A stretch of 64,000 nucleotides of DNA, taken from positions 4,843 through 68,842 of the forward strand of contig NZHT01000091.1 in assembly GCA_002691385.1 (NCBI GenBank). Direction: 5' to 3'. This document shows positions 1 to 64,000 of the stretch, in pieces. The notes under the pieces are model-generated. The model was not told the DNA's origin. It ran no database searches and saw nothing but the letters and a program-made list of their open reading frames with translations. How positions within the stretch are numbered: the first letter of the stretch is position 1; the number at the start of each line of letters is the position of its first letter. This DNA is from Flammeovirgaceae bacterium. Lineage in GTDB: Bacteria > Bacteroidota > Bacteroidia > Cytophagales > Cyclobacteriaceae. Both the position numbers and the translations under genes were made by a program.

Positions 1-957
1 ATACCACGCGCGTTGTCTCAGTTTTCGTTCTGAGTTTGTTTTTACCCATGTCATACCTGCATCATCGGATCGGAATACACCACCTTCCTTATTCTCTATC
101 AAGGCCCAAACTCGATCTGAATTAACTGGTGATACGGTTACTCCAGAAATACCCCAAATTCCCTTTGGTAATCCTTCGTGATTTGAAATATTGGTCCAAT
201 TATCACCACCGTCTGTAGTTTTCCATAGTGCAGAACCTGGACCACCACTTTCTAAACTATAGGGTGTTCTTCTGATCCGCCAAGTTGAAGCATATAGTAC
301 CCGAGGATTGTTGGGGTCCATGACTAATTCTACGGCGCCTGCATTTTCGTTGGCAAATAGAACTTTTTCCCAATGATCACCCCCATCTTTTGATCTGTAA
401 ACTCCTCGAGTAGGTGTTTGTTTATAAAGATTTCCCATCACTGCAGCGTAGACAAGATCAGAGTTTTTTGGATGTATTTTGATTCTTACTACATGGTAAG
501 AGTCTTGCAATCCTTTATTTTCCCAAGTTTTGCCTCCATCAACGGATTTCCAAATACCATAGCCAGATGATACATTGCCACGCACGGTGACCTCACCACC
601 ACCGACATAAATTACATTCGGGTCCCAGTTGTTCACAGCGATGGCACCTACCGATCCTCCAAAATAACCATCACTTAGGTTTTGCCAACTATTTCCAGCA
701 TCATTTGTTTTCCAAACACCTCCTCCGGTGGCTCCAAAATAGAATAAATTAGGTTTTCCTGATACTCCTGTAACTGCAGCGGATCTACCTCCTCTAAAGG
801 GTCCTATACTTCTCCATTTTAGACCTTCGAACAAATCATTTGAAAAGCTTAGTGTGAGATTTGATTGATTCGATTTTTTTCTTTTTTGAGCTAAACTTTC
901 TGTAGAAATGAAGATGAAGGCTAACAAAAAAAAGATAATGGATTTAAGCAATTTCAT
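1..957 (-). CDS. BNR/sortilin (VPS10)-like beta-propeller protein. Only the N-terminal part is present; the C-terminus lies beyond the window edge.
   Basis: Manual reverse translation from the ATG at 957-955 gives MKLLKSIIFFLLAFIFISTESLAQKRKK...NDLFEGLKWRSIGPFRGGRSAAVTGV...GGGVWKT.DAGNSW...WKSVDGGKTW. This is a signal peptide followed by repeated BNR-like S/TxDxGxxW motifs. The frame stays open to position 1. Confidence 0.6.
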   Translation of the reverse strand, partial: MKLLKSIIFFLLAFIFISTESLAQKRKKSNQSNLTLSFSNDLFEGLKWRSIGPFRGGRSAAVTGVSGKPNLFYFGATGGGVWKTNDAGNSWQNLSDGYFGGSVGAIAVNNWDPNVIYVGGGEVTVRGNVSSGYGIWKSVDGGKTWENKGLQDSYHVVRIKIHPKNSDLVYAAVMGNLYKQTPTRGVYRSKDGGDHWEKVLFANENAGAVELVMDPNNPRVLYASTWRIRRTPYSLESGGPGSALWKTTDGGDNWTNISNHEGLPKGIWGISGVTVSPVNSDRVWALIENKEGGVFRSDDAGMTWVKTNSERKLRQRAWY

Positions 958-1087
958 AGTTTATATTTTAATGAATGGAATAAGAAGAATCAAATTAATT
1001 TTAGTTAAATAAAAGTGAAATGAGAAGTCAAAAATGGGTAAGGGTTGAGATTAGTTATCAAAGGTCAATATTCCATTTGATGATTAA

Positions 1088-2401
1088 TTAATAAGCATTT
1101 CTGATTTGGATCAATATTTCTTTTGTTTCGTCTCTTATTTTTGAAGGGTGTACTGTATAGTGATTGCTCATAAAACTGAATGCCAATTTCCGACCGGATT
1201 GCGTGATTAAATATCCACTAAGTGCTTGGTTGTGCCGTAGTGTACCTGTTTTGGCATAAATAAAAGAGTTATCGATGTTTTCATCAGAGAATTTATTTGG
1301 AAAGAGTTCCTTGATTTCGTCCCAAGTAATCATATGAAATATGATTTCAAGAGCTTTGACTAAATTTCGAGGTGTATTCATATTATATACAGACAATCCT
1401 GATCCATCTACCCAAATGAGCGGATCCGGTAATGAGGAAAATAGAGAGGATTTTAAATAATTTATATATGCTTTTTGAGTCTCATATCCTTGTACTCTTT
1501 GTGCACTGATCATCAGTTGTTCTGCTAAAAAATTATCACTTTCAAACATCATTTTTTTTAGAATAGGACGTACCAAAGGCCCTTGAATCAGAGTACCTTT
1601 AATCAGTGATTGAGGAGAACCTAAAATTACGTTTGTAGTAAGTGTATCCATGAGTAGTTTTTTGATCAATTCATTATTGATCTTGAAAGGAGTGTAATTA
1701 TTTTTATTTTGAGAGAGAGATTCGATGGGATAATTAAAAATATTATAATCAGGGTCACGATATTTTTTTACAGCTTCAAAGTTTACATAGGGCGTAAAAA
1801 AACTTGGCGAAATAGTAATATTGCCCAAAGAAGCTTGGACATTGACTCTGTTTCCAAAAATAGGCATCCAAGACCTTTCTAGTTGAAAATAATAATTATA
1901 ATCATCCCATGACCAACCGGGTCCGTAATGAGCAATAGGGGTTAGGGGAGGGTGTAATATTAAGGAGTCGGTGAGCAATGAAGTTAAAGAAGTATATCCG
2001 GGCTGTTCTTCAAATTCTGGATGTAGGAATGTGGGATCTCCTAAAGGGATTAAATGAAGTTGATTATTTTGCATTTGATATTTAAAAGAAGGAATATTCG
2101 TTAAATCAAGGTTTAAATAAGCAGCAAGTGTAAGAATTTTCGTATTTGAGGCAGGTGTGAAGTAATGCTCATCATTGATTTGAATCAGATATTTTTTTTG
2201 GTCAAGGTCGTAAACGGACAAACCCGTAAAAGATTTGGGCAGGTTTGCAATTTCATTTGAAATTCTTTTAAAATGGGGTTTTAGGATGCCTTTTTGAATT
2301 AACTGGCAAGATGAAAAAAGGAGGGGTATTAGTATAATTTTCAGAAAAAAAAAGATTGATCTCTTATTAAATTGCCTGGTACCGGAGTGTTTTTTTATCA
2401 T
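1088..2401 (-). CDS. dacB: D-alanyl-D-alanine carboxypeptidase/endopeptidase, PBP4 (peptidase S13) family
   Basis: 437 aa ORF with a lipoprotein-like leader (LLFSSCQ). All three penicillin-binding motifs are in order: SxxK (ASNTK), SxN (ESDN) and KTG (AKTGTL). Confidence 0.8.
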   Translation of the reverse strand: MIKKHSGTRQFNKRSIFFFLKIILIPLLFSSCQLIQKGILKPHFKRISNEIANLPKSFTGLSVYDLDQKKYLIQINDEHYFTPASNTKILTLAAYLNLDLTNIPSFKYQMQNNQLHLIPLGDPTFLHPEFEEQPGYTSLTSLLTDSLILHPPLTPIAHYGPGWSWDDYNYYFQLERSWMPIFGNRVNVQASLGNITISPSFFTPYVNFEAVKKYRDPDYNIFNYPIESLSQNKNNYTPFKINNELIKKLLMDTLTTNVILGSPQSLIKGTLIQGPLVRPILKKMMFESDNFLAEQLMISAQRVQGYETQKAYINYLKSSLFSSLPDPLIWVDGSGLSVYNMNTPRNLVKALEIIFHMITWDEIKELFPNKFSDENIDNSFIYAKTGTLRHNQALSGYLITQSGRKLAFSFMSNHYTVHPSKIRDETKEILIQIRNAY

Positions 2402-2524
2402 ATCAAATACGAATTAACAAATATTTTAGACTTAAATTAAACGGGGTGACAGTTTTTTTTGTTATTTTTTGTAGTTACTTTTCGCCTTTTAAATTACTAT
2501 ATTTCATGTTTTCATTAACCTACT

Positions 2525-3784
2525 ATGAGTATTATTGATTTAATTACATTATTGCTAGTCCTTTCAGCTGCTTTTACTCTTATCAATACTGCATATTTTA
2601 AGTTACCATCTACTATCGGACTGATGCTTATTGCTTTGATTAGTTCTGTTTTGGTGCTTTTGGTGGGTATTTTCTTCCCGGGTATAGCAGAAGGGGCAGA
2701 GCATATCATTGAAGAATTTGAATTTAAAGAAGTTCTTTTGGACATTATGTTGAATTTTTTACTTTTTGCAGGAGCATTGTCAATGGACTTGAATACCATG
2801 ATAGAAGAAAAAGTGCCTATCATTATTTTAGCAGTTTTTGGTACTCTAATTTCCACATTCGTGGTTGGCACTTTAGTTTTTTACATATTCCCGATAATGG
2901 GAATAGAAATGGACTTTATCTATTGTTTACTTTTTGGAGCACTTATTTCACCCACCGATCCAATCGCTGTTTTGGCCCTGCTTAAGAAATTCAATTTATC
3001 TAAAAATTTAGAAATTAAAGTTGCAGGCGAATCCCTCTTTAATGATGGGGTAGGTGTGGTGGTATTTTTAACTATTTTGGGTGTTGCTGAGCGTGGAATG
3101 GATACATTCGATATAGGAGAAGTAGGGATTTTATTTGGTCAAGAAGTTTTTGGAGGCTTGTTGCTCGGTGCCTTATTGGGTTATCTTGGATTTAAAATTT
3201 TGCTTTTTGTTGACAATGATTATGTGGAATTAGAGGTTTTGATTACACTCAGTTTGGTGATGATAGGTGGTCGATTCGCTGAATCCATTCATGTCTCTGC
3301 GCCTTTAGCTATGGTTATTTTGGGTCTTTTTATTGGCAATCAGGGAAGAGATGAGATATTGGCGAATGCAACGGGTAAATACGTGTTTAAATTTTGGCAT
3401 TTGTTAGATGAGACTTTAAATGCCATGTTATTTATTCTTATTGGTTTGGAAATGATAGTGATTGCCAAAGATGTTACCAGTGATATGTTCTTAATTGGAG
3501 TAGTGGGTATTTTGATTGTACTTATGGGGCGGTCCATTGGGGTTTCTTTGCCTGTAGGATTAATGTCCATAAAGAAGAAATTTGAAAAGGGTACGACACC
3601 CTTGCTTATATGGGGAGGGTTGAGAGGCGGTATTTCTGTAGCCTTGGCATTATCATTATCCGATTTTGAATGGATTCCAGGCAATTTTAAGACCATCATT
3701 TTATTTGCAACTTATTGTGTGGTTGTTTTCTCTATACTTGTTCAAGGTCTGACCATACCTCCACTTCTTAGAAAAATTCAATAG
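2525..3784 (+). CDS. Na+/H+ antiporter, CPA1 (NhaP-type) family
   Basis: 419 aa polytopic membrane protein with motifs typical of this family: FGALISPTDPIAV, ESLFNDGVGVVVF and WGGLRGGISVALAL. Confidence 0.85.
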   Translation: MSIIDLITLLLVLSAAFTLINTAYFKLPSTIGLMLIALISSVLVLLVGIFFPGIAEGAEHIIEEFEFKEVLLDIMLNFLLFAGALSMDLNTMIEEKVPIIILAVFGTLISTFVVGTLVFYIFPIMGIEMDFIYCLLFGALISPTDPIAVLALLKKFNLSKNLEIKVAGESLFNDGVGVVVFLTILGVAERGMDTFDIGEVGILFGQEVFGGLLLGALLGYLGFKILLFVDNDYVELEVLITLSLVMIGGRFAESIHVSAPLAMVILGLFIGNQGRDEILANATGKYVFKFWHLLDETLNAMLFILIGLEMIVIAKDVTSDMFLIGVVGILIVLMGRSIGVSLPVGLMSIKKKFEKGTTPLLIWGGLRGGISVALALSLSDFEWIPGNFKTIILFATYCVVVFSILVQGLTIPPLLRKIQ

Positions 3785-4521
3785 TGCCACTAGAAAAAGA
3801 AGAACCTTCGTCAGAATCTTTCAATATTGATCAACTTAAAGCAAGTGTGAGATTGTCTGTGGAATCGGAGGAACCGATTCATGAACTACGCCTCAGTATC
3901 TCGGAAGGATTATATCTACTTGCTTTAGGTGATGCAGAAGGCCAATTGCTTAAAAAATCCGAGAAGGTGATTGATTATGGATTAATAGCTGGCGGTATCC
4001 TGCAGCTCTATTTAATGGGTAGTATCCGGATTGAAAAAGGGGTTGTTAGAATAATTTCTACCAAGCAGACAGGAAATATTTTTTTAGATAAGGTATTAAC
4101 AAATCTCACTGAAGAAAGTGGAATTATTGGAGAAATCTTAAGATTAAAAAATGAACTTAAAAAACTTCATACTGATATAGAAGAGTTATTGATTGCTAAA
4201 GGGATTCTCAAAAAGGAAGAAAATTCTTTATTGTGGATTCCTTTGAGTGAGAGAATAGAGAATATTAATTACGCCTATGAAAAAGAAATAAGAAATACGC
4301 TTAGGGCTATGGTTTTAAGAGGATTTAAAAATGATGTATCATTCTCAATTCTTTTTTCTCTCACTAATGATTGTCATTTATTATCAGAAGTATTTAGATC
4401 TACAAGTGAGCTTTCAGACGCAAAAAATTCTGTAAAAAGCCCAATGAAACTAGCTGGTGTAGATGAAGACCTAGCAAATGTATTAGGTCTGATAAGCCAT
4501 TTTTTCATTGAAAAATTCTAA
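3784..4521 (+). CDS. GPP34/GOLPH3-family protein (bacterial homologue)
   Basis: 245 aa with a GTG start that overlaps the antiporter TAG stop by 1 nt (TAGTG at 3782-3786). The core LSISEGLYLLALGDAEGQLL...IDYGLIAGGILQLYLMGSIRIEKG fits the GPP34 pattern (LLAL.D..G ... DY.LAGA.L.EL.L.G). This is my recollection of the family and was not searched. Confidence 0.55.
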   Translation: MPLEKEEPSSESFNIDQLKASVRLSVESEEPIHELRLSISEGLYLLALGDAEGQLLKKSEKVIDYGLIAGGILQLYLMGSIRIEKGVVRIISTKQTGNIFLDKVLTNLTEESGIIGEILRLKNELKKLHTDIEELLIAKGILKKEENSLLWIPLSERIENINYAYEKEIRNTLRAMVLRGFKNDVSFSILFSLTNDCHLLSEVFRSTSELSDAKNSVKSPMKLAGVDEDLANVLGLISHFFIEKF

Positions 4522-4571
4522 GAGTAATTGCCATAATTACTTTGGTTTTATTCATATTGAAAGGGTATATT

Positions 4572-4997
4572 TTAGCGTAATTTGCTGGTATGATTTTGCT
4601 TAGATAGCTGCTTCAGTTCTTGACTCTTTTTCATCAAGACTTGATCATATAAATTTTCATTGAGATCTATAGCTTTTTTCTCACTAATACCGTTTAATGC
4701 AGCATAAATCTTGGCTTGCATTTGCTGGCTGGCTTTTAAATAGGCTAAAATTGAATCTTGTTTTTGTAACAAGTTATTTGCTCTTATAGACATAAATCCA
4801 AAGCCTTCATGAGGATTATTGTTGTCCTTCTCAAGAATCAAATATTCAACTCCATCTACATCTATTTTATCAAAATGCCATTGTACGTTTTCGTGAATTT
4901 CTCGAGTTGCGAATTTTTCATCTTCTGACAAGGATTCATTTTTACATCCGACAGATATAATAAGTACTAAAAGGGAGATAGACAAAATAATTTTCAT
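4572..4997 (-). CDS. hypothetical lipoprotein
   Basis: 141 aa with a signal peptide and lipobox-like ISVGC. No recognisable domain. Confidence 0.5.
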   Translation of the reverse strand: MKIILSISLLVLIISVGCKNESLSEDEKFATREIHENVQWHFDKIDVDGVEYLILEKDNNNPHEGFGFMSIRANNLLQKQDSILAYLKASQQMQAKIYAALNGISEKKAIDLNENLYDQVLMKKSQELKQLSKQNHTSKLR

Positions 4998-5012
4998 GGG
5001 TTAGGAGGTTAA

Positions 5013-6089
5013 TTATTGGATTAGTCCTTCTTCAACGTTAAAAATTTTACTTACATGTTGATGTGCCTTACCATTGAGGATAATAATCAAGTAATCACCC
5101 AATTCTATTTTTAAATCTAAGGCGGGATTCTTGATCAATTCTCGTTCTCCATCCTTATTGATTTTTGAGATTCCTATTAACACACCGTTATATTTCATCT
5201 TCAAATTAAAAAAAACCTCTTCATAGTTTTTATGGAGATAAGGATTTTCGGCGACAACTTTAAATTGTTTAATGTCAAAGTCATCATCTGATGTAGCAAA
5301 AGACATGATAGATTCCGCATAATCAGCAACATCAGGCTCAAAAATATAGCTAGCCAAAAGTTTAGATGAGATTTCGTGTTGCAATATAATTTGTTCTACT
5401 CCCGCTGCGATGAAGGTTTCCTTTAATTCAGAATTATGAAGAGCTACTGAGAGTTTCAAGTTTGGGAAATGTTTTTTGAGATTGAGCGCCGTGACAAGTT
5501 TATCTGTGTCGCTGGTTTGGTTTATAAAAACCATGCTTGAAAGTTCAATATTGATTTTTTTGTAAAAATCTATATTTTTATAGTCATTAAATAACACAAA
5601 GAGGTCTTTGGTTTGATATTTGTCTTTTATAAAGTCAACCGTAGTTTTACTGTCGGTTACAATGCCAATTTTTTTACCTACACCGAAAAGTTGATCGGCT
5701 ACTAAACTTCCAAAATCATTCCATCCTATCATAACTATATGATTGGAGAAATTTGTTCCTTCATATCCCAATTTCTTATTTTCTTTAATGTTTACAATAA
5801 TACTTGAAACTCCGCCGATGACGGTAGCGTAAAAAATCATACTCAATAATACAAAAACGCCGCCAATAATTCTACCATGCGTAGTTAAGGGGAATAAATC
5901 TCCATAGCCCACTGTGGTCAAGGTGACTACAGAATACCAGTAGGCATTTTTGTAATCACTTAAAGTAGATTGTGGACTGATTTTCTCTACCTCTACTAGC
6001 GCGGTAATAAGTGTTTGGTAAATGATCACTACCCAGAAAATTAATAGTCCGAGTTTTACTTTTTTATTCGAAAAGAAATTATTTAGCAC
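5013..6089 (-). CDS. Potassium channel with cytoplasmic RCK/TrkA domains
   Basis: 358 aa with the K+ selectivity filter TTVGYGD between two TM helices. This is followed by a Rossmann-like TrkA-N segment (IVMIGWNDFGSLVADQL) and a TrkA-C-like tail. Confidence 0.85.
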   Translation of the reverse strand: MLNNFFSNKKVKLGLLIFWVVIIYQTLITALVEVEKISPQSTLSDYKNAYWYSVVTLTTVGYGDLFPLTTHGRIIGGVFVLLSMIFYATVIGGVSSIIVNIKENKKLGYEGTNFSNHIVMIGWNDFGSLVADQLFGVGKKIGIVTDSKTTVDFIKDKYQTKDLFVLFNDYKNIDFYKKINIELSSMVFINQTSDTDKLVTALNLKKHFPNLKLSVALHNSELKETFIAAGVEQIILQHEISSKLLASYIFEPDVADYAESIMSFATSDDDFDIKQFKVVAENPYLHKNYEEVFFNLKMKYNGVLIGISKINKDGERELIKNPALDLKIELGDYLIIILNGKAHQHVSKIFNVEEGLIQ

Positions 6090-6349
6090 TGTCTTCTTTT
6101 ATTTCAAAGTTAGTTATTTGATGCCAAATAGTAAATGGTTTAAGGAGATATTCAAATTGTAATTTAAGTCCTTTTTTAATGATATAATTGATAAATCTTC
6201 AAAATATTATTTCTTATTTAGTCATACAATAATTATTAGCTGTAATAATAACTAAATCAATAATATATTATAATTTAAATTAAATTACATCCGAAATATT
6301 ATGAATATGACAAATTATTAAGGCTCTTAATCATTCAAAAGATAGTATT

Positions 6350-8131
6350 ATGGAAAGGCATACCTATGATTATGGCGTAATTGGCAACTGTGCTTTTACT
6401 GCCCATGTGCATACCGATACAAGTATTGCTTGGATGTGTTGGCCTCGATTTGATAGTAGTTTCGTCTTTGGATCTCTTTTAGATCAAGAGCAAGGAGGTG
6501 AATTTTCTATTAAACCATTAGAGAAGAGATTCGAATCCGAACAAACTTATTTAGAAAATACCAATATTCTTCAGACAGAAATATCCACTCTAGAAGGAAC
6601 TTATAGAGTGACTGATTTTGCGCCCCGATTCTATCAGTCTGATCGTTATTTTAAACCCCTTATGCTGATAAGAAAAATAGAGCGAATAGAAGGTAATCCA
6701 AAAATCATTGTCAAATGTAAGCCTGTGGGAGAATATGGAGATTTAATTCCCAGGAAAAGTCTTGGAAGTAATCATATTCAATTTTTAGGCTTAGAAGCGA
6801 ATGTTCGATTGACCACTAATATTTCGCTCAATTATATCGTACACGATCAAGCTTTTGTATTGAACGAGGATAAGTATATGGTATTGACATATGGTCCACC
6901 CCTAGAAGGCACCATTATTGAGACTTGTGATGTGTTTTTAAATAGGACTAAGATTTATTGGAGAGATTGGATCAAAACCTCTAGTGTGGTTGATTTTTAT
7001 CAACGAGAAGCCATTCGATCAGCATTGATTTTGAAAATTCACCAATATGAAGATACGGGTGCAATTGTAGCGGCGATGACGACCAGTTTGCCCGAATCAC
7101 CAGGCAGTACCCGAAATTGGGATTACCGTTACTGTTGGATGCGAGATACGTTTTACACGCTCAATGCTTTCAGCAATATTGGTCATTTTGAAGAATTAGA
7201 AAAGTATTTTCATTACATTTTAAATACGACCATTGATGAAGAAAGTCGTTACCAACCGCTTTATGGCATATCAGGTAAAAAGATGCTGAATGAAGTTGAA
7301 ATTCCTTTAAAGGGATATTTGGAAAATCGGCCTGTAAGAGTTGGAAATGAGGCCTATACTCATATACAGAATGACGTTTATGGTCAGGTTTTAATATCAC
7401 TATTACCCCTATATGAGGACAAAAGAATTATTTTTACAGAAAGATTTGATTCTTCAGGTTTGATTATCAAAACCCTGAAAATGATTGAAATGACCTTTGA
7501 CGAAAAAGATGCGGGATTATGGGAATTTAGAAACTTAAAGCAGCACCATACTTATACCTATCTATTTCATTGGGCGGGAAGTTGTGCCGCTATAAAAATG
7601 GCCAAGGTACTCAAAAATGAAGAAATGGGTAAATTGGCAGTTAAGTTAAAAAAGAGATCTGAAGTTGAAATTGAAAAAGCATACATACCTTCAAAGAAAG
7701 GATATGCTCAGGCAGTTGGGGTTGATAGAATGGATGCCAGTACCTTACAACTCATCATGATGAACTATCTTCCTGGCGATTCACAAAGAGCCAAGAATCA
7801 TTTGATCGCCATGGAAAAAGAGCTGGCGGCCTCTGGCGGCCTCTTTTATAGATACAAGCATCAAGATGATTTTGGGGCACCTGAGACGACCTTTTTAATT
7901 TGTGCTTTTTGGTATGTTGAGTCTCTGGCTTGTGTTGGAAGATTAGATGAAGCCATCAAATATTTCGAAAATCTTATTTCATTCAGTAATCATGTGGGAC
8001 TTTTAAGTGAGGATGTAAACGAAAAAGATGGGGGTATGTGGGGCAATTTTCCACAAGCATACAGCCATGTGGGTTTATTAAATGCAGCAACAAGAATAGC
8101 AAATAAACTGGATAGACCTAGCTTTTTATAA
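6350..8131 (+). CDS. Glycoside hydrolase family 15 (glucoamylase/trehalase-like)
   Basis: 593 aa. The N-terminus YDYGVIGNCAFTAHV...WMCWPRFDS and the core NWDYRYCWMRD, LWEFR and FPQAYSHVGL are typical of bacterial GH15. It is convergent with the trehalose-phosphate synthase gene. Confidence 0.8.
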   Translation: MERHTYDYGVIGNCAFTAHVHTDTSIAWMCWPRFDSSFVFGSLLDQEQGGEFSIKPLEKRFESEQTYLENTNILQTEISTLEGTYRVTDFAPRFYQSDRYFKPLMLIRKIERIEGNPKIIVKCKPVGEYGDLIPRKSLGSNHIQFLGLEANVRLTTNISLNYIVHDQAFVLNEDKYMVLTYGPPLEGTIIETCDVFLNRTKIYWRDWIKTSSVVDFYQREAIRSALILKIHQYEDTGAIVAAMTTSLPESPGSTRNWDYRYCWMRDTFYTLNAFSNIGHFEELEKYFHYILNTTIDEESRYQPLYGISGKKMLNEVEIPLKGYLENRPVRVGNEAYTHIQNDVYGQVLISLLPLYEDKRIIFTERFDSSGLIIKTLKMIEMTFDEKDAGLWEFRNLKQHHTYTYLFHWAGSCAAIKMAKVLKNEEMGKLAVKLKKRSEVEIEKAYIPSKKGYAQAVGVDRMDASTLQLIMMNYLPGDSQRAKNHLIAMEKELAASGGLFYRYKHQDDFGAPETTFLICAFWYVESLACVGRLDEAIKYFENLISFSNHVGLLSEDVNEKDGGMWGNFPQAYSHVGLLNAATRIANKLDRPSFL

Positions 8132-10295
8132 TATCGTTGAAGAGTTTCCGAACCTCTTTATAAGAATTAACGCTGAACCTTGCTTCAGAAGCACTGGTGC
8201 CTACTTTGATGGTATAGGCCTCTTCCGGCATTGCTTTGAAAGTATCCTCATCCGTAAAATCATCTCCAAGTGTCAATAAAAAGTCAGCTTCAGGATAGAT
8301 TTCCATTAATTTTTGGGCAGCTTTTCCTTTATTGATTTCAGAGTTTTTGATTTCTACGATCATATCGCCTTCAAGGACTTCCAAGTTTTCATTGGCAGTC
8401 ATGTATTTTAAATGACTAGTAAGCTCCCGAGTTCGAACTTCTCCTAAACCCGTTTCTACTTTTCTATAATGCCAAACCAAAGAATAATCCTTTTCTTCAA
8501 CGAAGGAACCTGGCGTACGATTTACATATCTTTCTAAGAGCGACAGAGTTTCTTTTTTCCAACTGGCATTAATTTTTATAAAAGTTTTGAAGGGCTTACC
8601 CATCCTTTTAATCCAAACGCCATGTTCTGCTACAATATCTAATGAATAAGGTTTCATCCATTCTTCAAGGGATTGCCGGCCTCTACCCGAGATAATCACA
8701 ATGTGATTATTTTTGTCTTTTGTGAGGTAGTCCAAAATCTCTATGAGCTCTTGATCGGGTTTAGAGTCATCAGGATTTTCATTAAAACCAACCAGTGTGC
8801 CGTCATAATCCAAGAAAATCAATCGTTCTTCCGATTGTTTATAGGCATGCTTGATTTCTTCTGACAGTTGGTTATCAATCAATCTTGTTTTGAGATGACT
8901 TTGTTCTTTTTTTACATTTGCAAGTTCATCCATGAACAATTTAACCCAGGCATGTATGTTGTATCTTTTCAATGACTTCTGCATCGAGTTCATGCTTTCG
9001 ATTTGCAGTTCCTCCGGCATGGTTAATGCTTTATGCATGGCTTCAACCAATTGGTGAATATCATTGGGATTTACGATTATGGCATCAGAGAGCTCTTTGG
9101 AGGCACCGGCCATTTCACTTAAGATCAAGACTCCCTTTTTGTCTAATCTACTTGCTACATATTCTTTACACACTAAATTCATGCCATCCCGCATAGGAGA
9201 AACCAATGCGACGTCGGAAATCCTGTAAAATGCAGATAAAGCAGGCAAAGGAAAACTTCGGTAGAAATAATGAATAGGCGTCCAATTGAGCTTGGAGAAT
9301 TGACCGTTGATACGACCCACTAAAAGGTCTATTTCTTCTTTAAGTTGCTTGTATTTTGGAACAGAATCTCTTGAGGGAACCACTACCATAAAAAGAGAGA
9401 CTTTTTCTTTAAATTCAGGGTATTTGCTTAAGAAAAGCTCAAATGCCCTTAATCTTTGGGGGATACCTTTAGAGTAATCTAGTCGGTCAATTGATAAAAT
9501 GAGTTTTACATTACCAATTGATTCTCGATATCGTGCATCTCGGGCTAATGTTTCTGGATCTTGAGCAGAGGCAGCATACTTTTCATAATCGATACCCATG
9601 GGTAAGGCATCAGCTTTTATTACTCTGTTTTTGACTTTAATAGTGCCATTGGAGTTACCAAGTCCTGCTAGTCGATTAACAGACGATAGAAAATGTCTCA
9701 TGTCGTCATAGGTATGAAATCCCAAAAAATCAGAACCGAGCATACCATTGAGTAATTCCCTTCTCCACGGCAATAGCCTAAAGGACTCATAGGAGGGGAA
9801 CGGAATGTGAAGGAAAAATCCAATAGTAGCATTGGGATTGATGGCCCTGATCAGTTGAGGCAAAAGCAATAGTTGATAGTCATGTATCCACATGGTATCA
9901 TCATCCTCGAGTTCTTCTGAAAGGATTTCTGCAAATTTTTGATTGACACGCTGATAGGCGAGCCAAAGCTCTTCTTTGTAAACGGTATATTGATTAAAAT
10001 AATGGAAGTTTGGCCATAAGGTCTCGTTACTGAAGCCCTCGTAGAAATCTTCAATTTCTTCACTACTCAAAAAAACAGGTTTCATGTGCTGCTTGATGAG
10101 ATTAGAATGTACTTCTTGCTCTTGAGACTTTTCAATGGCCAACCCGGGCCATCCAACCCAAAGATTATTCCCCTGTTTAAAAACAGAATTCAAACCCGTT
10201 GCTAGGCCACCTTCACTTGCCTTGTATACAAGCTCATTTTTTTCCCGTTCTATTTTAACAGGAAGACGATTTGAAATAATGATTGTTTTACCCAT
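8118..10295 (-). CDS. Bifunctional trehalose-6-phosphate synthase (GT20) / trehalose-6-phosphate phosphatase (HAD) fusion
   Basis: 725 aa. The N-terminal OtsA-like part has IISNRLPV, GGLATGL, WVGWPG, HDYQLLLLP and SPMRDGMNLVCKEY. The C-terminal OtsB-like HAD part has LIFLDYDGTLV and GDDFTDED. Confidence 0.9.
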   Translation of the reverse strand: MGKTIIISNRLPVKIEREKNELVYKASEGGLATGLNSVFKQGNNLWVGWPGLAIEKSQEQEVHSNLIKQHMKPVFLSSEEIEDFYEGFSNETLWPNFHYFNQYTVYKEELWLAYQRVNQKFAEILSEELEDDDTMWIHDYQLLLLPQLIRAINPNATIGFFLHIPFPSYESFRLLPWRRELLNGMLGSDFLGFHTYDDMRHFLSSVNRLAGLGNSNGTIKVKNRVIKADALPMGIDYEKYAASAQDPETLARDARYRESIGNVKLILSIDRLDYSKGIPQRLRAFELFLSKYPEFKEKVSLFMVVVPSRDSVPKYKQLKEEIDLLVGRINGQFSKLNWTPIHYFYRSFPLPALSAFYRISDVALVSPMRDGMNLVCKEYVASRLDKKGVLILSEMAGASKELSDAIIVNPNDIHQLVEAMHKALTMPEELQIESMNSMQKSLKRYNIHAWVKLFMDELANVKKEQSHLKTRLIDNQLSEEIKHAYKQSEERLIFLDYDGTLVGFNENPDDSKPDQELIEILDYLTKDKNNHIVIISGRGRQSLEEWMKPYSLDIVAEHGVWIKRMGKPFKTFIKINASWKKETLSLLERYVNRTPGSFVEEKDYSLVWHYRKVETGLGEVRTRELTSHLKYMTANENLEVLEGDMIVEIKNSEINKGKAAQKLMEIYPEADFLLTLGDDFTDEDTFKAMPEEAYTIKVGTSASEARFSVNSYKEVRKLFNDIIKS

Positions 10296-10345
10296 GATGT
10301 GAAATCTTTATAATCGGGAGTGCCCAGGGGTGTGACATTCCCTTA

Positions 10346-11146
10346 TTATTTATTGAAGCTATTTAATCTTAATTGAGTTAATTTTTTTTTCGTATCCAGA
10401 GGGAAATCACCCTTCATCATCCAATCATAAAATGAAGGTTCCTTTTGCAAAACTTCACTAACCAATTTTCCTTTATGCTTTCCAAAATTAAAGACTTCTT
10501 TTCCTTGATCATTGAATACAATTCGTCCAGCTAAGTCTACCATTTTTTTATTCAAGATCAGATGTAAGGAATTCATGTCATTTTCTATGACACCTAAAAC
10601 TTCACCTTTCAGATTAGATAGTGTTTGCTGATTGTATTTATCAATTTGACTCACAAAAACAGCCATAGTTGCTTTAGCATCGGTTAGAGCACTGTGAGCA
10701 TTCTCTAATACTTTTCCTGTATAGAACTTGTAAGCAGCACTTAAATTTCGTTTTTCCATTAAATGGAAAATTTTTTGAGCATCCAACAAATTTCTTTTGT
10801 CGGTATTGAAATCTATTCCTACTCTGGCAAATTCTTGCGCTAACAAGGGGATATCAAAGTTTAAAATATTAAAGCCACAGAGATCGCAATTCTCTAAAAA
10901 ATTAGACATGGATTTGGCAACTTGATTGAATGAGGGAGCATCTTTTACATCTTTGTCATATATACCATGTACTAAACTGGATTCTAATGGAATAGGGATG
11001 CCAGGGTTGATGCGCCGGCACTTTTCTTCTTTTTCCCCATTAGGAAAAATCTTAATTAAGGCGATTTCTACAATTCGATCTTTTGAGGTATTGGTTCCGG
11101 TAGTTTCAAGATCGAACACGACTAGTGGATCTTTTAAATTTATCAT
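10346..11146 (-). CDS. DEDDh 3'-5' exonuclease (DnaQ/epsilon-like) with a DUF3820-like C-terminal extension
   Basis: 266 aa with Exo I (VVFDLETTG), Exo II (GFNILNFDIPLL) and Exo III (HSALTDA). The C-terminal FGKHKGKLVSEVLQKEPSFYDWMM resembles the DUF3820 motif. Confidence 0.8.
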   Translation of the reverse strand: MINLKDPLVVFDLETTGTNTSKDRIVEIALIKIFPNGEKEEKCRRINPGIPIPLESSLVHGIYDKDVKDAPSFNQVAKSMSNFLENCDLCGFNILNFDIPLLAQEFARVGIDFNTDKRNLLDAQKIFHLMEKRNLSAAYKFYTGKVLENAHSALTDAKATMAVFVSQIDKYNQQTLSNLKGEVLGVIENDMNSLHLILNKKMVDLAGRIVFNDQGKEVFNFGKHKGKLVSEVLQKEPSFYDWMMKGDFPLDTKKKLTQLRLNSFNK

Positions 11147-11749
11147 TTATTTTTTGTCCTTATAAGTGGTAAAAGCTCCCATGATTTGGTCACTGGGTAT
11201 CGATATTTTTTGCAATAGGGCTTTGGCTGCTCCAGCGTGGGATAAGAAATTTTTGTTTTTTGTCAATATATTCAGATTACCTTCTAGTCTAAATCCACCG
11301 TCTATTTTTGTTCCTAAGAGAGATTCATATTCAACTAAGCTCACACCCTCGCGTTGCTTTTCACTGATTACAACGGCTAAGTTATCTTCTTTGTTGTAAA
11401 GTAAAGTGCCACTTTTTGGCGTTAAATCAGCGAAGAGTTCATATTTCTCAATAAATTGTTCAACGGCGTGATCATTTTTTGATTTTTCATCCTCTACGTG
11501 ATGAATGAGGGCAATATGGTGATTGAATTTTAAAAATTCTTCGAATTTAATTTCATCTAAATTACTAAAGTCGCAGGGCGTAATGACAATAGCAGCATCT
11601 CCAATTTGATAATCATTTGAAGATAAGATAAAATCATGCGATTTCCCCACATTGCTCAAGACATGCAAGACAATTTTAGTAATTTCATAGGCTCCTTCGT
11701 TTCCGATGATTGCAATTCTTTGTTTATCCTTAATAGACGCAATATTCAT
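11147..11749 (-). CDS. Hypothetical protein, degenerate Mur-ligase-like (often annotated as peptidoglycan synthetase in flavobacteria)
   Basis: 200 aa. The N-terminal IAIIGNEG resembles a Rossmann-like Mur ligase N-terminus and HAGAAKALLQKISIPSDQIMGAFTTY resembles the end of the Mur central domain. No GxxGKT P-loop is present. The stop directly abuts the exonuclease start. Confidence 0.35.
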   Translation of the reverse strand: MNIASIKDKQRIAIIGNEGAYEITKIVLHVLSNVGKSHDFILSSNDYQIGDAAIVITPCDFSNLDEIKFEEFLKFNHHIALIHHVEDEKSKNDHAVEQFIEKYELFADLTPKSGTLLYNKEDNLAVVISEKQREGVSLVEYESLLGTKIDGGFRLEGNLNILTKNKNFLSHAGAAKALLQKISIPSDQIMGAFTTYKDKK

Positions 11750-11927
11750 TTGTTTATTTGGTCATTTGTATTCAAAAGTAATTAAAAATACCTAGAGATA
11801 ATTTAATTCACTAGGGTATAAAATTGTGGATAATATGTGCAAACTAAATTTAACATTAAAGAGGAGTTGTTAACTTGAAATGTTACGTTTGCTATTAAGT
11901 TTTAAACTTATACAATACGATCATTAA

Positions 11928-13475
11928 ATGGACCAATTAGCTTCTTCATCACGTAAAATTTCGGGAAATTCACGTAGAAAATCAGTTATTGACACTACGG
12001 AGTCATTAGGGAAGTTACCGCCACAAGCAGTTGATATTGAAGAAGTTGTATTAGGCGCACTCATGCTTGAGCAACATGCTTTGTCGAGTGTTATAGATAT
12101 TTTAAAAGCAGAGAGTTTTTATAAAGAATCCCATCAAAATATTTACGAAGCAATTGTCCAACTCTTTAATAACAGCGATCCGGTGGATATTAAAACGGTT
12201 GTCCATCAATTGCGAAAAAATGGAAAGTTAGAACTCGTGGGCGGGTCTTATTATATCGCTGATTTGACAACGCGAGTGAATTCGGCCGCTAATATAGAGT
12301 ACCATGCCCGAATTATTTCCGAGCAATCTATCAAAAGACAGTTGATTCGGATTTCATCAGAACTCGTGACCGATGCTTATGAAGATACGACTGATGTTTT
12401 TCAGTTATTGGATCGAACTGAGCAAGCACTTTTCCAAGTTTCAGAATCTCACATCAGAAAGAATTATGATAAGATGAGTTCTTTGCTTACCACCGCCATT
12501 AATCAAATAGAGGAGAGAAAAAACCAAAAAGATGGCCTCACAGGGGTAGCTAGCGGGTTTACTGCATTGGATCGTATCACCTCAGGGTGGCAACCTTCTG
12601 ATTTGGTTATTATTGCCGCAAGGCCAGGTATGGGTAAAACAGCTTTTGTCGTTTCAGCGATGCGCAATGCAGCTGTGGATCATGGGCAAGGAGTAGCCAT
12701 ATTTTCCTTAGAAATGTCATCTGTGCAATTGGTTAATAGATTGATTTCGGCTGAAGCAGAACTTGAAAGTGAAAAATTAAAAAGAGGGGAAATGGCCGAT
12801 TATGAGTGGGAGCAATTGCTTCATAAAACTTCGAAACTTTCCGAAGCTCCAATATTTATTGATGATACACCAGGTTTGAGCATTTTAGAATTAAGAGCCA
12901 AGGCTAGAAGATTGGCACAGCAGCACGATATCAAACTTTTGATTATAGATTATTTGCAGCTTATGTCGGGAGGAGATACCAATAAGAACTCAGGTGGAAA
13001 TAGAGAACAAGAAATTGCCTCTATTTCTCGAGCGTTGAAGGGGATTGCAAAGGAATTGAATATTCCAGTGATTGCTTTGTCCCAATTAAGTAGAGCGGTT
13101 GAAACACGTGGGGGAGATAAAAAACCCCAATTGTCAGATTTAAGAGAATCGGGTTCTATTGAGCAAGATGCTGATATGGTGATGTTCTTGTATCGTCCGG
13201 AATATTATGGTATTACTCAGGGGGAAGATGGTGCCCCACTTAATGGCAACGCTGAGGTCATTATCGCCAAACATAGAAATGGAAAATTAGATACTGTGCA
13301 ACTCAAGTTTATCGGTAGATTTACTAAGTTTGCTGATTTAGACATAATGCCAAATGAATCTTATGGTTCTTCTTTTCCTAGTAGTGGTAATGCTGATAGC
13401 GGTTACACCATTACTATGCCGAGCAAAGGAGCTCAAGATACTTCCGCACCCAGTGATGATACTATGCCCTTTTAA
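11928..13475 (+). CDS. dnaB: Replicative DNA helicase DnaB
   Basis: 515 aa with Walker A (ARPGMGKTAF), FSLEMS, Walker B (LLIIDYLQLM) and SQLSRAVE...LSDLRESGSIEQDAD. Confidence 0.95.
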   Translation: MDQLASSSRKISGNSRRKSVIDTTESLGKLPPQAVDIEEVVLGALMLEQHALSSVIDILKAESFYKESHQNIYEAIVQLFNNSDPVDIKTVVHQLRKNGKLELVGGSYYIADLTTRVNSAANIEYHARIISEQSIKRQLIRISSELVTDAYEDTTDVFQLLDRTEQALFQVSESHIRKNYDKMSSLLTTAINQIEERKNQKDGLTGVASGFTALDRITSGWQPSDLVIIAARPGMGKTAFVVSAMRNAAVDHGQGVAIFSLEMSSVQLVNRLISAEAELESEKLKRGEMADYEWEQLLHKTSKLSEAPIFIDDTPGLSILELRAKARRLAQQHDIKLLIIDYLQLMSGGDTNKNSGGNREQEIASISRALKGIAKELNIPVIALSQLSRAVETRGGDKKPQLSDLRESGSIEQDADMVMFLYRPEYYGITQGEDGAPLNGNAEVIIAKHRNGKLDTVQLKFIGRFTKFADLDIMPNESYGSSFPSSGNADSGYTITMPSKGAQDTSAPSDDTMPF

Positions 13476-13495
13476 AAAGAGGCATAATTATTCAA

Positions 13496-13822
13496 TTAAT
13501 TTTCATGTTCGAGTTCAAAGTTTTTAAATGCATTTTTTATTTCTTCTAAGGCTTTAATTTCTTTAGATAGTTCTGTTTTCTTAATTCCTAACTCGTAGGT
13601 AGCTCTGGCTTCTTTTACATAACCACAATCTGCAAAAAGCTTGGCAGCTTGATAATAAGTGGGTAGGTAATCAGGAAATTCATTCAATAGTTTTCTGAAA
13701 CTGGCCAAGCAGAATTCATTATTCTTCCCTAAAAATTCAAGAGTCATGGCATAAATTAAGAAGGGGTCTAAAGGGTTTTTTTCAAGTAATTTTTGAAGTT
13801 TTTTTACACGTTTAATATTCAT
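13496..13822 (-). CDS. Small tetratricopeptide-repeat protein
   Basis: 108 aa helical protein with TPR-like A/Y/L spacing (YYQAAKLFADCGYVKEARATYELGI). Confidence 0.5.
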   Translation of the reverse strand: MNIKRVKKLQKLLEKNPLDPFLIYAMTLEFLGKNNEFCLASFRKLLNEFPDYLPTYYQAAKLFADCGYVKEARATYELGIKKTELSKEIKALEEIKNAFKNFELEHEN

Positions 13823-13866
13823 GTTTTGTTTTTTACATTCTTTTAATAATGATTAACTTTACTATC

Positions 13867-13899
13867 AAATTTAGAATCCAAATTTAGAATCCAAATTTA
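13867..13899. repeat. 13-bp tandem direct repeat (AAATTTAGAATCC x2 plus a partial AAATTTA) 10 nt upstream of the etfB ATG
   Basis: Read directly: units at 13867-13879 and 13880-13892 are identical, and a partial third copy spans 13893-13899. Confidence 0.9.
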
Positions 13900-13908
13900 A
13901 TTTTAAGC

Positions 13909-14646
13909 ATGAAAATTCTTGTATGTATAACTCATGTACCAGATACCACATCAAAAATCTCTTTTGTAGACGAAGATACACTATTTGACAAAACAGGAGT
14001 TCAGTTTATCATTGGACCTTATGATGATTATGCCTTGGCCAGAGCAGTCGAATTGAAAGAGCAGCTAGGGGGAAGTATTACGGCATTAAATGTCGGATTA
14101 GTAGAAACTGAGCCAACGATTAGAAAGGCATTAGCCATTGGAGCAGATGAGGCCATTCGTATTGATGCAGAACCTAAAGATACTTTTTTTGTCGCCTATC
14201 AAATTGCTCAAGTGGTTAAAGGAGGAGATTATGATTTAATCCTTATGGGAAGAGAGTCGATTGACTTCAATGGAGGACAAGTTCATGGAATGGTTGGAGA
14301 GCTTTTAGGAATTCCCTCAGTCTCTCCTGTGATGCATTTGGATGTAGAGGGAAATATTGCCAAACTATCTAGAGAGATTGAAGGGGGGAAAGAATTGTTG
14401 GAAGTGGATCTGCCAATTGTAGCAGGTTGTCAGGAGCCGATATCAGAATGGAAAATACCTAATATGAGAGGTATTATGTCTGCTAGATCAAAGCCCCTCA
14501 AGGTCCTAGAACCATTTGGGGATAAGCAGAAAACGGTTGTTGAAAATTTCATAATGCCAGCGGCAAAAAGGGGTGTAAAAATGATCGATGCCGATAATGT
14601 CGATGAGTTGGTAAATTTATTAAAAAATGAAGCAAAAGTGTTATAG
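13909..14646 (+). CDS. etfB: Electron transfer flavoprotein beta subunit
   Basis: 245 aa starting MKILVCI..VPDT, with NPYDDYALA-like IGPYDDYALARAVELKE. It is immediately followed by etfA. Confidence 0.9.
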   Translation: MKILVCITHVPDTTSKISFVDEDTLFDKTGVQFIIGPYDDYALARAVELKEQLGGSITALNVGLVETEPTIRKALAIGADEAIRIDAEPKDTFFVAYQIAQVVKGGDYDLILMGRESIDFNGGQVHGMVGELLGIPSVSPVMHLDVEGNIAKLSREIEGGKELLEVDLPIVAGCQEPISEWKIPNMRGIMSARSKPLKVLEPFGDKQKTVVENFIMPAAKRGVKMIDADNVDELVNLLKNEAKVL

Positions 14647-15603
14647 ATGAAAGTATTGGTATTTTTAGAATCAGATGAGGGTAGAATAAAAAAGTCTTCC
14701 CTTGAGGCAACAAGTTATGCAGCTGAAATAGCAAGAGAAACTGTCGCTATGGTGTTTGGTGAACTCGACTTATCGGAGCTGAATAAGGTAGGGTCCGCTG
14801 GAGCTAAAAAAATTTTACATGTGACAGATTCAAATTTTGATCAATCAAACATCATGGCAGTATCCACAGCTATTGCGCAAGTATTTGAAATAGAAAATTT
14901 TGAATTGATGGTGATGGCCAAGTCTTCATTGGCAGATTCAGTATCTGCTCGTGTATCTATCAAGGTGGATGCTTCAGTGGCGAGTAATGTTACAAATTTA
15001 CCCGATATGGCCAACGGATTTACGGTAATTCGAAGTATTTACACAGGGAAAGCTTTCGCTAGAACCAAATTAACCAGTAAGAAGAAAATTCTTACCATAC
15101 GTAAAAATACAGTTCCTATTCTAGAGAATGGATCTGATCCAGAAGTGGAGTTGTTTCAACCTAATTTAAAGAGCTCAGATACGGCTGTTAAGGTATTATC
15201 TCAAGAAAAATCTAGTGGTGATATTCTTCTTCCTGAAGCCGATATTGTAGTTTCTGGTGGAAGAGGTCTTAAGGGTCCTGAAAATTGGGGGATGGTTGAA
15301 GACTTGGCAGGAGCCCTTTCTGCAGCAACTGGGTGTAGTAAACCCGTTTCAGATATGGATTGGCGTCCCCATCATGAGCATGTAGGTCAGACTGGTGTAA
15401 AGGTTTCACCGGTCCTATATGTAGCGGTGGGTATATCAGGAGCTATTCAGCATCTTGCAGGAGTAAATTCTTCTAAATTTATTTTAGTGATTAATAAAGA
15501 TCCTGAGGCACCCTTTTTCAAAGCAGCTGACTATGGTATTGTTGGAGATGCTTTTGATGTACTTCCTAAATTAACCAAGGCCATCAATGCGGCCCAAGGA
15601 TAA
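14647..15603 (+). CDS. etfA: Electron transfer flavoprotein alpha subunit
   Basis: 318 aa with the FAD-binding C-terminus VVSGGRG..., GQTG..V.P.LY.A.GISGAIQHLAG and INKD..AP.F..ADYGIVGD. Confidence 0.9.
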   Translation: MKVLVFLESDEGRIKKSSLEATSYAAEIARETVAMVFGELDLSELNKVGSAGAKKILHVTDSNFDQSNIMAVSTAIAQVFEIENFELMVMAKSSLADSVSARVSIKVDASVASNVTNLPDMANGFTVIRSIYTGKAFARTKLTSKKKILTIRKNTVPILENGSDPEVELFQPNLKSSDTAVKVLSQEKSSGDILLPEADIVVSGGRGLKGPENWGMVEDLAGALSAATGCSKPVSDMDWRPHHEHVGQTGVKVSPVLYVAVGISGAIQHLAGVNSSKFILVINKDPEAPFFKAADYGIVGDAFDVLPKLTKAINAAQG

Positions 15604-16208
15604 TGCCAGATAAAGTTAAAATGGAAATTTTAGGCCTTTCAACAGGTCAGGCGCAGTCAGGTTCCTTTGCCCTTGTATTGGGAGAGTATGGCGGAAAACG
15701 AAGGCTCCCAATCATCATAGGTATGTTTGAAGCCCAATCCATAGCGATTGAAATAGAAAGTATTGTTCCTAATCGTCCTATGACCCACGATTTATTTAAG
15801 TCATTTGCCCATCATTTTGATTTTCAAGTGAAAGAAATTTTGATTTCAGATCTTAAGGAAGGTGTGTTCTTTGCAAAATTGGTCTGTGATAAAGAAGGGA
15901 AATCAGTTGAAATAGATTCACGTCCCTCGGACGCGATTGCGATTGGTTTACGATTCGGTATAGATATTTTTACTACGGATGAGATATTAAATGAAGCCTC
16001 AGTAGTGATTAGTGAGCAGGGAGATGAGAAAGATATGGATCTTATGAAAAAAACAAAAGATTCCGATGAAGAATTGAAAAACAAAACATCATCTAAATTG
16101 GAAAATTTTTCATCTGAAAAACTTAATGATTTGTTAGATAAAGCACTTGAAGATGAGGATTATGAGCGTGCCGCGACATTAAGAGATGAGTTAAATCGTA
16201 GAAATTAG
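15603..16208 (+). CDS. Bifunctional nuclease family protein (DUF151) with a C-terminal UVR motif
   Basis: 201 aa. RLPIIIG..EAQSIA...RPMTHDL and DSRPSDAIAIGLRF are typical of DUF151. The tail ALEDEDYERAATLRDEL is UVR-like. The start overlaps the etfA stop (TAATG). Confidence 0.75.
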   Translation: MPDKVKMEILGLSTGQAQSGSFALVLGEYGGKRRLPIIIGMFEAQSIAIEIESIVPNRPMTHDLFKSFAHHFDFQVKEILISDLKEGVFFAKLVCDKEGKSVEIDSRPSDAIAIGLRFGIDIFTTDEILNEASVVISEQGDEKDMDLMKKTKDSDEELKNKTSSKLENFSSEKLNDLLDKALEDEDYERAATLRDELNRRN

Positions 16209-16212
16209 GCTG

Positions 16213-17523
16213 ATGAATCTATTTAGGGGAGCCATAGGACTTTGTTTCATTATAGTCTTTGCCTATGCCTATTCAGCAGATCGAAAAAACATCAATTGGA
16301 GATTGGTGACTTCCGGTATATTCATTCAATTGGTGATCGGGATATTGATCGCCAAAGTGGCTATAATAGGCAGTTTGTTTGGTTTTATTAGTGATAAATT
16401 CGTTCATTTTTTAAACTTCGCGCTTGGAGGTGCTGAATTTTTGTTTGGTGATCTGGCTAAAAATAGTGATCAAATATCAGGTACGAGGCATAGTTTGGGA
16501 TTTTTGTTTGCCTTCCAAGCACTTCCAATTATTATTTTCTTTTCTTCGGTCACGGCAGGCCTTTATTATCTAGGAATTCTTCAGAAAATTGTCTGGGCTT
16601 TTGCATGGCTAATGTCAAAAACGATGCGACTCTCTGGAGCCGAAAGTGTTTCTATGGCGGGTAATATTTTTTTGGGACAGACTGAAGCACCTTTGTTGGT
16701 AAGGCCTTTCATATCTAAGATGACCTCTTCTGAATTGAATTGTTTGATGACTGGAGGTATGGCCACTCTTGCAGGGAGTGTTTTAAGTGCTTATGTTGTT
16801 TTTTTGGGCGGGGCAGATCCTGAATCGCAGACTCTTTTTGCAACTTATTTGGTAAGTGCTTCAGTGATGAATGCGCCAGCGGCTATTGTCATGTCAAAAA
16901 TGTTTCTACCTGAAGCTACTCCTGAGAAGATTGATCAGAGTATTAAAGTGAACAAACAAGAATTGGGAGTTAATTTTATAGATGCCTTGTCCAAAGGTGC
17001 AACTGATGGAGTGAAGCTTGTATTGAATATTGGAGGTATGCTTTTGGCGTTTATTGCAATCATCTTGGCTATAAATTGGGTTTTGATGGATGGTATTGGA
17101 TCGGTGACGGGATTGAATGCCTATATTATTAGTTCTACAAAAGGAACATTTGAAGGATTTTCATTGCAGTATATTTTAGGTCAGATTTTTAGATTTTTTG
17201 CTTTCGTAATTGGAATCAGTTGGAGTGAATCGCTTTTAGTTGGAAGTTTACTAGGGCAGAAATTTGTTATTAATGAATTCGTGGGATATCTCAGTTTAGC
17301 AGAAATGAAGGCGTCTGGCGCTCTCAGTGAGCGTGCTATTATGATTTCGACCTATGCCTTGTGTGGATTTGCCAATCTTAGTAGTATTGGGATTCAAATT
17401 GGAGGGATCGGAGTGATGGCACCAGAGCGGAGAGGAGATTTATCTTTGTTGGGATTCAGAGCATTAATAGGGGCTTCTTTAGCTACCTTAATGACGGCAG
17501 CTATCGCAGGTGCTATTTTTTAA
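16213..17523 (+). CDS. Concentrative nucleoside transporter (NupC/CNT family)
   Basis: 436 aa polytopic protein with GNIFLGQTEAPLLVRPF, MTGGMATLAGSVL and CGFANLSSIGIQIGG. Confidence 0.85.
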   Translation: MNLFRGAIGLCFIIVFAYAYSADRKNINWRLVTSGIFIQLVIGILIAKVAIIGSLFGFISDKFVHFLNFALGGAEFLFGDLAKNSDQISGTRHSLGFLFAFQALPIIIFFSSVTAGLYYLGILQKIVWAFAWLMSKTMRLSGAESVSMAGNIFLGQTEAPLLVRPFISKMTSSELNCLMTGGMATLAGSVLSAYVVFLGGADPESQTLFATYLVSASVMNAPAAIVMSKMFLPEATPEKIDQSIKVNKQELGVNFIDALSKGATDGVKLVLNIGGMLLAFIAIILAINWVLMDGIGSVTGLNAYIISSTKGTFEGFSLQYILGQIFRFFAFVIGISWSESLLVGSLLGQKFVINEFVGYLSLAEMKASGALSERAIMISTYALCGFANLSSIGIQIGGIGVMAPERRGDLSLLGFRALIGASLATLMTAAIAGAIF

Positions 17524-17789
17524 TTTTTCTCCAAATCACTTGATCATATTTTGTTAAACAACAGGGTGTTATTTATTGAAAAAGTCATCAAAAAATGTTA
17601 GAAATTTTTAAGAATATATAATATTATGAAAAGTTTAACTAACATACGTTACATGTAAACTTTAAAAAGAAATTATAGATAGCTCTTTTTCGGATAGGAG
17701 TGGATGTCAAAATATTTTTTAGTATTTTACGAAATAAACTCAGGGTATCCTGATGTTTGGAAATCGAATAATATAACGAGTATATCTCT

Positions 17790-19364
17790 ATGAAATATAA
17801 ATTTGGTGGTTCAGAAACGAATCAAAGAACAGTATTAGATCATCCTTCAGGACTTTTTGTACTGTTCTTCACAGAGATGTGGGAACGATTTTCTTATTAC
17901 GGCATGCGTGCTATATTGGTTCTTTTCCTGATATCTTCCATACTAGGAGAAGGAGGCTGGGGCTGGGAGCGCGCCGAAGCATTAGAACTTTATGCTATCT
18001 ATACCGGACTCGTATATATAACGCCTATACTAGGAGGATTTTTAGCAGATAAATATTTCGGATATAGAAATGCCATCATCGCAGGAGCCTTCCTGATGAC
18101 CCTAGGGCATGCTTCTTTGGCCTTTGAGGGCTTTACGGAGGTATTTTTCTATATGGGGTTAGGGTTAATTATTTTGGGAAATGGTTTGTTTAAGCCTAAT
18201 ATTTCGTCGATTGTGGGCCAATTGTACAAAAACCAAGGGAAAGAAAAAGATGCTGGGTATACCATATTTTATATGGGTATTAATTCAGGTGCGTTCTTGG
18301 GCATTTTATTGTGTGGCTACATAGGAGAGAAAATAGGATGGCATTTCGGCTTTGGTTTAGCCGGAATTTTTATGTTTTTTGGAATGTTACAATTTTATTT
18401 TGCACAAAATATTTTTGGAAAGATAGGGCTATCTCCGAAAGAATCTCAGGATTTGATTCAAAATAATGAAGATCAAAAGTTCGAAAAGGAGCTTGTGGAA
18501 GTGCTTCCCAAAAAGATCGTTCGAGACCGCTTAATTGTGATTAGCGTTTTTTCATTTTTTGTTATTTTCTTTTGGTGGGCATTTGAACAGGCGGGTGGCT
18601 CTATGACCATATTTGCAGCGGATTATACTGATAGATTACTGGTAGGTGGAGATGCATTGACATTTAAAATATTTAATTCCTTGTTAACGGTCATCCCTAT
18701 GCTTATTATTACTTGGGTATTGCTCATGTTGTTTAAGCAAACTTTTTCTAAATTCGCCTTATCTAATATCTTTCTTGGATCAAGTTTTGTGATTGTATGG
18801 ATAGTTGTGATATGGATGTTGGATAGAGAATTTAGATCTGAATCAACCGAAGTTCCAGCTTCTTGGTTTGGCATATTAAATTCCTTTTATATTATCACAT
18901 TTGCGCCATTGATTTCTAGAATTTGGCAAAGTAAGTTTAATCCAACGGGACCTATAAAATTTGCCATTGCCTTGATCTTAATGGGGCTAGGGTTTGCCAT
19001 ATTGTCTTATGGCTCTATGGGTATTCCTTTGGGTGCGCAGACGGCATCGGTTAGTATGATTTTTTTAATCCTAGCCTATCTTTTTCATACCTTGGGTGAA
19101 TTATGTATATCGCCTGTAGGATTGTCCTATGTCAGTAAATTAGCTCCGATTAAATTGGTGGGTTTGATGTTTGGAATTTGGTTTGTGGCCAACTTTATTG
19201 CTAATTATATGGCAGGAATCACTGGAAGCTATATTGATCCTATTGTAGAAGAATATGGTATGACCACTTTCTTTATGATATTTACCATCATTCCAGCGGT
19301 GGCTGGAATGATCATATGGATGTTAAATAATACTTTATTAAAAATGATGCACGGTGTCAGGTAG
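17790..19364 (+). CDS. Proton-dependent oligopeptide transporter (POT/PTR2 family, MFS)
   Basis: 524 aa with the PTR2 signature FFTEMWERFSYYGMRAILVLFL and GGFLADKYFGYRNAI. Confidence 0.9.
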   Translation: MKYKFGGSETNQRTVLDHPSGLFVLFFTEMWERFSYYGMRAILVLFLISSILGEGGWGWERAEALELYAIYTGLVYITPILGGFLADKYFGYRNAIIAGAFLMTLGHASLAFEGFTEVFFYMGLGLIILGNGLFKPNISSIVGQLYKNQGKEKDAGYTIFYMGINSGAFLGILLCGYIGEKIGWHFGFGLAGIFMFFGMLQFYFAQNIFGKIGLSPKESQDLIQNNEDQKFEKELVEVLPKKIVRDRLIVISVFSFFVIFFWWAFEQAGGSMTIFAADYTDRLLVGGDALTFKIFNSLLTVIPMLIITWVLLMLFKQTFSKFALSNIFLGSSFVIVWIVVIWMLDREFRSESTEVPASWFGILNSFYIITFAPLISRIWQSKFNPTGPIKFAIALILMGLGFAILSYGSMGIPLGAQTASVSMIFLILAYLFHTLGELCISPVGLSYVSKLAPIKLVGLMFGIWFVANFIANYMAGITGSYIDPIVEEYGMTTFFMIFTIIPAVAGMIIWMLNNTLLKMMHGVR

Positions 19365-19470
19365 AAGTATTATCACCAAAGGTGATAAATGTGTGCGATT
19401 CGTTCACAATATTTACAGCGCGTAATGATGCTCGTTTGAAGGCTTTTATTATTAAACCATTGAGCATCTT

Positions 19471-19989
19471 ATGTCTTTGTTCTCTATAAAATCTTGTCAA
19501 TTAGAGGATTTATACCATTTGATATCCTTATCAAGAGAAACCTATTATCAAGCATTTAAAGCATTTAATACTCGAGAGAACATGAATGATTATGTGATGA
19601 GAGCTTTCTCAAAAGAACAATTATTGGCTGAGATGAAAGATCATCAGTCCTCCTTTTATTTTGGTATCTTTCAAAATCAGCGGGTAGGGTATCTAAAATT
19701 AAACGAATATGATACGGCTTCAGAAGGCTATGAAGGTCCTTCAATTGAAGTTCAGCGTTTGTATGTTCAGTCTGATGTGCAAAACTTGGGGATGGGTCAT
19801 TTTCTAATGGAGGAGGCTATTAAAAGAGCCCGGAGTAAAGGATTTAAATTCATTTGGTTAGGGGTTTGGGAGCATAATGAAAAAGCTCTGCGATTTTATG
19901 AAAAATTCAAATTTGAGCATATAGGATCACATACTTTTTTTATGGGAGATGATCCCCAAAAAGATTTTTTATTAGGTCGAATTATATAG
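19471..19989 (+). CDS. GNAT-family N-acetyltransferase
   Basis: 172 aa with an acetyl-CoA binding motif A-like segment (RLYVQSDVQNLGMGHFLMEEAIKRARSKG) and NEKALRFYEKFKF. Confidence 0.8.
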   Translation: MSLFSIKSCQLEDLYHLISLSRETYYQAFKAFNTRENMNDYVMRAFSKEQLLAEMKDHQSSFYFGIFQNQRVGYLKLNEYDTASEGYEGPSIEVQRLYVQSDVQNLGMGHFLMEEAIKRARSKGFKFIWLGVWEHNEKALRFYEKFKFEHIGSHTFFMGDDPQKDFLLGRII

Positions 19990-20596
19990 TCACTCTAAGC
20001 TATACTTTGAGTGGTTGTGTTCAATATAAATATATAGCTTTCATTGTCTTAAGATAACTTTTTTATCGTGAAAAAGTTTTAAAAAAACAATTCTAAATTT
20101 TAATTTAGTTATTACTCTGCTTTACTTTTTTAGAATTAAAAATTTCAAACTTATCTGGCGATATACAATTGTATTATTTCGAAGGGAGATCCGTTATAAC
20201 TTTAGATTCGATAATAGAGATGAAGAACAATTTAATCTTAACAAATATTTAATTGGGATCATGAGATATCTGTAAGGAGACCATTTAGCTATTTTGATGT
20301 AAACAATCGAATGAGATTTTTAGGAGGGAGTAAAAAAATATAGACTTAGGGGTATAGGCAATCAAATCAAATATGTAGATAAAAAAAATTATCCATTTTT
20401 ATTTTGCATGCCATATTTGATAAGTTTAGTTCCTATCTATAAAAGTAAATTGCTCAATAAAAAGCTAATGTTAAATGGATATAAAATAAAATTTATTTTT
20501 GTTCAAGGAGTAAATCATGATTATCAAAGTTGATAATTTGAGAGCACCAATAAAATTTCGAATTCTTTTTATAAATCAGTTCTTTAATAAATTTAA

Positions 20597-22660
20597 ATGA
20601 GAGATAGGTTAAACAAATATTTGAGCGATCGAAAACTTTATTTTTTAGGGTTTTTATATTTGATCAATGCGTGCAGTTATCAAAAGGTTGAGCTGAGAGT
20701 GGCAGATATATTTACCGATCATATGGTGTTACAGCAAGAGGCAGATGCGCCTATTTGGGGCTGGGCCAGCCCCAATACTGAGATTACTATTGCTACATCG
20801 TGGAGTGATCAAGTCCATACCTATAGTAATGATTTAGGAGAATGGGAAACCATGATGAGAATACCAAAAACAAATGCTAAACCTCAATGGTTAAAAATCA
20901 CCGCAGTAGATTCAACAATTTTTCTTGAAGATGTACTATTTGGCGAGGTCTGGATAGGGTCAGGACAATCTAATATGGAAATGCCTATGAACGGATGGAT
21001 AGACCGAGGGGATTCATTGAATGATTCGAAAAATGAGATTAAGAAGGCAAATTACCCTAGAATTAGATTATTCCGCGTAAACAAAGTGCAGACTTATGAG
21101 CCAATTCAACACTTAGATGGAAATTGGCTTATTTGTTCGCCGGAGACTGTGTCGAATTTCTCGGCTGTTTTGTATTTTTTTGGTCGAGATCTGCATGAAA
21201 ATATAGAAACTCCTATTGGATTGATCGATGTGAGTTGGGATGGTTCTTCAGCCCAAGCTTGGGTTGCACCTGATTATTTGGAGAAAATACGAGGTTTTGA
21301 AAAAGTAAAAGAGAAATTAACATTGACTGCTCGCGAATTTGAACCTTTCAATGATTGGGTAGGCGAGATGAAGCAAATTCCAAGAGATGAATTGATTGGA
21401 GCAGAAGCCTTCCATTTTGAAAGTGATAAAACAAAATCTTATACTAACTTAAACTACGATGATTCAGTATGGGATACCGTCTCTCATACTAATCTCTCAA
21501 AAGTATTTGGAGAAGATTTTGATGATTATGATTTAGAAGGCTATGATATTAACGGTATGGTATGGTTCCGTCAAGAATTTCAATATTTAGGAGATACACA
21601 TTCAGATAGTTTATTCATATTTTTAGGACCTATAAAACACTTAAATAGTACTTTTTTAAACGGAAACTTGATCGGAAGAAAAGAGCATTGGGGGTCTAAT
21701 CAAGGTGACGTAGTATATAAAATATCCTCAAAAGATCTCAATAATGGTAAAAATGTGTTAGCTGTTCGAATCATTGATGTTTGGGGGAATGCTGGATTTA
21801 AAAAAGGAGTAACACCCAATATATTGGATGATCAAAACAAGGAGCTCATTGTGTTGAATGATTGTTGGAAATTTAAACGTTCCGCTGTACTTTTCAAAGA
21901 TAGCTTTTATGTTATTAGCGATGATGAACAAGTCAGAGAATTACCTCTCAGAATGTCGATTTTTACTCCGGCATCAATGTTTAATGGGATGATTGCTCCA
22001 TTGATTCCTTTCTCTATTAAAGGAGTTATTTGGTATCAAGGAGAGACAAATGTTTCTAGACCTATGCTATACCAAAAAATATTTCCAGCTGTTTTTAATA
22101 GTTGGAGGTTTCATTGGGGGCAAGGAGATTTCCCCTTTTACTATGCTCAGTTGTCATCATATGGTGGTTTTAGTAAGGAGGTGACTAAATTACGCGAGGC
22201 ACAACTTTTTACGTTGAGAGAAAAAAATGTGGGGATGGCGGTAACCATTGATATTGGGGATTTTGATAAAATACATATCCATAATAAACAAGATGTGGGG
22301 AAACGAATTGCATTATGGGCCCGTGCTAAAGATTATGGAGATACGTCTTTGGTATATTCTGGACCCTTGTATAAAGATGTAACTTTTGATGGTGCTAATG
22401 CCGTCATTTCTTTTGATCATGTGGGCAGTGGCATAGATACTACAAAGAATTTGGAGCATTTTGAAATAGCAGGATCAGATAAAATATTTTATCCAGCAGA
22501 GGTCCGCATAGTAAACAACAAAGTAATTGCTAGAGCCGATCAGGTAATAAAACCCGTTTTTATTAGGTATGCTTGGCTTCCCTATGTCAAAGCGGATTTG
22601 TATAATTTTGAAGGACTACCTGCCGCACCTTTTAGAAACTACACTAACGATGAGGAATAA
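20597..22660 (+). CDS. SASA-family carbohydrate O-acetylesterase (sialate O-acetylesterase-like) with an inserted galactose-binding-like domain
   Basis: 687 aa. GEVWIGSGQSNMEMPM contains the GQSN catalytic Ser motif of the SASA/DUF303 family. A central jelly-roll-like insert carries WFRQEF...LNGNLIG...NVLAVRI. This is the first gene of the PUL. Confidence 0.75.
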   Translation: MRDRLNKYLSDRKLYFLGFLYLINACSYQKVELRVADIFTDHMVLQQEADAPIWGWASPNTEITIATSWSDQVHTYSNDLGEWETMMRIPKTNAKPQWLKITAVDSTIFLEDVLFGEVWIGSGQSNMEMPMNGWIDRGDSLNDSKNEIKKANYPRIRLFRVNKVQTYEPIQHLDGNWLICSPETVSNFSAVLYFFGRDLHENIETPIGLIDVSWDGSSAQAWVAPDYLEKIRGFEKVKEKLTLTAREFEPFNDWVGEMKQIPRDELIGAEAFHFESDKTKSYTNLNYDDSVWDTVSHTNLSKVFGEDFDDYDLEGYDINGMVWFRQEFQYLGDTHSDSLFIFLGPIKHLNSTFLNGNLIGRKEHWGSNQGDVVYKISSKDLNNGKNVLAVRIIDVWGNAGFKKGVTPNILDDQNKELIVLNDCWKFKRSAVLFKDSFYVISDDEQVRELPLRMSIFTPASMFNGMIAPLIPFSIKGVIWYQGETNVSRPMLYQKIFPAVFNSWRFHWGQGDFPFYYAQLSSYGGFSKEVTKLREAQLFTLREKNVGMAVTIDIGDFDKIHIHNKQDVGKRIALWARAKDYGDTSLVYSGPLYKDVTFDGANAVISFDHVGSGIDTTKNLEHFEIAGSDKIFYPAEVRIVNNKVIARADQVIKPVFIRYAWLPYVKADLYNFEGLPAAPFRNYTNDEE

Positions 22661-24377
22661 TAAGGACTGCATATTACTTAATTTATCATTAATTATTTTT
22701 GTGCCATTGATGATGGGATGTCAAAAAGAACTCGATGAACCCATTGAATCAAAAGATAAAATTAATGTTTTATGGTTGGTAGCTGAAGATTTGGGTCCTT
22801 ACATACCTCCCTTTGGAGATTCAACGATTAAAACCCCCCATTTGAGTCGATTAGCAGCTGAAGGAGTGAGGTATAACAATGTTTTTAGCGTATCAGGTGT
22901 ATGTTCTCCAAGCCGTGCGGCATTGGCTACTGGAATGTATCCCTCTAGCATAGGGGCACATCATATGCGTACTTTGTACCAACAACCAGCAGCCAAAAAA
23001 ATGGGGATTATCAATTATGAGGTGGTCTTGCCGATAGGTGTTAAAATGGTCAGTGAAATTTTACGTGAAAATGGATATTATACCTCCAATAACGCCAAAG
23101 AAGATTATCAGTTTTTTCCATCTCAAATGGCATGGGATGAATCCAGTAATTATGCACATTGGCGAAATCGACCCAACGGTAAACCGTTTTATTCCATGTT
23201 TAGCTTCATAGTTACTCATGAATCAGGTTTATGGTATCATTTTGGTAAGATAAATGATCTAGACACGTTTCCTCCTTCTAGGACCACATCACGACGCAAA
23301 ATTAATCGTCAATTAGGAAAAAAAGGACGTATTCCTTTAATTGATGAGGATCTTCCAGTAGTAATACCTCCTTATCTTCCCAATACAGAAAAAGTGGTAA
23401 ATGATGTGAGGAGAATGTATTCAAACATATCTCGTATGGATGAGCATGTCGGAAATATACTGATTCAACTGGAGGAAGATGGATTGTTGGAAAACACCAT
23501 TATAGTGTGGTTTACCGATCATGGTGGCCCATTGCCAAGGCAAAAGAGGTTATTGTATGATGCAGGATTACAGGTACCCATGATTGTAAGATATCCCAAC
23601 AAATTTCGTTCGGGTGAAATCGATGACAGACTGATCAGTTTTGTAGATTTTGCTCCGACCTTATTGTCCATGACTGCGATAAAGCCACCTGAATATATGC
23701 AAGGCATTGCTTTTGAGGGTAAGTTCAAAGTTCCTGCCGAAAGAAAATTTATCCATGCAGGAGCTGATCGGTTTGATGAGACTTATGATATGATTCGAGC
23801 CGTTCGAGATAAAAGGTTTAAATATTTAAAGAATTTCCAACCACAAAAGCCCTACTATTTGCCATTGGCATATCGTGAAAATATGGCAAGTATGCAGGAG
23901 CTATTGCGTTTAAATTCGATTGATTCATTGAATGACAAACAAGCCTTATGGTTTCGCAAAACTAAGCCAAATGAAGAGCTTTTTGATACGTCTGCGGATC
24001 CCCATGAATTAAATAATCTAGCAGAAGATCCACAATTTTCGAAGATATTGAGTGAACTAAGAAAGGAGTGTGAAAAATGGATGCATAATACCAAAGATAT
24101 GGGGCATATCCCTGAACAAGAAATAATCAATACCTTTTGGCCTGATAAAATTCAACCCTTAACGGCTAATCCTGTACTTAATGTTCAAAATGGGAAATTA
24201 CAAGTAACTTGTCAAACTGAGGGAGCTTCCATAGGCTATAAACGGTCCCAAGATTTGAAAGATGGGCTTGGCTGGCAGATTTACAAATCGCCAATATACG
24301 TGGATCAAGAAGCACCTATTTTGGTTATTGCGCATCGCATTGGATTTGCTCCAAGCGATACAATTAAATGGAATTAA
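22650..24377 (+). CDS. Sulfatase (S1 formylglycine-dependent family), lipoprotein
   Basis: CSPSR in VSGVCSPSRAALATGMYP is the Cys-type FGly motif. The preferred start is the ATG at 22650 (MRNNKDCILLNLSLIIFVPLMMGCQ signal/lipobox). This overlaps the upstream stop by 11 nt. The longer ORF-track start at 22569 lies inside the esterase gene. Confidence 0.85.
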   Translation: MRNNKDCILLNLSLIIFVPLMMGCQKELDEPIESKDKINVLWLVAEDLGPYIPPFGDSTIKTPHLSRLAAEGVRYNNVFSVSGVCSPSRAALATGMYPSSIGAHHMRTLYQQPAAKKMGIINYEVVLPIGVKMVSEILRENGYYTSNNAKEDYQFFPSQMAWDESSNYAHWRNRPNGKPFYSMFSFIVTHESGLWYHFGKINDLDTFPPSRTTSRRKINRQLGKKGRIPLIDEDLPVVIPPYLPNTEKVVNDVRRMYSNISRMDEHVGNILIQLEEDGLLENTIIVWFTDHGGPLPRQKRLLYDAGLQVPMIVRYPNKFRSGEIDDRLISFVDFAPTLLSMTAIKPPEYMQGIAFEGKFKVPAERKFIHAGADRFDETYDMIRAVRDKRFKYLKNFQPQKPYYLPLAYRENMASMQELLRLNSIDSLNDKQALWFRKTKPNEELFDTSADPHELNNLAEDPQFSKILSELRKECEKWMHNTKDMGHIPEQEIINTFWPDKIQPLTANPVLNVQNGKLQVTCQTEGASIGYKRSQDLKDGLGWQIYKSPIYVDQEAPILVIAHRIGFAPSDTIKWN

Positions 24378-24379
24378 TA

Positions 24380-25726
24380 ATGAAAGAAAAAGAGCGGATA
24401 AAGTATTTTTTTCCTGTAGTGTTTTTACTGACATTATTCTCTTGTGATTCGCAAAATACAAACAAAGAAAATGTGCCCAATATTATCTTGATTATGGCAG
24501 ATGATTTGGGTTATGAAACCCTTGGTGCCAATGGCGGTACCTCTTACAATACACCCAATCTAGATCTCATGGCAGAATCAGGTATTAGGTTTGATCACTG
24601 TTATTCGCAGCCTGTATGTACCCCTAGTAGGGTTAAGATCATGACAGGTATTAATAACATACGTAATTATGTTAAATTTGGCTACTTAGACACTGGACAA
24701 ACAACTTTTGGTCATTTGTTACACGAGGGTGATTATGCTACAGCAATTATCGGTAAGTGGCAATTAGGTAAATCAGCCTCAGGACCTCAGCATTTTGGTT
24801 TTGATGAGCATTGTCTTTGGCAAGTGACTGAAGGTCGAATAGATTCCTTAGGTAGAGATACCAGGTATTCAGAGCCAGTACTTCAAATCAATGGTTTGTT
24901 ACAAACCTTAGATAAGGAAGATTATGGTCCTGATGTAGTGAGTCAGTTTGGTATCAAATTCATGGAATTCGCCGTGCAGAAAGATCAGCCATTTTTCCTT
25001 TACTATCCCATGATGTTAACACATTGCCCATTTAGTCCCACCCCAGACTCTAAAGATTGGATGGTAAATGAGGATGCCGTTTTCACTTATGCGGGAGATT
25101 CAATTTATTTTAAGGAGATGGTAAATTATATGGATAAACTAGTTGGACGTATAAATGAAAAACTTACTGAGCTGGGTATAAGAGACAATACTATGATTAT
25201 ATTCATTGGAGACAATGGCACAGATCAACCTATCATTTCAAATATTGGAGCAGATAAAGTATTTGGAGGAAAAGGTCGATCAACAAATACTGGGACCCAC
25301 GTTCCCCTTATTATTCAATGGCCGGGTGTTATAAAAAAAGGATTTTCCACGAATCATTTGGTAGATTTTAGTGATTTTTTGCCTACTATATGCGAGGCGG
25401 CTGGTGTATTAGTTCCAGATAAATTAGACATTGATGGCAAAAGTTTTTTTCCTTTAATAACAGGGAATGATCAAACGACTCGTGAACCGATATATAGTTG
25501 GTTTAAAAACAATAGAAAGCCTTTTGATGTTAGTGTATACGCTCGTAATCAGAGATTTAAGCTTTATGATAATGGTAAATTCTATGATGTAAAAGCAGAC
25601 CCACTTGAAGCCAACTCATTGAATATTGAATTTCTTAATCATGAGGCAAGAGAAGCCTATGAACTATTAAGGAAGTCAATAATTTCAAATGGTAAAAGGA
25701 GATTAGATGCCGTATCAAATCAGTAA
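24380..25726 (+). CDS. Sulfatase (S1 family), lipoprotein
   Basis: CTPSR in SQPVCTPSRVKIMTG, plus NIILIMADDLGYE. The leader is MKEKERIKYFFPVVFLLTLFSCD. An alternative in-frame ATG exists at 24368. Confidence 0.85.
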   Translation: MKEKERIKYFFPVVFLLTLFSCDSQNTNKENVPNIILIMADDLGYETLGANGGTSYNTPNLDLMAESGIRFDHCYSQPVCTPSRVKIMTGINNIRNYVKFGYLDTGQTTFGHLLHEGDYATAIIGKWQLGKSASGPQHFGFDEHCLWQVTEGRIDSLGRDTRYSEPVLQINGLLQTLDKEDYGPDVVSQFGIKFMEFAVQKDQPFFLYYPMMLTHCPFSPTPDSKDWMVNEDAVFTYAGDSIYFKEMVNYMDKLVGRINEKLTELGIRDNTMIIFIGDNGTDQPIISNIGADKVFGGKGRSTNTGTHVPLIIQWPGVIKKGFSTNHLVDFSDFLPTICEAAGVLVPDKLDIDGKSFFPLITGNDQTTREPIYSWFKNNRKPFDVSVYARNQRFKLYDNGKFYDVKADPLEANSLNIEFLNHEAREAYELLRKSIISNGKRRLDAVSNQ

Positions 25727-25734
25727 ACAACTAT

Positions 25735-27102
25735 TCATTGAGCTTTAATAATTTTAAAATGTAATTTATCGGCTTTTGATGTAGTAATTAATCCTTTGGG
25801 AAATGGTTTTATCTCATTTAATTGCTCCTCCAAATTTAATAAAAGCTCAAAAGCTTTTTTTCTGTGTTTGAGTATTAGGTTATTAGTTTCCCCTGGGTCT
25901 AATTTCAAATTGAATAGTAGTGTATCATGTGGGGGAGAATATAATCTAGAGGGTGTTTTAGAGTATCCTGCAAATGGTAATTTGATTTTCCAATCTCCAT
26001 CTCGAAACGCTTCTGCTTCACCATTGCTAAAGTATATAAATGACTGATCCCCGCTATTGGAATTATCGAAAAACTCATTAAAAAGATCTTTCCCATCCTC
26101 AATCCCACTTAAATTCATGTTAAGGATCTTTTTAATTGTAGGTAAAATGTCAAGCTGAGAACTTACCGAATTTGACACAAGCCCCTTATCTATTTTCGCA
26201 GGCCACATGGCAATCATAGGAACTCTCATTCCACCCTCAAAAGTATGACTTTTCCCTTTACGTAGAACTCCTGCAGAACCTCCTAATTTTTTCATAGATA
26301 GCCATGGACCATTATCACTAGTGAAAATAATCAAACTATTTTTCATGATATTTAGAGATTTCAATGTTGATAATATTTCACCAACGCTCCAATCTAACTC
26401 TTCAATCACATCACCGTATAATCCTCGACTAGATTTGCCTTTAAATTCTTTAGATGCATAAATCGGTACATGAGGCATATTATGGGAAAGGAAAAGAAAA
26501 AATGGATTCTCTTTATTTTTAATCATGAATTTTTTTGCCTCATCGGTATATGTTTTTGTTATTAGGGATTGATCTACATCGAATGATTCAACTTCATTGC
26601 CACGCATATAAACGACACTTTTCATATCATTGCTATACGGAATACCAAAATAATTATCGAATCCTTGTGCCAAAGGCAAGAACTTTTCAAAATGTCCTAG
26701 ATGCCATTTTCCTATGATTCCAGTTTTGTAATTTTGAGTCTTAAATATTTCCGCTAGTGTAATTTCTGAAGGGTCTAGACCGGTGTGACTCTCGGGGAAA
26801 AACACCCTGTTGACACCAGTTCTTGGAGGATATTTTCCAGTTAAAAGTCCAGCCCTTGAAGGGCTACAAGAAGCTGCAGGAGAATAGAAATCAGTAAAAA
26901 TAATACCATTTTTTGCCATTAAATCAAGGTTTGTTGTCTTGATATCTCTAGCACCGTAACATGATAAATCACCATATCCCAAGTCATCTGCATATATAAT
27001 GATGACATTTGGCAAATCCCTATTTTTCTTCTCTGATTGGTTACAGTTCGCAAAAACAAAAGCAAGTAATAGTATTTTTAGAAATAATATAATCTTATTC
27101 AT
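25735..27102 (-). CDS. Sulfatase (S1 family, arylsulfatase A / GalNAc-6-sulfatase-like)
   Basis: 455 aa with NVIIIYADDLGYGDL, CSPSR in PAASCSPSRAGLLTGKYP, and GKWHLG. It is convergent with the previous sulfatase, with only 8 nt between the stop codons. Confidence 0.85.
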   Translation of the reverse strand: MNKIILFLKILLLAFVFANCNQSEKKNRDLPNVIIIYADDLGYGDLSCYGARDIKTTNLDLMAKNGIIFTDFYSPAASCSPSRAGLLTGKYPPRTGVNRVFFPESHTGLDPSEITLAEIFKTQNYKTGIIGKWHLGHFEKFLPLAQGFDNYFGIPYSNDMKSVVYMRGNEVESFDVDQSLITKTYTDEAKKFMIKNKENPFFLFLSHNMPHVPIYASKEFKGKSSRGLYGDVIEELDWSVGEILSTLKSLNIMKNSLIIFTSDNGPWLSMKKLGGSAGVLRKGKSHTFEGGMRVPMIAMWPAKIDKGLVSNSVSSQLDILPTIKKILNMNLSGIEDGKDLFNEFFDNSNSGDQSFIYFSNGEAEAFRDGDWKIKLPFAGYSKTPSRLYSPPHDTLLFNLKLDPGETNNLILKHRKKAFELLLNLEEQLNEIKPFPKGLITTSKADKLHFKIIKAQ

Positions 27103-27332
27103 TTTTTAATACCTTTTTTCTGCAGTCTTATCTTTTGCATTTTCAAAATTTCAAAGTGAAAATAATATTCTTGGTATCAATTGGAATCATAATTTCCACT
27201 TACAAAAATTTCTTAATTTTTAAGTTATTTAACTACTTAATGACTTGTGAATAAATTTTGATTTACACATTTTAATGCTGATGTGATAAATTTTGTAACT
27301 AATATCTTCTAAAAATTTTGATAATAAGTAAT

Positions 27333-27340
27333 TAAATTTG
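27333..27340 (+). promoter_or_regulatory. Candidate Bacteroidota -7 promoter element (TAAATTTG, matching TAnnTTTG) upstream of the ECF sigma gene
   Basis: Exact match to the TAnnTTTG consensus, read at 27333-27340, 23 nt before the TTG at 27363. The match is in AT-rich DNA and could arise by chance. Confidence 0.25.
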
Positions 27341-27362
27341 ATAATATAGAAAAAAGGTTTAT

Positions 27363-27926
27363 TTGAGATCATTTTTTAATAATAAAATTTTTTTTTTGGA
27401 GCTATCAGAAAAATTATTGGTAAGTCAGATCAAAGCTAGAAATCGAATAGCGTTTGAAATTATATTCAAAGAATATTATTTACAACTTGTAAGATTTGCT
27501 GAGGGAATGCTATTTGATCCAAAACAAGCCGATGACATAGTTCAAGATCTATTTTTAAACCTCTGGGAAAATGCTCAAAATTTGACTATAAAGAAATCTA
27601 TAAAAGGGTATCTCTACGCATCAACAAGAAATAGATGTTTAAATGAGATTCAGAAATTTCAAATACATGATAAAAATTTACTTCATTATGAAGGAATTCT
27701 AAATTCGGAAAATTTAGTATCTGACAATGATCTAAAAGAAGATTTGATAAAAAAAGTAATGGTTGTCTTAGAGTTACTGCCTAAAAAAATGAAGAAGATA
27801 GTCAAAATGAAGTACCTACAAAATAAAAAGCATCAAGAGATTTCGGAATCATTAAGCATTACAGAGAATACAGTCAATACTCAACTCACTCGAGCAAAGA
27901 AAAAATTAAGAGACTTCCTATATTAA
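27363..27926 (+). CDS. ECF-type RNA polymerase sigma-70 factor (Bacteroidota PUL-associated type)
   Basis: Region 2 (DDIVQDLFLNLWE, YLYASTRNRCLN) and region 4 (LPKKMKKIVKMKYLQNKKHQEISESLSITENTVNTQLTRAKKKL) are present. No ATG is available near the N-terminus, so the start is TTG at 27363 or TTG at 27396. Confidence 0.8.
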   Translation: MRSFFNNKIFFLELSEKLLVSQIKARNRIAFEIIFKEYYLQLVRFAEGMLFDPKQADDIVQDLFLNLWENAQNLTIKKSIKGYLYASTRNRCLNEIQKFQIHDKNLLHYEGILNSENLVSDNDLKEDLIKKVMVVLELLPKKMKKIVKMKYLQNKKHQEISESLSITENTVNTQLTRAKKKLRDFLY

Positions 27927-28039
27927 TATATCTGAGCTTAGCCGTATAAAATAAAACTCATACATGTCACAGATTATATCTAGTTGAATGTCTTAAATGT
28001 AAATTTCATATTTTAACTGAGATATCAAACATTGAAAAG

Positions 28040-29197
28040 ATGATTAATAGTGATATAATTTGGAAAAAGATTAATAATACTTTGTCAAAAGAAGAGGAGG
28101 TTGAATTTTCAAAGTGGATTGAAAAAAAAGAGCATCAATTATACTATGAGAAAGCATTACAATATTTTAAAAATGGTTCAAATTTTAAAAATGATGAAAT
28201 AAATATTGAATTAAAATGGGAAAATATTGAATCTAGACTTGTCGATTCAAGGTTGATATCAAAATCTTCTTCAAAATTCATCACTGCAGTAGCTGCAAGT
28301 GTCACCCTACTTATAATTAGTACTTTATTCTTCCTAAACTTAAAGCAGAATAAGGCTCCTCTGATAAGTGAAGCAGTGGTAGAACCAGGTAAATCTAAGG
28401 CGACGCTTATTTTAGATGATGGCGAGAGCTATGAACTGTCTCAAAATAACAATTTTAATTTTTTCTCAGGAGTCACTCAAATCTTAAATAAAGGATCTAA
28501 AATTTCATACATTAAAGATAAATTAAATAATAAAGCATCTTTATCTGAAGAAATCTACCATACTCTTGAAATTCCCCGTGGTGGAGAATATTTTATTGAA
28601 CTCTCAGACGGCACGAAAATTTGGATCAATTCGGATTCCAAGTTAAAATATCCTGTTGAATTTATAGGTCAGATTCGTAATATTGAACTGATAGGAGAGG
28701 CATATTTTGAGATTGCCCATAACTCTGAAAAACCCTTTGTTGTTATTTCAGGCAATCAAAGAGTTGAGGTATTGGGAACTTCTTTTAATATTTCGTCATA
28801 CGAACAAGATGATTTCATTTTGACCACTTTGGTTGAAGGTCAAGTTAAGGTAGAAAATTCCCTGAACGAACTAAACAACACTTATTTGAAGCCCAATCAG
28901 CAGAGTATATTAGATAAAAAAACAGGTTCAATAAAAAGCAAAAATGTGAAAGTTGAAGAATATGTTGCTTGGCAGTCTGGCTGGTTTCGATTTAATGACA
29001 AACCGATATCTCAAATCATGGTTACTCTAGCCAGATGGTATGATCTTGAAGTGCTATTTGAAAATGAAAACATTTCTAAAAAGCATTTTTCAGGAGGATT
29101 TAAGAGGTATGATAGCTTTGATCAAGCTAGAAACATAATTGAGCAGACCGGGGAAATAAATTTTAAAGTACAGGGTAAAAAAGTCACCATTTTATAA
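28040..29197 (+). CDS. FecR-family anti-sigma factor (transmembrane sensor)
   Basis: 385 aa with a single TM segment (FITAVAASVTLLIISTLFFL). It has a FecR domain (LSDGTKIWINSDSKLKYP) and a DUF4974-like C-terminus (LARWYDLEVLFEN). Confidence 0.85.
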   Translation: MINSDIIWKKINNTLSKEEEVEFSKWIEKKEHQLYYEKALQYFKNGSNFKNDEINIELKWENIESRLVDSRLISKSSSKFITAVAASVTLLIISTLFFLNLKQNKAPLISEAVVEPGKSKATLILDDGESYELSQNNNFNFFSGVTQILNKGSKISYIKDKLNNKASLSEEIYHTLEIPRGGEYFIELSDGTKIWINSDSKLKYPVEFIGQIRNIELIGEAYFEIAHNSEKPFVVISGNQRVEVLGTSFNISSYEQDDFILTTLVEGQVKVENSLNELNNTYLKPNQQSILDKKTGSIKSKNVKVEEYVAWQSGWFRFNDKPISQIMVTLARWYDLEVLFENENISKKHFSGGFKRYDSFDQARNIIEQTGEINFKVQGKKVTIL

Positions 29198-29278
29198 ATA
29201 CAAAAAGTTATTGATATCAGACCATTATATACAACAATTCGATATGATTTTTATGCTATTAATCAGGAAAGTAATTAA

Positions 29279-32200
29279 ATGCAATCACTCATAAAAATAT
29301 GTGTTTTGAGTTTTGTGTTGACATGTGTAATCATTAAAGGATTCGCACAAACAGGAAAAATCACTTTGAATTTAACTGATGCAACTTTTGAAACGGTTTT
29401 TGAAAAAATAAGAGAACAAAGCAGCTATGATTTTTTTTACAGTACAGATTTTCTTAAAAATTTGTCTCCCATCTCAATAAATGTTGAGGAGGTTGGGATC
29501 AATGTTGTTTTGGATCAGATAATTCCTAGCGATTTAACTTATGAAATTGAAGATGATATCATTATCCTTAAAAAAAAAAATAATTCGAAAATTATAATGC
29601 CTAATTCAAAAGGAGAAATAGATGAAAAATTACTCATTGGGACCGTGATTGATAAGAACAGTGAAAGTCTTCCTGGTGCAAGTATAGTAATCGAGGGTTC
29701 TTCAAAAGGGACAATAACAAATTTAGATGGAAAATTTAGTTTAATGGTCCCAGAAAATGCCATTATCAATATTTCTTTTATCGGATTTTTATCTCAAAGA
29801 ATTGTTCTTGAGGGACAGGATTCGGTAAATATAATTTTGCTTGAAGATGTGGAAAAGCTCTCTGAGGTTGTGGTGGTGGGATACGGAACACAAAAGAAGA
29901 TTAATTTGACTGGCTCCGTTGCCACAATAGATCAAAAAAAATTAACTGATGTACCTGTTGCCAATAGTGCAAATCTTATTGCAGGAAGGGCACCTGGAGT
30001 GATGGCGAGGCAAAATTCAGGATTGCCAGGAGGCGAAAACACTCAAATTCGGATACGTAGTTTTAGTGAAGCGCCATTAGTTTTAGTAGATGGTGTTCAA
30101 ATGGATTTTTCAAGAGTGGACCCAAACGACATTGCAAGTATCAGTATTTTAAAAGATGCTGCAGCCGCAGTTTATGGGGCACGTGCAGGAAATGGCGTGA
30201 TTTTAGTTACTACCAAAAGGGGTAATATGGGTACATCCAAGATTTCCTACAATTCTAGTATGACTTTTCAATCAGCCACTGCTTTTCTCAATCATGTTAA
30301 ACCTGATCAATATGTAGAAATGGTAAGAGAAGCTAATTTAAACGATTTTGGTGATGCTAATTCTACATTTACTGAAGAAGACTTATCCAAATATCAAAAT
30401 GGAGATTTGGGATATAATGGTGGAAATTGGGTGGACGCCTTAATTAAAAACAATGCACCCATGCAGCAGCACAATCTCAGTGTTTCTGGTGGATCAGGAA
30501 ATATTAAATATTTTACCTCTTTTGGATATACCGATCAAGAGAGTTTTTTCAGGTCTAGAGATTTTGATTATAAAAGGTTTAATGCAAGATCTAATCTTGA
30601 TATCAAATTTAGCGAAGCCATAAGCTTTTCATTAGATCTCTCCTATCGTCAAGATATTAGGAACAGACCAGCTTCTAGTGCACTTTCGAATATTTGGATA
30701 GACTTGGCTACGGCCCAGCCCATCTACGGAACAAATCTTCCTGACAATCTTGTAATTCCTGATCCCAATATCTCCTCGGTTGCCTATTCGGGATCTACTA
30801 CAGGTAATCGAAATCCAATTGCCAGATCTAATAGAGACATTTTTGGTACTTATGATCGATTTGATAATACTTTTCGGGGGAAGATAGGAATTAATTACAG
30901 TATGGTTAGCATAGAAGGCTTAAAATTCAAGGTAGAAATGAATGTTCAGAATTTGAATCGTTCTGAAAAATCATTCAGAAAACCATATAATGTATACAGA
31001 TATTCTGTGCCGCAAGATAGTCTTTACCTTGAAGGTACAGGAAATGCAATTTCATCAGTGTCTGATGAACAATATCGAAGAATCATGTTATATCCTTTGG
31101 CATCACTCCAATACATAAAGGAAATAGGAGTACACAATTTTAATTTTCTCGCCTTGGCAGAGCAAACAACAAGAGAGTTTAGTTCTTTTTCAGCCACAAG
31201 GCGAGAACTATTTACCACCTCAATACCTGAATTATTTATAGGGAATGAAAATGAACAAACCAATAATGGATCTTCGGGTTCGGACATTGGTAGAAAAAGT
31301 TTTGTAAGTAGATTAAATTATCGTTTCATGGATCGTTATTTGTTTGAAACAACCTTGCGAATAGACGGGAATGTCTTATTTGCACCTGATGCTAGATGGG
31401 GTTATTTTCCCAGCTTTTCTGCTGGATGGATCGTTTCAGAGGAATCATTTTTTCGAAAAAATAATCTTATTGATAATTTAAAAATTCGTGTGAGCTACAC
31501 CCAGCTAGGAGATGATTCAGCAAATGGCATTAATGGGTTTGATTATTTAAGTGGATATGGGGCGCAATCAACGTATTTATTTGGGCAAAATGAATCATTA
31601 ACCACCATCCGCACATTGGGTGAAGTGAACCCGTTTTTGACATGGGAGTTGATGACCATGTACAATGCCGCTGTTGAGTTAACTTTTTTTGAAGGACGAG
31701 TACAGTTCGAAGCTGATTACTTCTATCGTAAAAGAGAGAATATATTAAGTATAGATCAACGATCTATAGCAGCTGAGGGTGGATTTGTTTTACCACTTTC
31801 TAATATTAATGTCAGTGATGATAGGGGAATTGAGCTTTACGCTCAGTTCCAACAGAATATAGGAGGTTTAACTTTTGATATTGCTCCAAATCTCACATTT
31901 GCAAAAGAAAAATATATAGTCCGAAGGGATTTAGAAGAATTCACTGATCCAGATGACATTCGAATTAATGGACGTGAGGGTCAGTGGGTAAATAGGCGTT
32001 TTGGCTATTTATCAGATGGGATTTTCATGAGTCAAGATGAGATCAATGACCATTCAATTATTCAAGACGGCAATGGTAACTTGACCCTAAGGCCAGGAGA
32101 TATAAAATATTTGGATCTTGATAATAATGATACAATTAATTTTCGAGATCAGGATGTGATTGGATATGCTGGAAATATTCCTGAATTGTCATATGGACTC

Positions 32201-32695
32201 AATATTAGCGCTACTTATAAAAACTTTAGATTATCAATGTTACTGCAAGGCGCATCTATGTTTAGTATTAATATCAATGGGCCTGCAGCGATCATGTTTA
32301 GCAACGGATCCATACCTCTAGACTACCAATATGATTATGCTTGGCAGCCCCATCCTGATAATCCTTCTGTGAATATCAATCCCAATGCAAAGTTACCGGC
32401 AGCAACTTTTACATCTAGTATCAACAACTCAAGAGTTTCTGATTTTTGGGTTGAAGATGTCAGCTATTTAAGATTCAAAAATATCAACATATCTTATAGC
32501 CTACCCAAACAAATAATTTCAAAAATTGGGATGAGTAACCTACTTCTATATACAGCAGCAGAAAATTTATTTACCTGGACAAATTTAGGGATATTCAAAA
32601 ATTCATTCGACCCAGAATTTGATCCAAATACGCAGTCTACAAGACGCTATCCTATTACCAAATCATTTACTATTGGATTAAGAGCATCTTTATGA
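29279..32695 (+). CDS. susC: SusC/RagA-family TonB-dependent transporter with an N-terminal STN signalling domain
   Basis: 1138 aa. It has an STN-like N-terminus (ITLNLTDATFETVFEKIREQSSYDFFY), a CarboxypepD_reg-like domain (GTVIDKNSESLPGASIVIEGSSKGTITNLDGKFSL) and a TonB box/plug (VVVVGYGTQKK). The C-terminal beta-barrel ends in ...FTIGLRASL. Confidence 0.9.
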   Translation: MQSLIKICVLSFVLTCVIIKGFAQTGKITLNLTDATFETVFEKIREQSSYDFFYSTDFLKNLSPISINVEEVGINVVLDQIIPSDLTYEIEDDIIILKKKNNSKIIMPNSKGEIDEKLLIGTVIDKNSESLPGASIVIEGSSKGTITNLDGKFSLMVPENAIINISFIGFLSQRIVLEGQDSVNIILLEDVEKLSEVVVVGYGTQKKINLTGSVATIDQKKLTDVPVANSANLIAGRAPGVMARQNSGLPGGENTQIRIRSFSEAPLVLVDGVQMDFSRVDPNDIASISILKDAAAAVYGARAGNGVILVTTKRGNMGTSKISYNSSMTFQSATAFLNHVKPDQYVEMVREANLNDFGDANSTFTEEDLSKYQNGDLGYNGGNWVDALIKNNAPMQQHNLSVSGGSGNIKYFTSFGYTDQESFFRSRDFDYKRFNARSNLDIKFSEAISFSLDLSYRQDIRNRPASSALSNIWIDLATAQPIYGTNLPDNLVIPDPNISSVAYSGSTTGNRNPIARSNRDIFGTYDRFDNTFRGKIGINYSMVSIEGLKFKVEMNVQNLNRSEKSFRKPYNVYRYSVPQDSLYLEGTGNAISSVSDEQYRRIMLYPLASLQYIKEIGVHNFNFLALAEQTTREFSSFSATRRELFTTSIPELFIGNENEQTNNGSSGSDIGRKSFVSRLNYRFMDRYLFETTLRIDGNVLFAPDARWGYFPSFSAGWIVSEESFFRKNNLIDNLKIRVSYTQLGDDSANGINGFDYLSGYGAQSTYLFGQNESLTTIRTLGEVNPFLTWELMTMYNAAVELTFFEGRVQFEADYFYRKRENILSIDQRSIAAEGGFVLPLSNINVSDDRGIELYAQFQQNIGGLTFDIAPNLTFAKEKYIVRRDLEEFTDPDDIRINGREGQWVNRRFGYLSDGIFMSQDEINDHSIIQDGNGNLTLRPGDIKYLDLDNNDTINFRDQDVIGYAGNIPELSYGLNISATYKNFRLSMLLQGASMFSININGPAAIMFSNGSIPLDYQYDYAWQPHPDNPSVNINPNAKLPAATFTSSINNSRVSDFWVEDVSYLRFKNINISYSLPKQIISKIGMSNLLLYTAAENLFTWTNLGIFKNSFDPEFDPNTQSTRRYPITKSFTIGLRASL
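29570..29580 (+). repeat. A11 homopolymer inside susC (codons LKKKN), at the STN/CarboxypepD_reg junction
   Basis: Counted directly: 11 consecutive A at 29570-29580. It is the longest homopolymer I noticed in the window. Confidence 0.9.
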
Positions 32696-34437
32696 TAAAT
32701 ATCAAAACCATAAGGCCCAATTTATTATTCTTTTGCCTAGCTATCTTGCCTTTTGCTTGTAAGGATCCTTTCGAGCTTACAAGAAATGATATTATTTCTG
32801 ATGAAATAGTTTTTAATGATGCAGTCCTAGCGGATGCCTTTCTCTTTGACTTATATGATCGTTCTCTTTTCCATATTAAATCAGGAAATGGGAATTTGAA
32901 TATGGGATTGATAAGTGCACTAGGTGGAGAATCAAGAAATTACGGGATATCATGGCAAACTCCATACACACAAGTTATTGACTTTGATTATGATGCCAAT
33001 GGTTTGAATGGAAAGGTACTTGACTATTATGATTATAATTTAATTCGGGAGTGTAATCAATTAATTAACCGATTACCCCTTTCAGAAAGTCTGGATCAAG
33101 ATTTTATAAATGTCCGTACTGCTGAGGCAAGATTTATAAGGGCTTTTGCCTATTTTGAAATGGCAAAAAGATTCGGAGGGGTGCCCCTAATTACTAATGT
33201 AATTCCAGTTCAAGGATCTTCAGATGAATTATATAGAGCACGCAATTCTGAAAAAGAAATTTATGATTTCATATGGATGGAAATGGATGAAATTGCTGAG
33301 ATTTTGCCATCTGTTGCTGAGATAGATGGAAGAATTGACAAATGGACGGCACTTGCTTTAAAGAGTAGAGCGATGCTATATGCTGCTAGTGTTGCGAATT
33401 ATGGTACTGAGCAGTTAGATGGCTTGCTAGGTTTCCCCCAAAGTGATGCGAATACTTATTATCAGGCGTCTCTAGATGCCTCTAAAGTAATAATTGACTC
33501 TGGGCCATTTTCACTTTATCGATTGTCAGCAGATCCAGTCCAAAATTTCGGTAATCTCTTTATAGATGAAGAAACAAATTCAGAGGTAATTTTTAAGGAA
33601 AAATATGATTATGATGCTCAAAAAAGTCATCAATGGGATGCTTTGGCACAGCCCTCTGGGTTTGGCTTTAATTGGAGCTCAAATTATACAGTATACCTTG
33701 AGACATTGGAACAATTTGATTTTATTGATGGAACAACGGGTCGTGTAGATCAATCATGGTACGATGATACGACTCCTATTGATCCAAATTGGTTTTTTGA
33801 AGATAGAGATCCTCGGATGCGTGCATCTATATTTTATCCAGGATCGTCATTCAAGTCAGGTACGGTATTCTTTCACAGAAGTATGTCAGGTGTGAAAGAG
33901 GGCTGGCCCAATGCAGGACCAACAAAGCATACGGGCAGTCTGGCTACTGGATTACTTATCAGAAAAAGGACCAATCCAAATACACCCGATGCTACAAGAT
34001 CAAATACAGACTTTATTGTTTTCCGATTAGGAGAAATCATTCTCAATTATGTTGAAGCTGCATATTATCTAGGAAATCCTAATGGTGATATGCTCGTGCA
34101 TATCAATAATTTGAGAGACCGTGCAGGGATGCCTGATTTAAATGTTGAGGAGTTGACAGAAGCAAAAATTAGACAAGAGCGGAGGTGTGAGTTGGCCTTT
34201 GAAGAACATGTCTTTTGGGATTTAAGAAGATGGAGAATTGCCGTAGAAGAATTGAACAATGTCCAACGTCACAGACTTCATTATCGATACAACGCAAATT
34301 CAGAAATGTATACTATTGAGATGGCTGATGGCGATGCCGGTGGTGTTCGGCTTCATCCTGAAAGAAATTATTACTACGCATTGGGATTGGCTCGCCTTGC
34401 AGATAATCCAAAGCTCATTGAAAATCCTGGTTACTAA
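32692..34437 (+). CDS. susD: SusD/RagB-family nutrient-binding outer-membrane lipoprotein
   Basis: 581 aa with lipobox LPFACKD and TPR-like SusD motifs (RFIRAFAYFEMAKRFGGVPL, FRLGEIILNYVEAAYYLG, ERRCELAFEEHVFWDLRRW). The start overlaps the susC stop (ATGA). Confidence 0.9.
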   Translation: MINIKTIRPNLLFFCLAILPFACKDPFELTRNDIISDEIVFNDAVLADAFLFDLYDRSLFHIKSGNGNLNMGLISALGGESRNYGISWQTPYTQVIDFDYDANGLNGKVLDYYDYNLIRECNQLINRLPLSESLDQDFINVRTAEARFIRAFAYFEMAKRFGGVPLITNVIPVQGSSDELYRARNSEKEIYDFIWMEMDEIAEILPSVAEIDGRIDKWTALALKSRAMLYAASVANYGTEQLDGLLGFPQSDANTYYQASLDASKVIIDSGPFSLYRLSADPVQNFGNLFIDEETNSEVIFKEKYDYDAQKSHQWDALAQPSGFGFNWSSNYTVYLETLEQFDFIDGTTGRVDQSWYDDTTPIDPNWFFEDRDPRMRASIFYPGSSFKSGTVFFHRSMSGVKEGWPNAGPTKHTGSLATGLLIRKRTNPNTPDATRSNTDFIVFRLGEIILNYVEAAYYLGNPNGDMLVHINNLRDRAGMPDLNVEELTEAKIRQERRCELAFEEHVFWDLRRWRIAVEELNNVQRHRLHYRYNANSEMYTIEMADGDAGGVRLHPERNYYYALGLARLADNPKLIENPGY

Positions 34438-35807
34438 TGGTGAAAAAGATAAAAATCATATTAGTTTTTTTAGTTCTTGGCTTTTTCATTAAATGCGGAG
34501 AGGAGACATTGAATGTTTCTAGAAGTCAACGTGCTGAAGAGGTGGGTACTGGAATTATTGAGGAAGTCGTAGATAAAAAAGGTATCGGTATGTCCTCTAA
34601 GCAGATTACTTGGTCAACAAGAGTAGGTCGATTAAAACCATTTTGGTATTATGCTTGGAACCGTGACCTAAAAGAAAATATTCCTGATAGTGTAGAGTTT
34701 GTTCCCATGTTTTGGGGAGCAAGTAGCGTTACCGATGATGCCATCGAGAACATGAAAGCACTTGCCGATGCGGGAAAAGTTAAATATATATTGGGCTTTA
34801 ATGAACCCGATCTAGAGAGTCAGGCAGACATGAGCGTAGATGAGGCGATTGCTTTATGGCCAAAACTTGAAAAAATAGGCGTTCCACTTGGAAGTCCAGC
34901 ACCTGCATTGATCAGCAACGGTTGGTTGGAAGAATTTATGAGTAAGGCAGTAGCTCAAAATCTGAGAGTTGATTTTGTTTGTCTTCACCTTTATAAGCAG
35001 AACAATCCTCAACTCTTTTTAGATGATGTCGATATTACCTTCGAGGCATATGGTAAACCCATTTGGATTACAGAAATGTCTGTAGTTGATGATCAAGCAG
35101 AAACAGTAGCAGACAATGAATTGACATATTCTGAGGTTTTAGGAACGATGAGGGCATTATTACCTGGGCTTTATTCCAGAGATCATGTAACTAGATTTGC
35201 TTGGTTTTCAGCAACAAAGGACTCTCCTAATTTTCCACGAAACGCATCTTCCATACTTTTTGATGAAGATGACAATTTAACAGAGCTTGGTGAGTATTAT
35301 TCGAGGTACAAACCAAACGCTGTAGCTGGTAGCGGCACTGATCCAATCATAGAAATTGTTGAAGAAGTTCCCGGAAATTTACTTCAAAATGGAACGTTTG
35401 AAACCGGACAAATCGATCCCTGGTTAGGATTTAAAAATGCAGTACTCACCGCTACCGTTCAAGAACCTAATACCGGAAATTATCTAGGAAGAATAGAACC
35501 ACATGATGGATCAATCTATCAGCTGATCACTGTTGAGCCGGGTAAAACCTACACGTTAAACTTTTTCCATAGATTTAAAACTACTCCACCAAATACTTTT
35601 AATGGAGTATTGAGAAATGAAGAGGGAGATAAAGCAAGATTTGTAGAATACTCAATTCCAATGACAGATGTTTGGACAGAGAATGCGATTGAATTCACAG
35701 TTCCAGAGGGTATTCAAACTGCGAGACTGGTATTTTATAAGCCTCAATTAGACCCTATGTTACCAACTTTCTTTTTAGACGATATTTCGATAATCAAAAA
35801 TCCTTAA
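34437..35807 (+). CDS. GH128-like (Pfam Glyco_hydro_cc type) glycoside hydrolase lipoprotein with a C-terminal CBM4/9-like domain
   Basis: 456 aa with lipobox FFIKCG. The clan GH-A-like catalytic core has WYYAWN, GFNEPD (putative acid/base Glu), FVCLHLY and PIWITEMSV (putative nucleophile Glu). The C-terminal segment NLLQNGTFETGQIDPW... is typical of CBM_4_9. The start overlaps the susD stop (TAATG). Confidence 0.7.
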   Translation: MVKKIKIILVFLVLGFFIKCGEETLNVSRSQRAEEVGTGIIEEVVDKKGIGMSSKQITWSTRVGRLKPFWYYAWNRDLKENIPDSVEFVPMFWGASSVTDDAIENMKALADAGKVKYILGFNEPDLESQADMSVDEAIALWPKLEKIGVPLGSPAPALISNGWLEEFMSKAVAQNLRVDFVCLHLYKQNNPQLFLDDVDITFEAYGKPIWITEMSVVDDQAETVADNELTYSEVLGTMRALLPGLYSRDHVTRFAWFSATKDSPNFPRNASSILFDEDDNLTELGEYYSRYKPNAVAGSGTDPIIEIVEEVPGNLLQNGTFETGQIDPWLGFKNAVLTATVQEPNTGNYLGRIEPHDGSIYQLITVEPGKTYTLNFFHRFKTTPPNTFNGVLRNEEGDKARFVEYSIPMTDVWTENAIEFTVPEGIQTARLVFYKPQLDPMLPTFFLDDISIIKNP

Positions 35808-35842
35808 TTTATATGCTTTTAACTAATGTAAACCCCAATGCT

Positions 35843-38800
35843 ATGAAAAAGATTTCCCTTTCCTTATTATTTTCTTTAATATCTATAATTGCTTTCAGTC
35901 AAAATAACTTCACCAACGGAGGTGGCGATCATCTTTGGTCGAATGCCGCCAACTGGTCCGGAAGTGTCCCAAATTCAGCTACCGCAAAAGTTGTTATTAA
36001 AAATGCATCTGTAATTGTTGATGGAAACTATACAGTTGGCCAATTTAAATTGCCCAATGCAAACGGAGGTGGTGTTGCGACGGTAACGGTGACCAATGCT
36101 AATAATGGGGTCTTAACGATTACGGGACAAGGAGTTACCCAACCTGTTCAACTAAATTTGAATGGACAAGATCTAATCTTTAATTGCCCTGTAGTGTTTG
36201 ATGCTACTGAAAATGAGACTGAAACTTTCAGATTTAATAGTGGAAATCAATCTATTACTTTTGGTGCGGGTCACACACTAACAGTAAATGACGAAATTAC
36301 ATTTACAGCTGTAAATCTAACGAGTGATCTGCATTTTAATGGCTCAACTGCGGGCAATGGAAATCTTAATTTTGGGGTAAAAACTGATGTATATTTTGGA
36401 TCAGGATATAATGGTTCCAATTACGGTGGAACACTACGTGTTGGTGGTGGTACGGGAAACAATGCTGTTGTTTTAACCTCTAACGTAGCTGACAATGGAA
36501 CTTTTCTCAAATCTGGTGGCTTGATCCAAGTTGATCAGCAGGGAGGTACTGTTAATGTAAATGGGGCCAACACATTAAAAGGAAATATTACTTTAACGGG
36601 TGCGAATAGTTTGACGTTAGATGTCAACAAAAATCAATCTGCCGTTGGCGTAATAACTATGGGAACCGGTACTTTAACCCTAGCCGTTGATGCTGCAGTT
36701 ACTTCTATTGCTTTTGCAGATGCTTCCGGTGCAACTTGGGGTAATGGTAGTGCGCTTGCAATAACTGGCGCTGCAGACAATGAAATTTCCTTTGGATCAG
36801 ATGCTAATGGTCTTACAAACGCACAACTTGCGCAGGTTACTTTAGCAGGGTCAACTCCAGCTATCGATGGATCAGGACAACTTGCTGCACCTTCAATTGT
36901 AGTTTCAACATTTAATAACGCTGGTGGAGACAATTTGTGGTCTAATGCTGGTAATTGGTCTGCTGGCATACCAACCGAGAATACAGCGAAAATTACTGTC
37001 GATGCAAATCTCATAGTTGATGCAAGCAAAACTATTGCCCAATTTATAATGGCAAGCTCAGCAGCCAGTACAGTAACCGTTACTGCTACCAATAATGCAA
37101 CTCTTACAATTACTGGAGTCGGTGTAACTCAGCCGATTCAAAACAACAAAAGTGGAGGAAATATCGTTTTTAATCTCCCAGTAGTTTTTGATTCATCTGA
37201 GGGGGCAACTGAAACTCTTAGAATGAATAGTGGTAACGATCAATCCGTTACTTTTGGTGCAAGTCATAGTCTGACACTCAATGATGAGCTTACTGTGACA
37301 GGTGTCAATACAAATCATGATTTAAATTTAAATGGAAATCTTTTAGGTGCGGGAAACTTGAAATTTGGGTCAAAAACCCAAGCTAATTTTGGATCTGGTT
37401 TCAATGGAGCTAATTACAACGGTAGTCTGGAAATTGCTGGCGGATCAGGTAATAATGCAGTTACAGCAATATCAAATGTAGCAGATGATGGAACATTTCT
37501 AAAGGCTGGTGGCGTAATTAATGTTACCCAAACCAATGGAACACTCACTATAAATGGAGCCAATACATTAAAAGGTAATATCGCTTTAAGTGTAGCTAAC
37601 ACGCTTGCGCTCAATATAAATAAAAATCAATCTGCAGTGGGTACAATTACTATGGGTAGTGGTACTTTAACATTGGCTGTTGATGCAGCAGTTACATCCA
37701 TTGCCTTTGCAGATAATTCTTCTGCTAGTTGGGGCACGGGAACTCTTGCCATTACTGGTGCTACAGATAATGAAGTAAAATTTGGAACTAACGCAAGTGG
37801 GGTTACTTCAGACCAGTTAGCCCAAATTACACTGGCAGGATCAGCAGTTCAAATTAATTCATCGGGACAAATCTCTCCCCTTTCAATTGTAGTTTCAACA
37901 TTCAACAATGGTGGCGGCGATAATTTGTGGTCCAATGCTGCTAATTGGTCTGCTGGCATACCAACCGAGAATACAGCGAAAATTACTGTCGATTCAAATC
38001 TCATCGTTGATGCAAGCAAAACTATTGCCCAATTTATAATGGCAAGCTCAGCAGCCAGTACAGTAACCGTTACTGCTACCAATAATGCAACGCTCACAAT
38101 TACTGGAGTCGGGGTAACCCAGCCTATTCAAAATAATAAGAATGGAGGAAATATCGTTTTTAATCTCCCAGTAGTTTTTGATTCATCTGAGGGGGCAACT
38201 GAAACTCTTAGAATGAATAGTGGTGGAGATCAATCCGTTACTTTTGGTGCAAGTCACAGTCTGACTCTCAATGATGAGCTTACTGTGACAGGTGTTAATA
38301 AAAATCATGATTTAAATTTGAATGGGAATCTTTTGGGTTCAGGAAACCTGAAATTTGGAGTAAAAACTCAAGCTAATTTCGGATCGGGTTTCAGTGGAGC
38401 CAATTATAACGGTAGTCTGGAAATTGCAGGCGGATCAAGTAATAATGAGGTTACAGTAATATCAAATGTAGCGGATGATGGAACATTTCTTAAAGCTGGT
38501 GGTGCAATCAACGTAACGCAGCCCGCTGGAACACTTACTATAAATGGAGCCAATACATTAAAAGGTAATATCGCTTTAAGTGGAGCCAACTCGCTTGCGC
38601 TCAATGTTAATAAAAATCAATCTGCAGTGGGTACAATTACTATGGGTAGTGGTACTTTAACATTGGCTGTTGATGCAGCAGTTACATCTATTGCCTTTGC
38701 AGATAATTCTTCTGCTGATTGGGGGACTGGAAAACTTGTCATCACAGGGGCAGGAGAAAACGAAGTGGCTTTTGGAACCAATGCTAACGGACTAACATCA

Positions 38801-41800
38801 AATCAGATATCTAGAATAACTCTTGCCGGATCAAATGTGCAAATAAATTCATCAGGTCAAATTAAAGCAAAGGAAATTGCAGAATCAACTTTTACCAATG
38901 GTGGGGGTGACCACCTCTGGTCAAATGAGGCTAACTGGTCCTCAGGGATACCTAATGTGACAACTGCTAAAGTTACTTTGAATGATTCACTAATTATTGA
39001 TACAAATGTTGAAATAGCCCAGATTAAACTAGCTGGAGGTTATGGCACAGCTACGGTTTCATCAACTATTTCGGCAAAGACTCTAACTCTGAACGGGTCA
39101 TTAGTTACACAACCTATCCAAAACAATAGTGCAGATGTAGACCTTCATATTAATATGAAGGTTATTCTAAGCTCTATAGATGTCGAAACAATTCAGGCTA
39201 GTGGGGGGGGGACTTGTAGTATTACATTTGGCTCTAGCTCAGATTTAACCTTAGGTCAAAATACAAAATTTCTTGCTCAAAACAATCGAGTTATACGCAT
39301 GAATGGAGTTTTACAAGGCTCAAAACAATTTCAAGTTGGTGCCGCATCAACAGTTATTTTTGGTTCAACTTCTAATAATTCCGGTTTTACTGGAGGATTC
39401 AAAATGCTCGGAAATAACAGTACTTTAACGGTAAATACTGCTGCAAATGGTACATTTTTGAAGTCAGCTGCTAGCATGTCACCCGATGTAAATTCAACAG
39501 GACACACCATAACAATAAATACTGCTAACGTTCTTAAGGGTAATATTTCAATATTGGGAAATCCTGTTGCTCTAAATATCAATGCCAATCAATCTGCTGT
39601 TGGTAAAATAACCATGACAACTGGGACACTAAATTTAGCTTTGGGCTCTGATGTTTCCTCTTTAGCATTTGCAAATAATTATTCATCAGATTGGGGTACT
39701 GGAACACTTGCTATCACAGGTTTTAAGGATAACGTTGTTTCATTTGGTAATGATGCTGGGGGACTTACCTCAAGCCAGATTTCTAAAATAAATATCGGAG
39801 GCGAAACAGTTTTAATTAATGATGCTGGACAGCTATACAATGCAAATCCACCAACTATTACAAGCGTTACATCATCAAGTAATGACGGAAGTTATAAATC
39901 AGGAGATGTAGTTGCATTAAATATTGTTTTCAGTGAAGCTGTAAATGTTAAAGGTACCCCTCAATTAACATTGGAAACAGGATCAACTGATGCTATTGTT
40001 GATTATAGCAGTGGATCAGGCAATGATACTCTTACTTTTAATTATACTGTAGCAGACGGACACAATTCCTCCGATCTAGATTATGTATCAACAGGATCTC
40101 TAACCTTGGCTAACCCCAATCCAAGTGCACCAGTATATGCTGATACTGATGGAAATGCTAGAGCCATTGCAATAAATGGCAATTATGCATATATAACTGA
40201 CGGGAATGAAGGTTTAGCGGTTGTGGATATTTCGAATCCTACAATCCCGGGTGCGGCTGTTTACGAAAATACCAATGGATATGCTAGCGGAATAGCAATC
40301 AAAGGGGATTATGCTTATTTGGCTGATGCACAAGCTGGTTTAGCAATAATAGATATATCTACGGCAATTAATCCGGGAACTCCTAGTTATGTAAATACTA
40401 GTGGAACTTCTTATGGGGTAGCAATTAGTGGTGATTATGCTTATATTGCAGATAATAATTCAGGTTTAGCAATAATAGATATTTCAAATCCTGCCAATCC
40501 GGGAACTCCTGTTTATAAAGACACTGATGGATTTGCATTCGGCGTAGCTATAAGAGGAAATTATGCTTATGTTGCCGATTATGATAAAGGATTGGCAATT
40601 ATTGACATATCAAATCCTTCAAATCCTGGTAATCCTGTTTATGAGGATACTGAGGGATATGCAGTTGGAGTAGCCGTTAGTGGTAACTATGCTTATGTTG
40701 CTGATGCACAAGCTGGTTTAGCCATAATAGATATTTCAAATCCTGCCAATCCTGGAACACCCATATATAAAGATACTGATGACTATGCCTCGGGAGTAAC
40801 TATTAACCGAAATTTTGCTTTTGTTAGTGACAGAACTTCGGGTCTGGCATTGATTGATATTACTAATCCAACTAGTCCTGGTACGCCTCAATATGAAGAT
40901 ACTGGAAACGCATGGAACACTGCAATTAAGGGTGATTATGCATATGTGGCCGATAACACTTCAGGTCTTGCAATAATTAAAACTAATATTAACAGCATTT
41001 TAGATCCCTTGGGAAATGCAGCTAACCTTAATCTACCTAGTCCAGGATCAAGTGGATCTTTAGGAGCAAATAAAGCTATTGTTATAGACAATATTAAACC
41101 AACGGTTACTTCAGTAAATTCCCCAACTTCGGATGATTCCTATAGAGAAGGAGATGTAATATCAATTAATGTTGTATTCAGTGAAAAAGTTAATGTCACT
41201 GGTACTCCACAATTAACGTTGGAGACGGGCTCAAGTGATGCCGTAGTTGATTATAGTAGTGGGACAGGTACGGCTACTTTATCTTTTACTTATACGGTTG
41301 CAACTGAGCACAGCAGTACAGATCTTAGCTATGTTGGCACAGAATCTCTCATATTGTCTGGAAGTAGTACCATAAAGGATGTTGTAGGAAATATAGCAAT
41401 ATTAACTCTCCCTAGCCCAGGAGCCAATGGATCATTGTCAGCTAATAATGAATTAATTATAGATAATACTCGACCCACTATGACCATTACTGCAGCTGAA
41501 GGAGGTGATGGTTTTACCTCAAATGATTCTATTTTATCCCTGACATTTACAAGTAGCGAGGCAACTACTAATTTTACTCTAGAGGATATTACAGCAACTG
41601 GTGGATCTCTGAGTGACTTTTCAATTGTGAGTAGTACAATATATACTGCTACTTTTACAGCATCAGGCCTTGGTAATATTACAATTGATGTGGCTACTGA
41701 GACCTTTACAGATTCTCCAGGTAATTTTAATTTAGCTGCTGATCAGTTTAACTATAATTATGATCCATCAGTGCTTACGATGACAATCACTGCGGCTGAA

Positions 41801-42901
41801 GGAGTTGATGGTTTCACATCTGAAGATAGTACGCTTTCTCTGACCTTTAATTCAAATAAAGCAACTAATGACTTTACCGTAGAAGATATCACTGTTACTG
41901 GAGGAAATATCACTGATTTTATTTCAGTAAATGATTCGGTATATACAGCTACATTTACCCCAACAAGTGAAGGAGAAGTTACAGTAGATGTCGCTGCTGG
42001 GGCTTTTTCGGATGTTGCAGGGAATCTCAATCTTGCCGCCTTGCAGTTTAATTGGACCTATGATATAAATTATGCTCCTATAATGTCAGATACTTTATTT
42101 ATAATACCTGAAAATAGCGAAAATGGTACGTTTGTTGGTATCGTTGAGGCCACAGATGTGGATGGAGATCCTTTAACTTTTGAGATTGCAACAGGAAATC
42201 CTAATAATGCCTTTAGCATAGTCTCAAGTACGGGAGTTGTTACAGTTACTAATAAGGAAATGCTAGATTATGAAATAAATCCATCGTTTGCCATAAAATT
42301 AGGTGTTTCGGATGGATTTCTGACTGATTCAGCTACATTAACGATAAACTTGTCAGACGTTCTTGAAAATCAACCACCAATAGTTTTATCTGATACCTTC
42401 ACAATAGCAGAAAATAGTATAAATGGAACATTAATTGGTATAATCCAAGCATCAGATGCTGATGATGACTCTTTAAGCTATCTCATCCTAGCTGGTAATA
42501 CTGATGATGCTTTCAGAATAGATGAAAATGGGGAACTAATTGTAGTGAATGAATCTGTCCTTGATTATGAAATCAATTCTTCTTTTCATCTGACAGTGCA
42601 AGTATATGATGGCCAAATTTTTACCGTTGCAACAATAGTAGTGAGATTAACCGATATTGATGAGTCACTCCTTTCAGTCGAGAAAATGATGGAAATGGTT
42701 TATCCGAATCCATCAAGTGGAATCATAAATATTAAGATGAATCAATTCAAAAAAGCTGATTTATATGATTTGTCTGGGGAAAAAGTATTTAGCTCGAGAG
42801 ATCTTCGCATGGATATTAGTTCTGTTGACAAAGGTATTTATTTGATTACCCTTGAAAGACAAGACGGAACTACTGCAGTTATTAAAATTATTAAAGAATA
42901 A
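35843..42901 (+). CDS. Giant T9SS-secreted surface protein. It has four ~330-aa beta-helix-like modules, an Ig-like domain, seven LVIVD repeats, an Ig-like domain, two Big-like domains, two cadherin domains and a T9SS C-terminal domain.
   Basis: The ORF is open from 35813. The preferred start is the ATG at 35843 (MKKISLSLLFSLISIIAFSQ signal peptide). The domain order was read from the translation. The tail VYPNPSSGIINIKM...GIYLITLERQDGTTAVIKIIKE matches the type A T9SS sorting domain pattern. Confidence 0.85.
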   Translation: MKKISLSLLFSLISIIAFSQNNFTNGGGDHLWSNAANWSGSVPNSATAKVVIKNASVIVDGNYTVGQFKLPNANGGGVATVTVTNANNGVLTITGQGVTQPVQLNLNGQDLIFNCPVVFDATENETETFRFNSGNQSITFGAGHTLTVNDEITFTAVNLTSDLHFNGSTAGNGNLNFGVKTDVYFGSGYNGSNYGGTLRVGGGTGNNAVVLTSNVADNGTFLKSGGLIQVDQQGGTVNVNGANTLKGNITLTGANSLTLDVNKNQSAVGVITMGTGTLTLAVDAAVTSIAFADASGATWGNGSALAITGAADNEISFGSDANGLTNAQLAQVTLAGSTPAIDGSGQLAAPSIVVSTFNNAGGDNLWSNAGNWSAGIPTENTAKITVDANLIVDASKTIAQFIMASSAASTVTVTATNNATLTITGVGVTQPIQNNKSGGNIVFNLPVVFDSSEGATETLRMNSGNDQSVTFGASHSLTLNDELTVTGVNTNHDLNLNGNLLGAGNLKFGSKTQANFGSGFNGANYNGSLEIAGGSGNNAVTAISNVADDGTFLKAGGVINVTQTNGTLTINGANTLKGNIALSVANTLALNINKNQSAVGTITMGSGTLTLAVDAAVTSIAFADNSSASWGTGTLAITGATDNEVKFGTNASGVTSDQLAQITLAGSAVQINSSGQISPLSIVVSTFNNGGGDNLWSNAANWSAGIPTENTAKITVDSNLIVDASKTIAQFIMASSAASTVTVTATNNATLTITGVGVTQPIQNNKNGGNIVFNLPVVFDSSEGATETLRMNSGGDQSVTFGASHSLTLNDELTVTGVNKNHDLNLNGNLLGSGNLKFGVKTQANFGSGFSGANYNGSLEIAGGSSNNEVTVISNVADDGTFLKAGGAINVTQPAGTLTINGANTLKGNIALSGANSLALNVNKNQSAVGTITMGSGTLTLAVDAAVTSIAFADNSSADWGTGKLVITGAGENEVAFGTNANGLTSNQISRITLAGSNVQINSSGQIKAKEIAESTFTNGGGDHLWSNEANWSSGIPNVTTAKVTLNDSLIIDTNVEIAQIKLAGGYGTATVSSTISAKTLTLNGSLVTQPIQNNSADVDLHINMKVILSSIDVETIQASGGGTCSITFGSSSDLTLGQNTKFLAQNNRVIRMNGVLQGSKQFQVGAASTVIFGSTSNNSGFTGGFKMLGNNSTLTVNTAANGTFLKSAASMSPDVNSTGHTITINTANVLKGNISILGNPVALNINANQSAVGKITMTTGTLNLALGSDVSSLAFANNYSSDWGTGTLAITGFKDNVVSFGNDAGGLTSSQISKINIGGETVLINDAGQLYNANPPTITSVTSSSNDGSYKSGDVVALNIVFSEAVNVKGTPQLTLETGSTDAIVDYSSGSGNDTLTFNYTVADGHNSSDLDYVSTGSLTLANPNPSAPVYADTDGNARAIAINGNYAYITDGNEGLAVVDISNPTIPGAAVYENTNGYASGIAIKGDYAYLADAQAGLAIIDISTAINPGTPSYVNTSGTSYGVAISGDYAYIADNNSGLAIIDISNPANPGTPVYKDTDGFAFGVAIRGNYAYVADYDKGLAIIDISNPSNPGNPVYEDTEGYAVGVAVSGNYAYVADAQAGLAIIDISNPANPGTPIYKDTDDYASGVTINRNFAFVSDRTSGLALIDITNPTSPGTPQYEDTGNAWNTAIKGDYAYVADNTSGLAIIKTNINSILDPLGNAANLNLPSPGSSGSLGANKAIVIDNIKPTVTSVNSPTSDDSYREGDVISINVVFSEKVNVTGTPQLTLETGSSDAVVDYSSGTGTATLSFTYTVATEHSSTDLSYVGTESLILSGSSTIKDVVGNIAILTLPSPGANGSLSANNELIIDNTRPTMTITAAEGGDGFTSNDSILSLTFTSSEATTNFTLEDITATGGSLSDFSIVSSTIYTATFTASGLGNITIDVATETFTDSPGNFNLAADQFNYNYDPSVLTMTITAAEGVDGFTSEDSTLSLTFNSNKATNDFTVEDITVTGGNITDFISVNDSVYTATFTPTSEGEVTVDVAAGAFSDVAGNLNLAALQFNWTYDINYAPIMSDTLFIIPENSENGTFVGIVEATDVDGDPLTFEIATGNPNNAFSIVSSTGVVTVTNKEMLDYEINPSFAIKLGVSDGFLTDSATLTINLSDVLENQPPIVLSDTFTIAENSINGTLIGIIQASDADDDSLSYLILAGNTDDAFRIDENGELIVVNESVLDYEINSSFHLTVQVYDGQIFTVATIVVRLTDIDESLLSVEKMMEMVYPNPSSGIINIKMNQFKKADLYDLSGEKVFSSRDLRMDISSVDKGIYLITLERQDGTTAVIKIIKE
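35903..39850 (+). repeat. Four tandem coding modules (A1-A4), period ~990 bp (~330 aa)
   Basis: Each module opens with F(T/N)NGGGD.LWSN..NWS.G.P....AK(V/I). Each closes with DWG.GTLAITG..DNE..FG...(N/G)GLT..Q...I.L.G....IN..GQ. Module starts were read at about 35903, 36901, 37891 and 38881. Confidence 0.85.
36901..38880 (+). repeat. Nearly identical 990-bp tandem duplication (modules A2 and A3)
   Basis: Line-by-line comparison at offset 990. For example, 37021-37080 is identical to 38011-38070, and 36961-37020 versus 37951-38010 has 2 mismatches in 60. Other aligned 60-mers differ at only a few positions. Confidence 0.85.
40110..40990 (+). repeat. Seven LVIVD repeats (~43 aa / 129 bp each), a predicted beta-propeller
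   Basis: The pattern G(N/D)YAY(V/I/L)AD...GLA(I/V)IDISNP.NPG.P.Y.DT.G.A.GVA recurs seven times in the translation. Confidence 0.75.
42668..42898 (+). other. T9SS C-terminal sorting domain of giant protein 1
   Basis: The last ~77 aa read YPNPSSGIINIKMNQFKKADLYDLSGEKVF...ISSVDKGIYLITL...IKIIKE. Confidence 0.75.
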
Positions 42902-43088
42902 ATAACTAATACCGGAAAAATGTTTTGAAAATTATTTTATAGCAGAAATTAATTTCACAATTATAAAAGTCGAGCGCTATTTCTTATTAAAGCTTTGATA
43001 ATGCGTTAGACTATCATTAATTAACTTCTTTTTGCTTGTGAAATTATGCTCAACAAATTTTTCAGATTATTGATTTTTTTTAAAAACT

Positions 43089-46000
43089 ATGCCAAATATG
43101 GAATCCTTAGTGGTTAAAAAAATATTTTCATTTTTCAGAATACTTTTAATTCCAGTTCTCGGTTTTACTCAAAATACTACCTTTAATAACAATGGAGGTG
43201 ATAATTTATGGTCGAATAATGCTAATTGGTCTAATGGTATAGCAAATGAAGCTACTGCAAAAGTTACATTGAATGCCGATGCCATACTAGACTTAAGTGT
43301 GACGGTCGCACAAATAAAAATAGCTAGTAGTGGACCAAGTAATGTAACTCTTACCAATCGATCTGAAGCTACACTTACAATTACCGGAAATGGTGTAACT
43401 CAGCCTATACAGATTAATAAGAATACAACTAAGCTGACATTTAATTTACCAGTTGTTTTTGATTCGTCTGAAGATGCTCTTGAAACTATGCGTTTCAACA
43501 GTGGCAATATTATTATAACATTTGGAGCTGGGCATAGCTTGACTTTGATTGATAAACTATTAGTTACCGCTGTTAATAATAATAATACGTTAAATGTTGA
43601 TGGAAGTCTATTAGGTTCAGCAAACTTTAATTTTGGTGCCAAGTGTAATGTATTTTTTGGTTCGGAATCAAATAATTCATCCTACACAGGAAGTATAAGA
43701 CCAACGGCTGTTGATGTAGAAATCACAGCAAACACATCTGATAATGGCACTTTTATTAAATCTGGAGCTGCAATCGATATTCAAAATACAGGTGCTATAA
43801 TTACAATTAATGGATCGAATACATTAAAAGGTAACATCTTGGTTGGAGATAATAATCCCTCACTTAATATAAATGCAAATCAAAATAGTGTCGGTTTGAT
43901 CACAATTGGAGGTGGCACTTTAAACTTAGCTTTAGCTGATGATGTAAATTCGATGGCATTTGTCGATAACTCATTCTCTGATTGGGGTACTGGAACCCTT
44001 TCGATTACCGGTGCTGGAGATAATGAAGTTTCTTTTGGTACGGATGCTAATGGTATCACTTCGGCACAACTTTCTAAAATTACCCTTTCAGGTTCTAGTG
44101 TGGAAATAAATTCAGAGGGAAAATTATCCATCACTGGATCAAATGATGGTAGTCTAGTATCAGAATCAACTTTTACAAATGGTGGGGGAAATAATCTTTG
44201 GTCCAATACATCCAATTGGTCAGCCGGTATTCCTAATATTTTAACGGCTAAAGTTACTCTTGAAGCCTCAGTTATTGTTGATTCAAATGTAGAAATTGCA
44301 CAGATAAAACTTGGTGGTACTGCCAGCTCAAATGTGGTTGTATCCTCTTTGAATTCATCCATTCTTACCATTAACGGATCTGGAGTTACACAACCGATTC
44401 AAAATAATAAGGCAGATTTAGATTTAAATATAAATTTGGCTACAGTTCTTTCCTCATTAGAAGTCGAAATAATCCAAATAAGTGGTGGTGGTAGTTCTAG
44501 TATAACATTCGGTTCTAGCTCAGACTTGACCTTAAATTCAAATACTAAATTTATAGCACAAAATGATAGAAGATTTACCTTTGAAGGTATTCTTAAAGGT
44601 TCTGGTCAATTTATGCTCGGGACAGCATCAACGGCTAATTTTGGTTCGAATTCTGATAATACTCAACATACTGGAGGATTTAAAATGCTTGGAAACAATG
44701 GCAAAATTAATGTTAATACCCAAGCAGATGGGACATTTTTGACCCCGGGTGCCACCATAGCCCCTGATGCGAGTTCAATAGGGCATAATATTACCGTGAA
44801 TGCAGCAAATGTATTGAAAGGAAATATTTCAGTTTTAAGTAATCCATTGAATCTTAATATTAATGCGAATCAATCAGGTATTGGCATAATTACTATGACC
44901 AGTGGAATACTAAATCTGGTAGTTGCGCCTGATGTTACATTGGTAAGTTTTGTAGATAATTCATCTGCAGATTGGGGTGCAGGAACTCTTGCTATTACTG
45001 GTGCTGGAGAAAATGAAGTTGCGTTTGGAACAAATGCTAATGGATTAACATCTAGTCAAATTTCTCAGACGTCTATTTCAGGCTCGTTAGTTGAAATTAA
45101 CTCACAAGGACAATTATCTATATCAGAGGAAATATTAGATAAAAAAGGGATTGCAATGTCCTATAAAGAAGCTACCTGGCCGACAAGAATAAGTCGCTTG
45201 AAACCATTTTGGCACTACTCCTGGAATCGAGATATGAGGGAACAAATTCCAGATAGCGTGGAATTTGTTCCTATGTTTTGGGGTGCCGGAAGTGTTACTA
45301 ATGATGAAATATTAAGAATTAAAGGCCTTGCTGATGCCGGAAAGGTAAAATATGTTTTAGGATTCAATGAACCAGATCTTGAAAGTCAAGCCAATATGAC
45401 TATTGATGAGGCTATAGCTTTATGGCCTAAACTAGAAGAAATTGGGGTTCCTCTTGGAAGCCCTGTTCCGGCAGGACTTAATAATGGTTGGTTGGAGGAA
45501 TTTATGAAAAAAGCGAATGCCAATAATCTAAGAGTGGATTTTGTATGTATACATTTATACAGGGAAAACGATGCTCAGATTTTTCTGGATGCTGTAGATC
45601 AAACTTATCAAAAATATGGGAAACCTATTTGGATTACAGAAATGTCTGTTAAGGATAAACAAGCACAAACAGTAGCTGAAAACAGATTTTCAATGACTGA
45701 AGTTTTAGAGACAATGAAAATACTACTTCCTGAATTGTACAATCGGGAGTATCTTTCAAGATTTGCTTGGTTTACAGCTACTCGAGATTCACCTAATTAT
45801 CCAGGAAACTCATCATCAGTTCTTTATGATGAAAGTGATAACATAACAATTCTTGGCGAATATTATGCTGAATTCAAAGCTAACCCAGCATTCAAAGCGA
45901 AAGACATATCTGAGTCCACTTTTACAAATGCAGGGGGAGACAAGCTTTGGTCAAACTCAGCCAACTGGTCCGACGGAGTACCTAATGTTTCAAGTGCTAA

Positions 46001-49000
46001 GGTTACATTAAATGATTCAATAATAATTGATTCAGATGTTTCTATTAGTCAAATGAAAATGGCTAATGGCTTCGGCAGTGCGATGATATCCTCTTCAAAT
46101 TCATCTGCTCTAACGCTCAATGGAATAGGAGTAACCCAAATAATTCAAAATAATGGAACTGATGTAGATTTACAATTCAATCTAGATGTGGTTATATCTT
46201 CCTCAGATATAGAATCAATTCAGACAAATGGTAGTGGGAAATGTAGTATCACCTTTGGGCCCATTTCCGATTTGACATTAAAATCTATTACTAAATTCGC
46301 AGCTCAAGAAAATAAAAGTATAAATCTGAATGGAGTTTTACAGGGTGAGGGGCAATTTCAAATTGGGGCATCATCGAGTGTTAACTTTGGATCTACCTCT
46401 GATAATAAGTCTTTTACTGGAGGTTTTAAATTTCTAGGGAATAATAGTTTATTGGAAATAAATACAGCTAAAGACAGTACTTTTTTGAAGTCAGAAACTT
46501 TTATATCAACTGATGAAAATTCAACTGGACATAGTATAAATGTGAATTCTGCAAATGTATTGAAGGGTAATATTTCGGTCGATGGTAATAATTTGGTTCT
46601 CAATATTAATGCCAATCAAACGGGCTTAGGAACAATCAATATGGTAAGTGGAACTTTGGATTTGAATTTGGATTCAAGTATAACAGCTTTAATATTTGCT
46701 GATAATTCATCTGCGGATTGGGGTACCGGAACTATTGAAATAACGGGTGCGGGGGATAATGTAATAGGCTTTGGAACCAATTCTAATGGACTTTCAACAA
46801 AACAAATCTCACAGATAGAGATGGATAATCGAGCCGTAACTATTAATTCACTTGGCCAAATTTCGGCAAGTGGATCAGTTCAAGTAATTCAATCAACTTT
46901 CACCAATGCAGGAGGAGATAATCTTTGGTCTAATGCCGATAATTGGTCATCTGGAATACCTAATGTTCAAAATGCAAAAGTTACTTTAAATGAATCATTG
47001 ATATTGGATATGAATGTAACCATAGGTCAAATTAAAATGACTGCGGGATTTGGATCATTATCAATAACTACTAATAATGATGCTGTCCTTAAAATATCTG
47101 GTGATGGAGTAACCCAGCCTATTCAAAATAATGCTGGTAATTTAGAATTCGTTATAGATATTCCAGTTGTCATAGAGTCCATTGATTCACTTGCTGAAAT
47201 ATTTTTTCCTACGGTTCCTGGAGGAATAATAACCTTTGGATCAAATTCATCTTTGCAGCTAAATTCAGATATTACTGTGAACGCGAACAAAAATGCACAA
47301 AAATCGTTTAATTTTAATGGTACACTTTTCGGTTTAGGTAATTTTCAATTAGATGCAGGCACTGTTGTAAATTTTGGTGCAACCTCTGACAATTCAGCCT
47401 TTAATGGAAATTTTGTTTTATTAAAGGATAATGGAGAATTGGTGTCAAATATTACCGATAACGGAATATTTCTACCCACGGGAAGTTCCATTTTAGCAAA
47501 TGGTTCAGGGGGTAGTATCACTGTAAACGGAATTAATACTTTTAATGGGAATATCATTCTCTCTGCAAATGACATTGCGCTAAATATTAATGCAAACCAA
47601 TCCTCAATGGGTCTAATTTTAATTGGAGATTCGCTTAAGACTGACGATGTTAGTTTAGAATTGTCAATAATTAATTCCGTATCAGAGCTTCAATTCAAAG
47701 ATAATTCTATGTCTAATTGGGATAATTTATCCTTAAATATCATTGGTTTTAATGATAATGTAATTGCCTTTGGCACTGACTTTAATGGTCTTACAGTAGC
47801 ACAACTATCTAAAATTGATGTGGGGGGGCCGAGTGTGATAATTAATTCCTCAGGCCAACTAGAGGCAGAAGGAGAAATACCAATTAAATTATCAACCTTT
47901 AATAACGCTGGAGGGGATATGCTTTGGTCTAATCCGGTTAATTGGTCTTCTGGAATCCCAAATGATTCGAGCGCTAAAGTTATTTTAAATGCTTCAGTAA
48001 TAATAGATGTAGATGTCAACATTGCTCAAATGAAATTACAAGGTGGGTTTGGAGATGTGGAAGTCACGGGTAATGAATCCTCTAAATTAAATTTGACAGG
48101 TATTGGGGTAAATTCAATTATTCAAAACAATGGGAGCGATGTAGATCTTATGTTTGACTTGCCTATTGTCATTTCATCAACGGATGTAATTGAGAATATT
48201 CAGACAAATGCTGGAGGTATTTGTAGTATAACGTTTGGCTCGAATTCGAACATCAGTTTAAATTCAAATGTTAAATTCTCCGCCTCGAATGATAGAAAAA
48301 TAAATATGAATGGAATTCTAAATGGATCAGGACAATTTCAAATTGGAACATCTTCAACGATTAATTTTGGTTCATCATCAGACAATGATGCATTCTTGGG
48401 AGGATTTAAAATACTTGGTAATAATAGTCAATTGATAGTTAATACGGACTCAAGTGCTACTTTTTTAAAATCTGGGGTTGAAATAATGATTGATTCAGGT
48501 TCAAACGGGCACAGTGTAACTTTAAATGGTGAGAATGTTTTTTTTGGAGATCTTGCAATTTTAGATAGTCCTTTTAATTTAAATGTAAATGCCAATCAAT
48601 CAGGGATGGGGATAATTACAATGAGTAGTGGTATTTTAAGTTTAATTTTAAACGATTCTATTTCTACATTGGCATTTGCTAATAATTCATCTGCGGAATG
48701 GGGTGATGGAACATTATCGATTAGTGGTTTTGAGGATAATATAATTTCATTTGGAAATGATTTTAGTGGATTAAGTTTAGAACAAATAAAACAAATAAAT
48801 CACGAAGGGGAAGATGTTATAATTAATGAATTTGGGTATTTAATTAATGCAGATTATTCGGAAAATGATCACATTACAGGAATAAATAAAAAGAAAAAAG
48901 AGCAGATATTCTTCCCTAATCCAAACAGTTCTGTCTCTCTAAAATATTCATTTAAAAATTATATTAGGAGTAACGTTATTATATGTGATTTAGAGGGTAA

Positions 49001-49136
49001 AAGTTATATTCATTTTACATCTAATGAAAATTCCGGAGAAATTGATATTTCACAATTATCTCCTGGAGTTTATGTAATAATGGTTCAGGACAATAAGGGT
49101 GAAACCATAGATTCAAGATTGTTCATCAGAAGATGA
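43089..49136 (+). CDS. Giant T9SS-secreted multimodular protein. It has five ~325-aa beta-helix-like modules, an internal GH128-like catalytic domain and a T9SS C-terminal domain.
   Basis: 2015 aa with a signal peptide (IFSFFRILLIPVLGFTQ). Modules B1-B5 share the same start and end motifs as gene 1. The catalytic domain lies between B2 and B3. The tail FFPNPNSSVSLKYS...LSPGVYVIMVQDNKGETIDSRLFIRR is T9SS CTD-like. Confidence 0.85.
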   Translation: MPNMESLVVKKIFSFFRILLIPVLGFTQNTTFNNNGGDNLWSNNANWSNGIANEATAKVTLNADAILDLSVTVAQIKIASSGPSNVTLTNRSEATLTITGNGVTQPIQINKNTTKLTFNLPVVFDSSEDALETMRFNSGNIIITFGAGHSLTLIDKLLVTAVNNNNTLNVDGSLLGSANFNFGAKCNVFFGSESNNSSYTGSIRPTAVDVEITANTSDNGTFIKSGAAIDIQNTGAIITINGSNTLKGNILVGDNNPSLNINANQNSVGLITIGGGTLNLALADDVNSMAFVDNSFSDWGTGTLSITGAGDNEVSFGTDANGITSAQLSKITLSGSSVEINSEGKLSITGSNDGSLVSESTFTNGGGNNLWSNTSNWSAGIPNILTAKVTLEASVIVDSNVEIAQIKLGGTASSNVVVSSLNSSILTINGSGVTQPIQNNKADLDLNINLATVLSSLEVEIIQISGGGSSSITFGSSSDLTLNSNTKFIAQNDRRFTFEGILKGSGQFMLGTASTANFGSNSDNTQHTGGFKMLGNNGKINVNTQADGTFLTPGATIAPDASSIGHNITVNAANVLKGNISVLSNPLNLNINANQSGIGIITMTSGILNLVVAPDVTLVSFVDNSSADWGAGTLAITGAGENEVAFGTNANGLTSSQISQTSISGSLVEINSQGQLSISEEILDKKGIAMSYKEATWPTRISRLKPFWHYSWNRDMREQIPDSVEFVPMFWGAGSVTNDEILRIKGLADAGKVKYVLGFNEPDLESQANMTIDEAIALWPKLEEIGVPLGSPVPAGLNNGWLEEFMKKANANNLRVDFVCIHLYRENDAQIFLDAVDQTYQKYGKPIWITEMSVKDKQAQTVAENRFSMTEVLETMKILLPELYNREYLSRFAWFTATRDSPNYPGNSSSVLYDESDNITILGEYYAEFKANPAFKAKDISESTFTNAGGDKLWSNSANWSDGVPNVSSAKVTLNDSIIIDSDVSISQMKMANGFGSAMISSSNSSALTLNGIGVTQIIQNNGTDVDLQFNLDVVISSSDIESIQTNGSGKCSITFGPISDLTLKSITKFAAQENKSINLNGVLQGEGQFQIGASSSVNFGSTSDNKSFTGGFKFLGNNSLLEINTAKDSTFLKSETFISTDENSTGHSINVNSANVLKGNISVDGNNLVLNINANQTGLGTINMVSGTLDLNLDSSITALIFADNSSADWGTGTIEITGAGDNVIGFGTNSNGLSTKQISQIEMDNRAVTINSLGQISASGSVQVIQSTFTNAGGDNLWSNADNWSSGIPNVQNAKVTLNESLILDMNVTIGQIKMTAGFGSLSITTNNDAVLKISGDGVTQPIQNNAGNLEFVIDIPVVIESIDSLAEIFFPTVPGGIITFGSNSSLQLNSDITVNANKNAQKSFNFNGTLFGLGNFQLDAGTVVNFGATSDNSAFNGNFVLLKDNGELVSNITDNGIFLPTGSSILANGSGGSITVNGINTFNGNIILSANDIALNINANQSSMGLILIGDSLKTDDVSLELSIINSVSELQFKDNSMSNWDNLSLNIIGFNDNVIAFGTDFNGLTVAQLSKIDVGGPSVIINSSGQLEAEGEIPIKLSTFNNAGGDMLWSNPVNWSSGIPNDSSAKVILNASVIIDVDVNIAQMKLQGGFGDVEVTGNESSKLNLTGIGVNSIIQNNGSDVDLMFDLPIVISSTDVIENIQTNAGGICSITFGSNSNISLNSNVKFSASNDRKINMNGILNGSGQFQIGTSSTINFGSSSDNDAFLGGFKILGNNSQLIVNTDSSATFLKSGVEIMIDSGSNGHSVTLNGENVFFGDLAILDSPFNLNVNANQSGMGIITMSSGILSLILNDSISTLAFANNSSAEWGDGTLSISGFEDNIISFGNDFSGLSLEQIKQINHEGEDVIINEFGYLINADYSENDHITGINKKKKEQIFFPNPNSSVSLKYSFKNYIRSNVIICDLEGKSYIHFTSNENSGEIDISQLSPGVYVIMVQDNKGETIDSRLFIRR
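43170..45130 (+). repeat. Modules B1 and B2 of the ~325-aa repeat family
   Basis: B1 starts TFNNNGGDNLWSNNANWSNGIANEATAKVTL (about 43170). B2 starts ESTFTNGGGNNLWSNTSNWSAGIPNILTAKVTL (about 44163) and ends ...LTSSQISQTSISGSLVEINSQGQLSIS. Confidence 0.8.
45131..45900 (+). other. Embedded GH128-like catalytic domain, paralogue of the product of 34437-35807
   Basis: The translation reads KGIAMSYKEATWPTRISRLKPFWHYSWNRDM...GFNEPDLESQ...FVCIHLY...GKPIWITEMSV...ILGEYY. It aligns by eye along its full length with the lipoprotein enzyme, with roughly two-thirds of residues identical. Both putative catalytic Glu motifs are retained. Confidence 0.75.
45911..48840 (+). repeat. Modules B3, B4 and B5 of the ~325-aa repeat family
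   Basis: Module starts were read at about 45911 (ESTFTNAGGDKLWSNSANWSDGVPN), 46892 (STFTNAGGDNLWSNADNWSSGIPN) and 47891 (STFNNAGGDMLWSNPVNWSSGIPN). Confidence 0.8.
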
Positions 49137-49186
49137 TTATAAAGTAATGAGAATCAAGCATAGTCAAAAAATCAAAATAAAAATCA

Positions 49187-51490
49187 ATGCTAAAATTTAT
49201 TATTCGTATTGCTAAAGTGCTCTTCTTTATCTCTGCTTTTTGTATTCCAAAACTCAATGGTCAAATATATAAAAACCCGAATACCAATATAGAAGACCGG
49301 ATAACAGATTTAATGGATAAGATGACACTCGAAGAGAAGATCGGGCAAATGTGTCAATTTGTAGCACCTGCACACATAGAAAAAACGAAGAGTCGACTCA
49401 AAGGTGAAGAACTTATTTATAATGATCAATGGGGTACTTATCCGGGTTTAAATGCTGTAAAGCTTAACGAAAAAATAAAAAAGGGAGAAATTGGATCTTT
49501 TTTACATGTTAAAAATGTAGTTGAGGCAAATGAACTTCAAAAAATAGCTCAAAAATCACGTCTAGGAATTCCATTATTAATAGGTATTGATGCAATTCAT
49601 GGGCATGGAATGGTCAAAGGGACCACAATTTTCCCAACTCAAATAGGCTTATCAAGTACCTGGGATGACCAACTAATTTATGAGGTTGCCAAAGCTACTG
49701 CAAAAGAAGTTAGAGCTACAGGCATGCATTGGACTTTTTCTCCAAATGTAGAAGTTGCCAGAGATCCTCGATGGGGAAGAGTTGGTGAGACTTTTGGTGA
49801 AGATCCTATGCTTGTTGGGAGAATGGGCCAAGCTTTCACAAAAGGATATCAAGGAAATTTTAGTGATGAAAATGTTATTGCATGTGCCAAACACTTTATT
49901 GCAGGTGGAGAACCATATAATGGAACAAATGCATCACCAATTGATGTATCAGAAAGACAATTGAGAGAGATTTGGTTGCCCCCATTTAAAAAGCAAATTG
50001 AAGCAGGTGTATTTACTTTTATGGCTTCCCATAATGAGATAAATGGTGTGCCTGCGCACGCCAATAAGTTCCTTCTTAATGATATTTTGAAAAATGAATG
50101 GAAATTTGATGGATTTGTAGTTTCGGATTGGATGGATATTGAGAGAATCCATAAACTTCATAAGCTTACTTCAGATAAAAAAGAATCAGTATTAAAAAGT
50201 GTTAATTCAGGTATGGGTATGCACATGCACGGACCTGGTTTTATGAAGCCCTTATTGGAACTCGTTGAGGAAGGATTAGTACCAGTAAAAAAAATTGACG
50301 ATGCTTGTATGTCAATTTTAAAAGCCAAATTTCTACTTGGGCTTTTTGAAAATCCATTTGTTGATCAATCAAAAACTAAATCCATATTATTCAATGAAGG
50401 CCATAAAGAATTAGCTTTAAATGCTGCTAGAAAATCGATAGTACTACTAAAAAATAATGGTATTTTACCTTTAAATAATCCTAAAAAAATATTGATTACA
50501 GGCCCAAACGCCAATAATCATCGAATATTGGGAGATTGGACATTTAAGCAACCTGATGCTAATGTTCAAACGGTTTATCAAGGTTTTCAAAAGGTATTTG
50601 ATGAGTCTAATGTTGATTTTATCAATTCTGGTGAAAGCTTACTATATCCTGATGATACAAAACTTGAAGGGACAATATCAAAGGCTGAAGGTTATGATGC
50701 CATTATCGTTGTATTGGGATCAAACTCGCTTAGATTCCAACGGAAAGAAAAAACTTGTGGAGAGAATGTGGACCGATCCCAGATAAACTTGTTGGGTAAT
50801 CAACTTCGTCTTGTTCAAGAATTATATAAAATCAATAATAATATAGTTGTTGTGATGGTCAATGGTCGACCATTGTCTGAGCCATGGATAACGGAAAATA
50901 TTCCAGGAATAATTGAAGCTTGGGAGCCAGGTTCATTTGCAGGGCAAGCAATTGCAGAAATTGTCAAGGGAGAGATAAATCCTTCAGGAAAACTTACAAT
51001 TACATTCCCTCATCATTCAGGACAAATACCTATGGTATATAATCAAAAACCATCATCATTTTTCAGAAAATATATTGATGCTCCATCTGCGCCAATGTGG
51101 CATTTTGGTTATGGATTGAGTTATTCAGAATTCCAATATTCAAACCCTTACATCACAAAGCTGGCAGATGGCTTTATGATTGAGATTGAGATTGAAAATA
51201 AAAGTTCGATTGAAGGTGATGAAATTACACAATTATACATTCGTGATGAAGTTTCATCTGTAACTAGACCACTTAAAGAGCTTATTGACTATAAAAGAAT
51301 TACTTTGAAAGGTGGTGAAAAAAAAATAATTCCTTTTGAATTTTCTATAGAGGATCTTGCTTTTTATAATGTAGATATGCAAAAGGTTGTAGAATCGGGT
51401 GATTTTTTAGTGTCCATTGGTAGCTCATCTCGAGAGGAAGATTTGATTCAAATTGAATTCAATATTGACAAAAATTTCAACTATGATTAA
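49187..51490 (+). CDS. Glycoside hydrolase family 3 (BglX-type beta-glucosidase/exo-glycosidase)
   Basis: 767 aa with a signal peptide. Motifs are GIDAIHGH, RDPRWGR..E.FGEDP, GFVVSDW (nucleophile Asp context), and a C-terminal FnIII-like domain (ITQLYIRDEVSSVTRPLKEL). Confidence 0.9.
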   Translation: MLKFIIRIAKVLFFISAFCIPKLNGQIYKNPNTNIEDRITDLMDKMTLEEKIGQMCQFVAPAHIEKTKSRLKGEELIYNDQWGTYPGLNAVKLNEKIKKGEIGSFLHVKNVVEANELQKIAQKSRLGIPLLIGIDAIHGHGMVKGTTIFPTQIGLSSTWDDQLIYEVAKATAKEVRATGMHWTFSPNVEVARDPRWGRVGETFGEDPMLVGRMGQAFTKGYQGNFSDENVIACAKHFIAGGEPYNGTNASPIDVSERQLREIWLPPFKKQIEAGVFTFMASHNEINGVPAHANKFLLNDILKNEWKFDGFVVSDWMDIERIHKLHKLTSDKKESVLKSVNSGMGMHMHGPGFMKPLLELVEEGLVPVKKIDDACMSILKAKFLLGLFENPFVDQSKTKSILFNEGHKELALNAARKSIVLLKNNGILPLNNPKKILITGPNANNHRILGDWTFKQPDANVQTVYQGFQKVFDESNVDFINSGESLLYPDDTKLEGTISKAEGYDAIIVVLGSNSLRFQRKEKTCGENVDRSQINLLGNQLRLVQELYKINNNIVVVMVNGRPLSEPWITENIPGIIEAWEPGSFAGQAIAEIVKGEINPSGKLTITFPHHSGQIPMVYNQKPSSFFRKYIDAPSAPMWHFGYGLSYSEFQYSNPYITKLADGFMIEIEIENKSSIEGDEITQLYIRDEVSSVTRPLKELIDYKRITLKGGEKKIIPFEFSIEDLAFYNVDMQKVVESGDFLVSIGSSSREEDLIQIEFNIDKNFNYD

Positions 51491-53099
51491 AGACAATTTA
51501 GAAAATAAAACTGTGAAAATTCATAACTTATTATTATCAAGCTTTTTATTAATATCAATTTTTTCCTGTCAAAGGAATGAAAGATTAAATAAACCGAATA
51601 TAATATTTATCATGAGTGATGATCATGCTGCACATGCCATTTCATCCTATGGAGGTATTTATGATAAAATTGCTCCAACTCCTAATATTGATAAGATAGG
51701 ATTTGAGGGAATTAGATTTGAGAACGTGTTCTGTACAAATGGTATCTGTGGTCCTTCGAGAGCATCTATTTTGACTGGAAAGTATAGTCACCGGAATGGC
51801 TTCTATAAGAATGAAAAAGGAGGTAAATTCAATAAAGATCAATGGACATTCCCAAAAGAATTTCAAGAAAATGGATATAAAACGGCTCTATTTGGTAAAT
51901 GGCATTTGGGAAGTGAGCCCGTTGGTTTCGATCACTTTAAATATCATGATAATAAGGGGCAACAGGGATTTTACTATAATCCAATATATAACGAAAACGG
52001 GAATCGAGTAACGGAAGAAGGTTATGCGACTAACTTAACAACTGATTTTGCCTTGAATTGGCTTAAAGATGAAGGTGAGATTGATAAACCTTTCATGATG
52101 ATGTTACAGTTCAAGGCCCCTCACAGAAGTTGGGAACCAGATGAAAAATATAGAGATTTTTTTGGTGATCAAGAATTGCCTTATCCTAAAACTTTTAATG
52201 ACAATTATGAGGGGAGAGAGCAAACAGCAGGTGATACAGATATGACAATGGATTTTTTTAATAGAAATGATATGAAACTGAGTCCTCCCGACTCTTTAAC
52301 TGGTAGAAAAGAGCGTAATAAGTGGTTAAGATCAGGTGATAAGCGTGGATTTGGTGAAGGTTGGCTTCCTAAAAGTGGGATGACACAAGAAGAAGCTAGA
52401 AAATGGAAATATCAAAGATATATTAAGGATTATCTTGCCTGTATAAAGTCAGTAGACGATAATATAGGGCGTGTTCTTGACTATTTGGAAAAATCTGAAT
52501 TGGACAAAAACACAGTTGTTATCTATACTTCTGATCAAGGATTTTACTTGGGGGATCACGGTTGGTTCGATAAGAGATTTATGTATGAGGAATCTTTAAA
52601 GATGCCTTTTTTGATGAAATATCCAGGAACAAAAAATAGGGAAATGGTAAATAAGGATTTTATAACAAATATTGATTTTGCATCAACATTATTGGATATT
52701 GCTGGGATCAAAGGAAAAGAAGAACTTCAAGGTAGAAGTTTTCTTCCTAATATACTAGATGAAAATTCAAAAGATTGGAGACAATCAATGTACTATCATT
52801 ATTACGAATTTCCTTTTTGGCATCATGTCCAGCCACATTATGGTATCCGAAATCAGAAATTTAAACTAATTCATTTTTATTATAATATTGATGTCTGGGA
52901 ATTATATGACCTTCAAAATGATCCTGAGGAAATCACTAATTTGATAAATGATCCGAGTTATGCTGATGTTATAAAAGAAATGAAATTAGATTTAAAAAAA
53001 CTTCAAATAGAATATGGAGATGACAAATCGCTTGATGAATTCAGATCAATTACTGATACTGATTTCGGTCACATTGGAGGTAAAGGAATACGGGAATAA
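51483..53099 (+). CDS. Sulfatase (S1 family), lipoprotein
   Basis: CGPSR in TNGICGPSRASILTGKYSHRNG, plus NIIFIMSDDHAAHA and GKWHLG. The preferred start is the ATG at 51483 (MIKDN...LLISIFSCQ), which overlaps the GH3 stop (ATGATTAA). The ORF-track start at 51453 lies inside GH3. Confidence 0.85.
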   Translation: MIKDNLENKTVKIHNLLLSSFLLISIFSCQRNERLNKPNIIFIMSDDHAAHAISSYGGIYDKIAPTPNIDKIGFEGIRFENVFCTNGICGPSRASILTGKYSHRNGFYKNEKGGKFNKDQWTFPKEFQENGYKTALFGKWHLGSEPVGFDHFKYHDNKGQQGFYYNPIYNENGNRVTEEGYATNLTTDFALNWLKDEGEIDKPFMMMLQFKAPHRSWEPDEKYRDFFGDQELPYPKTFNDNYEGREQTAGDTDMTMDFFNRNDMKLSPPDSLTGRKERNKWLRSGDKRGFGEGWLPKSGMTQEEARKWKYQRYIKDYLACIKSVDDNIGRVLDYLEKSELDKNTVVIYTSDQGFYLGDHGWFDKRFMYEESLKMPFLMKYPGTKNREMVNKDFITNIDFASTLLDIAGIKGKEELQGRSFLPNILDENSKDWRQSMYYHYYEFPFWHHVQPHYGIRNQKFKLIHFYYNIDVWELYDLQNDPEEITNLINDPSYADVIKEMKLDLKKLQIEYGDDKSLDEFRSITDTDFGHIGGKGIRE

Positions 53100-53155
53100 A
53101 CTTGATTAGCTGTAAAATAAAATCTAAAGTATTCTTTAAAATAATTATTCAGATT

Positions 53156-54577
53156 TTACCTGTGATAAGCGTGAACTGATTCCTTCCAATTTTGAAGACT
53201 GTCTATCATTTCAGAAGCAATGTTTGGTTCAAGACCAATCAAATTGTTTTTTTCTTCAATATCCTTATTAATGTCATACAATTCAAATAGATCATCTTCA
53301 TAGAAGTGAATTAGCTTATAATTTCCCCTACGGATAGCTGAACTTGCCCTATCACCAGTAGATTTTGGTCTTGGAATTGGAGAATGCCAGTATAAGGATC
53401 GGTCGTGATTTTGAAGATCTTTACCAAGTAATATGTCAGCATAACTTCGGCCATCAATAGGGGGAAGATCATTGTAAGGAACTAGATCTACGAGATTAAT
53501 CAAAGATAACAAGTGATCCGTTCCAATAATTTGATGATCTGTCCAACCATTGTTGATTTTATCCTTCCAAAAAACAAAATGGGGAATACGAATTCCTCCC
53601 TCATAAAGATGCCCTTTACCTGCCCTTAACGGATAATTTGATGTAGCTAGTGATCTTTTATTTCCTCTATTTGATAATCCACCATGATCAGATGTAAAAA
53701 CTATAATTGTATTATCAAATTGTTTAGTTGATTTAAGCGCTTCAATTATTTTACCAAGACTTTGATCGATACTTTTTATCATTCCGGCATAACTAGAATT
53801 ATTTCTTATCAATTTTTCTTCGCCTGTCCAAGAGCTGATTTTGATGTCATTTATAGTATCTTTAATCTGTTTTTGAGTCTTTTTCTGATCAAACTCGTTA
53901 AAATATGTTTGTTTACTCTCCAGAGGAGTATGAACACCATAATGAGAGAGGAGAAGGAAGAATGGTTCATCACTATATTTTTTAATCATGTCAACAGATA
54001 TTTCAGTTAATTGATCTGTTAAATATTTCCCATTATTTGTTTTTGGGATATTATTAATAAATGGTGGCTTATTTTTCCCACTACCAGATTTAACAAAATT
54101 ATATGGGTAAAAATAAGATTTAGGTGCTCCAGCATCTCCTCCAGCTATATTAACCTCAAATCCCACATGTTCTGGATAGACGCCATTCATTGACAAGTGC
54201 CATTTACCTACAAAAAAAGTTTTATATCCTGACGCTTTAAAAAAACTTGTTAAAAAGGAATCCTCATATGTTAAACCCTTTGATTTTCCAGGTAGCTTTG
54301 CCCTTGCGGGATACATTCCAGTAATAATTGAATATCTTGAAGGTTCGCATCTGGGATGTGAGGCATAAGCTTGACTGAAGTTCATACTTCTACTCGATAA
54401 GTCATCAATATTCGGAGTTTCATAAAAAGTTGAATCGCGAAAACTGACATCCATCCATCCGAGATCATCTATAATAAAAAAAATGATATTAGGGGGACTT
54501 TCCTTCAATGGGGTGCAACTAATTAATAGGAAACTGCTAACAAATAAAGTTATCCAAGTATTGCTTTTGGTTATCAT
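53156..54577 (-). CDS. Sulfatase (S1 family), lipoprotein
   Basis: 473 aa with leader FLLISCTP, NIIFFIIDDLGWMD, CEPSR in SHPRCEPSRYSIITGMYPAR, GKWHL, and SDHGG. Confidence 0.85.
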   Translation of the reverse strand: MITKSNTWITLFVSSFLLISCTPLKESPPNIIFFIIDDLGWMDVSFRDSTFYETPNIDDLSSRSMNFSQAYASHPRCEPSRYSIITGMYPARAKLPGKSKGLTYEDSFLTSFFKASGYKTFFVGKWHLSMNGVYPEHVGFEVNIAGGDAGAPKSYFYPYNFVKSGSGKNKPPFINNIPKTNNGKYLTDQLTEISVDMIKKYSDEPFFLLLSHYGVHTPLESKQTYFNEFDQKKTQKQIKDTINDIKISSWTGEEKLIRNNSSYAGMIKSIDQSLGKIIEALKSTKQFDNTIIVFTSDHGGLSNRGNKRSLATSNYPLRAGKGHLYEGGIRIPHFVFWKDKINNGWTDHQIIGTDHLLSLINLVDLVPYNDLPPIDGRSYADILLGKDLQNHDRSLYWHSPIPRPKSTGDRASSAIRRGNYKLIHFYEDDLFELYDINKDIEEKNNLIGLEPNIASEMIDSLQNWKESVHAYHR

Positions 54578-54633
54578 ATATTCAGTTTAATGAGTAGGCT
54601 AAGTGCCGCCATTCTTTCAAGTCAAAGATGATG

Positions 54634-55845
54634 CTAAAATTTAATTCTTGCTAAATCAATATTTTTTTGATTTTTGGATGTATTGGTCCAGGCAAAATAA
54701 AGCTCATTTTCAAATAATTCCATTTGAGGGAAACCACTGGATCTTGAACTATTGATCTCAGAGACGATGATGGGATTTCCTATTATGCCCTTTTTATTGA
54801 CAGCGATTGCTTTGATTTGGGATTTATTGTTTTTAAAACTCAACCAACTTACAAAGGCGGTTCCTTTCTCATCCATCGCAATATCTACTCTCCCCAGTGG
54901 ATTGCTATCATCTATGATTATTGGTGCTTCAAAGTTGGCACCGGCATCTTTTGAAAAGATTATTTTTACTTGAGGGACATCATTAGGTGCTGAAAACCAG
55001 GCTACGGCTACTTGGTCTCTATGCGCGACTATACGCGGTCCATTTACTGGACAACCAGCAATTTTCCATTGGTCATTGAAGAGCGTCTTAGGTGCAGTCC
55101 ATTGTCCTTTTACTTTTCTTACTATGGATATATCTCGGTATTCATCTTTTGTTCGATCTCTATAAACAAAGACAGGACCCGAAGAAGTGAGTGCACCACT
55201 CGTTTGACAGCAGTCGCATACATATGCATCTAGCTCCTTTTCCTCAGTGAGAACTCCTTGAAGATTGATATTGGCCGTTCTGAGAGTCATCGCTCCTTGA
55301 CCATGCCCATCATCTGACTTTGGGACACCCGTGTTTCTGCCATCGAGCCAGACCATAGTGAATGTTTGGTTGGGCATGGGGAGCAGCGTGGCAAATCCGT
55401 GTTCCGTAGGTGTTTGATCATTATGGGGGATGAGGCTGGAACTCCAAGGATGAGAATTCTTACTTATGGTAATATTCACATCATATGAATAGATTCCGGT
55501 GGAGCTTTTAGTTAAATAATGGCTGATTTTATTTCCTTTGCTATCTATGCTAATAGACGGATAATCTGCCCAATTTACAAACCAATTTTTGCCTGATGCA
55601 ATCACTTCGGCATCAGACCAGTTATTTCCTTGTTTCAAAGAAGCAAAATACAGGGAAGCTTGATCGTCAATTTCTTTCACCCAACTGAGATAAAGCTGAT
55701 GATCTTCTCCTACTTTAAGAAATGGCAACGAAGTACTTTCATCAGTAGGACCCTTGACTAATTCAACTCGGTTTTGAAGTAGTCCGGCTTCCTTGATGCA
55801 TGAAGTGAAGAAGATTATGCAACCTATAAATGAAATATATTTCAT
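54634..55845 (-). CDS. Hypothetical lipoprotein, sialidase/BNR-like beta-propeller fold with conserved Cys motifs
   Basis: 403 aa with lipobox FFTSC. It shows a repetitive beta-strand-rich pattern (YLSWV, YFASL, VAWFS, VSWLS, YFAWT). The motifs VCDCCQ (about 55203-55220) and AGCPVNGP (about 55037-55060) are present. The family assignment is tentative. Confidence 0.4.
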   Translation of the reverse strand: MKYISFIGCIIFFTSCIKEAGLLQNRVELVKGPTDESTSLPFLKVGEDHQLYLSWVKEIDDQASLYFASLKQGNNWSDAEVIASGKNWFVNWADYPSISIDSKGNKISHYLTKSSTGIYSYDVNITISKNSHPWSSSLIPHNDQTPTEHGFATLLPMPNQTFTMVWLDGRNTGVPKSDDGHGQGAMTLRTANINLQGVLTEEKELDAYVCDCCQTSGALTSSGPVFVYRDRTKDEYRDISIVRKVKGQWTAPKTLFNDQWKIAGCPVNGPRIVAHRDQVAVAWFSAPNDVPQVKIIFSKDAGANFEAPIIIDDSNPLGRVDIAMDEKGTAFVSWLSFKNNKSQIKAIAVNKKGIIGNPIIVSEINSSRSSGFPQMELFENELYFAWTNTSKNQKNIDLARIKF

Positions 55846-56096
55846 TGAATATTTACTGATGAGGGTAGAGAAAATATTTCGTCCCTAGTTGCAATATAGC
55901 CATGTTTTTGTTCATCTCAAAGCATGGTCTGATGCAAATAATTAAACATTAAATAGGGATAAGACACTTGCCAATTACGTGCTTTTTTGTTCCTAATACC
56001 CGTCTTCCTTTTATCAGACATTTCTATGATCTAAAGAAAATAGAAAAGATTTCTACCAATATTTGATGCCATTGGTGTTTTTTTATTGAATCTATT

Positions 56097-56591
56097 TCAA
56101 GGTAACATATTATTGAACAATAAAAGAGTTTCTTCACTTGTCCAACCTCTGTTACCCAATAATCTGTGAATTTCCTTCCCTGATTTATCATAGACTAAGG
56201 TGGTGGGCAGGGCATATACTCCCAAAGACTCGATGCTATTTTGTAGTTGCACATAATGCAGATCAAGACCTCTATTGGATATAAATTTATTTAGTTTTTT
56301 CAAACTTTGATCTGAGGCCAACAATAATTCAAATTTGTCAGGAGGTAATATTTTAGCCAGGGCCAATAAGTCTGGCATCTCTTTGATACAAGGCATGCAC
56401 CAAGTGGCCCATATATTGACAATCAATATTTTACCCTTCAATCTTTCAAAATCAACAGGTTTTCCATTCCTTTCGAGCATTTTTGGGATATCTGTCTGTT
56501 TTGCTGAATGTGCGGTTTCAATAGTCTGCTTCCTATTTTCTGAACAGCTGAAAAGGGTGAGAAGTAAGAAAAACATATAAATAATTCTCAT
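56097..56591 (-). CDS. TlpA/thioredoxin-like thiol:disulfide oxidoreductase, lipoprotein
   Basis: 164 aa with leader LLTLFSCS and the thioredoxin active site WATWCMPC (CxxC). The start abuts the DUF3347 stop with no gap. Confidence 0.8.
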   Translation of the reverse strand: MRIIYMFFLLLTLFSCSENRKQTIETAHSAKQTDIPKMLERNGKPVDFERLKGKILIVNIWATWCMPCIKEMPDLLALAKILPPDKFELLLASDQSLKKLNKFISNRGLDLHYVQLQNSIESLGVYALPTTLVYDKSGKEIHRLLGNRGWTSEETLLLFNNMLP

Positions 56592-56993
56592 TTAATTGAT
56601 TTTTTCGTCGATGTGCCCATAATTTAGCATTTTCTCACCGAAATAAGGATTTAACATTTCTTTAGTGACACTTAACCAACTATCACCTTCATTATGAAAA
56701 GCCATAGGACAATATTGTCGAAATAAGGTTAAATTTTTGATTTCATGACGGTCAAGGAGCTCGTAAAATAAATCGATTACTTCTGCAAATGGCTTATAGA
56801 CTTCATTTATTTCAACAGTTTGGTATATTTCCTGCAGTGTTTTATTTAATGCGGGCAAGGTAGGCTGATTAATACCATCTGAAAAATTCATTTGCCTCCT
56901 GAGATGAATGATTAATACTTCAGCTTCTGATTTTATAATTTTATGATTTTTCAGAGCCAAAGCATTTTTTATATTTAAATAGGCATTGATCAT
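56592..56993 (-). CDS. DUF3347-domain protein (metal-efflux-associated)
   Basis: 133 aa. The C-terminal YCPMAFHNEGDSWLSVTKEMLNPYFGEKMLNYG matches the recalled DUF3347 signature (CPMA...W....I.NPY.G..ML). The start overlaps the adaptor stop (ATGA). Confidence 0.65.
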   Translation of the reverse strand: MINAYLNIKNALALKNHKIIKSEAEVLIIHLRRQMNFSDGINQPTLPALNKTLQEIYQTVEINEVYKPFAEVIDLFYELLDRHEIKNLTLFRQYCPMAFHNEGDSWLSVTKEMLNPYFGEKMLNYGHIDEKIN

Positions 56994-58303
56994 TTCTTTG
57001 AGGGTGCGGCCACCGAGGGGGATGGATTTATTTTGTCAGTTTTCTTTTTAACCAATGACTTGTTCAGAGTTTTGATTTGGGATGAGTTCATCATACTGTT
57101 TTTCCCGGCTAGTTGTGCAGCTGCATCGATGGTAAAGATTCCGTTGACCACCACTTCTTCACCTACTTCAAGACCATTCTCTATGGCATAACCTGAGGTA
57201 TTTAAAGCGCCTAAGGTTACCTCACGCAAATGGAAGGTAGGTTCATTTGATGTGAGATCTTTGACATATATAATAGATCGTTTTCCTGTCCATAAAACTG
57301 CAGTTTTGGGTAGGGTGATAATTTTTTGATCGTCTTTTGGCTTGCTATTTAAAACTCCTTTGACACTTGTACCTGGATAAACGGGTTTGAAGGTATTGGT
57401 ATAGTTGACTCTAATTTCGGCTACTTGTGTATTGGGATCCACAATGGGATTGATGAAATTTACTTCTCCAATAAACAGTTTTCCAGGATAGGATGCAAAC
57501 TCCATATTGATTTTATCACCAATTTTAACCTTTTTTAGATCGGTTTCATAAAGATCAAAGTTGATCCAAACATTTTGTAAGTTGGCAACTTCATAAAGCT
57601 GGGTGCCCTGTTCTATGTGCGATCCCTTACTGACATATTTATTTAGAATCATACCAGTCCATTCAGAGACCAAAGGGAAGCTCTCTATGGGTTCACCCAG
57701 TCTTAGAATAGTCTCAATCTGTGCAGAGGTGAGTTTCCAATTTTCCAATTTCTTTTGTGTAGCCTCAAATAGCTCTGGCTGGTTCTCTTTCATTGCAAAG
57801 GCTTCGAACAATTCGTTTTGGGCTTCAATTAAATCTGGAGAATATACATAAGCGATGATTTCACCAGCTTTGACATACTGTCCTTTTGATTCAATTAATA
57901 GTTGTTCTATCTGACCTGAGATATGCGTTGTCTGAACCGCTATTTTTCTTTTGTCAGGCAAGACCCTACCATTGAGATACAAGGTAATCGAAGGAGATGT
58001 TTTTGTAACTTTAAGTGTCCGGATGTTTGCTAGTTTTTGAGCATCTTCAGACAGTCGTAAGGCATTGGGATCTGTGAGCCCAGGTAGTCTTGTGGACTTG
58101 ACTAGATTCATGCCACATAGCGGACAGTTACCAGGCTGATTCTGTCTTATTTGTGGATGCATCGAGCAACTGTAGACTGCAGATGAATTATGCTCATGTT
58201 TTTCAGTGGGAACAGGGGGGGTACCGGTGTTCGATACCCAACCAATAAAAATACCTAAACCTAATATTAAGGGGAAAACGATCTTATTTGATAAAATTTT
58301 CAT
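56990..58303 (-). CDS. RND efflux periplasmic adaptor (CusB-like) with an N-terminal heavy-metal-binding domain
   Basis: 437 aa. YSCSMHPQIRQNQPGNCPLCGMNLV is the CxxC-type metal-binding motif common in Bacteroidota CusB homologues. It is followed by barrel-sandwich and beta-barrel adaptor regions. Confidence 0.85.
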   Translation of the reverse strand: MKILSNKIVFPLILGLGIFIGWVSNTGTPPVPTEKHEHNSSAVYSCSMHPQIRQNQPGNCPLCGMNLVKSTRLPGLTDPNALRLSEDAQKLANIRTLKVTKTSPSITLYLNGRVLPDKRKIAVQTTHISGQIEQLLIESKGQYVKAGEIIAYVYSPDLIEAQNELFEAFAMKENQPELFEATQKKLENWKLTSAQIETILRLGEPIESFPLVSEWTGMILNKYVSKGSHIEQGTQLYEVANLQNVWINFDLYETDLKKVKIGDKINMEFASYPGKLFIGEVNFINPIVDPNTQVAEIRVNYTNTFKPVYPGTSVKGVLNSKPKDDQKIITLPKTAVLWTGKRSIIYVKDLTSNEPTFHLREVTLGALNTSGYAIENGLEVGEEVVVNGIFTIDAAAQLAGKNSMMNSSQIKTLNKSLVKKKTDKINPSPSVAAPSKK

Positions 58304-58305
58304 AA

Positions 58306-59529
58306 TTATTTGGAGATGAGGTAAGTTATTTTAGCAGATGCTTCAGCATATTTCCTTTTCCAAGCTACTTGACTCAGTTTGAATTTCAATAAGTCTCTTT
58401 GAGCTTCTAGAATATTTTTAAAGTTCTCATTGGCAACCCTAAAGTCACTGAAGGCGAGGGTTATCTCTTGATGGGAATTTTGAATTCTTTTTTCATAAAG
58501 ATCGTATTGCGCTTTTGATTCAAAGAGTTGATTTTGAGTCGTGTTCCATTCAATGGACAAATTATTTTCAAGTTGAGTTTTTTGAGCCGTTAATTCTTTT
58601 TTATATAATTGAATTTCTCGAGCTTGACTTTGATGTTTTTTTCTAAAAATGGGTAGACTCAAAGAAACCATAGGCATCATGGCATCTTTGCCATTATTTT
58701 TCACCGTTGACCCATCAAGTGGTTGAATGATCAAATAATCGAGGCCCAATCCAATCTGGGGGAGTCCATTTTTTCGCACTACGGTTTCTTCGATGATGGC
58801 CGAAGTCATTTGCTTCTCTAGGGCAGTTATTTTTGGATGATTGACCAGCAAGCTATCAGTGTCTTTATTCATTTTAAAATCAGTAGGTATGTCCAGTGTA
58901 GTAGTGGTGATATCAAGACTGTCGGGACGGTATATTAGTCGGTTGAAGGATCGTTTTAAGAGATCCAATCGCTGCTCCAATATTTCGACATTGGTCGTGA
59001 TTTCGGCTAACATAAGGTTCGCTTCCAAAACCTCCGTGTTTTTGCTTTTACCACTGCTATAGGCTATTTTGGCCATATTTTTATAAGAATTCATAATATT
59101 CAAGTTTTGGTAATGAATTTCCAATAACTCTGAGACTTCCAAATAGTTATAGTAAGCAGTTTCTACCTTAAAGGTGAGCAAGGCTTGCTTATTTTTGAAT
59201 TGTTCAAATTGCGCTTCTGCCATCAAGGAGGCGGCATCTTTCGCTGCACTTAAGGTTCCAAACCAAGGAAACATTTGATTCAAGGAAATTTTGGTTTGCT
59301 GTGATCCTAATCGGGTTTCAATTGGTGATATGAAGTAGCCAAATCCAAGAGTTGGATTAGCTAGAAATTTTACTTGCTCCACTTTTTCCAATTGGGCTTC
59401 AAAAGAAAAATAAGCGGCTTTGATATCAGGATTGTTTTTTAAGGCTAAGTCTAAGTAATCATCTAAAGATTGATTCATGGCAATATGGGCCATCAAAATT
59501 AAAAGAATAAAAGCAAGAAAATTTTTCAT
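58306..59529 (-). CDS. TolC-family outer-membrane efflux protein (CusC-like)
   Basis: It has a two-fold repeated coiled-coil/beta structure. The preferred start is the ATG at 59529 (MKNFLAFILLILMAHIAMNQ), which overlaps the RND pump stop (ATGA). The ORF-track start at 59565 lies inside the pump gene. Confidence 0.8.
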   Translation of the reverse strand: MKNFLAFILLILMAHIAMNQSLDDYLDLALKNNPDIKAAYFSFEAQLEKVEQVKFLANPTLGFGYFISPIETRLGSQQTKISLNQMFPWFGTLSAAKDAASLMAEAQFEQFKNKQALLTFKVETAYYNYLEVSELLEIHYQNLNIMNSYKNMAKIAYSSGKSKNTEVLEANLMLAEITTNVEILEQRLDLLKRSFNRLIYRPDSLDITTTTLDIPTDFKMNKDTDSLLVNHPKITALEKQMTSAIIEETVVRKNGLPQIGLGLDYLIIQPLDGSTVKNNGKDAMMPMVSLSLPIFRKKHQSQAREIQLYKKELTAQKTQLENNLSIEWNTTQNQLFESKAQYDLYEKRIQNSHQEITLAFSDFRVANENFKNILEAQRDLLKFKLSQVAWKRKYAEASAKITYLISK

Positions 59530-62500
59530 GATTTTCTTTTTTTGAGTTGATTTTCTTTTTTCCAACTATATAGTACAGGGACAATAAAATAAGTAATTGA
59601 TGCAGTGACCATACCTCCAAAAATAGGAATTGCCATAGGAATCATGATGTCACTGCCCCGTTCTGAAGAAGTTAAGATCGGTAATAATGCAATCAAAGTA
59701 GTAGCTGTGGTCATGACCGCCGGTTTAATTCTACGAAGGCCTGCCTCTATGGTAACTTTTCTAATTTGAGCGATGGTTTTGGGCTTCTTTTTTTTGAAAT
59801 TTTGCCTCAAATAAGTACCCATTAGTACGCCATCATCTGTAGCAATTCCAAATGAAGCAATAAATCCTACCCAAACAGCTAAGCTTAAATTAATAGACTG
59901 CACATGAAAGATATCTCGCATAGGAGTGCCAAAAAGAGAGAAATTTAAAAACCAATCAGTATGATGAAGTCCAATTAAAATAAAGCCGCCACTAAAGGCC
60001 ATCGCAATACCAAAAAAGATCATTAGGGAAGTAGTGGTCGATTTGAACTGTATATAAAGGATGATGAAAATAACTAAAAGTACCAAGGGAACAATAATCA
60101 TTAATCTTTTTTCGGCTCGAATTTGATGTTTAAAACTGCCATCAAACTCATAATAAACTCCGTTTGGTAATATGAGACTTCCTTTTTCTATATTTTCTTG
60201 GATGATTTCATTTAATTCTTTGACGACCTCCTTTGTGTCATATTGAGGGTATTTATCCAACAATAGATAGCCTAGCAGAAAGGCATCTTCACTTTTTATG
60301 ACTTGAGGTCCCTGTTCATAATTTAAAGTGACCAAATCGCCAAGTCTAACCTGCCCGTCTGCAGGTGTATTAACATAAATATTCAACAAGGCCTCAGGAT
60401 GGTCGCGTCTCTCTCGGGGGTATCTCACCCGAATAGGATATCTTTTCTTTCCATTGATGGCGTTACCAATATTAAGTCCTCCAATGGCCGTTTCGATTTG
60501 TTTCTGAACGGATTCAATAGACAGTCCAAATTTGGCAATCATTTCCCGTTCTAAATGAATCATAATATAGGGTTTTCCTATGATGTTATCTGCAAATACT
60601 GATGCTGGATTTATGGATTTCGCTTGCTTAATTAAAGGCTCTAATTGGAAGGAAAATTCATTGATACTGTTTAGATCAGGTCCGAATATTTTGATGCCAA
60701 TGGGAGATCTCATACCCGATTGGAGCATGATGAGTCGAGTTTCTATGGGTTGCAACTTAGGGGCAGAGGTGATACCCAAAACTTTAGATTCTGATGCAAT
60801 TTCCTTCCAAATATCATCCGAAGTTTTAATTTTAGATCTCCAATTTCGATAATAGTTTCCTTCAGTATCTTCTATCAAATCATCAACGCTCAGAGAAAGG
60901 TTGAGCAGTTCGTCATTGGTATAGCTTGTACCGGATTTTAATACGAAGCGCTTTGATCCGTCTGTTTTGAATTTAACAAGTTCTCCCTGGTTATTTTTAT
61001 GGTATTCAGATTTGTAATTGATAGTATTTTCATACATCGAGATGGGCGCGGGATCTAAGGCTGAGTTGACTCTACCGAGCTTGCCAACCACAGATTCAAT
61101 CTCCGGAATATGGGCTACGCGGCGATCAATTGTTTGCAGGATGTTCTTATTTTCCTCTATGCCAATGTGTGACATGGCAGAGGGCATGAGTAGAAAGCTG
61201 CCCTCATTTAAGCTAGGCATAAATTCTGAATTTAGGCCAGGGAATCGATTCTTTAAACCAATGACTATTCCATATTGATCAGGTTTTAAACCAATCTGTT
61301 CCAAGGCAATGGTTAAAGGGTATGCTACTTTTTCAAAACCCAACCAAATATTAGCAGCCAAGAAGATGAGAAATATAGGGATACTTAGGAAGATTTTTTT
61401 ATAGGTCAGACACTTGGTTAATATGTATTCGTATTTGAAGATAATTAATCCTAGTAGTCCTAGTATGATTCCTAGTATGAGAACGATGAATAGGATATTT
61501 AAAATTAAATTCTCATTTAAACCTAAGGGCATCCAATTTATAGCTAGCAATCCGATGCTAGTTAAAACTATGATTCCAAGGGATGAATTCTTAACCCATT
61601 TATTGTCCCACGGCCCGTAAGCCTTTAAAAACCATGACAAGCCTAATAAAATCATGAATATACCTGCCCAAGGCAGCATCCACAAAAATATGCAACCCGA
61701 TACAATAAGGAGTGAATTGAATAGAAGACTAATTTTTCTCTCCTTGACTTTAATTCCAAAAAGGAAATAGGAAATGGTAGGAAGAACCAGTAATGTGAGC
61801 AACAAAGCCGTGACTAGGGCAAAAGTTTTGGTATAAGCCAAAGGTCTAAATAATTTCCCTTCAGCTGCTTCAAGGGCAAAAATAGGAATGAAACTGATTA
61901 TGGTGGTGGCCACTGCTGTTAGGATGGCACCACTTACCTCCTGAGTTGCAGTCTTTATTTTGTCAAATAAAGAGTTATTTCCTTTTTTAAGATGTCGAAC
62001 AATGTTTTCAGATAAAACAATACCCAAATCCACTAAAGTTCCTATTGCGATCGCAATTCCTGACAAGGCGACAATGTTTGCTTCAATATTAAAAAACCGC
62101 ATCAGTATAAATACAATCAAAATAGAAATTGGCAATACTGCAGCGATTATCAGGGAAGCCCTGAGATTAAACAACATGATCAGTACAACAATAATGGTAA
62201 TCAACACTTCGAGGCTTAGGGCGTCCCATAAGGTGTTTAGCGTCTCTTTGATAAGTTTTGTCCGGTCGTAAAAGGGAACGATTGTTAAGGTGCTTTTTGT
62301 CCCATTTTCAAGAATCTTTTTTGGCATTCCTTGCTCTAGTACACTTATTTTTCTTTTAATTCCCTCGATGACTTCCATCGGATTGGCACCAAATCTAGAT
62401 ACTACTACCCCACCTACGACTTCAGCGCCTTCCTTATCTAAAATACCTCTCCGGATTTCAGGGCCTACGGTAACCTGAGCAATATCTTTTATTCTTAAAG

Positions 62501-63317
62501 GGACCTCACCTTTCATTTTAACGACGCCATATTCCAGATCTGATACGGAAGTTAGGTTGCCTAATCCCCTTATCAGATATTCGATTTTATTAATTTCCAT
62601 TGTTTTAGCTCCCACGTCTCTATTGGAATTTTTCACCGCGCTAATTACCTGTTCAATAGAGACGTCATAAGATTTCAAGAGATCTGGGTCTACATCTATT
62701 TGATATTCTTGAACAAAACCACCGATTGAGGCAACTTCTGATACCCCTTGAACTGCGCTTAGACCGTATTTGACATAAAAGTCTTGAACAGATCTAATTT
62801 CATGTAAATCCCAGCCTCCTGTTATATTTCCTTGAGCATCACGACCTTCTAGAGTATACCAAAATATTTGTCCTAGTGCGGTGGCGTCGGGTCCGAGTGT
62901 AGGCTTAATATTTTCAGGCAATAAATCATTTGGTAAAGCATTTAATTTTTCTAAGATTCTAGTTCTGGCCCAATAATACTCTTTGTCATCATTGAAAATC
63001 ACATAAATACTTGAAAAACCAAAAACAGAGGAGCTTCGAATCGTTTTGACACCAGAGATTCCCAACAAAGTCGATGTTAGCGGATTGGTGATTTGATCCT
63101 CAATGTCTTGAGGAGATCGACCGTCCCATTGGGTGAAAATAATTTGTTGGTTCTCACCAATGTCAGGAAGAGCATCTACAGAAACTCGTGCAAGAGGAAA
63201 GGTTTGATTTTCTCCATAAAATGGAGAGACCATGATGCCCCAACTAATCAAAATAGTTACAAGGATCAGGGTAATCAAACGATATTTAAGAAAATATAAA
63301 ATTATTTTATCTAACAT
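59526..63317 (-). CDS. CusA/CzcA-family heavy-metal efflux RND transporter, enlarged (1263 aa)
   Basis: The HME-RND hallmarks are present: N-terminal TM1, large periplasmic loops, ALSGIAIAIGTLVDLGIVLSEN and SFGIATDDGVLMGTY. It carries extra hydrophobic segments after TM6 and an extra periplasmic insert. Confidence 0.9.
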   Translation of the reverse strand: MLDKIILYFLKYRLITLILVTILISWGIMVSPFYGENQTFPLARVSVDALPDIGENQQIIFTQWDGRSPQDIEDQITNPLTSTLLGISGVKTIRSSSVFGFSSIYVIFNDDKEYYWARTRILEKLNALPNDLLPENIKPTLGPDATALGQIFWYTLEGRDAQGNITGGWDLHEIRSVQDFYVKYGLSAVQGVSEVASIGGFVQEYQIDVDPDLLKSYDVSIEQVISAVKNSNRDVGAKTMEINKIEYLIRGLGNLTSVSDLEYGVVKMKGEVPLRIKDIAQVTVGPEIRRGILDKEGAEVVGGVVVSRFGANPMEVIEGIKRKISVLEQGMPKKILENGTKSTLTIVPFYDRTKLIKETLNTLWDALSLEVLITIIVVLIMLFNLRASLIIAAVLPISILIVFILMRFFNIEANIVALSGIAIAIGTLVDLGIVLSENIVRHLKKGNNSLFDKIKTATQEVSGAILTAVATTIISFIPIFALEAAEGKLFRPLAYTKTFALVTALLLTLLVLPTISYFLFGIKVKERKISLLFNSLLIVSGCIFLWMLPWAGIFMILLGLSWFLKAYGPWDNKWVKNSSLGIIVLTSIGLLAINWMPLGLNENLILNILFIVLILGIILGLLGLIIFKYEYILTKCLTYKKIFLSIPIFLIFLAANIWLGFEKVAYPLTIALEQIGLKPDQYGIVIGLKNRFPGLNSEFMPSLNEGSFLLMPSAMSHIGIEENKNILQTIDRRVAHIPEIESVVGKLGRVNSALDPAPISMYENTINYKSEYHKNNQGELVKFKTDGSKRFVLKSGTSYTNDELLNLSLSVDDLIEDTEGNYYRNWRSKIKTSDDIWKEIASESKVLGITSAPKLQPIETRLIMLQSGMRSPIGIKIFGPDLNSINEFSFQLEPLIKQAKSINPASVFADNIIGKPYIMIHLEREMIAKFGLSIESVQKQIETAIGGLNIGNAINGKKRYPIRVRYPRERRDHPEALLNIYVNTPADGQVRLGDLVTLNYEQGPQVIKSEDAFLLGYLLLDKYPQYDTKEVVKELNEIIQENIEKGSLILPNGVYYEFDGSFKHQIRAEKRLMIIVPLVLLVIFIILYIQFKSTTTSLMIFFGIAMAFSGGFILIGLHHTDWFLNFSLFGTPMRDIFHVQSINLSLAVWVGFIASFGIATDDGVLMGTYLRQNFKKKKPKTIAQIRKVTIEAGLRRIKPAVMTTATTLIALLPILTSSERGSDIMIPMAIPIFGGMVTASITYFIVPVLYSWKKENQLKKRKS

Positions 63318-63390
63318 AGTTGGATTCAGTTAGTTTAAGGTAACTGGCAACATGGGAATTGCATTTAGGACGTATCCTAAAACTACGGAT

Positions 63391-63780
63391 CTAGATAATA
63401 TAGACTTGGTTCCACGATTGAGCGTCTTCTTCAATCAATGGAGGTATTTCAATCGGTCGTTTTTTGGGAAGCAGGCCTTTATTTAAAGAAGTGGTTCGGT
63501 GTTCAGACTTGTTTACCAATGCAAGGCCCGTAAATTGGGTTGGGTCAATATCCAAAGATAAAGTGGCTACAGGTATTTCAAACTGCGAAAATTCAGAGCT
63601 GCAACAAGGCACATCGATGGCTAAATCTTTATCATTTGTACTTTCACAGCAGGATTCTGGCTGAAAAAAGGTTGTTTCTGTTTGATTGAAGAGCTGGCAG
63701 GTGTGCTTATAAACTGATATGCCAGTTGAACCAAAGAGAATGGTTAATGACAATAACAGAGATAGTAAGGATTTAAGCAT
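63391..63780 (-). CDS. Small Cys-rich secreted/membrane protein leading the efflux operon (resembles the Bacteroidota HYC_CC_PP-type family)
   Basis: The preferred start is MLKSLLSLLLSLTILF (ATG at 63780); the ORF is open from 63813. The motifs YKHTC, CCES, PCCS and IPPL occur in order. The family name is from memory and was not verified. Confidence 0.45.
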   Translation of the reverse strand: MLKSLLSLLLSLTILFGSTGISVYKHTCQLFNQTETTFFQPESCCESTNDKDLAIDVPCCSSEFSQFEIPVATLSLDIDPTQFTGLALVNKSEHRTTSLNKGLLPKKRPIEIPPLIEEDAQSWNQVYII

Positions 63781-64000
63781 ATTTTCTAACTTTTGATCAG
63801 TTTTCACATCCAATCAATTGTGCAAATCTAATGAAAATTGGATAATCCCAAAGCGTATAGTCACTCAAACCGTTCATTTGTAGAGATTTTATGATTTTTT
63901 AACAGATAAATGTAGCCGTTTCTTCTATTTTCTTTTCCAGTTTTTCTTTATTTTGAGTACTTATACCTGACGGAAGGGACTGGCTGACTACGGAAACCTT

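Follow-up and report, generated by a model that had tools for sequence, protein, structure and literature searches.

Marine flavobacterial PULs for laminarin combine GH16_3, GH17, GH30 and GH3 enzymes with SusC and SusD. In Bacteroides thetaiotaomicron, the PULs for O-glycans are controlled by an ECF sigma factor and an anti-sigma factor. A locus in which GH128 is accompanied by sulfatases has been described in Polaribacter clade 3-b: this putative GH128 PUL contains four sulfatases, its susCD genes are expressed in situ in a North Sea bloom, and it adjoins a predicted sulfated-xylan PUL (Avcı et al. 2020, PMC7242417). In the searchable literature, we found neither a biochemically characterised locus of this GH128/sulfatase kind nor a syntenic, characterised PUL with the same enzymes as the locus analysed here. 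The preliminary description of this DNA had stated that the enzyme set matches no substrate that can be named. This holds in that no characterised PUL was found; the kind of locus, however, is not entirely new, because the putative Polaribacter PUL with GH128 and four sulfatases had already been published.

The window (the whole stretch of DNA analysed, 64,000 nucleotides) comes from a Tara Oceans metagenome-assembled genome (MAG) labelled 'Flammeovirgaceae bacterium', and the host is a pelagic member of the Cytophagales near GTDB Marinoscillum. The ORF list and Pfam scans gave 14 genes in a 34-kb glycan-uptake locus at 20597-54577. The earlier inventory (esterase, five sulfatases, ECF, FecR, STN-containing SusC, SusD, two GH128, GH3 and two giant proteins) was confirmed for all 14 genes, and its boundaries are correct: a BNR-like gene just 3' of the locus (403 aa, 54634-55845, minus strand) belongs to the flank. 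Because the Pfam matches are far above the curated cut-offs (STN in full-length SusC aside), chance is of no concern. The locus is a real, intact sugar-harvesting cluster of an uncultured open-ocean bacterium. Its genes are as follows.

20597-22660, plus: CE20-type O-acetylesterase, 687 aa, lipoprotein-type signal peptide (PF03629, 54.7 bits)
22650-24377, plus: Sulf1, S1_8-like sulfatase, 575 aa, CSPSR (PF00884; nearest PDB entry 9BB9, 'S1_8A', 262 bits)
24368-25726, plus: Sulf2, sulfatase, 452 aa, CTPSR (PF00884, 149.8 bits; best PDB entry 6BIA, only 142 bits)
25735-27102, minus: Sulf3, ARSA-like or S1_15-like sulfatase, 455 aa, CSPSR (PF00884, 198 bits; PDB matches ARSA 245 bits, S1_15B 228 bits)
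27363-27926, plus: ECF sigma factor, 187 aa, TTG start (Sigma70_r2, Sigma70_r4_2)
28040-29197, plus: FecR-type anti-sigma factor, 385 aa (PF04773, PF16344)
29279-32695, plus: SusC-like TonB-dependent transporter, 1138 aa (Plug, CarbopepD_reg_2; N-terminal STN at aa 50-100)
32692-34437, plus: SusD-like surface glycan-binding lipoprotein, 581 aa (PF07980, PF14322)
34437-35807, plus: GH128+CBM4_9 lipoprotein, 456 aa, Cys20 followed by GEE (PF11790, 165.6 bits; PF02018, 53.5 bits)
35813-42901, plus: Giant 1, T9SS protein, 2362 aa (T9SS C-terminal domain)
43089-49136, plus: Giant 2, T9SS protein, 2015 aa (T9SS C-terminal domain; GH128 at aa 701-926)
49187-51490, plus: GH3 exo-β-glycosidase, 767 aa (PF00933, PF01915, PF14310)
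51483-53099, plus: Sulf4, S1_11-type 6-O-sulfatase, 538 aa, CGPSR (PDB 5G2V, 460 bits, E 8e-137)
53156-54577, minus: Sulf5, S1_16-like sulfatase, 473 aa, CEPSR (PDB 9FO1, 'S1_16', 287 bits; 6UST, 264 bits)

Like the laminarin PULs, the window contains SusC/D, a predicted endo-β-1,3-glucanase function and a GH3 exo-enzyme. In contrast, its endo-enzyme belongs to GH128 and not to GH16 or GH17, and five sulfatases, an acetylesterase, the T9SS giants and the ECF/anti-sigma pair are present. With the B. thetaiotaomicron O-glycan PULs it shares the ECF sigma factor, the FecR-type anti-sigma factor and the STN on SusC; however, the CAZymes are entirely different, and there are no typical O-glycan GH families. 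Mucin desulfation involves S1_11 and S1_16 sulfatases (PMC10154612).

The gene junctions reported earlier were re-read from the sequence and found as described. The CE20 and Sulf1 genes overlap by 11 nt, susC and susD share ATGA, susD and the GH128 gene share TAATG, and the GH3 and Sulf4 genes share ATGATTAA, an overlap of 8 nt within the susC-led run of same-strand genes. Sulf1 and Sulf2 overlap by 10 nt, or are separated by a 2-nt gap if the second ATG is the start. These junctions clearly indicate translational coupling of susC, susD and GH128, of GH3 and Sulf4, and of CE20, Sulf1 and Sulf2. CE20-Sulf1-Sulf2, Sulf3 and Sulf5 are transcription units separate from the susC run. Coordinates and strands also bear out the convergent sulfatase pairs at either end of the locus, Sulf3 facing Sulf2 and Sulf5 facing Sulf4.

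In the -1 subsite, both GH128 domains retain the acid/base Glu of the NEP motif, HxY and the nucleophile of the TE motif, and their nearest solved relative is the subgroup-I endo-β-1,3-glucanase AmGH128_I (6UAQ, 39% identity). We found no positive evidence for the other specificity that had been proposed for these enzymes. The GH128 domain of Giant 2 is 70% identical to the GH128 encoded at 34437 and is preceded by two and followed by three β-helix modules, ahead of the T9SS C-terminal domain. Giant 1 contains four such modules (aa ~24-1345), an LVIVD β-propeller (~1440-1880), Big_12 and cadherin domains; domain scans found no recognisable catalytic domain in it. Thus, nine copies of a ~325-aa β-helix module, for which there is no existing domain model, are distributed across both giants. 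The AF2 model of Giant 2 aa 355-680 is all-β (pLDDT 86.8), and Foldseek with this model gave weak β-helix matches.

The GH3 enzyme is predicted to be a glucosidase or a xylosidase, the candidates being about equally close: the NCBIfam models for exo-β-1,3/1,6-glucosidase and β-xylosidase gave 572 and 544 bits, both under the cut-off, and the PDB matches were β-xylosidase (495 bits) and β-glucosidase (459 bits). In the esterase, the SGNH/SASA domain is interrupted by a β-sandwich insert, and the PDB matches are 9EGA (350 bits), 9H4U (Fl8CE20_II, 297 bits) and 7KMM (XacXaeA, 291 bits). The CE20 architecture has been described, and characterised members act on xylan or xyloglucan (PMC12313940). 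Because the esterase is a CE20 enzyme, removal of O-acetyl groups, as suggested earlier, is plausible.

The five Cys-type sulfatase motifs reported previously (CSPSR, CTPSR, CSPSR, CGPSR and CEPSR) exactly match the translations. Subfamilies were assigned by the nearest solved structures, not by SulfAtlas models, and three of the five enzymes were placed in this way. The match of Sulf4, 5G2V, is the GlcNAc-6-sulfatase BT4656. S1_11 enzymes have 6-O specificity, recognise O3 and O4 of a D-gluco sugar and are specific for the D-gluco or L-galacto configuration, and the N-acetyl pocket is absent in many aquatic members (PMC10154612). Characterised S1_16 members remove 4-O-sulfate from galacto-type and not gluco-type sugars (PMC10154612), and characterised S1_8 enzymes are 2-O-sulfohydrolases (PMC12549532). 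Judged by their nearest solved relatives, Sulf4, Sulf1 and Sulf5 are predicted to act at 6-O, 2-O (published for S1_8: 2-O/2-N) and 4-O, respectively; in a 1,3-linked hexopyranose, it is these three hydroxyls that are free. As the preliminary description noted for FGE and anSME, the 64-kb window yielded neither an FGE (PF03781) nor a radical-SAM maturase in a scan that covered 43 ORFs of at least 90 aa, short nested ORFs excluded. An FGE gene lies ~10 kb from the SusC-SusD-GH128/CBM4 triad in three relatives (L001-L003); therefore, its absence within the window says little. It should be mentioned that three features count against a gluco-type target: the action of S1_16 on galacto sugars, the equal nearness of GH3 to xylosidases and the action of CE20 on xylan and xyloglucan.

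Searches with SusD gave 1119 homologues at E<=1e-20, of which the best 120 are 74-92% identical and come chiefly from marine metagenome assemblies. Triad homologues (SusD 73-79%) are plentiful in ocean metagenomes; most are bare, and some are accompanied by S1_11, other sulfatases or T9SS proteins. We compared 21 loci from pelagic 'Marinoscillum'/Flammeovirgaceae MAGs and SAGs (L001-L021), in which SusC is 68-72%, SusD 73-79% and GH128/CBM4 63-68% identical to the window proteins. Among these close relatives, the bare, sulfatase-free triad occurs most often: in more than half (L001-L007, L012-L015, L017 and L018), no sulfatase lies nearer than 10 kb. In L008, L009 and L019, the gene immediately upstream of susC encodes an S1_11 sulfatase (484 bits to BT4656), and in L010, L011, L016 and L020, the triad is flanked by sulfatases. 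The ~325-aa β-helix module recurs in adjacent T9SS proteins at 12 of the 21 loci; however, these proteins (700-1100 aa) are far smaller than those of the window and have no embedded GH128. Moreover, the 21 loci have no ECF/FecR, STN extension, CE20 or orthologous GH3 (the GH3 of L010 and L011 is only 34% identical), and each has at most two sulfatases. The window holds the most elaborate version of the triad seen, with ECF, FecR, STN, giants, GH3, CE20 and five sulfatases added.

Outside the Cytophagales, GH128/CBM4 homologues with 41-46% identity were found in Polaribacter litorisediminis CP082966 (L022), a Polaribacter MAG (L023), a Flavobacteriaceae MAG, Yeosuana sp. AK3 (L029) and Marinilabilia rubra (L028). 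At all five loci sampled, at least two (2-4) sulfatase ORFs lie within 10 kb, although two of the three in L028 are short fragments. Thus, the link between GH128 and sulfatases recurs in Polaribacter, Yeosuana and Marinilabilia. As in the window, SusC-SusD is followed by a ~450-aa GH128+CBM4_9 protein and accompanied by T9SS proteins with GH128 or CBM4 and several S1 sulfatases. However, in L022, L023, L028 and L029 identities to the window are ~30% for SusC and ~25% for SusD, with GH128 at 41-46%. The sulfatases of these non-Cytophagales loci are not orthologous to those of the window (<=36% identity), with no S1_11 or S1_8 counterpart, and CE20, GH3 and the β-helix module of the window are absent; some carry GH16 and PF13229 β-helix proteins.

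The regulators also differ. Where visible, the regulator of the non-Cytophagales loci is a hybrid two-component sensor and not an ECF/anti-sigma pair, and the flavobacterial GH128 PULs among them use such sensors. Among the triad loci compared, STN, ECF and FecR are confined to the window. STN scored 23 bits in full-length SusC (Pfam cut-off 28.4) and 30.8 bits in a scan restricted to the first 130 aa; the first ~115 aa of the window SusC are missing from all 21 relatives (alignments at 68-72% identity). Because the closest modules have neither regulator nor SusC N-terminus and the flavobacterial loci use hybrid sensors, the regulator type tracks lineage and not substrate. The use of ECF/anti-sigma/STN as a pointer to an O-glycan-like substrate in the preliminary description therefore fails, since the closest SusC/D/GH128 modules have no adjacent regulator.

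Our best explanation, to which we give about an even chance, is that the locus is a PUL of a pelagic Cytophagales bacterium for a sulfated, probably O-acetylated, β-1,3-linked gluco-type glycan from phytoplankton. The broader target proposed earlier, a sulfated glycan with β-linked gluco-type residues, is very probably correct. From gene content, we infer the following steps. The T9SS giants would act on or near the cell surface, binding and cutting the polymer together, Giant 2 as a GH128 endo-β-1,3-glucanase amid five β-helix modules and Giant 1 through four modules, the propeller and Ig/cadherin domains. The lipoprotein GH128-CBM4 and SusD would pass oligosaccharides to SusC, and ligand-bound SusC would signal through STN to FecR, so that the ECF sigma factor is released and the run from susC to Sulf4 is induced. 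Periplasmic exo-sulfatases may then strip 6-O (S1_11), 2-O (S1_8) and 4-O (S1_16-like) sulfates, the other two sulfatases may remove further groups and CE20 acetyls, and GH3 would act last, freeing monosaccharides from the non-reducing end. As part of this explanation, and with the same balanced chance, the triad would be the ancestral, widely spread core, to which the regulators, giants, GH3, esterase and most sulfatases were added in this lineage, the whole block being a variable genomic island. In a sister lineage, the same flanks are present on both sides and the site holds only a Sulf1 remnant; thus, the locus is a variable island.

The alternative that survives best, although we consider it unlikely, is that the core performs ordinary uptake of laminarin or another β-1,3-glucan with an unsulfated ligand, and that the sulfatases and esterase, gathered in a flexible island, serve other substrates or trim rare decorations. 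The variability of the region, the canonical GH128 catalytic machinery, the treatment of GH128 as laminarinase in marine surveys and the prevalence of bare triads are consistent with this idea. Because SusD is 73-79% identical in sulfatase-free triads, the ligand is probably the same there, and it could be a plain or lightly sulfated β-1,3-glucan. Our literature search revealed no naturally sulfated β-1,3-glucan from phytoplankton; the one natural sulfated glucan that it yielded is a minor component of red-algal walls. However, the 8-nt overlap places Sulf4 with GH3 inside the susC-led run, other lineages carry S1_11 immediately upstream of susC, sulfatases are present at every one of the five GH128/CBM4 loci sampled from other orders, and GH16, GH17 and GH30, the canonical enzymes for laminarin, are all missing from the window.

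It is also improbable, in our judgment, that the target is a sulfated non-glucan (β-1,3-xylan or galactan, a mixed heteroglycan or a glycoprotein glycan), for which the GH128/CBM4 clade would need a specificity undescribed for GH128. In favour of this, no characterised GH128 is more than 39% identical to the one at 34437, GH3 is no closer to glucosidases than to β-xylosidases, deacetylation by characterised CE20 members concerns xylans and xyloglucans, galactose sulfates are the substrates of characterised S1_16 and S1_8 enzymes (PMC12549532, PMC10154612), and the Polaribacter 3-b PUL has a predicted sulfated-xylan PUL as its neighbour (PMC7242417). Against this, characterised GH128 enzymes act on β-1,3-glucans according to published descriptions, the -1 subsite residues are conserved, S1_11 specificity is D-gluco or L-galacto, and Pfam scans of the locus found no enzymes for xylan or galactan, such as GH10, GH43 or GH2.

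An assembly or binning chimera of unrelated pieces, for which the MAG origin and the long internal repeats of the giants (two copies 90% identical) might speak, is hardly credible, because the stretch 41411-59967, from Giant 1 through the flank, recurs at 99.7% identity on three independent contigs from other metagenome samples, so that the right junction is no chimera, both flanks and the Sulf1 remnant are kept in the sister lineage, and GC content and skew are continuous. As a minor observation, a TAnnTTTG motif, a weak signal, is present at 27333, 30 nt upstream of the ECF sigma gene.

Prediction of open reading frames (ORFs) and Pfam scans of the locus at 20597-54577 reproduced exactly the gene list of the preliminary description. 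The genes are given below with the first gene of the right flank. All five sulfatase motifs claimed at that stage were read in the sequence, and the quoted gene junctions were literally found in the window. As claimed, no sulfatase maturation enzyme (FGE or anaerobic maturase, anSME) was found among the ORFs scanned within the 64-kb window.

Genes of the locus and the adjoining gene on its right (Sulf1-Sulf5, the sulfatases in map order)
20597-22660, + strand, CE20/SASA-type esterase (ORF list and Pfam scan)
22650-24377, + strand, Sulf1 (PF00884, motif CSPSR)
24368-25726, + strand, Sulf2 (PF00884, motif CTPSR)
25735-27102, - strand, Sulf3 (PF00884, motif CSPSR)
27363-27926, + strand, ECF sigma factor (Sigma70_r2/r4_2)
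28040-29197, + strand, FecR anti-sigma factor (FecR, FecR_C)
29279-32695, + strand, SusC (Plug, CarbopepD_reg_2; N-terminal STN)
32692-34437, + strand, SusD (SusD_RagB, SusD-like_3)
34437-35807, + strand, GH128a, a GH128+CBM4_9 lipoprotein (PF11790, 165.6 bits)
35813-42901, + strand, Giant 1, 2362 aa (T9SS C-terminal domain PF18962)
43089-49136, + strand, Giant 2, 2015 aa (PF18962; GH128 at aa 701-926)
49187-51490, + strand, GH3 (Pfam scan)
51483-53099, + strand, Sulf4 (PF00884, motif CGPSR)
53156-54577, - strand, Sulf5 (PF00884, motif CEPSR)
54634-55845, - strand, BNR-like lipoprotein, 403 aa (sub-threshold BNR_2 match)

The locus has the make-up of a Sus-like PUL. The susC-like and susD-like genes are adjacent and overlap by ATGA, and two GH128 domains, a GH3, a CE20 esterase, five sulfatases and an ECF/FecR regulator are encoded in the same place. 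An exact look-up showed that the window proteins carry accessions MAJ51572-MAJ51594. Within the species set, the nearest genomes are MAGs and SAGs of 'Marinoscillum sp.', whose SusD proteins are 73-78% identical to that of the window. Housekeeping genes flank the locus on the left (ETF, nuclease, nucleoside transporter, POT transporter and GNAT) and on the right (BNR-like lipoprotein, redoxin and CusCBA-type efflux genes). Window positions 41411-59967 are 99.7% identical to three contigs of other samples, including Tara, and these contigs carry Giant 1, Giant 2, GH3, Sulf4, Sulf5 and the flank in the order of the window. Therefore, the right half of the locus and its junction are not an assembly artefact, and we rejected chimerism. 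Elsewhere in the window, a GH15/trehalase-like gene (6350-8131, + strand) converges with a 14-nt overlap on a fused trehalose-6-phosphate synthase/phosphatase gene (8118-10295, - strand), so that genes for trehalose synthesis and breakdown are paired at 6350-10295. Furthermore, a 245-aa protein encoded at 3784-4521 (+ strand) matches GPP34 (Golgi phosphoprotein 3) at 77 bits, and its gene adjoins a Na+/H+ exchanger gene.

SusD has more than 1000 homologues. The best 120 of them share 74-92% identity with it and derive mostly from assembled marine metagenomes, and some SusD clusters comprise hundreds of member sequences. We compared gene neighbourhoods and a tblastn synteny table for 21 loci from pelagic 'Marinoscillum'/Flammeovirgaceae MAGs and SAGs (L001-L021). 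The constant part of these loci is a triad of SusC (~1040 aa), SusD and GH128/CBM4_9, and the additions vary. For example, three loci (L008, L009 and L019) carry a 550-aa sulfatase directly upstream of susC, which scores 484 bits against the GlcNAc-6-sulfatase BT4656 (S1_11). Two loci (L010 and L011) have two sulfatases and a distant GH3, and L016 and L020 have sulfatases on both sides of the triad. T9SS proteins built of the same ~325-aa module as Giant 1 and Giant 2 are encoded at 12 of the 21 loci (L004-L007, L010-L012, L014-L016 and L020 among them). In L001-L003, an FGE gene (positions 1-628) lies ~10 kb upstream of a bare triad without a sulfatase within 10 kb. Thus, these genomes must encode sulfatases elsewhere.

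Cultured Flavobacteriaceae and Marinilabilia have homologues of GH128/CBM4 that are 41-46% identical. We inspected five such loci, from Polaribacter litorisediminis, a Polaribacter MAG, a Flavobacteriaceae MAG, Yeosuana sp. AK3 and Marinilabilia rubra. Each of them has SusC-SusD-GH128/CBM4, then a small T9SS protein and then sulfatases, and a hybrid two-component sensor stands at the head of four of these loci. Large T9SS GH128 proteins are extras in the two Polaribacter loci, and GH16 and PF13229 beta-helix proteins are extras in the Flavobacteriaceae MAG and Yeosuana sp. AK3. These loci match a 'putative PUL containing a GH128 and four sulfatases' described for Polaribacter clade 3-b by Avcı et al., who assigned it no substrate; its susCD was expressed in a 2009 bloom (PMC7242417). 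However, SusC is only ~30%, SusD ~25% and the sulfatases at most 36% identical between the Polaribacter-type PUL and the window. Because SusC/D and the sulfatases are not orthologous, the Polaribacter-type loci are analogues that would work similarly, and not the same locus. A canonical laminarin PUL encodes GH16, GH17 and GH30 endo- and debranching enzymes and no sulfatases. In contrast, no GH16, GH17 or GH30 was found in the window, and the locus has five sulfatases. The novelty suggested for this type of locus holds in part: the searchable literature yielded no characterised GH128/sulfatase PUL, but the Polaribacter mention, the only one found, had already recorded the kind without a substrate. 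Marine surveys in the literature searched simply count GH128 as laminarinase.

The two GH128 domains of the window score 165.6 and 160.6 bits against the GH128 model PF11790 (cut-off 21) and are 70% identical to each other. Their nearest characterised relative is AmGH128_I (39% identity), a subgroup-I endo-beta-1,3-glucanase. When aligned with AmGH128_I, both domains keep GFNEPD, LHLY/IHLY and WITEMS. In these motifs, NEP holds the acid/base, TE the nucleophile and HxY the motif that activates the nucleophile, which together make up the -1 subsite and the catalytic pair (PMC10956234). The TE glutamate of AmGH128_I is marked by the E-to-Q mutant entry 6UFL. On the basis of this relative and the kept motifs, endo-beta-1,3-glucanase is the predicted activity of the GH128 domains. 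A specificity other than plain beta-1,3-glucan had been proposed for them earlier; we found no positive sign of it, and the -1 subsite and catalytic motifs are kept.

All five sulfatases match PF00884 at 122-198 bits and have an intact C/S-x-P-x-R motif. The subfamilies named here are those of the nearest solved relatives and are not a formal SulfAtlas classification. Sulf4 matches 5G2V (BT4656) at 460 bits (E 8e-137) over aa 32-515, and also 7P24 (440 bits) and 7LHA (362 bits); the first named entry listed outside S1_11 is 9IHK (S1_30A), at only 141 bits. Judged by these structures, Sulf4 clearly belongs to S1_11, a 6-O-sulfatase subfamily. S1_11 enzymes read D-gluco and L-galacto sugars via O3 and O4, and the N-acetyl pocket is missing in many aquatic members (PMC10154612). 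Sulf1 scores 262 bits against S1_8A, 225 against S1_8C and 193 against S1_8B; the match that follows, SGSH, reaches 129 bits. These scores are consistent with assignment of Sulf1 to the S1_8 enzymes of the lambda-carrageenan cascade, which are 2-O-sulfohydrolases (PMC12549532). Similarly, the matches of Sulf5 to 9FO1 (S1_16; 287 bits) and 6UST (264 bits) are consistent with S1_16, which comprises 4-O-sulfatases of galacto-type sugars (PMC10154612). The PDB matches give no clear nearest subfamily for Sulf2 (best score 142 bits) or Sulf3 (ARSA 245 bits, S1_15B 228 bits). Positions 2, 4 and 6 are the sole free hydroxyls of a 1,3-linked hexopyranose, and the predicted sulfatase set would thus fit a multiply sulfated beta-1,3 backbone.

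The esterase matches three solved CE20-type proteins, including XacXaeA and Fl8CE20_II, over its full length at 291-350 bits. A weak beta-sandwich match (aa 287-391) precedes the SASA stretch (aa 473-571). In CE20, the SGNH/SASA domain is split by a beta-sandwich ancillary domain (PMC12313940). Full-length similarity and domain layout together indicate that the esterase is a CE20 enzyme with an inserted ancillary domain. Characterised CE20 members deacetylate xylan and xyloglucan oligosaccharides (PMC12313940). For GH3, the evidence on specificity splits between glucosidase and xylosidase.

Both giant proteins have a PF18962 sorting domain at the extreme C-terminus (38.4 and 35.5 bits; cut-off 27). 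Nine copies of a ~325-aa module, 37-90% identical to one another, are distributed over Giant 1 and Giant 2. No Pfam family gave a meaningful match to the module at E<=1. The AlphaFold model of one copy is all-beta at good confidence (pLDDT 86.8), and Foldseek found no solved relative in the PDB better than E 0.15. Nearly all of the top Foldseek matches are right-handed beta-helices, namely autotransporter passengers, PL6 lyases, phage tailspikes and a fucoidan lyase. From these matches only the predicted fold class, a beta-helix, can be stated. A profile search with the module found only 468 proteins at E<=0.001 among 1.84 billion cluster representatives. By these searches, the module is a rare, undescribed family that has no Pfam model. 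Giant 1 also carries LVIVD propeller, Big_12 and cadherin domains, and Pfam scans recognised no catalytic domain in it. Repeats 2 and 3 of Giant 1 (36899-37888 and 37889-38872) share 90% protein identity, and other pairs share 37-62%, which points to a recent tandem duplication of these adjacent repeats. Short-read assembly could have collapsed or expanded their copy number.

The ECF sigma factor, FecR and a transporter with an N-terminal STN are encoded together, as in trans-envelope signalling. The STN of SusC passes the cut-off of 28.4 bits in a scan restricted to aa 1-130 (30.8 bits) and stays below it in a scan of the whole protein (23 bits). In the synteny table, every SusC of the relatives is without the first ~115 residues of the window SusC, and no ECF/FecR genes were found near the triads in the neighbourhoods or the table. 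Because of these two differences, the signalling device is specific to the window version of the locus. The preliminary description had used the regulator as an argument for the substrate class. This argument does not hold; the orthologous triads have no such genes beside them.

The counts of sigma-70 promoters and intrinsic terminators between 19.9 and 56.7 kb were at the level of shuffled sequence, and no site fell in the intergenic gaps. Such uninformative scans are expected for Bacteroidota. Because they were at chance level, transcription units were judged from gene spacing only. The same-strand gaps from FecR to Sulf4 are, in order, 81, -4, -1, 5, 187, 50 and -8 nt. By this spacing, at least one sulfatase (Sulf4) is coupled to the susC-led run. 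The CE20, Sulf1 and Sulf2 genes overlap one another, and Sulf3 and Sulf5 are each transcribed alone, pointing towards the ends of neighbouring gene runs. TAnnTTTG motifs lie upstream of the CE20 gene and of the ECF gene, and they are too short to carry weight. A 14-bp hairpin with a T-rich tail at 45238-45272 falls within the part of Giant 2 that codes for GH128, in the conserved IPDSVEFVP stretch, and is probably due to chance.

Sulfated algal glycans resist breakdown and are thought to help store ocean carbon. To our knowledge, the plankton itself has so far yielded few bacterial pathways that act on them. The best reading of the gene content is that the locus targets a sulfated beta-linked gluco-type glycan. 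This part of the earlier substrate claim stands and is strengthened by the comparative data. The argument from the regulator fails, and a non-glucan specificity has no positive sign in its favour. The main uncertainty is the ligand, which could be a sulfated beta-1,3-glucan, another sulfated polymer, or plain laminarin, in which case the neighbouring genes would be incidental. Our literature search for a natural sulfated beta-1,3-glucan gave only a citation of a red-algal sulfated glucan. A wider reading, which we consider rather doubtful, has three parts: open-ocean phytoplankton would regularly make a polysaccharide of beta-1,3-glucan type that is acetylated and 2-, 4- and 6-O-sulfated; GH128/CBM4 PULs across Cytophagales, Flavobacteriales and Marinilabiliales would be its genetic marker; and the ~325-aa beta-helix repeat would be a new module dedicated to binding or cleaving this glycan. 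No report of such a polymer turned up in the literature searched. The locus links a SusD family that is very often recovered in ocean metagenomes to a defined desulfating enzyme set in an uncultured, streamlined lineage. The sulfatase set predicts the sulfation pattern of the glycan, and probes made from SusD, CBM4, the GH128 domains or the beta-helix module could be used to capture this unknown glycan from seawater.

The right-hand boundary had been placed after Sulf5. This placement is correct, because the BNR-like gene keeps its redoxin and efflux neighbours in Ekhidna and in a PUL-less sister lineage (L025/L026). We considered the gene as a missing glycosidase and rejected it, both for this association and because it has no Pfam match above the cut-off and no PDB sequence match. 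The BNR-like lipoprotein has ~8000 homologues, of which the named ones are all of Cytophagales type (Ekhidna, Marinoscillum and Cyclobacteriaceae), and its gene always adjoins redoxin and copper/silver efflux genes. The name 'exo-alpha-sialidase' that NCBI gives to its relatives is probably misleading.

L025/L026 have the same genes as the window on both flanks, with ~83% nucleotide identity there. Between the flanks they have two DEAD-box helicases, a 279-aa ORF without Pfam hits and a fragment of the PUL. This fragment (12283-12657) matches window positions 22623-23000, which comprise the 3'-terminal 27 nt of the esterase gene and the 5'-terminal ~350 nt of Sulf1; in the Sulf1 part, the encoded proteins are 86% identical over 118 aa. 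The fragment resembles a scar left by a deletion in a flexible island, and the PUL would thus be present in some close relatives and absent from others. The locus is of value because its core is abundant in assemblies of ocean metagenomes, because its enzymes predict a sulfation pattern, because its giants contain a new beta-helix module and because it belongs to a natural series for the growth and shrinkage of a PUL, which runs from the bare triad through the triad with one sulfatase to the 34-kb locus and the putative deletion scar of the sister lineage.

What the first reader, a model, noticed from the sequence alone, without database searches (positions are those of the whole stretch)
35843..49136. 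Nine copies of a ~325-330 aa module spread over two adjacent giant T9SS cargo genes inside a PUL
Seen in sequence: the two largest genes (2362 and 2015 aa) sit next to each other. Together they hold nine copies of one long module, A1-A4 and B1-B5.

Each module starts with F(T/N)N.GGD.LWSN..NWS.G.P....AK(V/I)(T/V). It has central segments such as GVTQPIQNN, FGS.S.N, GTFLK and N.LKGNI......LN(I/V)N.NQS..G.ITM..G.L.L. It ends with DWG.GTL.ITG...N...FG.....GL(T/S)..Q...I.....V.IN..GQ(L/I).

Two subtypes are visible. Type I is A1-A3 and B1, with VVFDSSE..ETLR.NSG. Type II is A4, B2, B3 and B5, with GGG.CSITFGSSSDLTL and GGFKMLGNN; B4 is a divergent type II. Both proteins run type I then type II.

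Established knowledge: the GNI/NT..G and NW motifs, and the closing FG...GLT..QL..I motif, resemble autotransporter-associated beta-strand (PATR) units. Those units are best known from Verrucomicrobia and Planctomycetes and form parallel beta-helices. YPNP...-type tails direct T9SS secretion and surface attachment in Bacteroidota.

Inference: these proteins are long, rigid, cell-surface beta-helical stalks. Each would be several hundred residues of helix per module. They would present enzyme or binding domains away from the outer membrane as part of glycan capture. I do not know of such an architecture being described as a PUL component.
Basis: partly seen in the sequence, partly recalled or inferred. 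Interest (0 to 1): 0.8.

Follow-up and report, generated by a model that had tools for sequence, protein, structure and literature searches.

The report
Unannotated surface beta-solenoid module, nine copies
Two neighbouring giant secreted proteins in a marine bacterium's sugar-harvesting gene cluster carry nine copies of a roughly 320-residue, all-beta domain that no database names; its relatives sit in similar nutrient-uptake clusters in two bacterial phyla, so it is probably a new kind of surface binding or adhesion module.

Summary
Gene A (35813-42901) holds four copies and gene B (43089-49136) five copies of a 314-325 aa module.

Both proteins end in a T9SS type A sorting domain. They lie in a PUL with an ECF sigma/anti-sigma pair, SusC, SusD, GH128-CBM4, GH3 and six sulfatases.

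The module matches no Pfam, NCBIfam or PDB sequence. AlphaFold2 folds it confidently (pLDDT 95.8, pTM 0.92) as an all-beta domain of short strands. Its only structural neighbours are beta-helices (Ag43, TibA, tailspikes, PL6), and none of those matches is significant.

It is a distant relative of PATR-type passengers, not a PATR member. hhalign gives 95 % probability over the C-terminal third, and both end motifs are shared.

A profile search finds 866 representative relatives. Among the best 150, most are a signal peptide, one module and a sorting tail (T9SS CTD or PEP-CTERM), with the module at the N-terminus. It is therefore an autonomous, distal unit rather than a spacer.

Relatives recur beside SusC/D, sulfatases and GH128 or GH110-like genes, in Bacteroidota and in loci with PVC-type features.

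My best reading is a non-catalytic binding or adhesion module, with unknown ligand. This is a new family within a known kind.

The parts
35813..42901 (+). Gene A (2362 aa; probable true start at 35843). Order: signal peptide, modules A1-A4, Ig-like repeat, seven LVIVD repeats, Ig-like repeat, 2 Big_12, 2 cadherin-like, T9SS CTD. NCBI MAJ51589.1 'hypothetical protein'.
35909..36883 (+). Module A1 (type I), aa 33-357
36911..37873 (+). Module A2 (type I), aa 367-687; 90 % aa and 88 % nt identical to A3
37901..38863 (+). Module A3 (type I), aa 697-1017
   Evidence: AF2 two-module model
38891..39835 (+). Module A4 (type II), aa 1027-1341; this is the module modelled (pLDDT 95.8, pTM 0.92)
40109..40987 (+). 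LVIVD repeat region of gene A (seven repeats, PF08309 E 2.3e-75)
41471..42070 (+). Two Big_12 Ig-like domains of gene A
42065..42643 (+). Two cadherin-like domains of gene A
42698..42898 (+). T9SS type A C-terminal sorting domain of gene A
   Evidence: PF18962 38.4 bits (cut-off 27); TIGR04183 32 bits (cut-off 23)
43089..49136 (+). Gene B (2015 aa). Order: signal peptide, B1, B2, GH128 catalytic domain, B3, B4, B5, T9SS CTD. NCBI MAJ51590.1 'hypothetical protein'.
43182..44126 (+). Module B1 (type I), aa 32-346
44172..45116 (+). Module B2 (type II), aa 362-676
45189..45866 (+). GH128 (PF11790) catalytic domain inserted between B2 and B3. It is 70 % identical to the GH128 of the upstream gene. 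The NEP and TE motifs are kept.
45921..46862 (+). Module B3 (type II), aa 945-1258
46899..47861 (+). Module B4 (divergent, with a 6-aa insertion), aa 1271-1591
47898..48842 (+). Module B5 (type II), aa 1604-1918
48912..49133 (+). T9SS type A C-terminal sorting domain of gene B
   Evidence: PF18962 35.5 bits; TIGR04183 35.4 bits
27363..29197 (+). ECF sigma factor (27363-27926) and FecR-type anti-sigma factor (28040-29197)
29279..34437 (+). SusC-like TonB-dependent transporter with STN domain (29279-32695) and SusD-like protein (32692-34437)
34437..35807 (+). GH128 + CBM4_9 protein with a lipoprotein-type signal (...FFIKC), ending 5 nt upstream of gene A
49187..51490 (+). GH3 glycosidase
51453..54577 (.). 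Two sulfatases (51453-53099 +, 53156-54577 -)
20597..27102 (.). Upstream part of the locus: SASA-like esterase (20597-22660 +) and three sulfatases (22569-24377 +, 24368-25726 +, 25735-27102 -)

Best explanation
Each of the nine units is a complete, independently folding, all-beta solenoid-type domain of about 320 residues. Each has its own N-terminal motif (GGD.LWSN..NWS.G.P) and its own C-terminal motif (FG...GLT..QL..I....IN..GQL).

The domain belongs to an unannotated family distantly related to PATR-type, autotransporter-passenger-like beta-helices. Its members are exported and fixed to the cell surface by a C-terminal sorting tail: T9SS CTD in Bacteroidota, PEP-CTERM elsewhere. That places the module at the far end of the protein.

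I infer that the module is a non-catalytic binding or adhesion unit of TonB-dependent nutrient-capture loci. In this PUL it has been multiplied to 4 + 5 copies.
- In gene B, the copies would act like tandem carbohydrate-binding modules around a GH128 beta-1,3-glucanase.
- In gene A, they would form a multivalent tip on an LVIVD / Ig / cadherin stem.
- Together they would hold a polymer or polymer-rich particle at the surface next to SusCD.

Shown: the repeat, the predicted fold class, the sorting tails, the N-terminal position, the family size and the recurrent gene neighbourhood.

Inferred: surface display, binding, and the identity of the ligand, which is unknown.
For: - Repeat and boundaries.
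- No known family or solved relative by sequence.
- Fold: AF2 pLDDT 95.8, pTM 0.92, about 28 short strands. The weak Foldseek lists are almost all beta-helix adhesins and enzymes.
- PATR-superfamily link: hhalign 95.4 % probability, E 2e-8.
- Autonomy and distal position: 866 representatives at E <= 1e-3. Of the 122 with a full module among the best 150, 108 have one module, 113 start within 45 aa of the N-terminus, 70 carry a T9SS CTD and 19 a PEP-CTERM tail. Larger relatives place Ig, cadherin, Calx-beta or LTD domains between the module and the CTD.
- Neighbourhood in Bacteroidota: of the 29 Bacteroidota loci with a module match, 20 have a sulfatase match and 16 a SusC or SusD match within 10 kb. 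In Kordia the single-module gene directly follows susD.
- Neighbourhood in loci with PVC-type features: the PEP-CTERM relatives lie beside two sulfatases and an ECF sigma gene. In the locus that could be read downstream, Beta_helix and GH110-like genes follow. The PVC-type and Kordia module proteins are 39 % identical.
- CBM-like placement around an apparently intact GH128.
- No catalytic-looking conserved residues over 161 modules.
Against: - Nothing shows binding.
- The module is poor in the residues usual for glycan binding (W 0.9 %, Y 0.3 %, R 0.5 %, K 3 %). It is net acidic, which argues against electrostatic binding of sulfated polymers.
- Conserved positions are core-type residues (F, W, N, G, Q, L, I), so no conserved surface site is evident.
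- Some relatives lie in loci without sulfatases or CAZymes. These hold a TonB receptor, DUF5689, LTD / Calx-beta and Exo_endo_phos genes. The ligand, if any, is therefore not uniform.
- The loci compared are not phylogenetically independent. Several are orthologous, and I made no formal enrichment test.
- Foldseek gives no significant superposition (TM <= 0.36), so the exact solenoid geometry is unverified.
Confidence: 0.45

Rival explanations
1. Passive spacer or stalk. The modules only add length, roughly 4-6 nm each if they are solenoids of 8-12 coils. This would hold the GH128, LVIVD and cadherin-like domains away from the outer membrane or through a capsule layer.
For: - All-beta, elongated-type fold.
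- Short linkers of 9-15 aa that the two-module model places in strands at pLDDT about 85-92.
- Conserved residues are all core-type.
- In gene B, three modules lie between the GH128 domain and the CTD.
Against: - In gene A all four modules are distal to the other domains, so they cannot be lifting them.
- In 108 of 122 relatives there is a single module, and most of those proteins are under 500 aa, little more than the module and a sorting tail. In 113 of 122 the first module starts within 45 aa of the N-terminus.
- Relatives use Ig, cadherin or Calx-beta domains as the proximal part.
- The two-module pTM of 0.64 does not support a rigid rod.
Confidence: 0.2
2. Self-associating or general adhesin. 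Like Ag43 or TibA-type beta-helix passengers, the modules would mediate cell-cell aggregation or attachment to algal or particle surfaces, without recognising the PUL's glycan.
For: - The best (non-significant) structural neighbours are Ag43, TibA, SepA, pertactin and RsaA.
- Homology to part of a PATR-type passenger.
- Partner domains are adhesin-like: cadherin, Calx-beta, LTD.
- PEP-CTERM proteins are linked to exopolysaccharide and floc systems (established knowledge).
- Some relatives lie in loci without CAZymes.
Against: - The tight and recurrent placement inside substrate-specific loci, and the insertion of a GH128 between modules, point to a role tied to the substrate.
- The structural matches are not significant (E >= 0.09).
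Confidence: 0.2
3. An unrecognised enzyme family (a glycoside hydrolase, lyase or esterase with a beta-helix fold) acting on sulfated algal polysaccharide.
For: - Beta-helix folds are common among polysaccharide lyases and hydrolases. The weak Foldseek lists include PL6, GH28, CE8, GH110 and FdlA.
- The genes sit with sulfatases and other Beta_helix proteins.
Against: - Over 161 modules, the only well-conserved ionisable residue is one Asp (D37, 84 %). A second Asp (D7) reaches 71 %. No conserved Glu, His, Lys or Arg, and no strongly conserved acid pair, is present.
- Nine tandem copies of a catalytic domain would be unusual.
- There are no significant structural matches to any enzyme.
Confidence: 0.1

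Closest known systems
PATR (PF12951 / TIGR02601) 'autotransporter-associated beta strand repeat' proteins of Verrucomicrobiota and Planctomycetota, many with PEP-CTERM tails
   Same: - The N-terminal W...NWS..NWS.G.P motif directly after the signal peptide.
- One coil (ITVNGANTLKGNI) that aligns with a PATR unit.
- The closing F.D.S..W..G.L.I.G....FG...GLT..QL.QI motif.
- hhalign 95.4 % probability over module positions 195-318.
- Some family members also end in PEP-CTERM.
   Different: - The PF12951 model matches none of the nine modules nor the 20 relatives tested, even at E <= 10.
- The first two thirds of the module have no detectable counterpart.
- Here a whole unit, from N-terminal motif to C-terminal motif, is reiterated as a cassette, and it is attached through T9SS.
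Self-associating autotransporter passengers (Ag43, TibA) and other beta-helix adhesins
   Same: All-beta solenoid-like prediction. These are the top-ranked, though non-significant, Foldseek neighbours. They are surface display proteins.
   Different: No significant structural or sequence match (E >= 0.09, TM <= 0.3). There is no type V translocator. Secretion and anchoring use a T9SS CTD or PEP-CTERM.
PUL-encoded surface glycan-binding proteins (SusE/F-like SGBPs) and tandem CBMs of multimodular CAZymes
   Same: Gene position directly downstream of susD in Kordia, and next to SusCD here. Non-catalytic appearance. Tandem copies flank a catalytic GH128 domain.
   Different: SGBPs are lipoproteins built of Ig-like or CBM beta-sandwiches. 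These proteins have a type I-like signal peptide, a T9SS CTD and a solenoid-type domain. Glycan binding is untested, and the module is poor in aromatic and basic residues.
'GH128 plus sulfatases' PUL noted in Polaribacter clade 3-b (PMC7242417)
   Same: GH128, sulfatases and SusCD together in marine Bacteroidota.
   Different: The passages read do not mention any repeat module or giant T9SS proteins. The substrate of that PUL type is unknown.

Membership tests
PATR repeat (Pfam PF12951) | Sequence match to the PF12951 model at or above its gathering score | tested here: not met
   No hit in genes A or B at E <= 0.01, and none in the 29 module sequences at E <= 10. Control: P0215, P0219 and P0220 do hit PF12951.
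PATR-type beta-helix passenger superfamily (remote homology) | Profile-level homology to a PATR-bearing protein, including its end motifs | tested here: met
   hhalign A2 against P0215: 95.4 % probability, E 2e-8, 118 columns, covering the PATR unit at aa 547-575 and the C-terminal motif. The N-terminal motif is shared by eye. Only the C-terminal third is covered.
Right-handed parallel beta-helix fold | Predicted structure superposes on solved beta-helices with significant scores | tested here: inconclusive
   AF2 model pLDDT 95.8, about 28 short strands. The Foldseek lists are dominated by beta-helices, but the best values are E 0.8 (one module) and 0.09 (two modules), with TM <= 0.36. Coordinates could not be inspected. 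No regular coil period appears in the sequence.
T9SS type A cargo | C-terminal sorting domain matching TIGR04183 / PF18962 above cut-off | tested here: met
   Gene A: 32 bits (TIGR04183) and 38.4 bits (PF18962). Gene B: 35.4 and 35.5 bits. The cut-offs are 23 and 27.
T9SS type A cargo | Actual secretion and attachment to the cell surface | not testable with these tools
   Needs a secretome or surface proteome and a T9SS mutant.
Polysaccharide utilization locus | Adjacent susC-like and susD-like genes with CAZymes on the same strand | tested here: met
   SusC 29279-32695, SusD 32692-34437, GH128-CBM4, genes A and B, and GH3 lie on one strand with gaps from -4 to 187 nt. An ECF sigma / anti-sigma pair lies upstream and six sulfatases flank the locus.
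GH128 (domain inside gene B) | Match to PF11790 and to solved GH128 structures, with clan GH-A catalytic motifs | tested here: met
   PF11790 E 6.4e-47. PDB 6UAQ E 2.4e-32, with the FNEPD and WITE motifs aligned. Activity was not tested.
SusE/F-like surface glycan-binding protein | Lipoprotein signal (Cys lipobox) | tested here: not met
   The N-termini of A and B lack a lipobox Cys (...IIAFS|QNN and ...VLGFT|QNT). Anchoring is by CTD instead.
SusE/F-like surface glycan-binding protein | Binds the PUL's glycan | not testable with these tools
   Needs binding assays.

The most novel reading that the evidence does not exclude
The module defines a previously unrecognised class of surface proteins. 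These would be conserved accessory components of sulfated-polysaccharide and other macromolecule capture loci in both Bacteroidota (T9SS-anchored) and bacteria with PVC-type features (PEP-CTERM-anchored).

On this reading it is a beta-solenoid counterpart of SusE/F-type SGBPs or CBMs, with its own way of recognising ligands. The 4 + 5 arrays here would be a multivalent capture device built around a GH128.
Probability: 0.35. Interest if true: 0.7.

Novelty: new variant of a known kind. Interest (0 to 1): 0.55.

Why it matters
Marine Bacteroidota recycle much of the algal polysaccharide pool, and many PUL genes are still 'hypothetical'.

This module is one of them. It has no model in Pfam or NCBIfam and no solved relative. 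Yet there are 866 representative clusters, and it recurs next to SusCD, sulfatases, GH128 and GH110-like genes. In the window and in the cultured strains looked up, the proteins are annotated only as 'hypothetical protein' or 'T9SS type A sorting domain-containing protein'.

If it binds substrate, it would add a new, non-lipoprotein, solenoid-type class to the known surface glycan-binding proteins. It would also give a marker for a set of PULs whose substrates are unknown. Several cultured carriers (Kordia periserrulae DSM 25731, Litoribaculum gwangyangense, Gaetbulibacter spp.) make this directly testable.

If it is only an adhesin or a spacer, the finding still supplies a domain definition for annotation.

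Tried and rejected
- Pfam and NCBIfam scans of both proteins, of 29 modules at E <= 10, and of distant relatives found no family for the module.
- The PDB sequence-profile search found nothing below E 2.
- Foldseek of the one-module model against PDB and BFVD, and of the two-module model against PDB, gave no match at E <= 0.001.
- Tests for internal periodicity found little. hhalign self-comparison gave only a weak offset of about 57 residues (E 0.004). Hydrophobicity autocorrelation showed only the period of 2 typical of strands.
- The exact-sequence contig look-up for gene B found nothing. The cluster look-up did find it.
It worked with the nine-module alignment.
- The promoter and terminator scan of 27000-46000 was at background level, and no terminator was seen in the 187-nt gap between genes A and B. 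That scanner models sigma-70 promoters, not Bacteroidota promoters.
- Six literature searches (PEP-CTERM, PATR, T9SS, SGBP, GH128, sulfatase) found no description of this module.
- I considered and rejected a catalytic role, because no conserved acid/base residues exist.
- I considered and rejected one continuous helix across modules, because each module has its own end motifs and the two-module pTM is 0.64.

Full report
**1. The observation**

The window holds two adjacent + strand ORFs: gene A (35813-42901, 2362 aa) and gene B (43089-49136, 2015 aa).

The motif F[TN]N.GG[DN].LWSN occurs exactly nine times, four in A and five in B. Cutting at this motif and at the closing IN..GQL motif gives nine units of 314-325 aa. 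They align end to end with 54 invariant columns and pairwise identities of 38-90 %.

- A1-A3 and B1 form one group (52-90 %).
- A4, B2, B3 and B5 form a second group (52-63 %).
- B4 is equidistant from all the others (42-47 %).

A2 and A3 are 88 % identical in DNA. Synonymous codon differences outnumber non-synonymous ones by 64 to 31. This indicates a recent duplication kept under purifying selection.

Units are joined by 9-15 residue linkers, except that a 268-residue segment separates B2 from B3.

The cluster look-up identifies the window as a MAG labelled Flammeovirgaceae bacterium. There the two genes are MAJ51589.1 and MAJ51590.1, both 'hypothetical protein'. Two near-identical 2012-aa proteins, each on its own ENA contig, share gene B's 90 % identity cluster, which argues against an assembly artefact.

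**2. The rest of the two proteins and the locus**

Beyond its modules, gene A carries:
- seven LVIVD repeats (E 2.3e-75);
- two Big_12 domains;
- two cadherin-like domains;
- a T9SS type A sorting domain.

Gene B carries a GH128 catalytic core (PF11790, E 6.4e-47) between B2 and B3, plus a T9SS sorting domain. The GH128 domain matches solved GH128 structures (6UAQ, E 2.4e-32) with the NEP and TE motifs aligned. It is 70 % identical to the GH128 of the gene immediately upstream, which also has a CBM4_9 domain and a lipoprotein-type signal.

On the same strand, tightly packed, lie an ECF sigma factor, a FecR-type anti-sigma factor, SusC (with an STN domain), SusD, GH128-CBM4, gene A, gene B, GH3 and a sulfatase. 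Five more sulfatases and a SASA-like esterase flank them.

A PUL type combining GH128 with sulfatases has been noted in Polaribacter, but the passages I read make no mention of such proteins (PMC7242417).

**3. What the module is**

No Pfam or NCBIfam model matches it:
- not in genes A and B;
- not in 29 diverse module sequences at E <= 10;
- not in distant relatives.

A profile search of PDB sequences finds nothing.

With a 29-sequence alignment, AlphaFold2 gives a very confident model of A4: pLDDT 95.8, pTM 0.92. It consists of about 28 short strands plus brief helical turns in the N-terminal and C-terminal motifs.

Foldseek finds no significant neighbour in PDB or BFVD (best E 0.4-0.8, TM <= 0.36). 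The weak lists consist almost wholly of beta-helices: TibA, Ag43, Hbp, the MpAFP antifreeze domain, tailspikes, pectin methylesterases, PL6 and GH110.

I therefore call the fold a beta-solenoid-type domain. I mark the exact geometry as unverified, because I could not inspect coordinates. The sequence shows only the period of 2 typical of strands, and no regular coil length.

**4. Relation to PATR**

A search seeded with PEP-CTERM relatives picked up PF12951-bearing proteins at weak scores.

hhalign of the module profile against one of them (P0215) gives 95.4 % probability and E 2e-8 over module positions 195-318. The aligned stretch covers that protein's Pfam PATR unit (aa 547-575). It also covers a shared closing motif: F.D.S..W..G.L.I.G....FG..GLT..QL.QI...G.....G.L. 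P0215 also begins with VSWTGAVDNNWSTAGNWSGGTP, the same N-terminal motif.

So each module corresponds to a complete small passenger of the PATR-type superfamily, from N-terminal motif to C-terminal motif. The family-defining model does not match, however, and the first two thirds of the module have no detected counterpart.

**5. The family**

An exhaustive profile search of 1.84 billion representatives finds 866 proteins at E <= 1e-3 and 134 at E <= 1e-30.

Among the best 150, 122 contain a full module. Of these 122:
- 108 have one module, 12 have two and 2 have three;
- in 113 the first module starts within 45 residues of the N-terminus, directly after a signal peptide;
- single-module proteins have a median length of 440 aa;
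- the tails are T9SS CTD (70), PEP-CTERM (19; the model was confirmed on three relatives) or a third '...FYRV' type (6).

Larger relatives add Big_9, cadherin-like, Calx-beta, LTD or TSP3 domains between the N-terminal module and the CTD.

The 4- and 5-copy arrays in this window, and the 3-4 copy arrays in related SAGs and MAGs (L001, L006-L008), are thus expansions of a unit that normally works alone.

**6. Gene neighbourhood of relatives**

A scan of one genome per species gave 36 loci. I compared them by tblastn with the window's PUL proteins.

- *Uncultured 'Marinoscillum' genomes.* The module genes lie beside orthologues of the same SusC (about 69 %), SusD (about 76 %) and GH128-CBM4 (about 65 %).
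- *More distant genera.* These are Labilibacter, Polaribacter, Kordia, Litoribaculum, Flavobacterium, Gaetbulibacter, Aestuariivivens, Psychroflexus, Seonamhaeicola and a Saprospiraceae MAG. Here single-module genes lie within 10 kb of sulfatases and mostly of SusC/D.
- *Kordia periserrulae.* The 439-aa module protein directly follows susD. Two Beta_helix proteins and sulfatases follow it, and a GH110-like gene lies upstream. Polaribacter and Litoribaculum show the same set.
- *Two PEP-CTERM relatives.* They lie in loci with PVC-type neighbours (DUF1559/SBP_bac_10), next to two sulfatases and an ECF sigma gene. In the one locus that extends downstream, Beta_helix proteins and a GH110-like gene follow. 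The module proteins of Kordia and this locus are 39 % identical over 333 residues, and the GH110-like proteins 32 %.
- *Two other relatives.* They lie in a locus with a TonB-dependent receptor, DUF5689, an LTD / Calx-beta T9SS protein, Exo_endo_phos proteins and a SusC/D-like pair, without sulfatases.

The common denominator is therefore outer-membrane nutrient-capture loci, most often sulfatase-rich ones. These loci are not independent samples, and I did not run a formal enrichment test.

**7. How it most likely works**

T9SS type A cargo is attached to the cell surface through its C-terminus (established knowledge), and PEP-CTERM is likewise C-terminal. The module is therefore the distal end of these proteins, and in most relatives it is the only passenger. 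That is hard to reconcile with a mere stalk. It suggests a function of its own.

Over 161 modules the conserved positions are W10, S11, N15, W16, F113, N138, G139, F157, N210, N213, N231, Q234, F260, W268, F285, G286 and Q296, plus a single well-conserved Asp (D37). This is a structural core, not a catalytic set.

The position after susD, the flanking of a GH128 domain in gene B, and the tandem multiplication all resemble SGBPs and CBMs. I therefore favour a non-catalytic binding or adhesion role (confidence 0.45).

Points against this reading:
- the module is poor in W, Y, R and K;
- it is net acidic;
- no binding site can be pointed to;
- the ligand is unknown.

The rivals are a pure spacer (0.2), a general or self-associating adhesin like Ag43 (0.2) and an unrecognised enzyme (0.1).

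On rigidity, the two-module model keeps high local confidence (pLDDT 92.9) and places the linker in strands. But pTM falls to 0.64. A rigid rod is neither shown nor excluded.

**8. Verdict**

- The T9SS, PUL, solenoid-type fold and remote PATR kinship readings hold.
- PATR membership and the stalk role do not.

The module is an unannotated domain family of moderate size. It shows a recurrent association with polysaccharide-capture loci that extends to loci with PVC-type features. The literature I could search does not describe it.

I rate it a new variant of a known kind (beta-helix surface proteins), with interest 0.55.

Noticed in passing
relatives P0054, P0080, P0113, P0124, P0161, P0163, P0165 (C-termini): A third conserved C-terminal tail, '...LV.GPW......G.GG....T......FYRV', takes the place of the T9SS CTD or PEP-CTERM in some family members. 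It matches no Pfam or NCBIfam model and may be another sorting or anchoring signal.
   Followed up: partly
L037 10001-19014 and L039 (metagenome contigs); L015, L016, L017: Module protein, GH110-like / Beta_helix genes and sulfatases occur together both in a locus with PVC-type features (PEP-CTERM, DUF1559 neighbours; L037) and in Flavobacteriaceae (T9SS, SusCD). L039 ends right after the module gene, so only its sulfatases and sigma gene are seen. The module proteins are 39 % identical across the two settings.
   Followed up: partly
L040 and L041: Module genes also occur in a locus with a TonB-dependent receptor, DUF5689, an LTD / Calx-beta T9SS protein and Exo_endo_phos proteins, without sulfatases. 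This may be a nucleic-acid or phosphate-scavenging locus.
   Followed up: no
window 39848-40132 and 41099-41383 (gene A aa 1346-1440 and 1763-1857): Two mutually similar Ig-like segments of about 90 aa flank the LVIVD repeat region. Neither has a Pfam hit.
   Followed up: no
P0020 aa ~60-135 and P0021 aa ~100-195: A cupredoxin-like stretch (YYY.C..H..M.G.I) lies before or inside the module in two relatives. This was seen by eye only.
   Followed up: no
window 54634-55845 (-): A 402-aa ORF next to the sulfatases has no Pfam hit at E <= 0.001.
   Followed up: no
window 8118-10295 (-): Fused trehalose-6-phosphate synthase / phosphatase (GT20 + Trehalose_PPase).
   Followed up: no
window 56990-63317 (-): Cus-like RND efflux operon: a membrane-fusion protein with a heavy-metal-binding domain, an outer-membrane factor and an AcrB-type pump.
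   Followed up: no
L009 4924-6126 and L013 ~13126-13599: In two related loci, a separate protein downstream of the module gene carries a CBM4_9-like region 56-59 % identical to that of the GH128-CBM4 protein.
   Followed up: partly
L033 9896-12847, L034 9914-12973: Planctomycetota and Phycisphaeraceae proteins share only the N-terminal TF.N.GGD.LW.N.ANWS motif directly after the signal peptide and then diverge. The motif looks like a widespread N-terminal element of surface proteins.
   Followed up: partly

What the first reader, a model, noticed from the sequence alone, without database searches (positions are those of the whole stretch)
45131..45900. GH128-like catalytic domain spliced between repeat modules of giant protein 2, paralogous to a free lipoprotein enzyme 10 kb upstream
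Seen in sequence: residues of about 680-935 of the 43089-49136 product read KGIAMSYKEATWPTRISRLKPFWHYSWNRDM...GFNEPDLESQ...FVCIHLY...PIWITEMSV...ILGEYY. This region is collinear with the catalytic part of the 34437-35807 lipoprotein (KGIGMSSKQITWSTRVGRLKPFWYYAWNRDL...GFNEPDLESQ...FVCLHLY...PIWITEMSV...LGEYY). By eye about two-thirds of residues are identical. Both putative catalytic Glu motifs (NEP and TEM) are kept.

In the giant protein the domain is inserted exactly at a module boundary, after ...INSQGQLSIS and before ESTFTNAGGDKLW. The free copy carries a CBM4/9-like tail instead.

Established knowledge: Glyco_hydro_cc/GH128 enzymes are clan GH-A retaining enzymes, and the characterised members cleave beta-1,3-glucans.

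Inference: the locus deploys the same catalytic core in two formats. One is outer-membrane lipid-anchored with a CBM. The other is mounted mid-way along a T9SS-secreted stalk. A catalytic domain nested inside a repeat array, rather than at one end, is unusual. It suggests domain insertion by recombination at module junctions.
Basis: partly seen in the sequence, partly recalled or inferred. Interest (0 to 1): 0.75.

Follow-up and report, generated by a model that had tools for sequence, protein, structure and literature searches.

The report
Glucanase domain embedded in surface-fibre protein
A marine bacterium's sugar-harvesting gene cluster carries the same GH128 glycan-cutting domain twice, once as an ordinary lipoprotein enzyme and once built into the middle of a 2015-residue secreted protein made of repeated beta-helix-like modules; the layout is real and rare, but it is a variant of known multi-domain enzymes.

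Summary
ORF 43089-49136 encodes a signal peptide, five ~320-aa modules and a T9SS C-terminal sorting domain. A complete GH128/PF11790 domain (aa 680-933, nt 45126-45887) sits exactly between modules 2 and 3. It is 70% identical, without gaps, to the catalytic part of the GH128-CBM4_9 lipoprotein at 34437-35807.

Both catalytic glutamates (E761, E851), the H-x-Y motif and every family-invariant residue are kept. The AlphaFold model superposes on AmGH128_I (TM 0.80/0.86).

The nested copy is an old duplicate: 71% nucleotide identity and saturated synonymous sites. It is the most conserved part of the giant protein (dN/dS 0.10), and its clade is sister to the syntenic lipoprotein clade.

The layout recurs in three independent metagenome assemblies, so it is not an artefact. 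No other lineage has it among about 350 retrieved relatives and 35 related loci.

The modules are an unannotated domain family. The model is very confident (pLDDT 97) and all-beta, with only weak matches, all to beta-helix proteins. The family is common in T9SS proteins encoded next to GH128 loci in Marinoscillum-like Cytophagales. Other members carry Calx-beta-like or TSP3 inserts at module junctions.

Verdict: a genuine, rare architectural variant of a known enzyme family. Substrate and surface display remain inferred.

The parts
43089..49136 (+). Giant protein 2 (2015 aa): signal peptide, modules M1-M2, GH128, modules M3-M5, T9SS C-terminal domain
   Evidence: ORF, translation, Pfam. Orthologues of 82-100% identity occur in three other assemblies.
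43173..44144 (+). Module M1 (aa 29-352), subtype A
   Evidence: Self-alignment, HMM envelopes, module tree.
44163..45125 (+). Module M2 (aa 359-679), subtype B; predicted all-beta, probably beta-helix
   Evidence: AlphaFold2 model with pLDDT 97.3 and pTM 0.93. Foldseek top hits are all beta-helix proteins, but all have E > 0.1.
45126..45887 (+). Nested GH128 catalytic domain (aa 680-933); the Pfam envelope is aa 701-926
   Evidence: PF11790 E 6e-47. 70% identity to the lipoprotein. 6UAQ sequence match E 2e-32. Model pLDDT 92.4, TM 0.80/0.86 to AmGH128_I.
45369..45371 (+). Codon of E761, the predicted acid/base (FNEPD motif)
   Evidence: Aligns with E102 of AmGH128_I (alignment, mutant names). 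Invariant in 50 homologues. Position.
45639..45641 (+). Codon of E851, the predicted nucleophile (ITEMS motif)
   Evidence: Aligns with the residue changed in the E199A and E199Q crystal structures 6UAS and 6UFL. Invariant.
45888..45911 (+). 8-residue linker AFKAKDIS between GH128 and M3
45912..46874 (+). Module M3 (aa 942-1262), subtype B
46890..47876 (+). Module M4 (aa 1268-1596), subtype A-like
47889..48863 (+). Module M5 (aa 1601-1925), subtype B
48912..49127 (+). T9SS type A C-terminal sorting domain (aa 1942-2013)
   Evidence: PF18962 35.5 bits against a cut-off of 27. TIGR04183 35.4 bits against 23.
34437..35807 (+). Paralogous GH128-CBM4_9 lipoprotein (456 aa). GH128 part is nt 34560-35321; CBM4_9 is nt 35373-35744.
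   Evidence: Pfam, BLASTP. Cys20 is followed by GEE. Relatives have canonical lipoboxes.
35813..42901 (+). Giant protein 1 (2362 aa): four modules of the same family, then LVIVD repeats, Big_12, cadherin and the T9SS C-terminal domain
27363..34437 (+). Regulatory and uptake genes of the locus: ECF sigma factor (27363-27926), FecR anti-sigma (28040-29197), SusC with an STN domain (29279-32695), SusD (32692-34437)
49187..53099 (+). Downstream GH3 (49187-51490) and sulfatase (51453-53099)
   Evidence: The same gene order occurs in locus L002.

Best explanation
The region is part of a SusC/SusD polysaccharide-utilisation locus controlled by an ECF sigma/anti-sigma pair. The organism is an uncultured marine member of the Cytophagales close to Marinoscillum.

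The locus encodes two paralogous GH128 catalytic domains. They are retaining clan GH-A (beta/alpha)8 enzymes, closest to subgroup I endo-beta-1,3-glucanases.
- One copy is a lipoprotein with a C-terminal CBM4_9. This is the common format in Bacteroidota.
- The other copy is the catalytic segment alone, without lipoprotein leader or CBM. It lies in the linker between modules 2 and 3 of a 2015-aa T9SS substrate built from five ~320-aa, probably beta-helical, modules.

Shown: the nested copy arose by an old duplication of the locus's own lipoprotein-type GH128. It keeps the complete catalytic machinery and evolves under the strongest purifying selection in the protein.

Inferred:
- It is an active glycanase.
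- Because the two ends of a TIM barrel lie on the face opposite the active site, the domain can hang sideways from the junction without breaking the module chain.
- The T9SS exports the protein and probably tethers it to the cell surface. This would present an endo-glycanase on an extended fibre that attacks polymeric or particulate glycan away from the membrane.
- The lipoprotein copy would work next to SusC/SusD, and GH3 and the sulfatases would finish the oligosaccharides.
For: Architecture.

Paralogy and origin:
- 70% amino-acid and 71% nucleotide identity with sharp edges.
- In the NJ tree the nested clade is sister to the syntenic lipoprotein clade, inside the GH128+CBM4_9 radiation.
- Both window copies share derived residues against 85-94% family consensus: TEMS instead of TEFA, plus T875 and F892.

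Catalytic competence:
- NEPD, HxY, TE and W are invariant in 50 homologues and present in the nested copy.
- E761 and E851 align with E102 and E199 of AmGH128_I.
- The model has pLDDT 92.4, with TM 0.80/0.86 and rmsd 2.5 A to 6UAQ.

Selection: between the window and L001 the GH128 part is 91% identical with dN/dS 0.10. The modules are 79-83% identical with dN/dS 0.12-0.17.

Reality: the same layout occurs in contigs from other assemblies at 82-83% identity.

Locus context. Module proteins sit within 10 kb of the GH128 lipoprotein gene in several Marinoscillum genomes.

Secretion: the T9SS C-terminal domain.

Module fold.
Against: No activity, localisation or expression data exist.

Five sulfatases and a SASA-type esterase surround the locus. 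Identity to any characterised GH128 is only about 30%, so the substrate may not be plain beta-1,3-glucan.

The beta-helix assignment of the modules rests on Foldseek hits with E > 0.1 and TM <= 0.37.

T9SS type A C-terminal-domain proteins can be released rather than anchored.

The closely related locus L002 (lipoprotein 94% identical to that of L001) lacks giant protein 2 altogether. The nested enzyme is therefore dispensable for the locus.

No direct trace of the insertion mechanism was found.
Confidence: 0.72

Rival explanations
1. The nested GH128 is a real, folded domain but acts as a non-catalytic glycan-binding module on an adhesin-like fibre. This would resemble the GH128 subgroup VII oligosaccharide-binding proteins.
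For: GH128 subgroup VII members are binding proteins (descriptions of 6UBC and 6UBD). The nested copy lacks the CBM4_9 of its paralogue. The giant proteins look adhesin-like, with cadherin, Big_12 and LVIVD domains in giant 1.
Against: Both catalytic Glu, the H-x-Y motif and all 33 invariant family positions are retained. The closest structure is the active subgroup I enzyme, not subgroup VII (TM 0.80 against 0.70). dN/dS of 0.10 shows no relaxation.
Confidence: 0.08
2. Both GH128 copies are active, but on a glycan other than unsubstituted beta-1,3-glucan, for example a sulfated and/or acetylated algal beta-glycan. The architecture reading stays the same and the substrate assignment changes.
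For: The locus has five sulfatase genes and a SASA acetylesterase beside GH128 and GH3. A GH128 locus with four sulfatases and no known substrate has been noted in bloom-associated Polaribacter (PMC7242417). Identity to characterised enzymes is about 30%. The residues next to the nucleophile differ from the family consensus (TEMS against TEFA).
Against: All characterised GH128 enzymes act on beta-1,3-glucans (titles; PMC10956234). The -1 subsite residues are conserved.
Confidence: 0.4
3. The nested layout is an assembly chimera, or a read-through of separate genes (a module gene, a GH128 gene, a second module gene).
For: The window is of metagenomic type, and repeated 990-nt modules are prone to mis-assembly. 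In L015 a GH128 gene and a module gene are adjacent but separate.
Against: The identical domain order occurs in an uninterrupted frame in the window, in a 100%-identical cluster P0001, and in P0002 and P0003 at 82-83% identity from different assemblies. The GH128 segment has no leader of its own, and homology starts exactly after the lipoprotein's N-terminal linker. The nested copies form their own clade, 69-70% identical to the lipoprotein copies, so they are not mis-joined lipoprotein genes.
Confidence: 0.02

Closest known systems
GH128 subgroup I endo-beta-1,3-glucanase AmGH128_I (PDB 6UAQ)
   Same: Same family and fold: PF11790, sequence match E 2e-32, TM 0.80/0.86. Acid/base E102 and nucleophile E199 are aligned and conserved, and the H-x-Y motif is conserved.
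   Different: Only about 30% identity. AmGH128_I is a single-domain actinobacterial enzyme. Here the domain is embedded in a 2015-aa T9SS protein within a sulfatase-rich locus.
Bacteroidota GH128-CBM4_9 lipoproteins (~445 aa) and GH128-CTD proteins (~350 aa)
   Same: The nested domain is phylogenetically inside this radiation and is sister to the locus's own GH128-CBM4_9 lipoprotein.
   Different: Those have the catalytic domain at the N-terminus, followed by a CBM or a T9SS C-terminal domain. The nested form has lost leader and CBM and is flanked on both sides by ~320-aa modules.
CBM6E of Saccharophagus degradans (GH128 subgroup II + CBM6; PDB 8J3X; PMC10956234)
   Same: A multi-modular bacterial GH128 with the same catalytic residues: the E168/E272 equivalents and H245/Y247.
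   Different: It is a two-domain secreted enzyme of a different subgroup, with no repeat scaffold.
Cellulosomal scaffoldin CipA of Clostridium thermocellum, with a CBM3 nested between cohesin repeats (from my own knowledge, not tested here)
   Same: A non-repeat functional domain sits at an internal junction of a repeat array in a cell-surface polysaccharide-degrading apparatus.
   Different: CipA's repeats are cohesins that recruit enzymes non-covalently, and its insert is a binding module. Here the repeats are unrelated, probably beta-helix, modules with no cohesin or dockerin hits, and the insert is the enzyme itself, covalently built in.
Large PATR / GH128 / ricin-lectin proteins (P0079-P0081, 1736-1783 aa)
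   Same: GH128 lies in a mid-chain position of a very large secreted protein that contains beta-helix-type passenger repeats.
   Different: The repeat family is unrelated (PF12951). GH128 is only 27-29% identical and is flanked by lectin domains rather than lying between two copies of one repeat. There is no T9SS C-terminal domain hit.

Membership tests
GH128 / Pfam PF11790 (Glyco_hydro_cc) | Sequence match to the family profile above the curated threshold | tested here: met
   Nested copy 160.6 bits and lipoprotein 165.6 bits against a cut-off of 21.
GH128 / Pfam PF11790 (Glyco_hydro_cc) | (beta/alpha)8 fold superposable on solved GH128 structures | tested here: met
   AlphaFold2 model pLDDT 92.4. 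The top 27 Foldseek hits are all GH128; the best is 6UAQ with TM 0.80/0.86 and rmsd 2.5 A.
GH128 / Pfam PF11790 (Glyco_hydro_cc) | Catalytic acid/base Glu in the N-E-P motif (E102 of AmGH128_I; E168 of CBM6E) | tested here: met
   E761 in FNEPD aligns with chain residue 96, which is E102 by author numbering. It is invariant in 50 sequences. In the lipoprotein the residue is E123.
GH128 / Pfam PF11790 (Glyco_hydro_cc) | Catalytic nucleophile Glu (E199 of AmGH128_I; E272 of CBM6E) | tested here: met
   E851 in ITEMS aligns with the residue replaced in 6UAS (E199A) and 6UFL (E199Q). It is invariant.
GH128 / Pfam PF11790 (Glyco_hydro_cc) | H-x-Y motif (the -1 subsite His and the nucleophile-activating Tyr; H245/Y247 of CBM6E) | tested here: met
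   H822 and Y824 (IHLY) are invariant columns H144 and Y146. Their roles are taken from PMC10956234.
GH128 / Pfam PF11790 (Glyco_hydro_cc) | Hydrolysis of beta-1,3-glucan with retention | not testable with these tools
   Needs an enzyme assay. The sulfatase-rich context leaves the substrate open.
GH128 subgroup I (Santos et al. 2020 classification) | Clusters with subgroup I rather than II-VII | tested here: inconclusive
   Among solved structures the best match is subgroup I: 115.7 bits against at most 71 bits for other subgroups, and TM 0.80 against at most 0.77. The published similarity network and CAZy subfamily set were not available, and identity is only about 30%.
T9SS type A cargo | C-terminal sorting domain (PF18962 / TIGR04183) | tested here: met
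   aa 1942-2013: 35.5 bits against 27 and 35.4 bits against 23.
T9SS type A cargo | N-terminal Sec signal peptide | tested here: inconclusive
   A basic-then-hydrophobic N-terminus (MPNMESLVVKKIFSFFRILLIPVLGFTQ) is visible. No signal-peptide predictor was available.
T9SS type A cargo | T9SS machinery (PorK/L/M/N, SprA, PorU/V) in the same genome | not testable with these tools
   Only a 64-kb window is available.
Bacteroidota polysaccharide-utilisation locus | Adjacent SusC-like TonB-dependent transporter and SusD-like genes with CAZyme genes | tested here: met
   SusC (Plug, CarboxypepD_reg, STN) at 29279-32695 and SusD at 32692-34437. GH128, GH3 and sulfatases lie on the same strand. The order is syntenic in L001 and L002.
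Surface lipoprotein (SPII) for the free GH128 copy | Lipobox Cys after a hydrophobic leader, with acidic residues after the Cys | tested here: inconclusive
   The window copy reads ...LGFFIKC|GEE, with an atypical K at position -1. Relatives read FSGC|LDE (L001) and LFGC|EED (L008). No predictor was run.
Right-handed beta-helix (pectin-lyase-like) fold for the ~320-aa modules | Significant structural match to beta-helix proteins | tested here: inconclusive
   The model is very confident (pLDDT 97.3) and all-beta. Nearly all of the 50 listed Foldseek hits are beta-helix proteins (Ag43, tailspikes, pectate lyases), but E >= 0.18 and TM <= 0.37. There are no Pfam or NCBIfam hits.
Cellulosome-type scaffoldin | Cohesin or dockerin modules | tested here: not met
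   No cohesin or dockerin family was detected in giant proteins 1 and 2 or in single modules. The comparison is functional analogy only.

The most novel reading that the evidence does not exclude
The ~320-aa modules define an undescribed family of T9SS-exported beta-solenoid 'scaffold fibres' that are integral parts of marine Cytophagales/Bacteroidota glycan-utilisation loci. Their inter-module junctions would act as docking points where passenger domains are built in covalently: GH128 here, and Calx-beta-like and TSP3 domains in relatives. That would make them a covalent, cohesin-free counterpart of a cellulosome scaffold. The nested GH128 would be the first case of such a fibre carrying its own depolymerase, functionally convergent with phage tailspike depolymerases.
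Probability: 0.3. Interest if true: 0.65.

Novelty: new variant of a known kind. Interest (0 to 1): 0.42.

Why it matters
GH128 loci rich in sulfatases are seen in bloom-associated marine Bacteroidota, but their substrate and mode of action are unknown (PMC7242417).

This locus offers a natural paired experiment. The same catalytic core occurs once as a lipoprotein with a CBM and once mounted inside a long secreted repeat protein. Comparing the two could show what display on a fibre contributes to attacking particulate or gel-forming algal glycans.

The work also brings out a widespread, unannotated ~320-aa module family in T9SS cargo. The family is genetically linked to these loci and tolerates domain insertions at its junctions, which makes it a possible scaffold for enzyme-display engineering.

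The enzyme family, the locus logic and the secretion route are all known. The advance is architectural rather than conceptual.

Tried and rejected
1. Pfam and NCBIfam scans of single modules at E up to 10 gave only noise (DUF4971, FecR, Herpes_U34). The modules therefore cannot be filed under any curated family.

2. Foldseek of the module model against the PDB gave no significant hit. I report 'probably beta-helix' only as a tendency.

3. I searched for further nested examples in five ways:
- a whole-protein word-indexed search;
- an exhaustive HMMER search of 1.84 billion cluster representatives with M2-GH128-M3;
- domain HMM screening of all 346 retrieved proteins;
- a scan of GTDB species genomes;
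- a scan of JGI/TARA metagenomes.
Only P0001-P0003 were found.

4. Two apparent nested candidates were false:
- L008 and L026 (match starting at query residue 47) are ordinary lipoproteins.
- In L015 tblastn joined a GH128-CBM gene to a separate downstream module gene across a stop codon.

5. Representative hits whose alignments ran upstream of GH128 (P0243, P0301) turned out to have fn3 or unrelated N-terminal regions, not modules.

6. I looked for long near-identical DNA between the two giant genes, or at the insertion edges, that could mark recent recombination. None exists apart from 91% identity between giant 1 modules 2 and 3.

7. The full text of the GH128 subgroup paper (Santos et al. 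2020) was not in the library, so subsite residues of AmGH128_I could not be mapped.

I did not repeat it, since Bacteroidota promoters are not covered by the tool.
Full report
**1. What is there**

ORF 43089-49136 (+) encodes a 2015-aa protein. Motif search and self-alignment resolve five tandem modules of about 320 aa:
- M1 29-352
- M2 359-679
- M3 942-1262
- M4 1268-1596
- M5 1601-1925

The modules are 39-56% identical to one another and are joined by linkers of 4-7 residues. A profile built from the window's modules reproduces these envelopes.

The only long interruption is aa 680-941, between M2 and M3. At DNA level the module start-to-start spacing is 978-999 nt everywhere except M2 to M3, where it is 1749 nt.

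Pfam places Glyco_hydro_cc (PF11790, the GH128 catalytic core) at aa 701-926 (E 6e-47, 160.6 bits, cut-off 21). It places a T9SS sorting domain at aa 1942-2013, and TIGR04183 agrees.

The 456-aa product of 34437-35807 has PF11790 at 66-288 and CBM_4_9 at 313-436.

**2. The two copies**

BLASTP gives 177/253 identities (70%), no gaps, E 2e-141.

Homology starts at EE(I/V)(L/V)DKKGI. In the lipoprotein this is just after its leader and N-terminal linker. Homology ends at EYY..(F/Y)K.N, before the linker that leads to the CBM.

At nucleotide level identity is 71% over 762 nt. It falls to background within one 30-nt window on each side, at 45126 and about 45885. Differences by codon position are 60/34/129, and pS is 0.75, which means synonymous sites are saturated. 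The duplication is therefore old, and both copies have stayed under purifying selection.

**3. Is it a real GH128, and is it catalytically competent?**

- The best solved relatives by sequence are the AmGH128_I entries (6UAQ, E 2e-32, 115.7 bits). Other subgroups score 71 bits or less.
- An AlphaFold2 model of the nested domain (50-sequence alignment, pLDDT 92.4, pTM 0.90) hits only GH128 structures in the first 27 Foldseek ranks. The best is 6UAQ, with TM 0.80/0.86 and rmsd 2.5 A.
- In the HMMER alignments, the Glu of ITEMS pairs with the residue that reads A in 6UAS and Q in 6UFL. One search names these entries as the E199A and E199Q mutants.
- Counting along the chain gives an offset of +6 between chain index and author numbering. 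The Glu of FNEPD therefore pairs with E102, the residue mutated in 6UAT.
- In giant-protein numbering these are E761 and E851.
- H822-x-Y824 corresponds to H245/Y247 of CBM6E. There the Tyr is described as the nucleophile-activating residue (PMC10956234).
- In a 50-sequence family alignment, N, E, P, D, H, Y, T, E and W at these positions are invariant columns, and the nested copy shares all 33 invariant columns.

Membership of GH128 is met on every sequence and structure criterion I could test. Activity and subgroup remain open.

**4. Origin**

A neighbour-joining tree of the catalytic region puts the nested copies (window, P0002, P0003, fragment P0082) in one clade. That clade is sister to the lipoprotein copies of the syntenic loci (window, L001, L002). 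Both clades lie inside the large Bacteroidota GH128+CBM4_9 radiation.

Both window copies share substitutions at positions that are 85-94% conserved in the rest of the family: TEMS for TEFA, T875 for F, F892 for Y. This is independent support for a common ancestor specific to this lineage.

The most economical reading is that the catalytic segment of the locus's own lipoprotein-type gene was duplicated and fixed in the M2/M3 linker. The mechanism itself is not visible. There are no flanking repeats and no residual leader or CBM sequence.

**5. Not an artefact, but rare**

The same uninterrupted domain order occurs in a 100%-identical cluster (P0001). It also occurs in two clusters at 82-83% identity from other assemblies (P0002 on a 27-kb contig, P0003).

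Between the window and L001, the GH128 part is the most conserved region of the protein:

| Region | Amino-acid identity | dN/dS |
|---|---|---|
| GH128 | 91% | 0.10 |
| Modules | 79-83% | 0.12-0.17 |
| T9SS C-terminal domain | 78% | 0.34 |

(All values.)

Further searches found no other lineage with modules plus GH128:
- An exhaustive HMMER search of 1.84 billion cluster representatives with M2-GH128-M3, followed by HMM screening of all 346 retrieved proteins.
- Twelve loci from GTDB species genomes.
- Twenty-three loci from JGI/TARA metagenomes.

Two apparent candidates dissolved on inspection. L008 and L026 are lipoproteins. In L015 the GH128-CBM gene is followed by a separate module gene.

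One caveat applies. The representative library collapses proteins at 50% identity, so a nested protein could be hidden behind a module-only representative.

**6. The modules**

They match no Pfam or NCBIfam model.

An AlphaFold2 model of M2 from a 38-sequence alignment is very confident (pLDDT 97.3, pTM 0.93). It consists almost entirely of short beta-strands.

Foldseek finds nothing significant in the PDB (E >= 0.18, TM <= 0.37). Nearly all listed hits are right-handed beta-helix proteins, such as antigen 43, TibA, phage tailspikes and pectate lyases. I therefore call the modules probable beta-solenoids of a new family.

The family is common. About 75 further protein clusters carry 1-5 tandem modules directly after the signal peptide. 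These are followed by cadherin-like, TSP3, LTD/Calx-beta or other domains and a T9SS C-terminal domain.

Giant protein 1 of the window (35813-42901) has four modules, the last 62% identical to M2. They are followed by LVIVD repeats, Big_12, cadherin and the C-terminal domain.

Module number varies among orthologues: 3, 4 or 5 in L001, the window and L002.

A module tree shows two subtypes. Giant 1 reads A-A-A-B-payload. Giant 2 reads A-B-[GH128]-B-A-B.

Other family members have non-module domains at junctions:
- A ~115-aa Calx-beta-like segment in P0016, P0033, P0040 and the Marinoscillum proteins of L004 and L011. In P0040, L004 and L011 it lies after module 2, as GH128 does here; in P0016 and P0033 it lies after module 1.
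- TSP3 repeats in P0049.
- Cupredoxin-like N-terminal domains in P0005, P0026 and P0027.

Junction insertion is therefore a property of the family. A catalytic insert is the exception.

**7. Context**

The genes form a SusC/SusD locus:
- ECF sigma factor (27363) and FecR anti-sigma (28040)
- SusC with an STN domain (29279) and SusD (32692)
- GH128-CBM4_9 lipoprotein, giant 1, giant 2
- GH3 (49187) and a sulfatase (51453)

Four more sulfatases and a SASA-type esterase flank the locus.

L001 has the same order. L002 has the same order but a single giant protein and no giant 2, although its lipoprotein is 94% identical to that of L001. Giant 2 is therefore an accessory gene that has been gained or lost recently.

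The nearest genomes are uncultured Marinoscillum sp. and Flammeovirgaceae MAGs and SAGs. SusD is 78% identical to that of SAG AH-324-A18. Marinoscillum belongs to Cytophagales, Reichenbachiellaceae. In several of these genomes a module protein is encoded within 10 kb of the GH128 lipoprotein gene.

A GH128 locus with four sulfatases and no known substrate has been described for bloom-associated Polaribacter 3-b (PMC7242417).

**8. How it most likely works**

Shown: two paralogous, intact GH128 catalytic domains in one locus; one with a lipoprotein-type leader and a CBM; the other inside a T9SS cargo made of repeated modules; strong constraint on the nested domain.

From established knowledge: GH128 enzymes are retaining clan GH-A beta-1,3-glucanases. 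T9SS type A C-terminal domains direct export across the outer membrane and, in many cases, covalent attachment to the cell surface. The N- and C-termini of (beta/alpha)8 barrels lie on the face opposite the catalytic face.

Inference:
- The barrel is tolerated at a linker because its termini are close together. It protrudes sideways with the active site free.
- The module chain acts as an extended spacer or adhesive fibre that carries the endo-glycanase away from the membrane.
- The lipoprotein copy trims fragments beside SusC/SusD.
- GH3 and the sulfatases complete degradation.

The sulfatases and the esterase mean the natural substrate may be a decorated beta-glycan rather than plain laminarin. 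I give that about 40%.

**9. Comparison and novelty**

The enzyme is a member of a known family, and the locus and secretion route are standard.

The nested position between copies of one repeat is rare but has analogies:
- The CBM3 inside the cohesin array of CipA (from my own knowledge).
- GH128 in the middle of large PATR/lectin proteins (P0079-P0081).
- Tandem GH128 proteins (P0210, P0211, P0251).

I rate it a new variant of a known kind, with moderate interest. The more interesting by-product is the unannotated module family and its apparent tolerance of junction inserts.

Noticed in passing
window 35813-42901 and 43089-49136; P0004-P0078: The ~320-aa repeat module has no Pfam or NCBIfam model, yet it occurs as 1-5 tandem copies in about 75 clusters of T9SS proteins. 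Its AlphaFold2 model is very confident (pLDDT 97.3) and all-beta, with no significant PDB neighbour. It is a candidate new domain family with two subtypes (A and B).
   Followed up: partly
P0016/P0033 aa 358-477; P0040 aa 696-810; L004 11883-16781 (aa 699-813); P0049 aa 536-580: Other members of the module family carry non-module inserts exactly at module junctions. These are a ~115-aa Calx-beta-like segment (after module 2 in P0040 and the Marinoscillum proteins, after module 1 in P0016/P0033) and thrombospondin type-3 calcium-binding repeats. P0005, P0026 and P0027 start with a cupredoxin-like domain; JGI annotates P0027 as 'plastocyanin'.
   Followed up: partly
L002 10001-16456 versus L001 and the window: A closely related locus (lipoprotein 94% identical to that of L001) has only one giant protein, with five modules, no LVIVD region and no nested GH128. 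Module number in the giant 1 orthologues is 3, 4 or 5. The arrays expand and contract quickly, and giant 2 is an accessory gene.
   Followed up: partly
window 35813-42901: After its four modules, giant protein 1 combines seven LVIVD repeats (probably a beta-propeller), two Big_12 domains, cadherin domains and a T9SS C-terminal domain. Residues 1342-1600 and several other stretches have no annotation.
   Followed up: no
window 20597-27102 and 51453-54577: Five sulfatase genes (22569, 24368, 25735 on the minus strand, 51453, 53156 on the minus strand) and a 687-aa protein with a SASA acetylesterase domain flank a locus whose only endo-acting CAZyme family is GH128. This hints at a sulfated or acetylated substrate. 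The ORFs at 20597-22660 and 22569-24377 overlap by 92 nt, so one start codon is probably mis-set.
   Followed up: no
window 34437-34500: The window's GH128 lipoprotein has an atypical lipobox (F-I-K-C followed by GEE). The L001 orthologue and the L008 relative have canonical F-S-G-C and L-F-G-C followed by acidic residues.
   Followed up: partly
P0210, P0211, P0249, P0251 (804-1119 aa); P0079-P0081 (1736-1783 aa): GH128 occurs elsewhere as two or three tandem catalytic domains in one protein. It also occurs mid-chain in very large proteins with F5/8-type-C, ricin-lectin and PATR (autotransporter-type beta-helix) repeats.
   Followed up: partly
window 6350-10295: A trehalose gene pair is present: a GH15/trehalase-like protein (6350-8131, + strand) and a fused trehalose-6-phosphate synthase/phosphatase (GT20 + Trehalose_PPase, 8118-10295, - strand). 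It is unrelated to the locus under study.
   Followed up: no
window 54634-55845 (-): A 402-aa ORF next to the sulfatases has no Pfam match at E <= 0.001.
   Followed up: no
window 42902-43088: A 187-nt AT-rich spacer separates giant 1 from giant 2, whereas the upstream genes are separated by 5 nt or less or overlap. Giant 2 may have its own promoter, which would fit its being an accessory addition.
   Followed up: no
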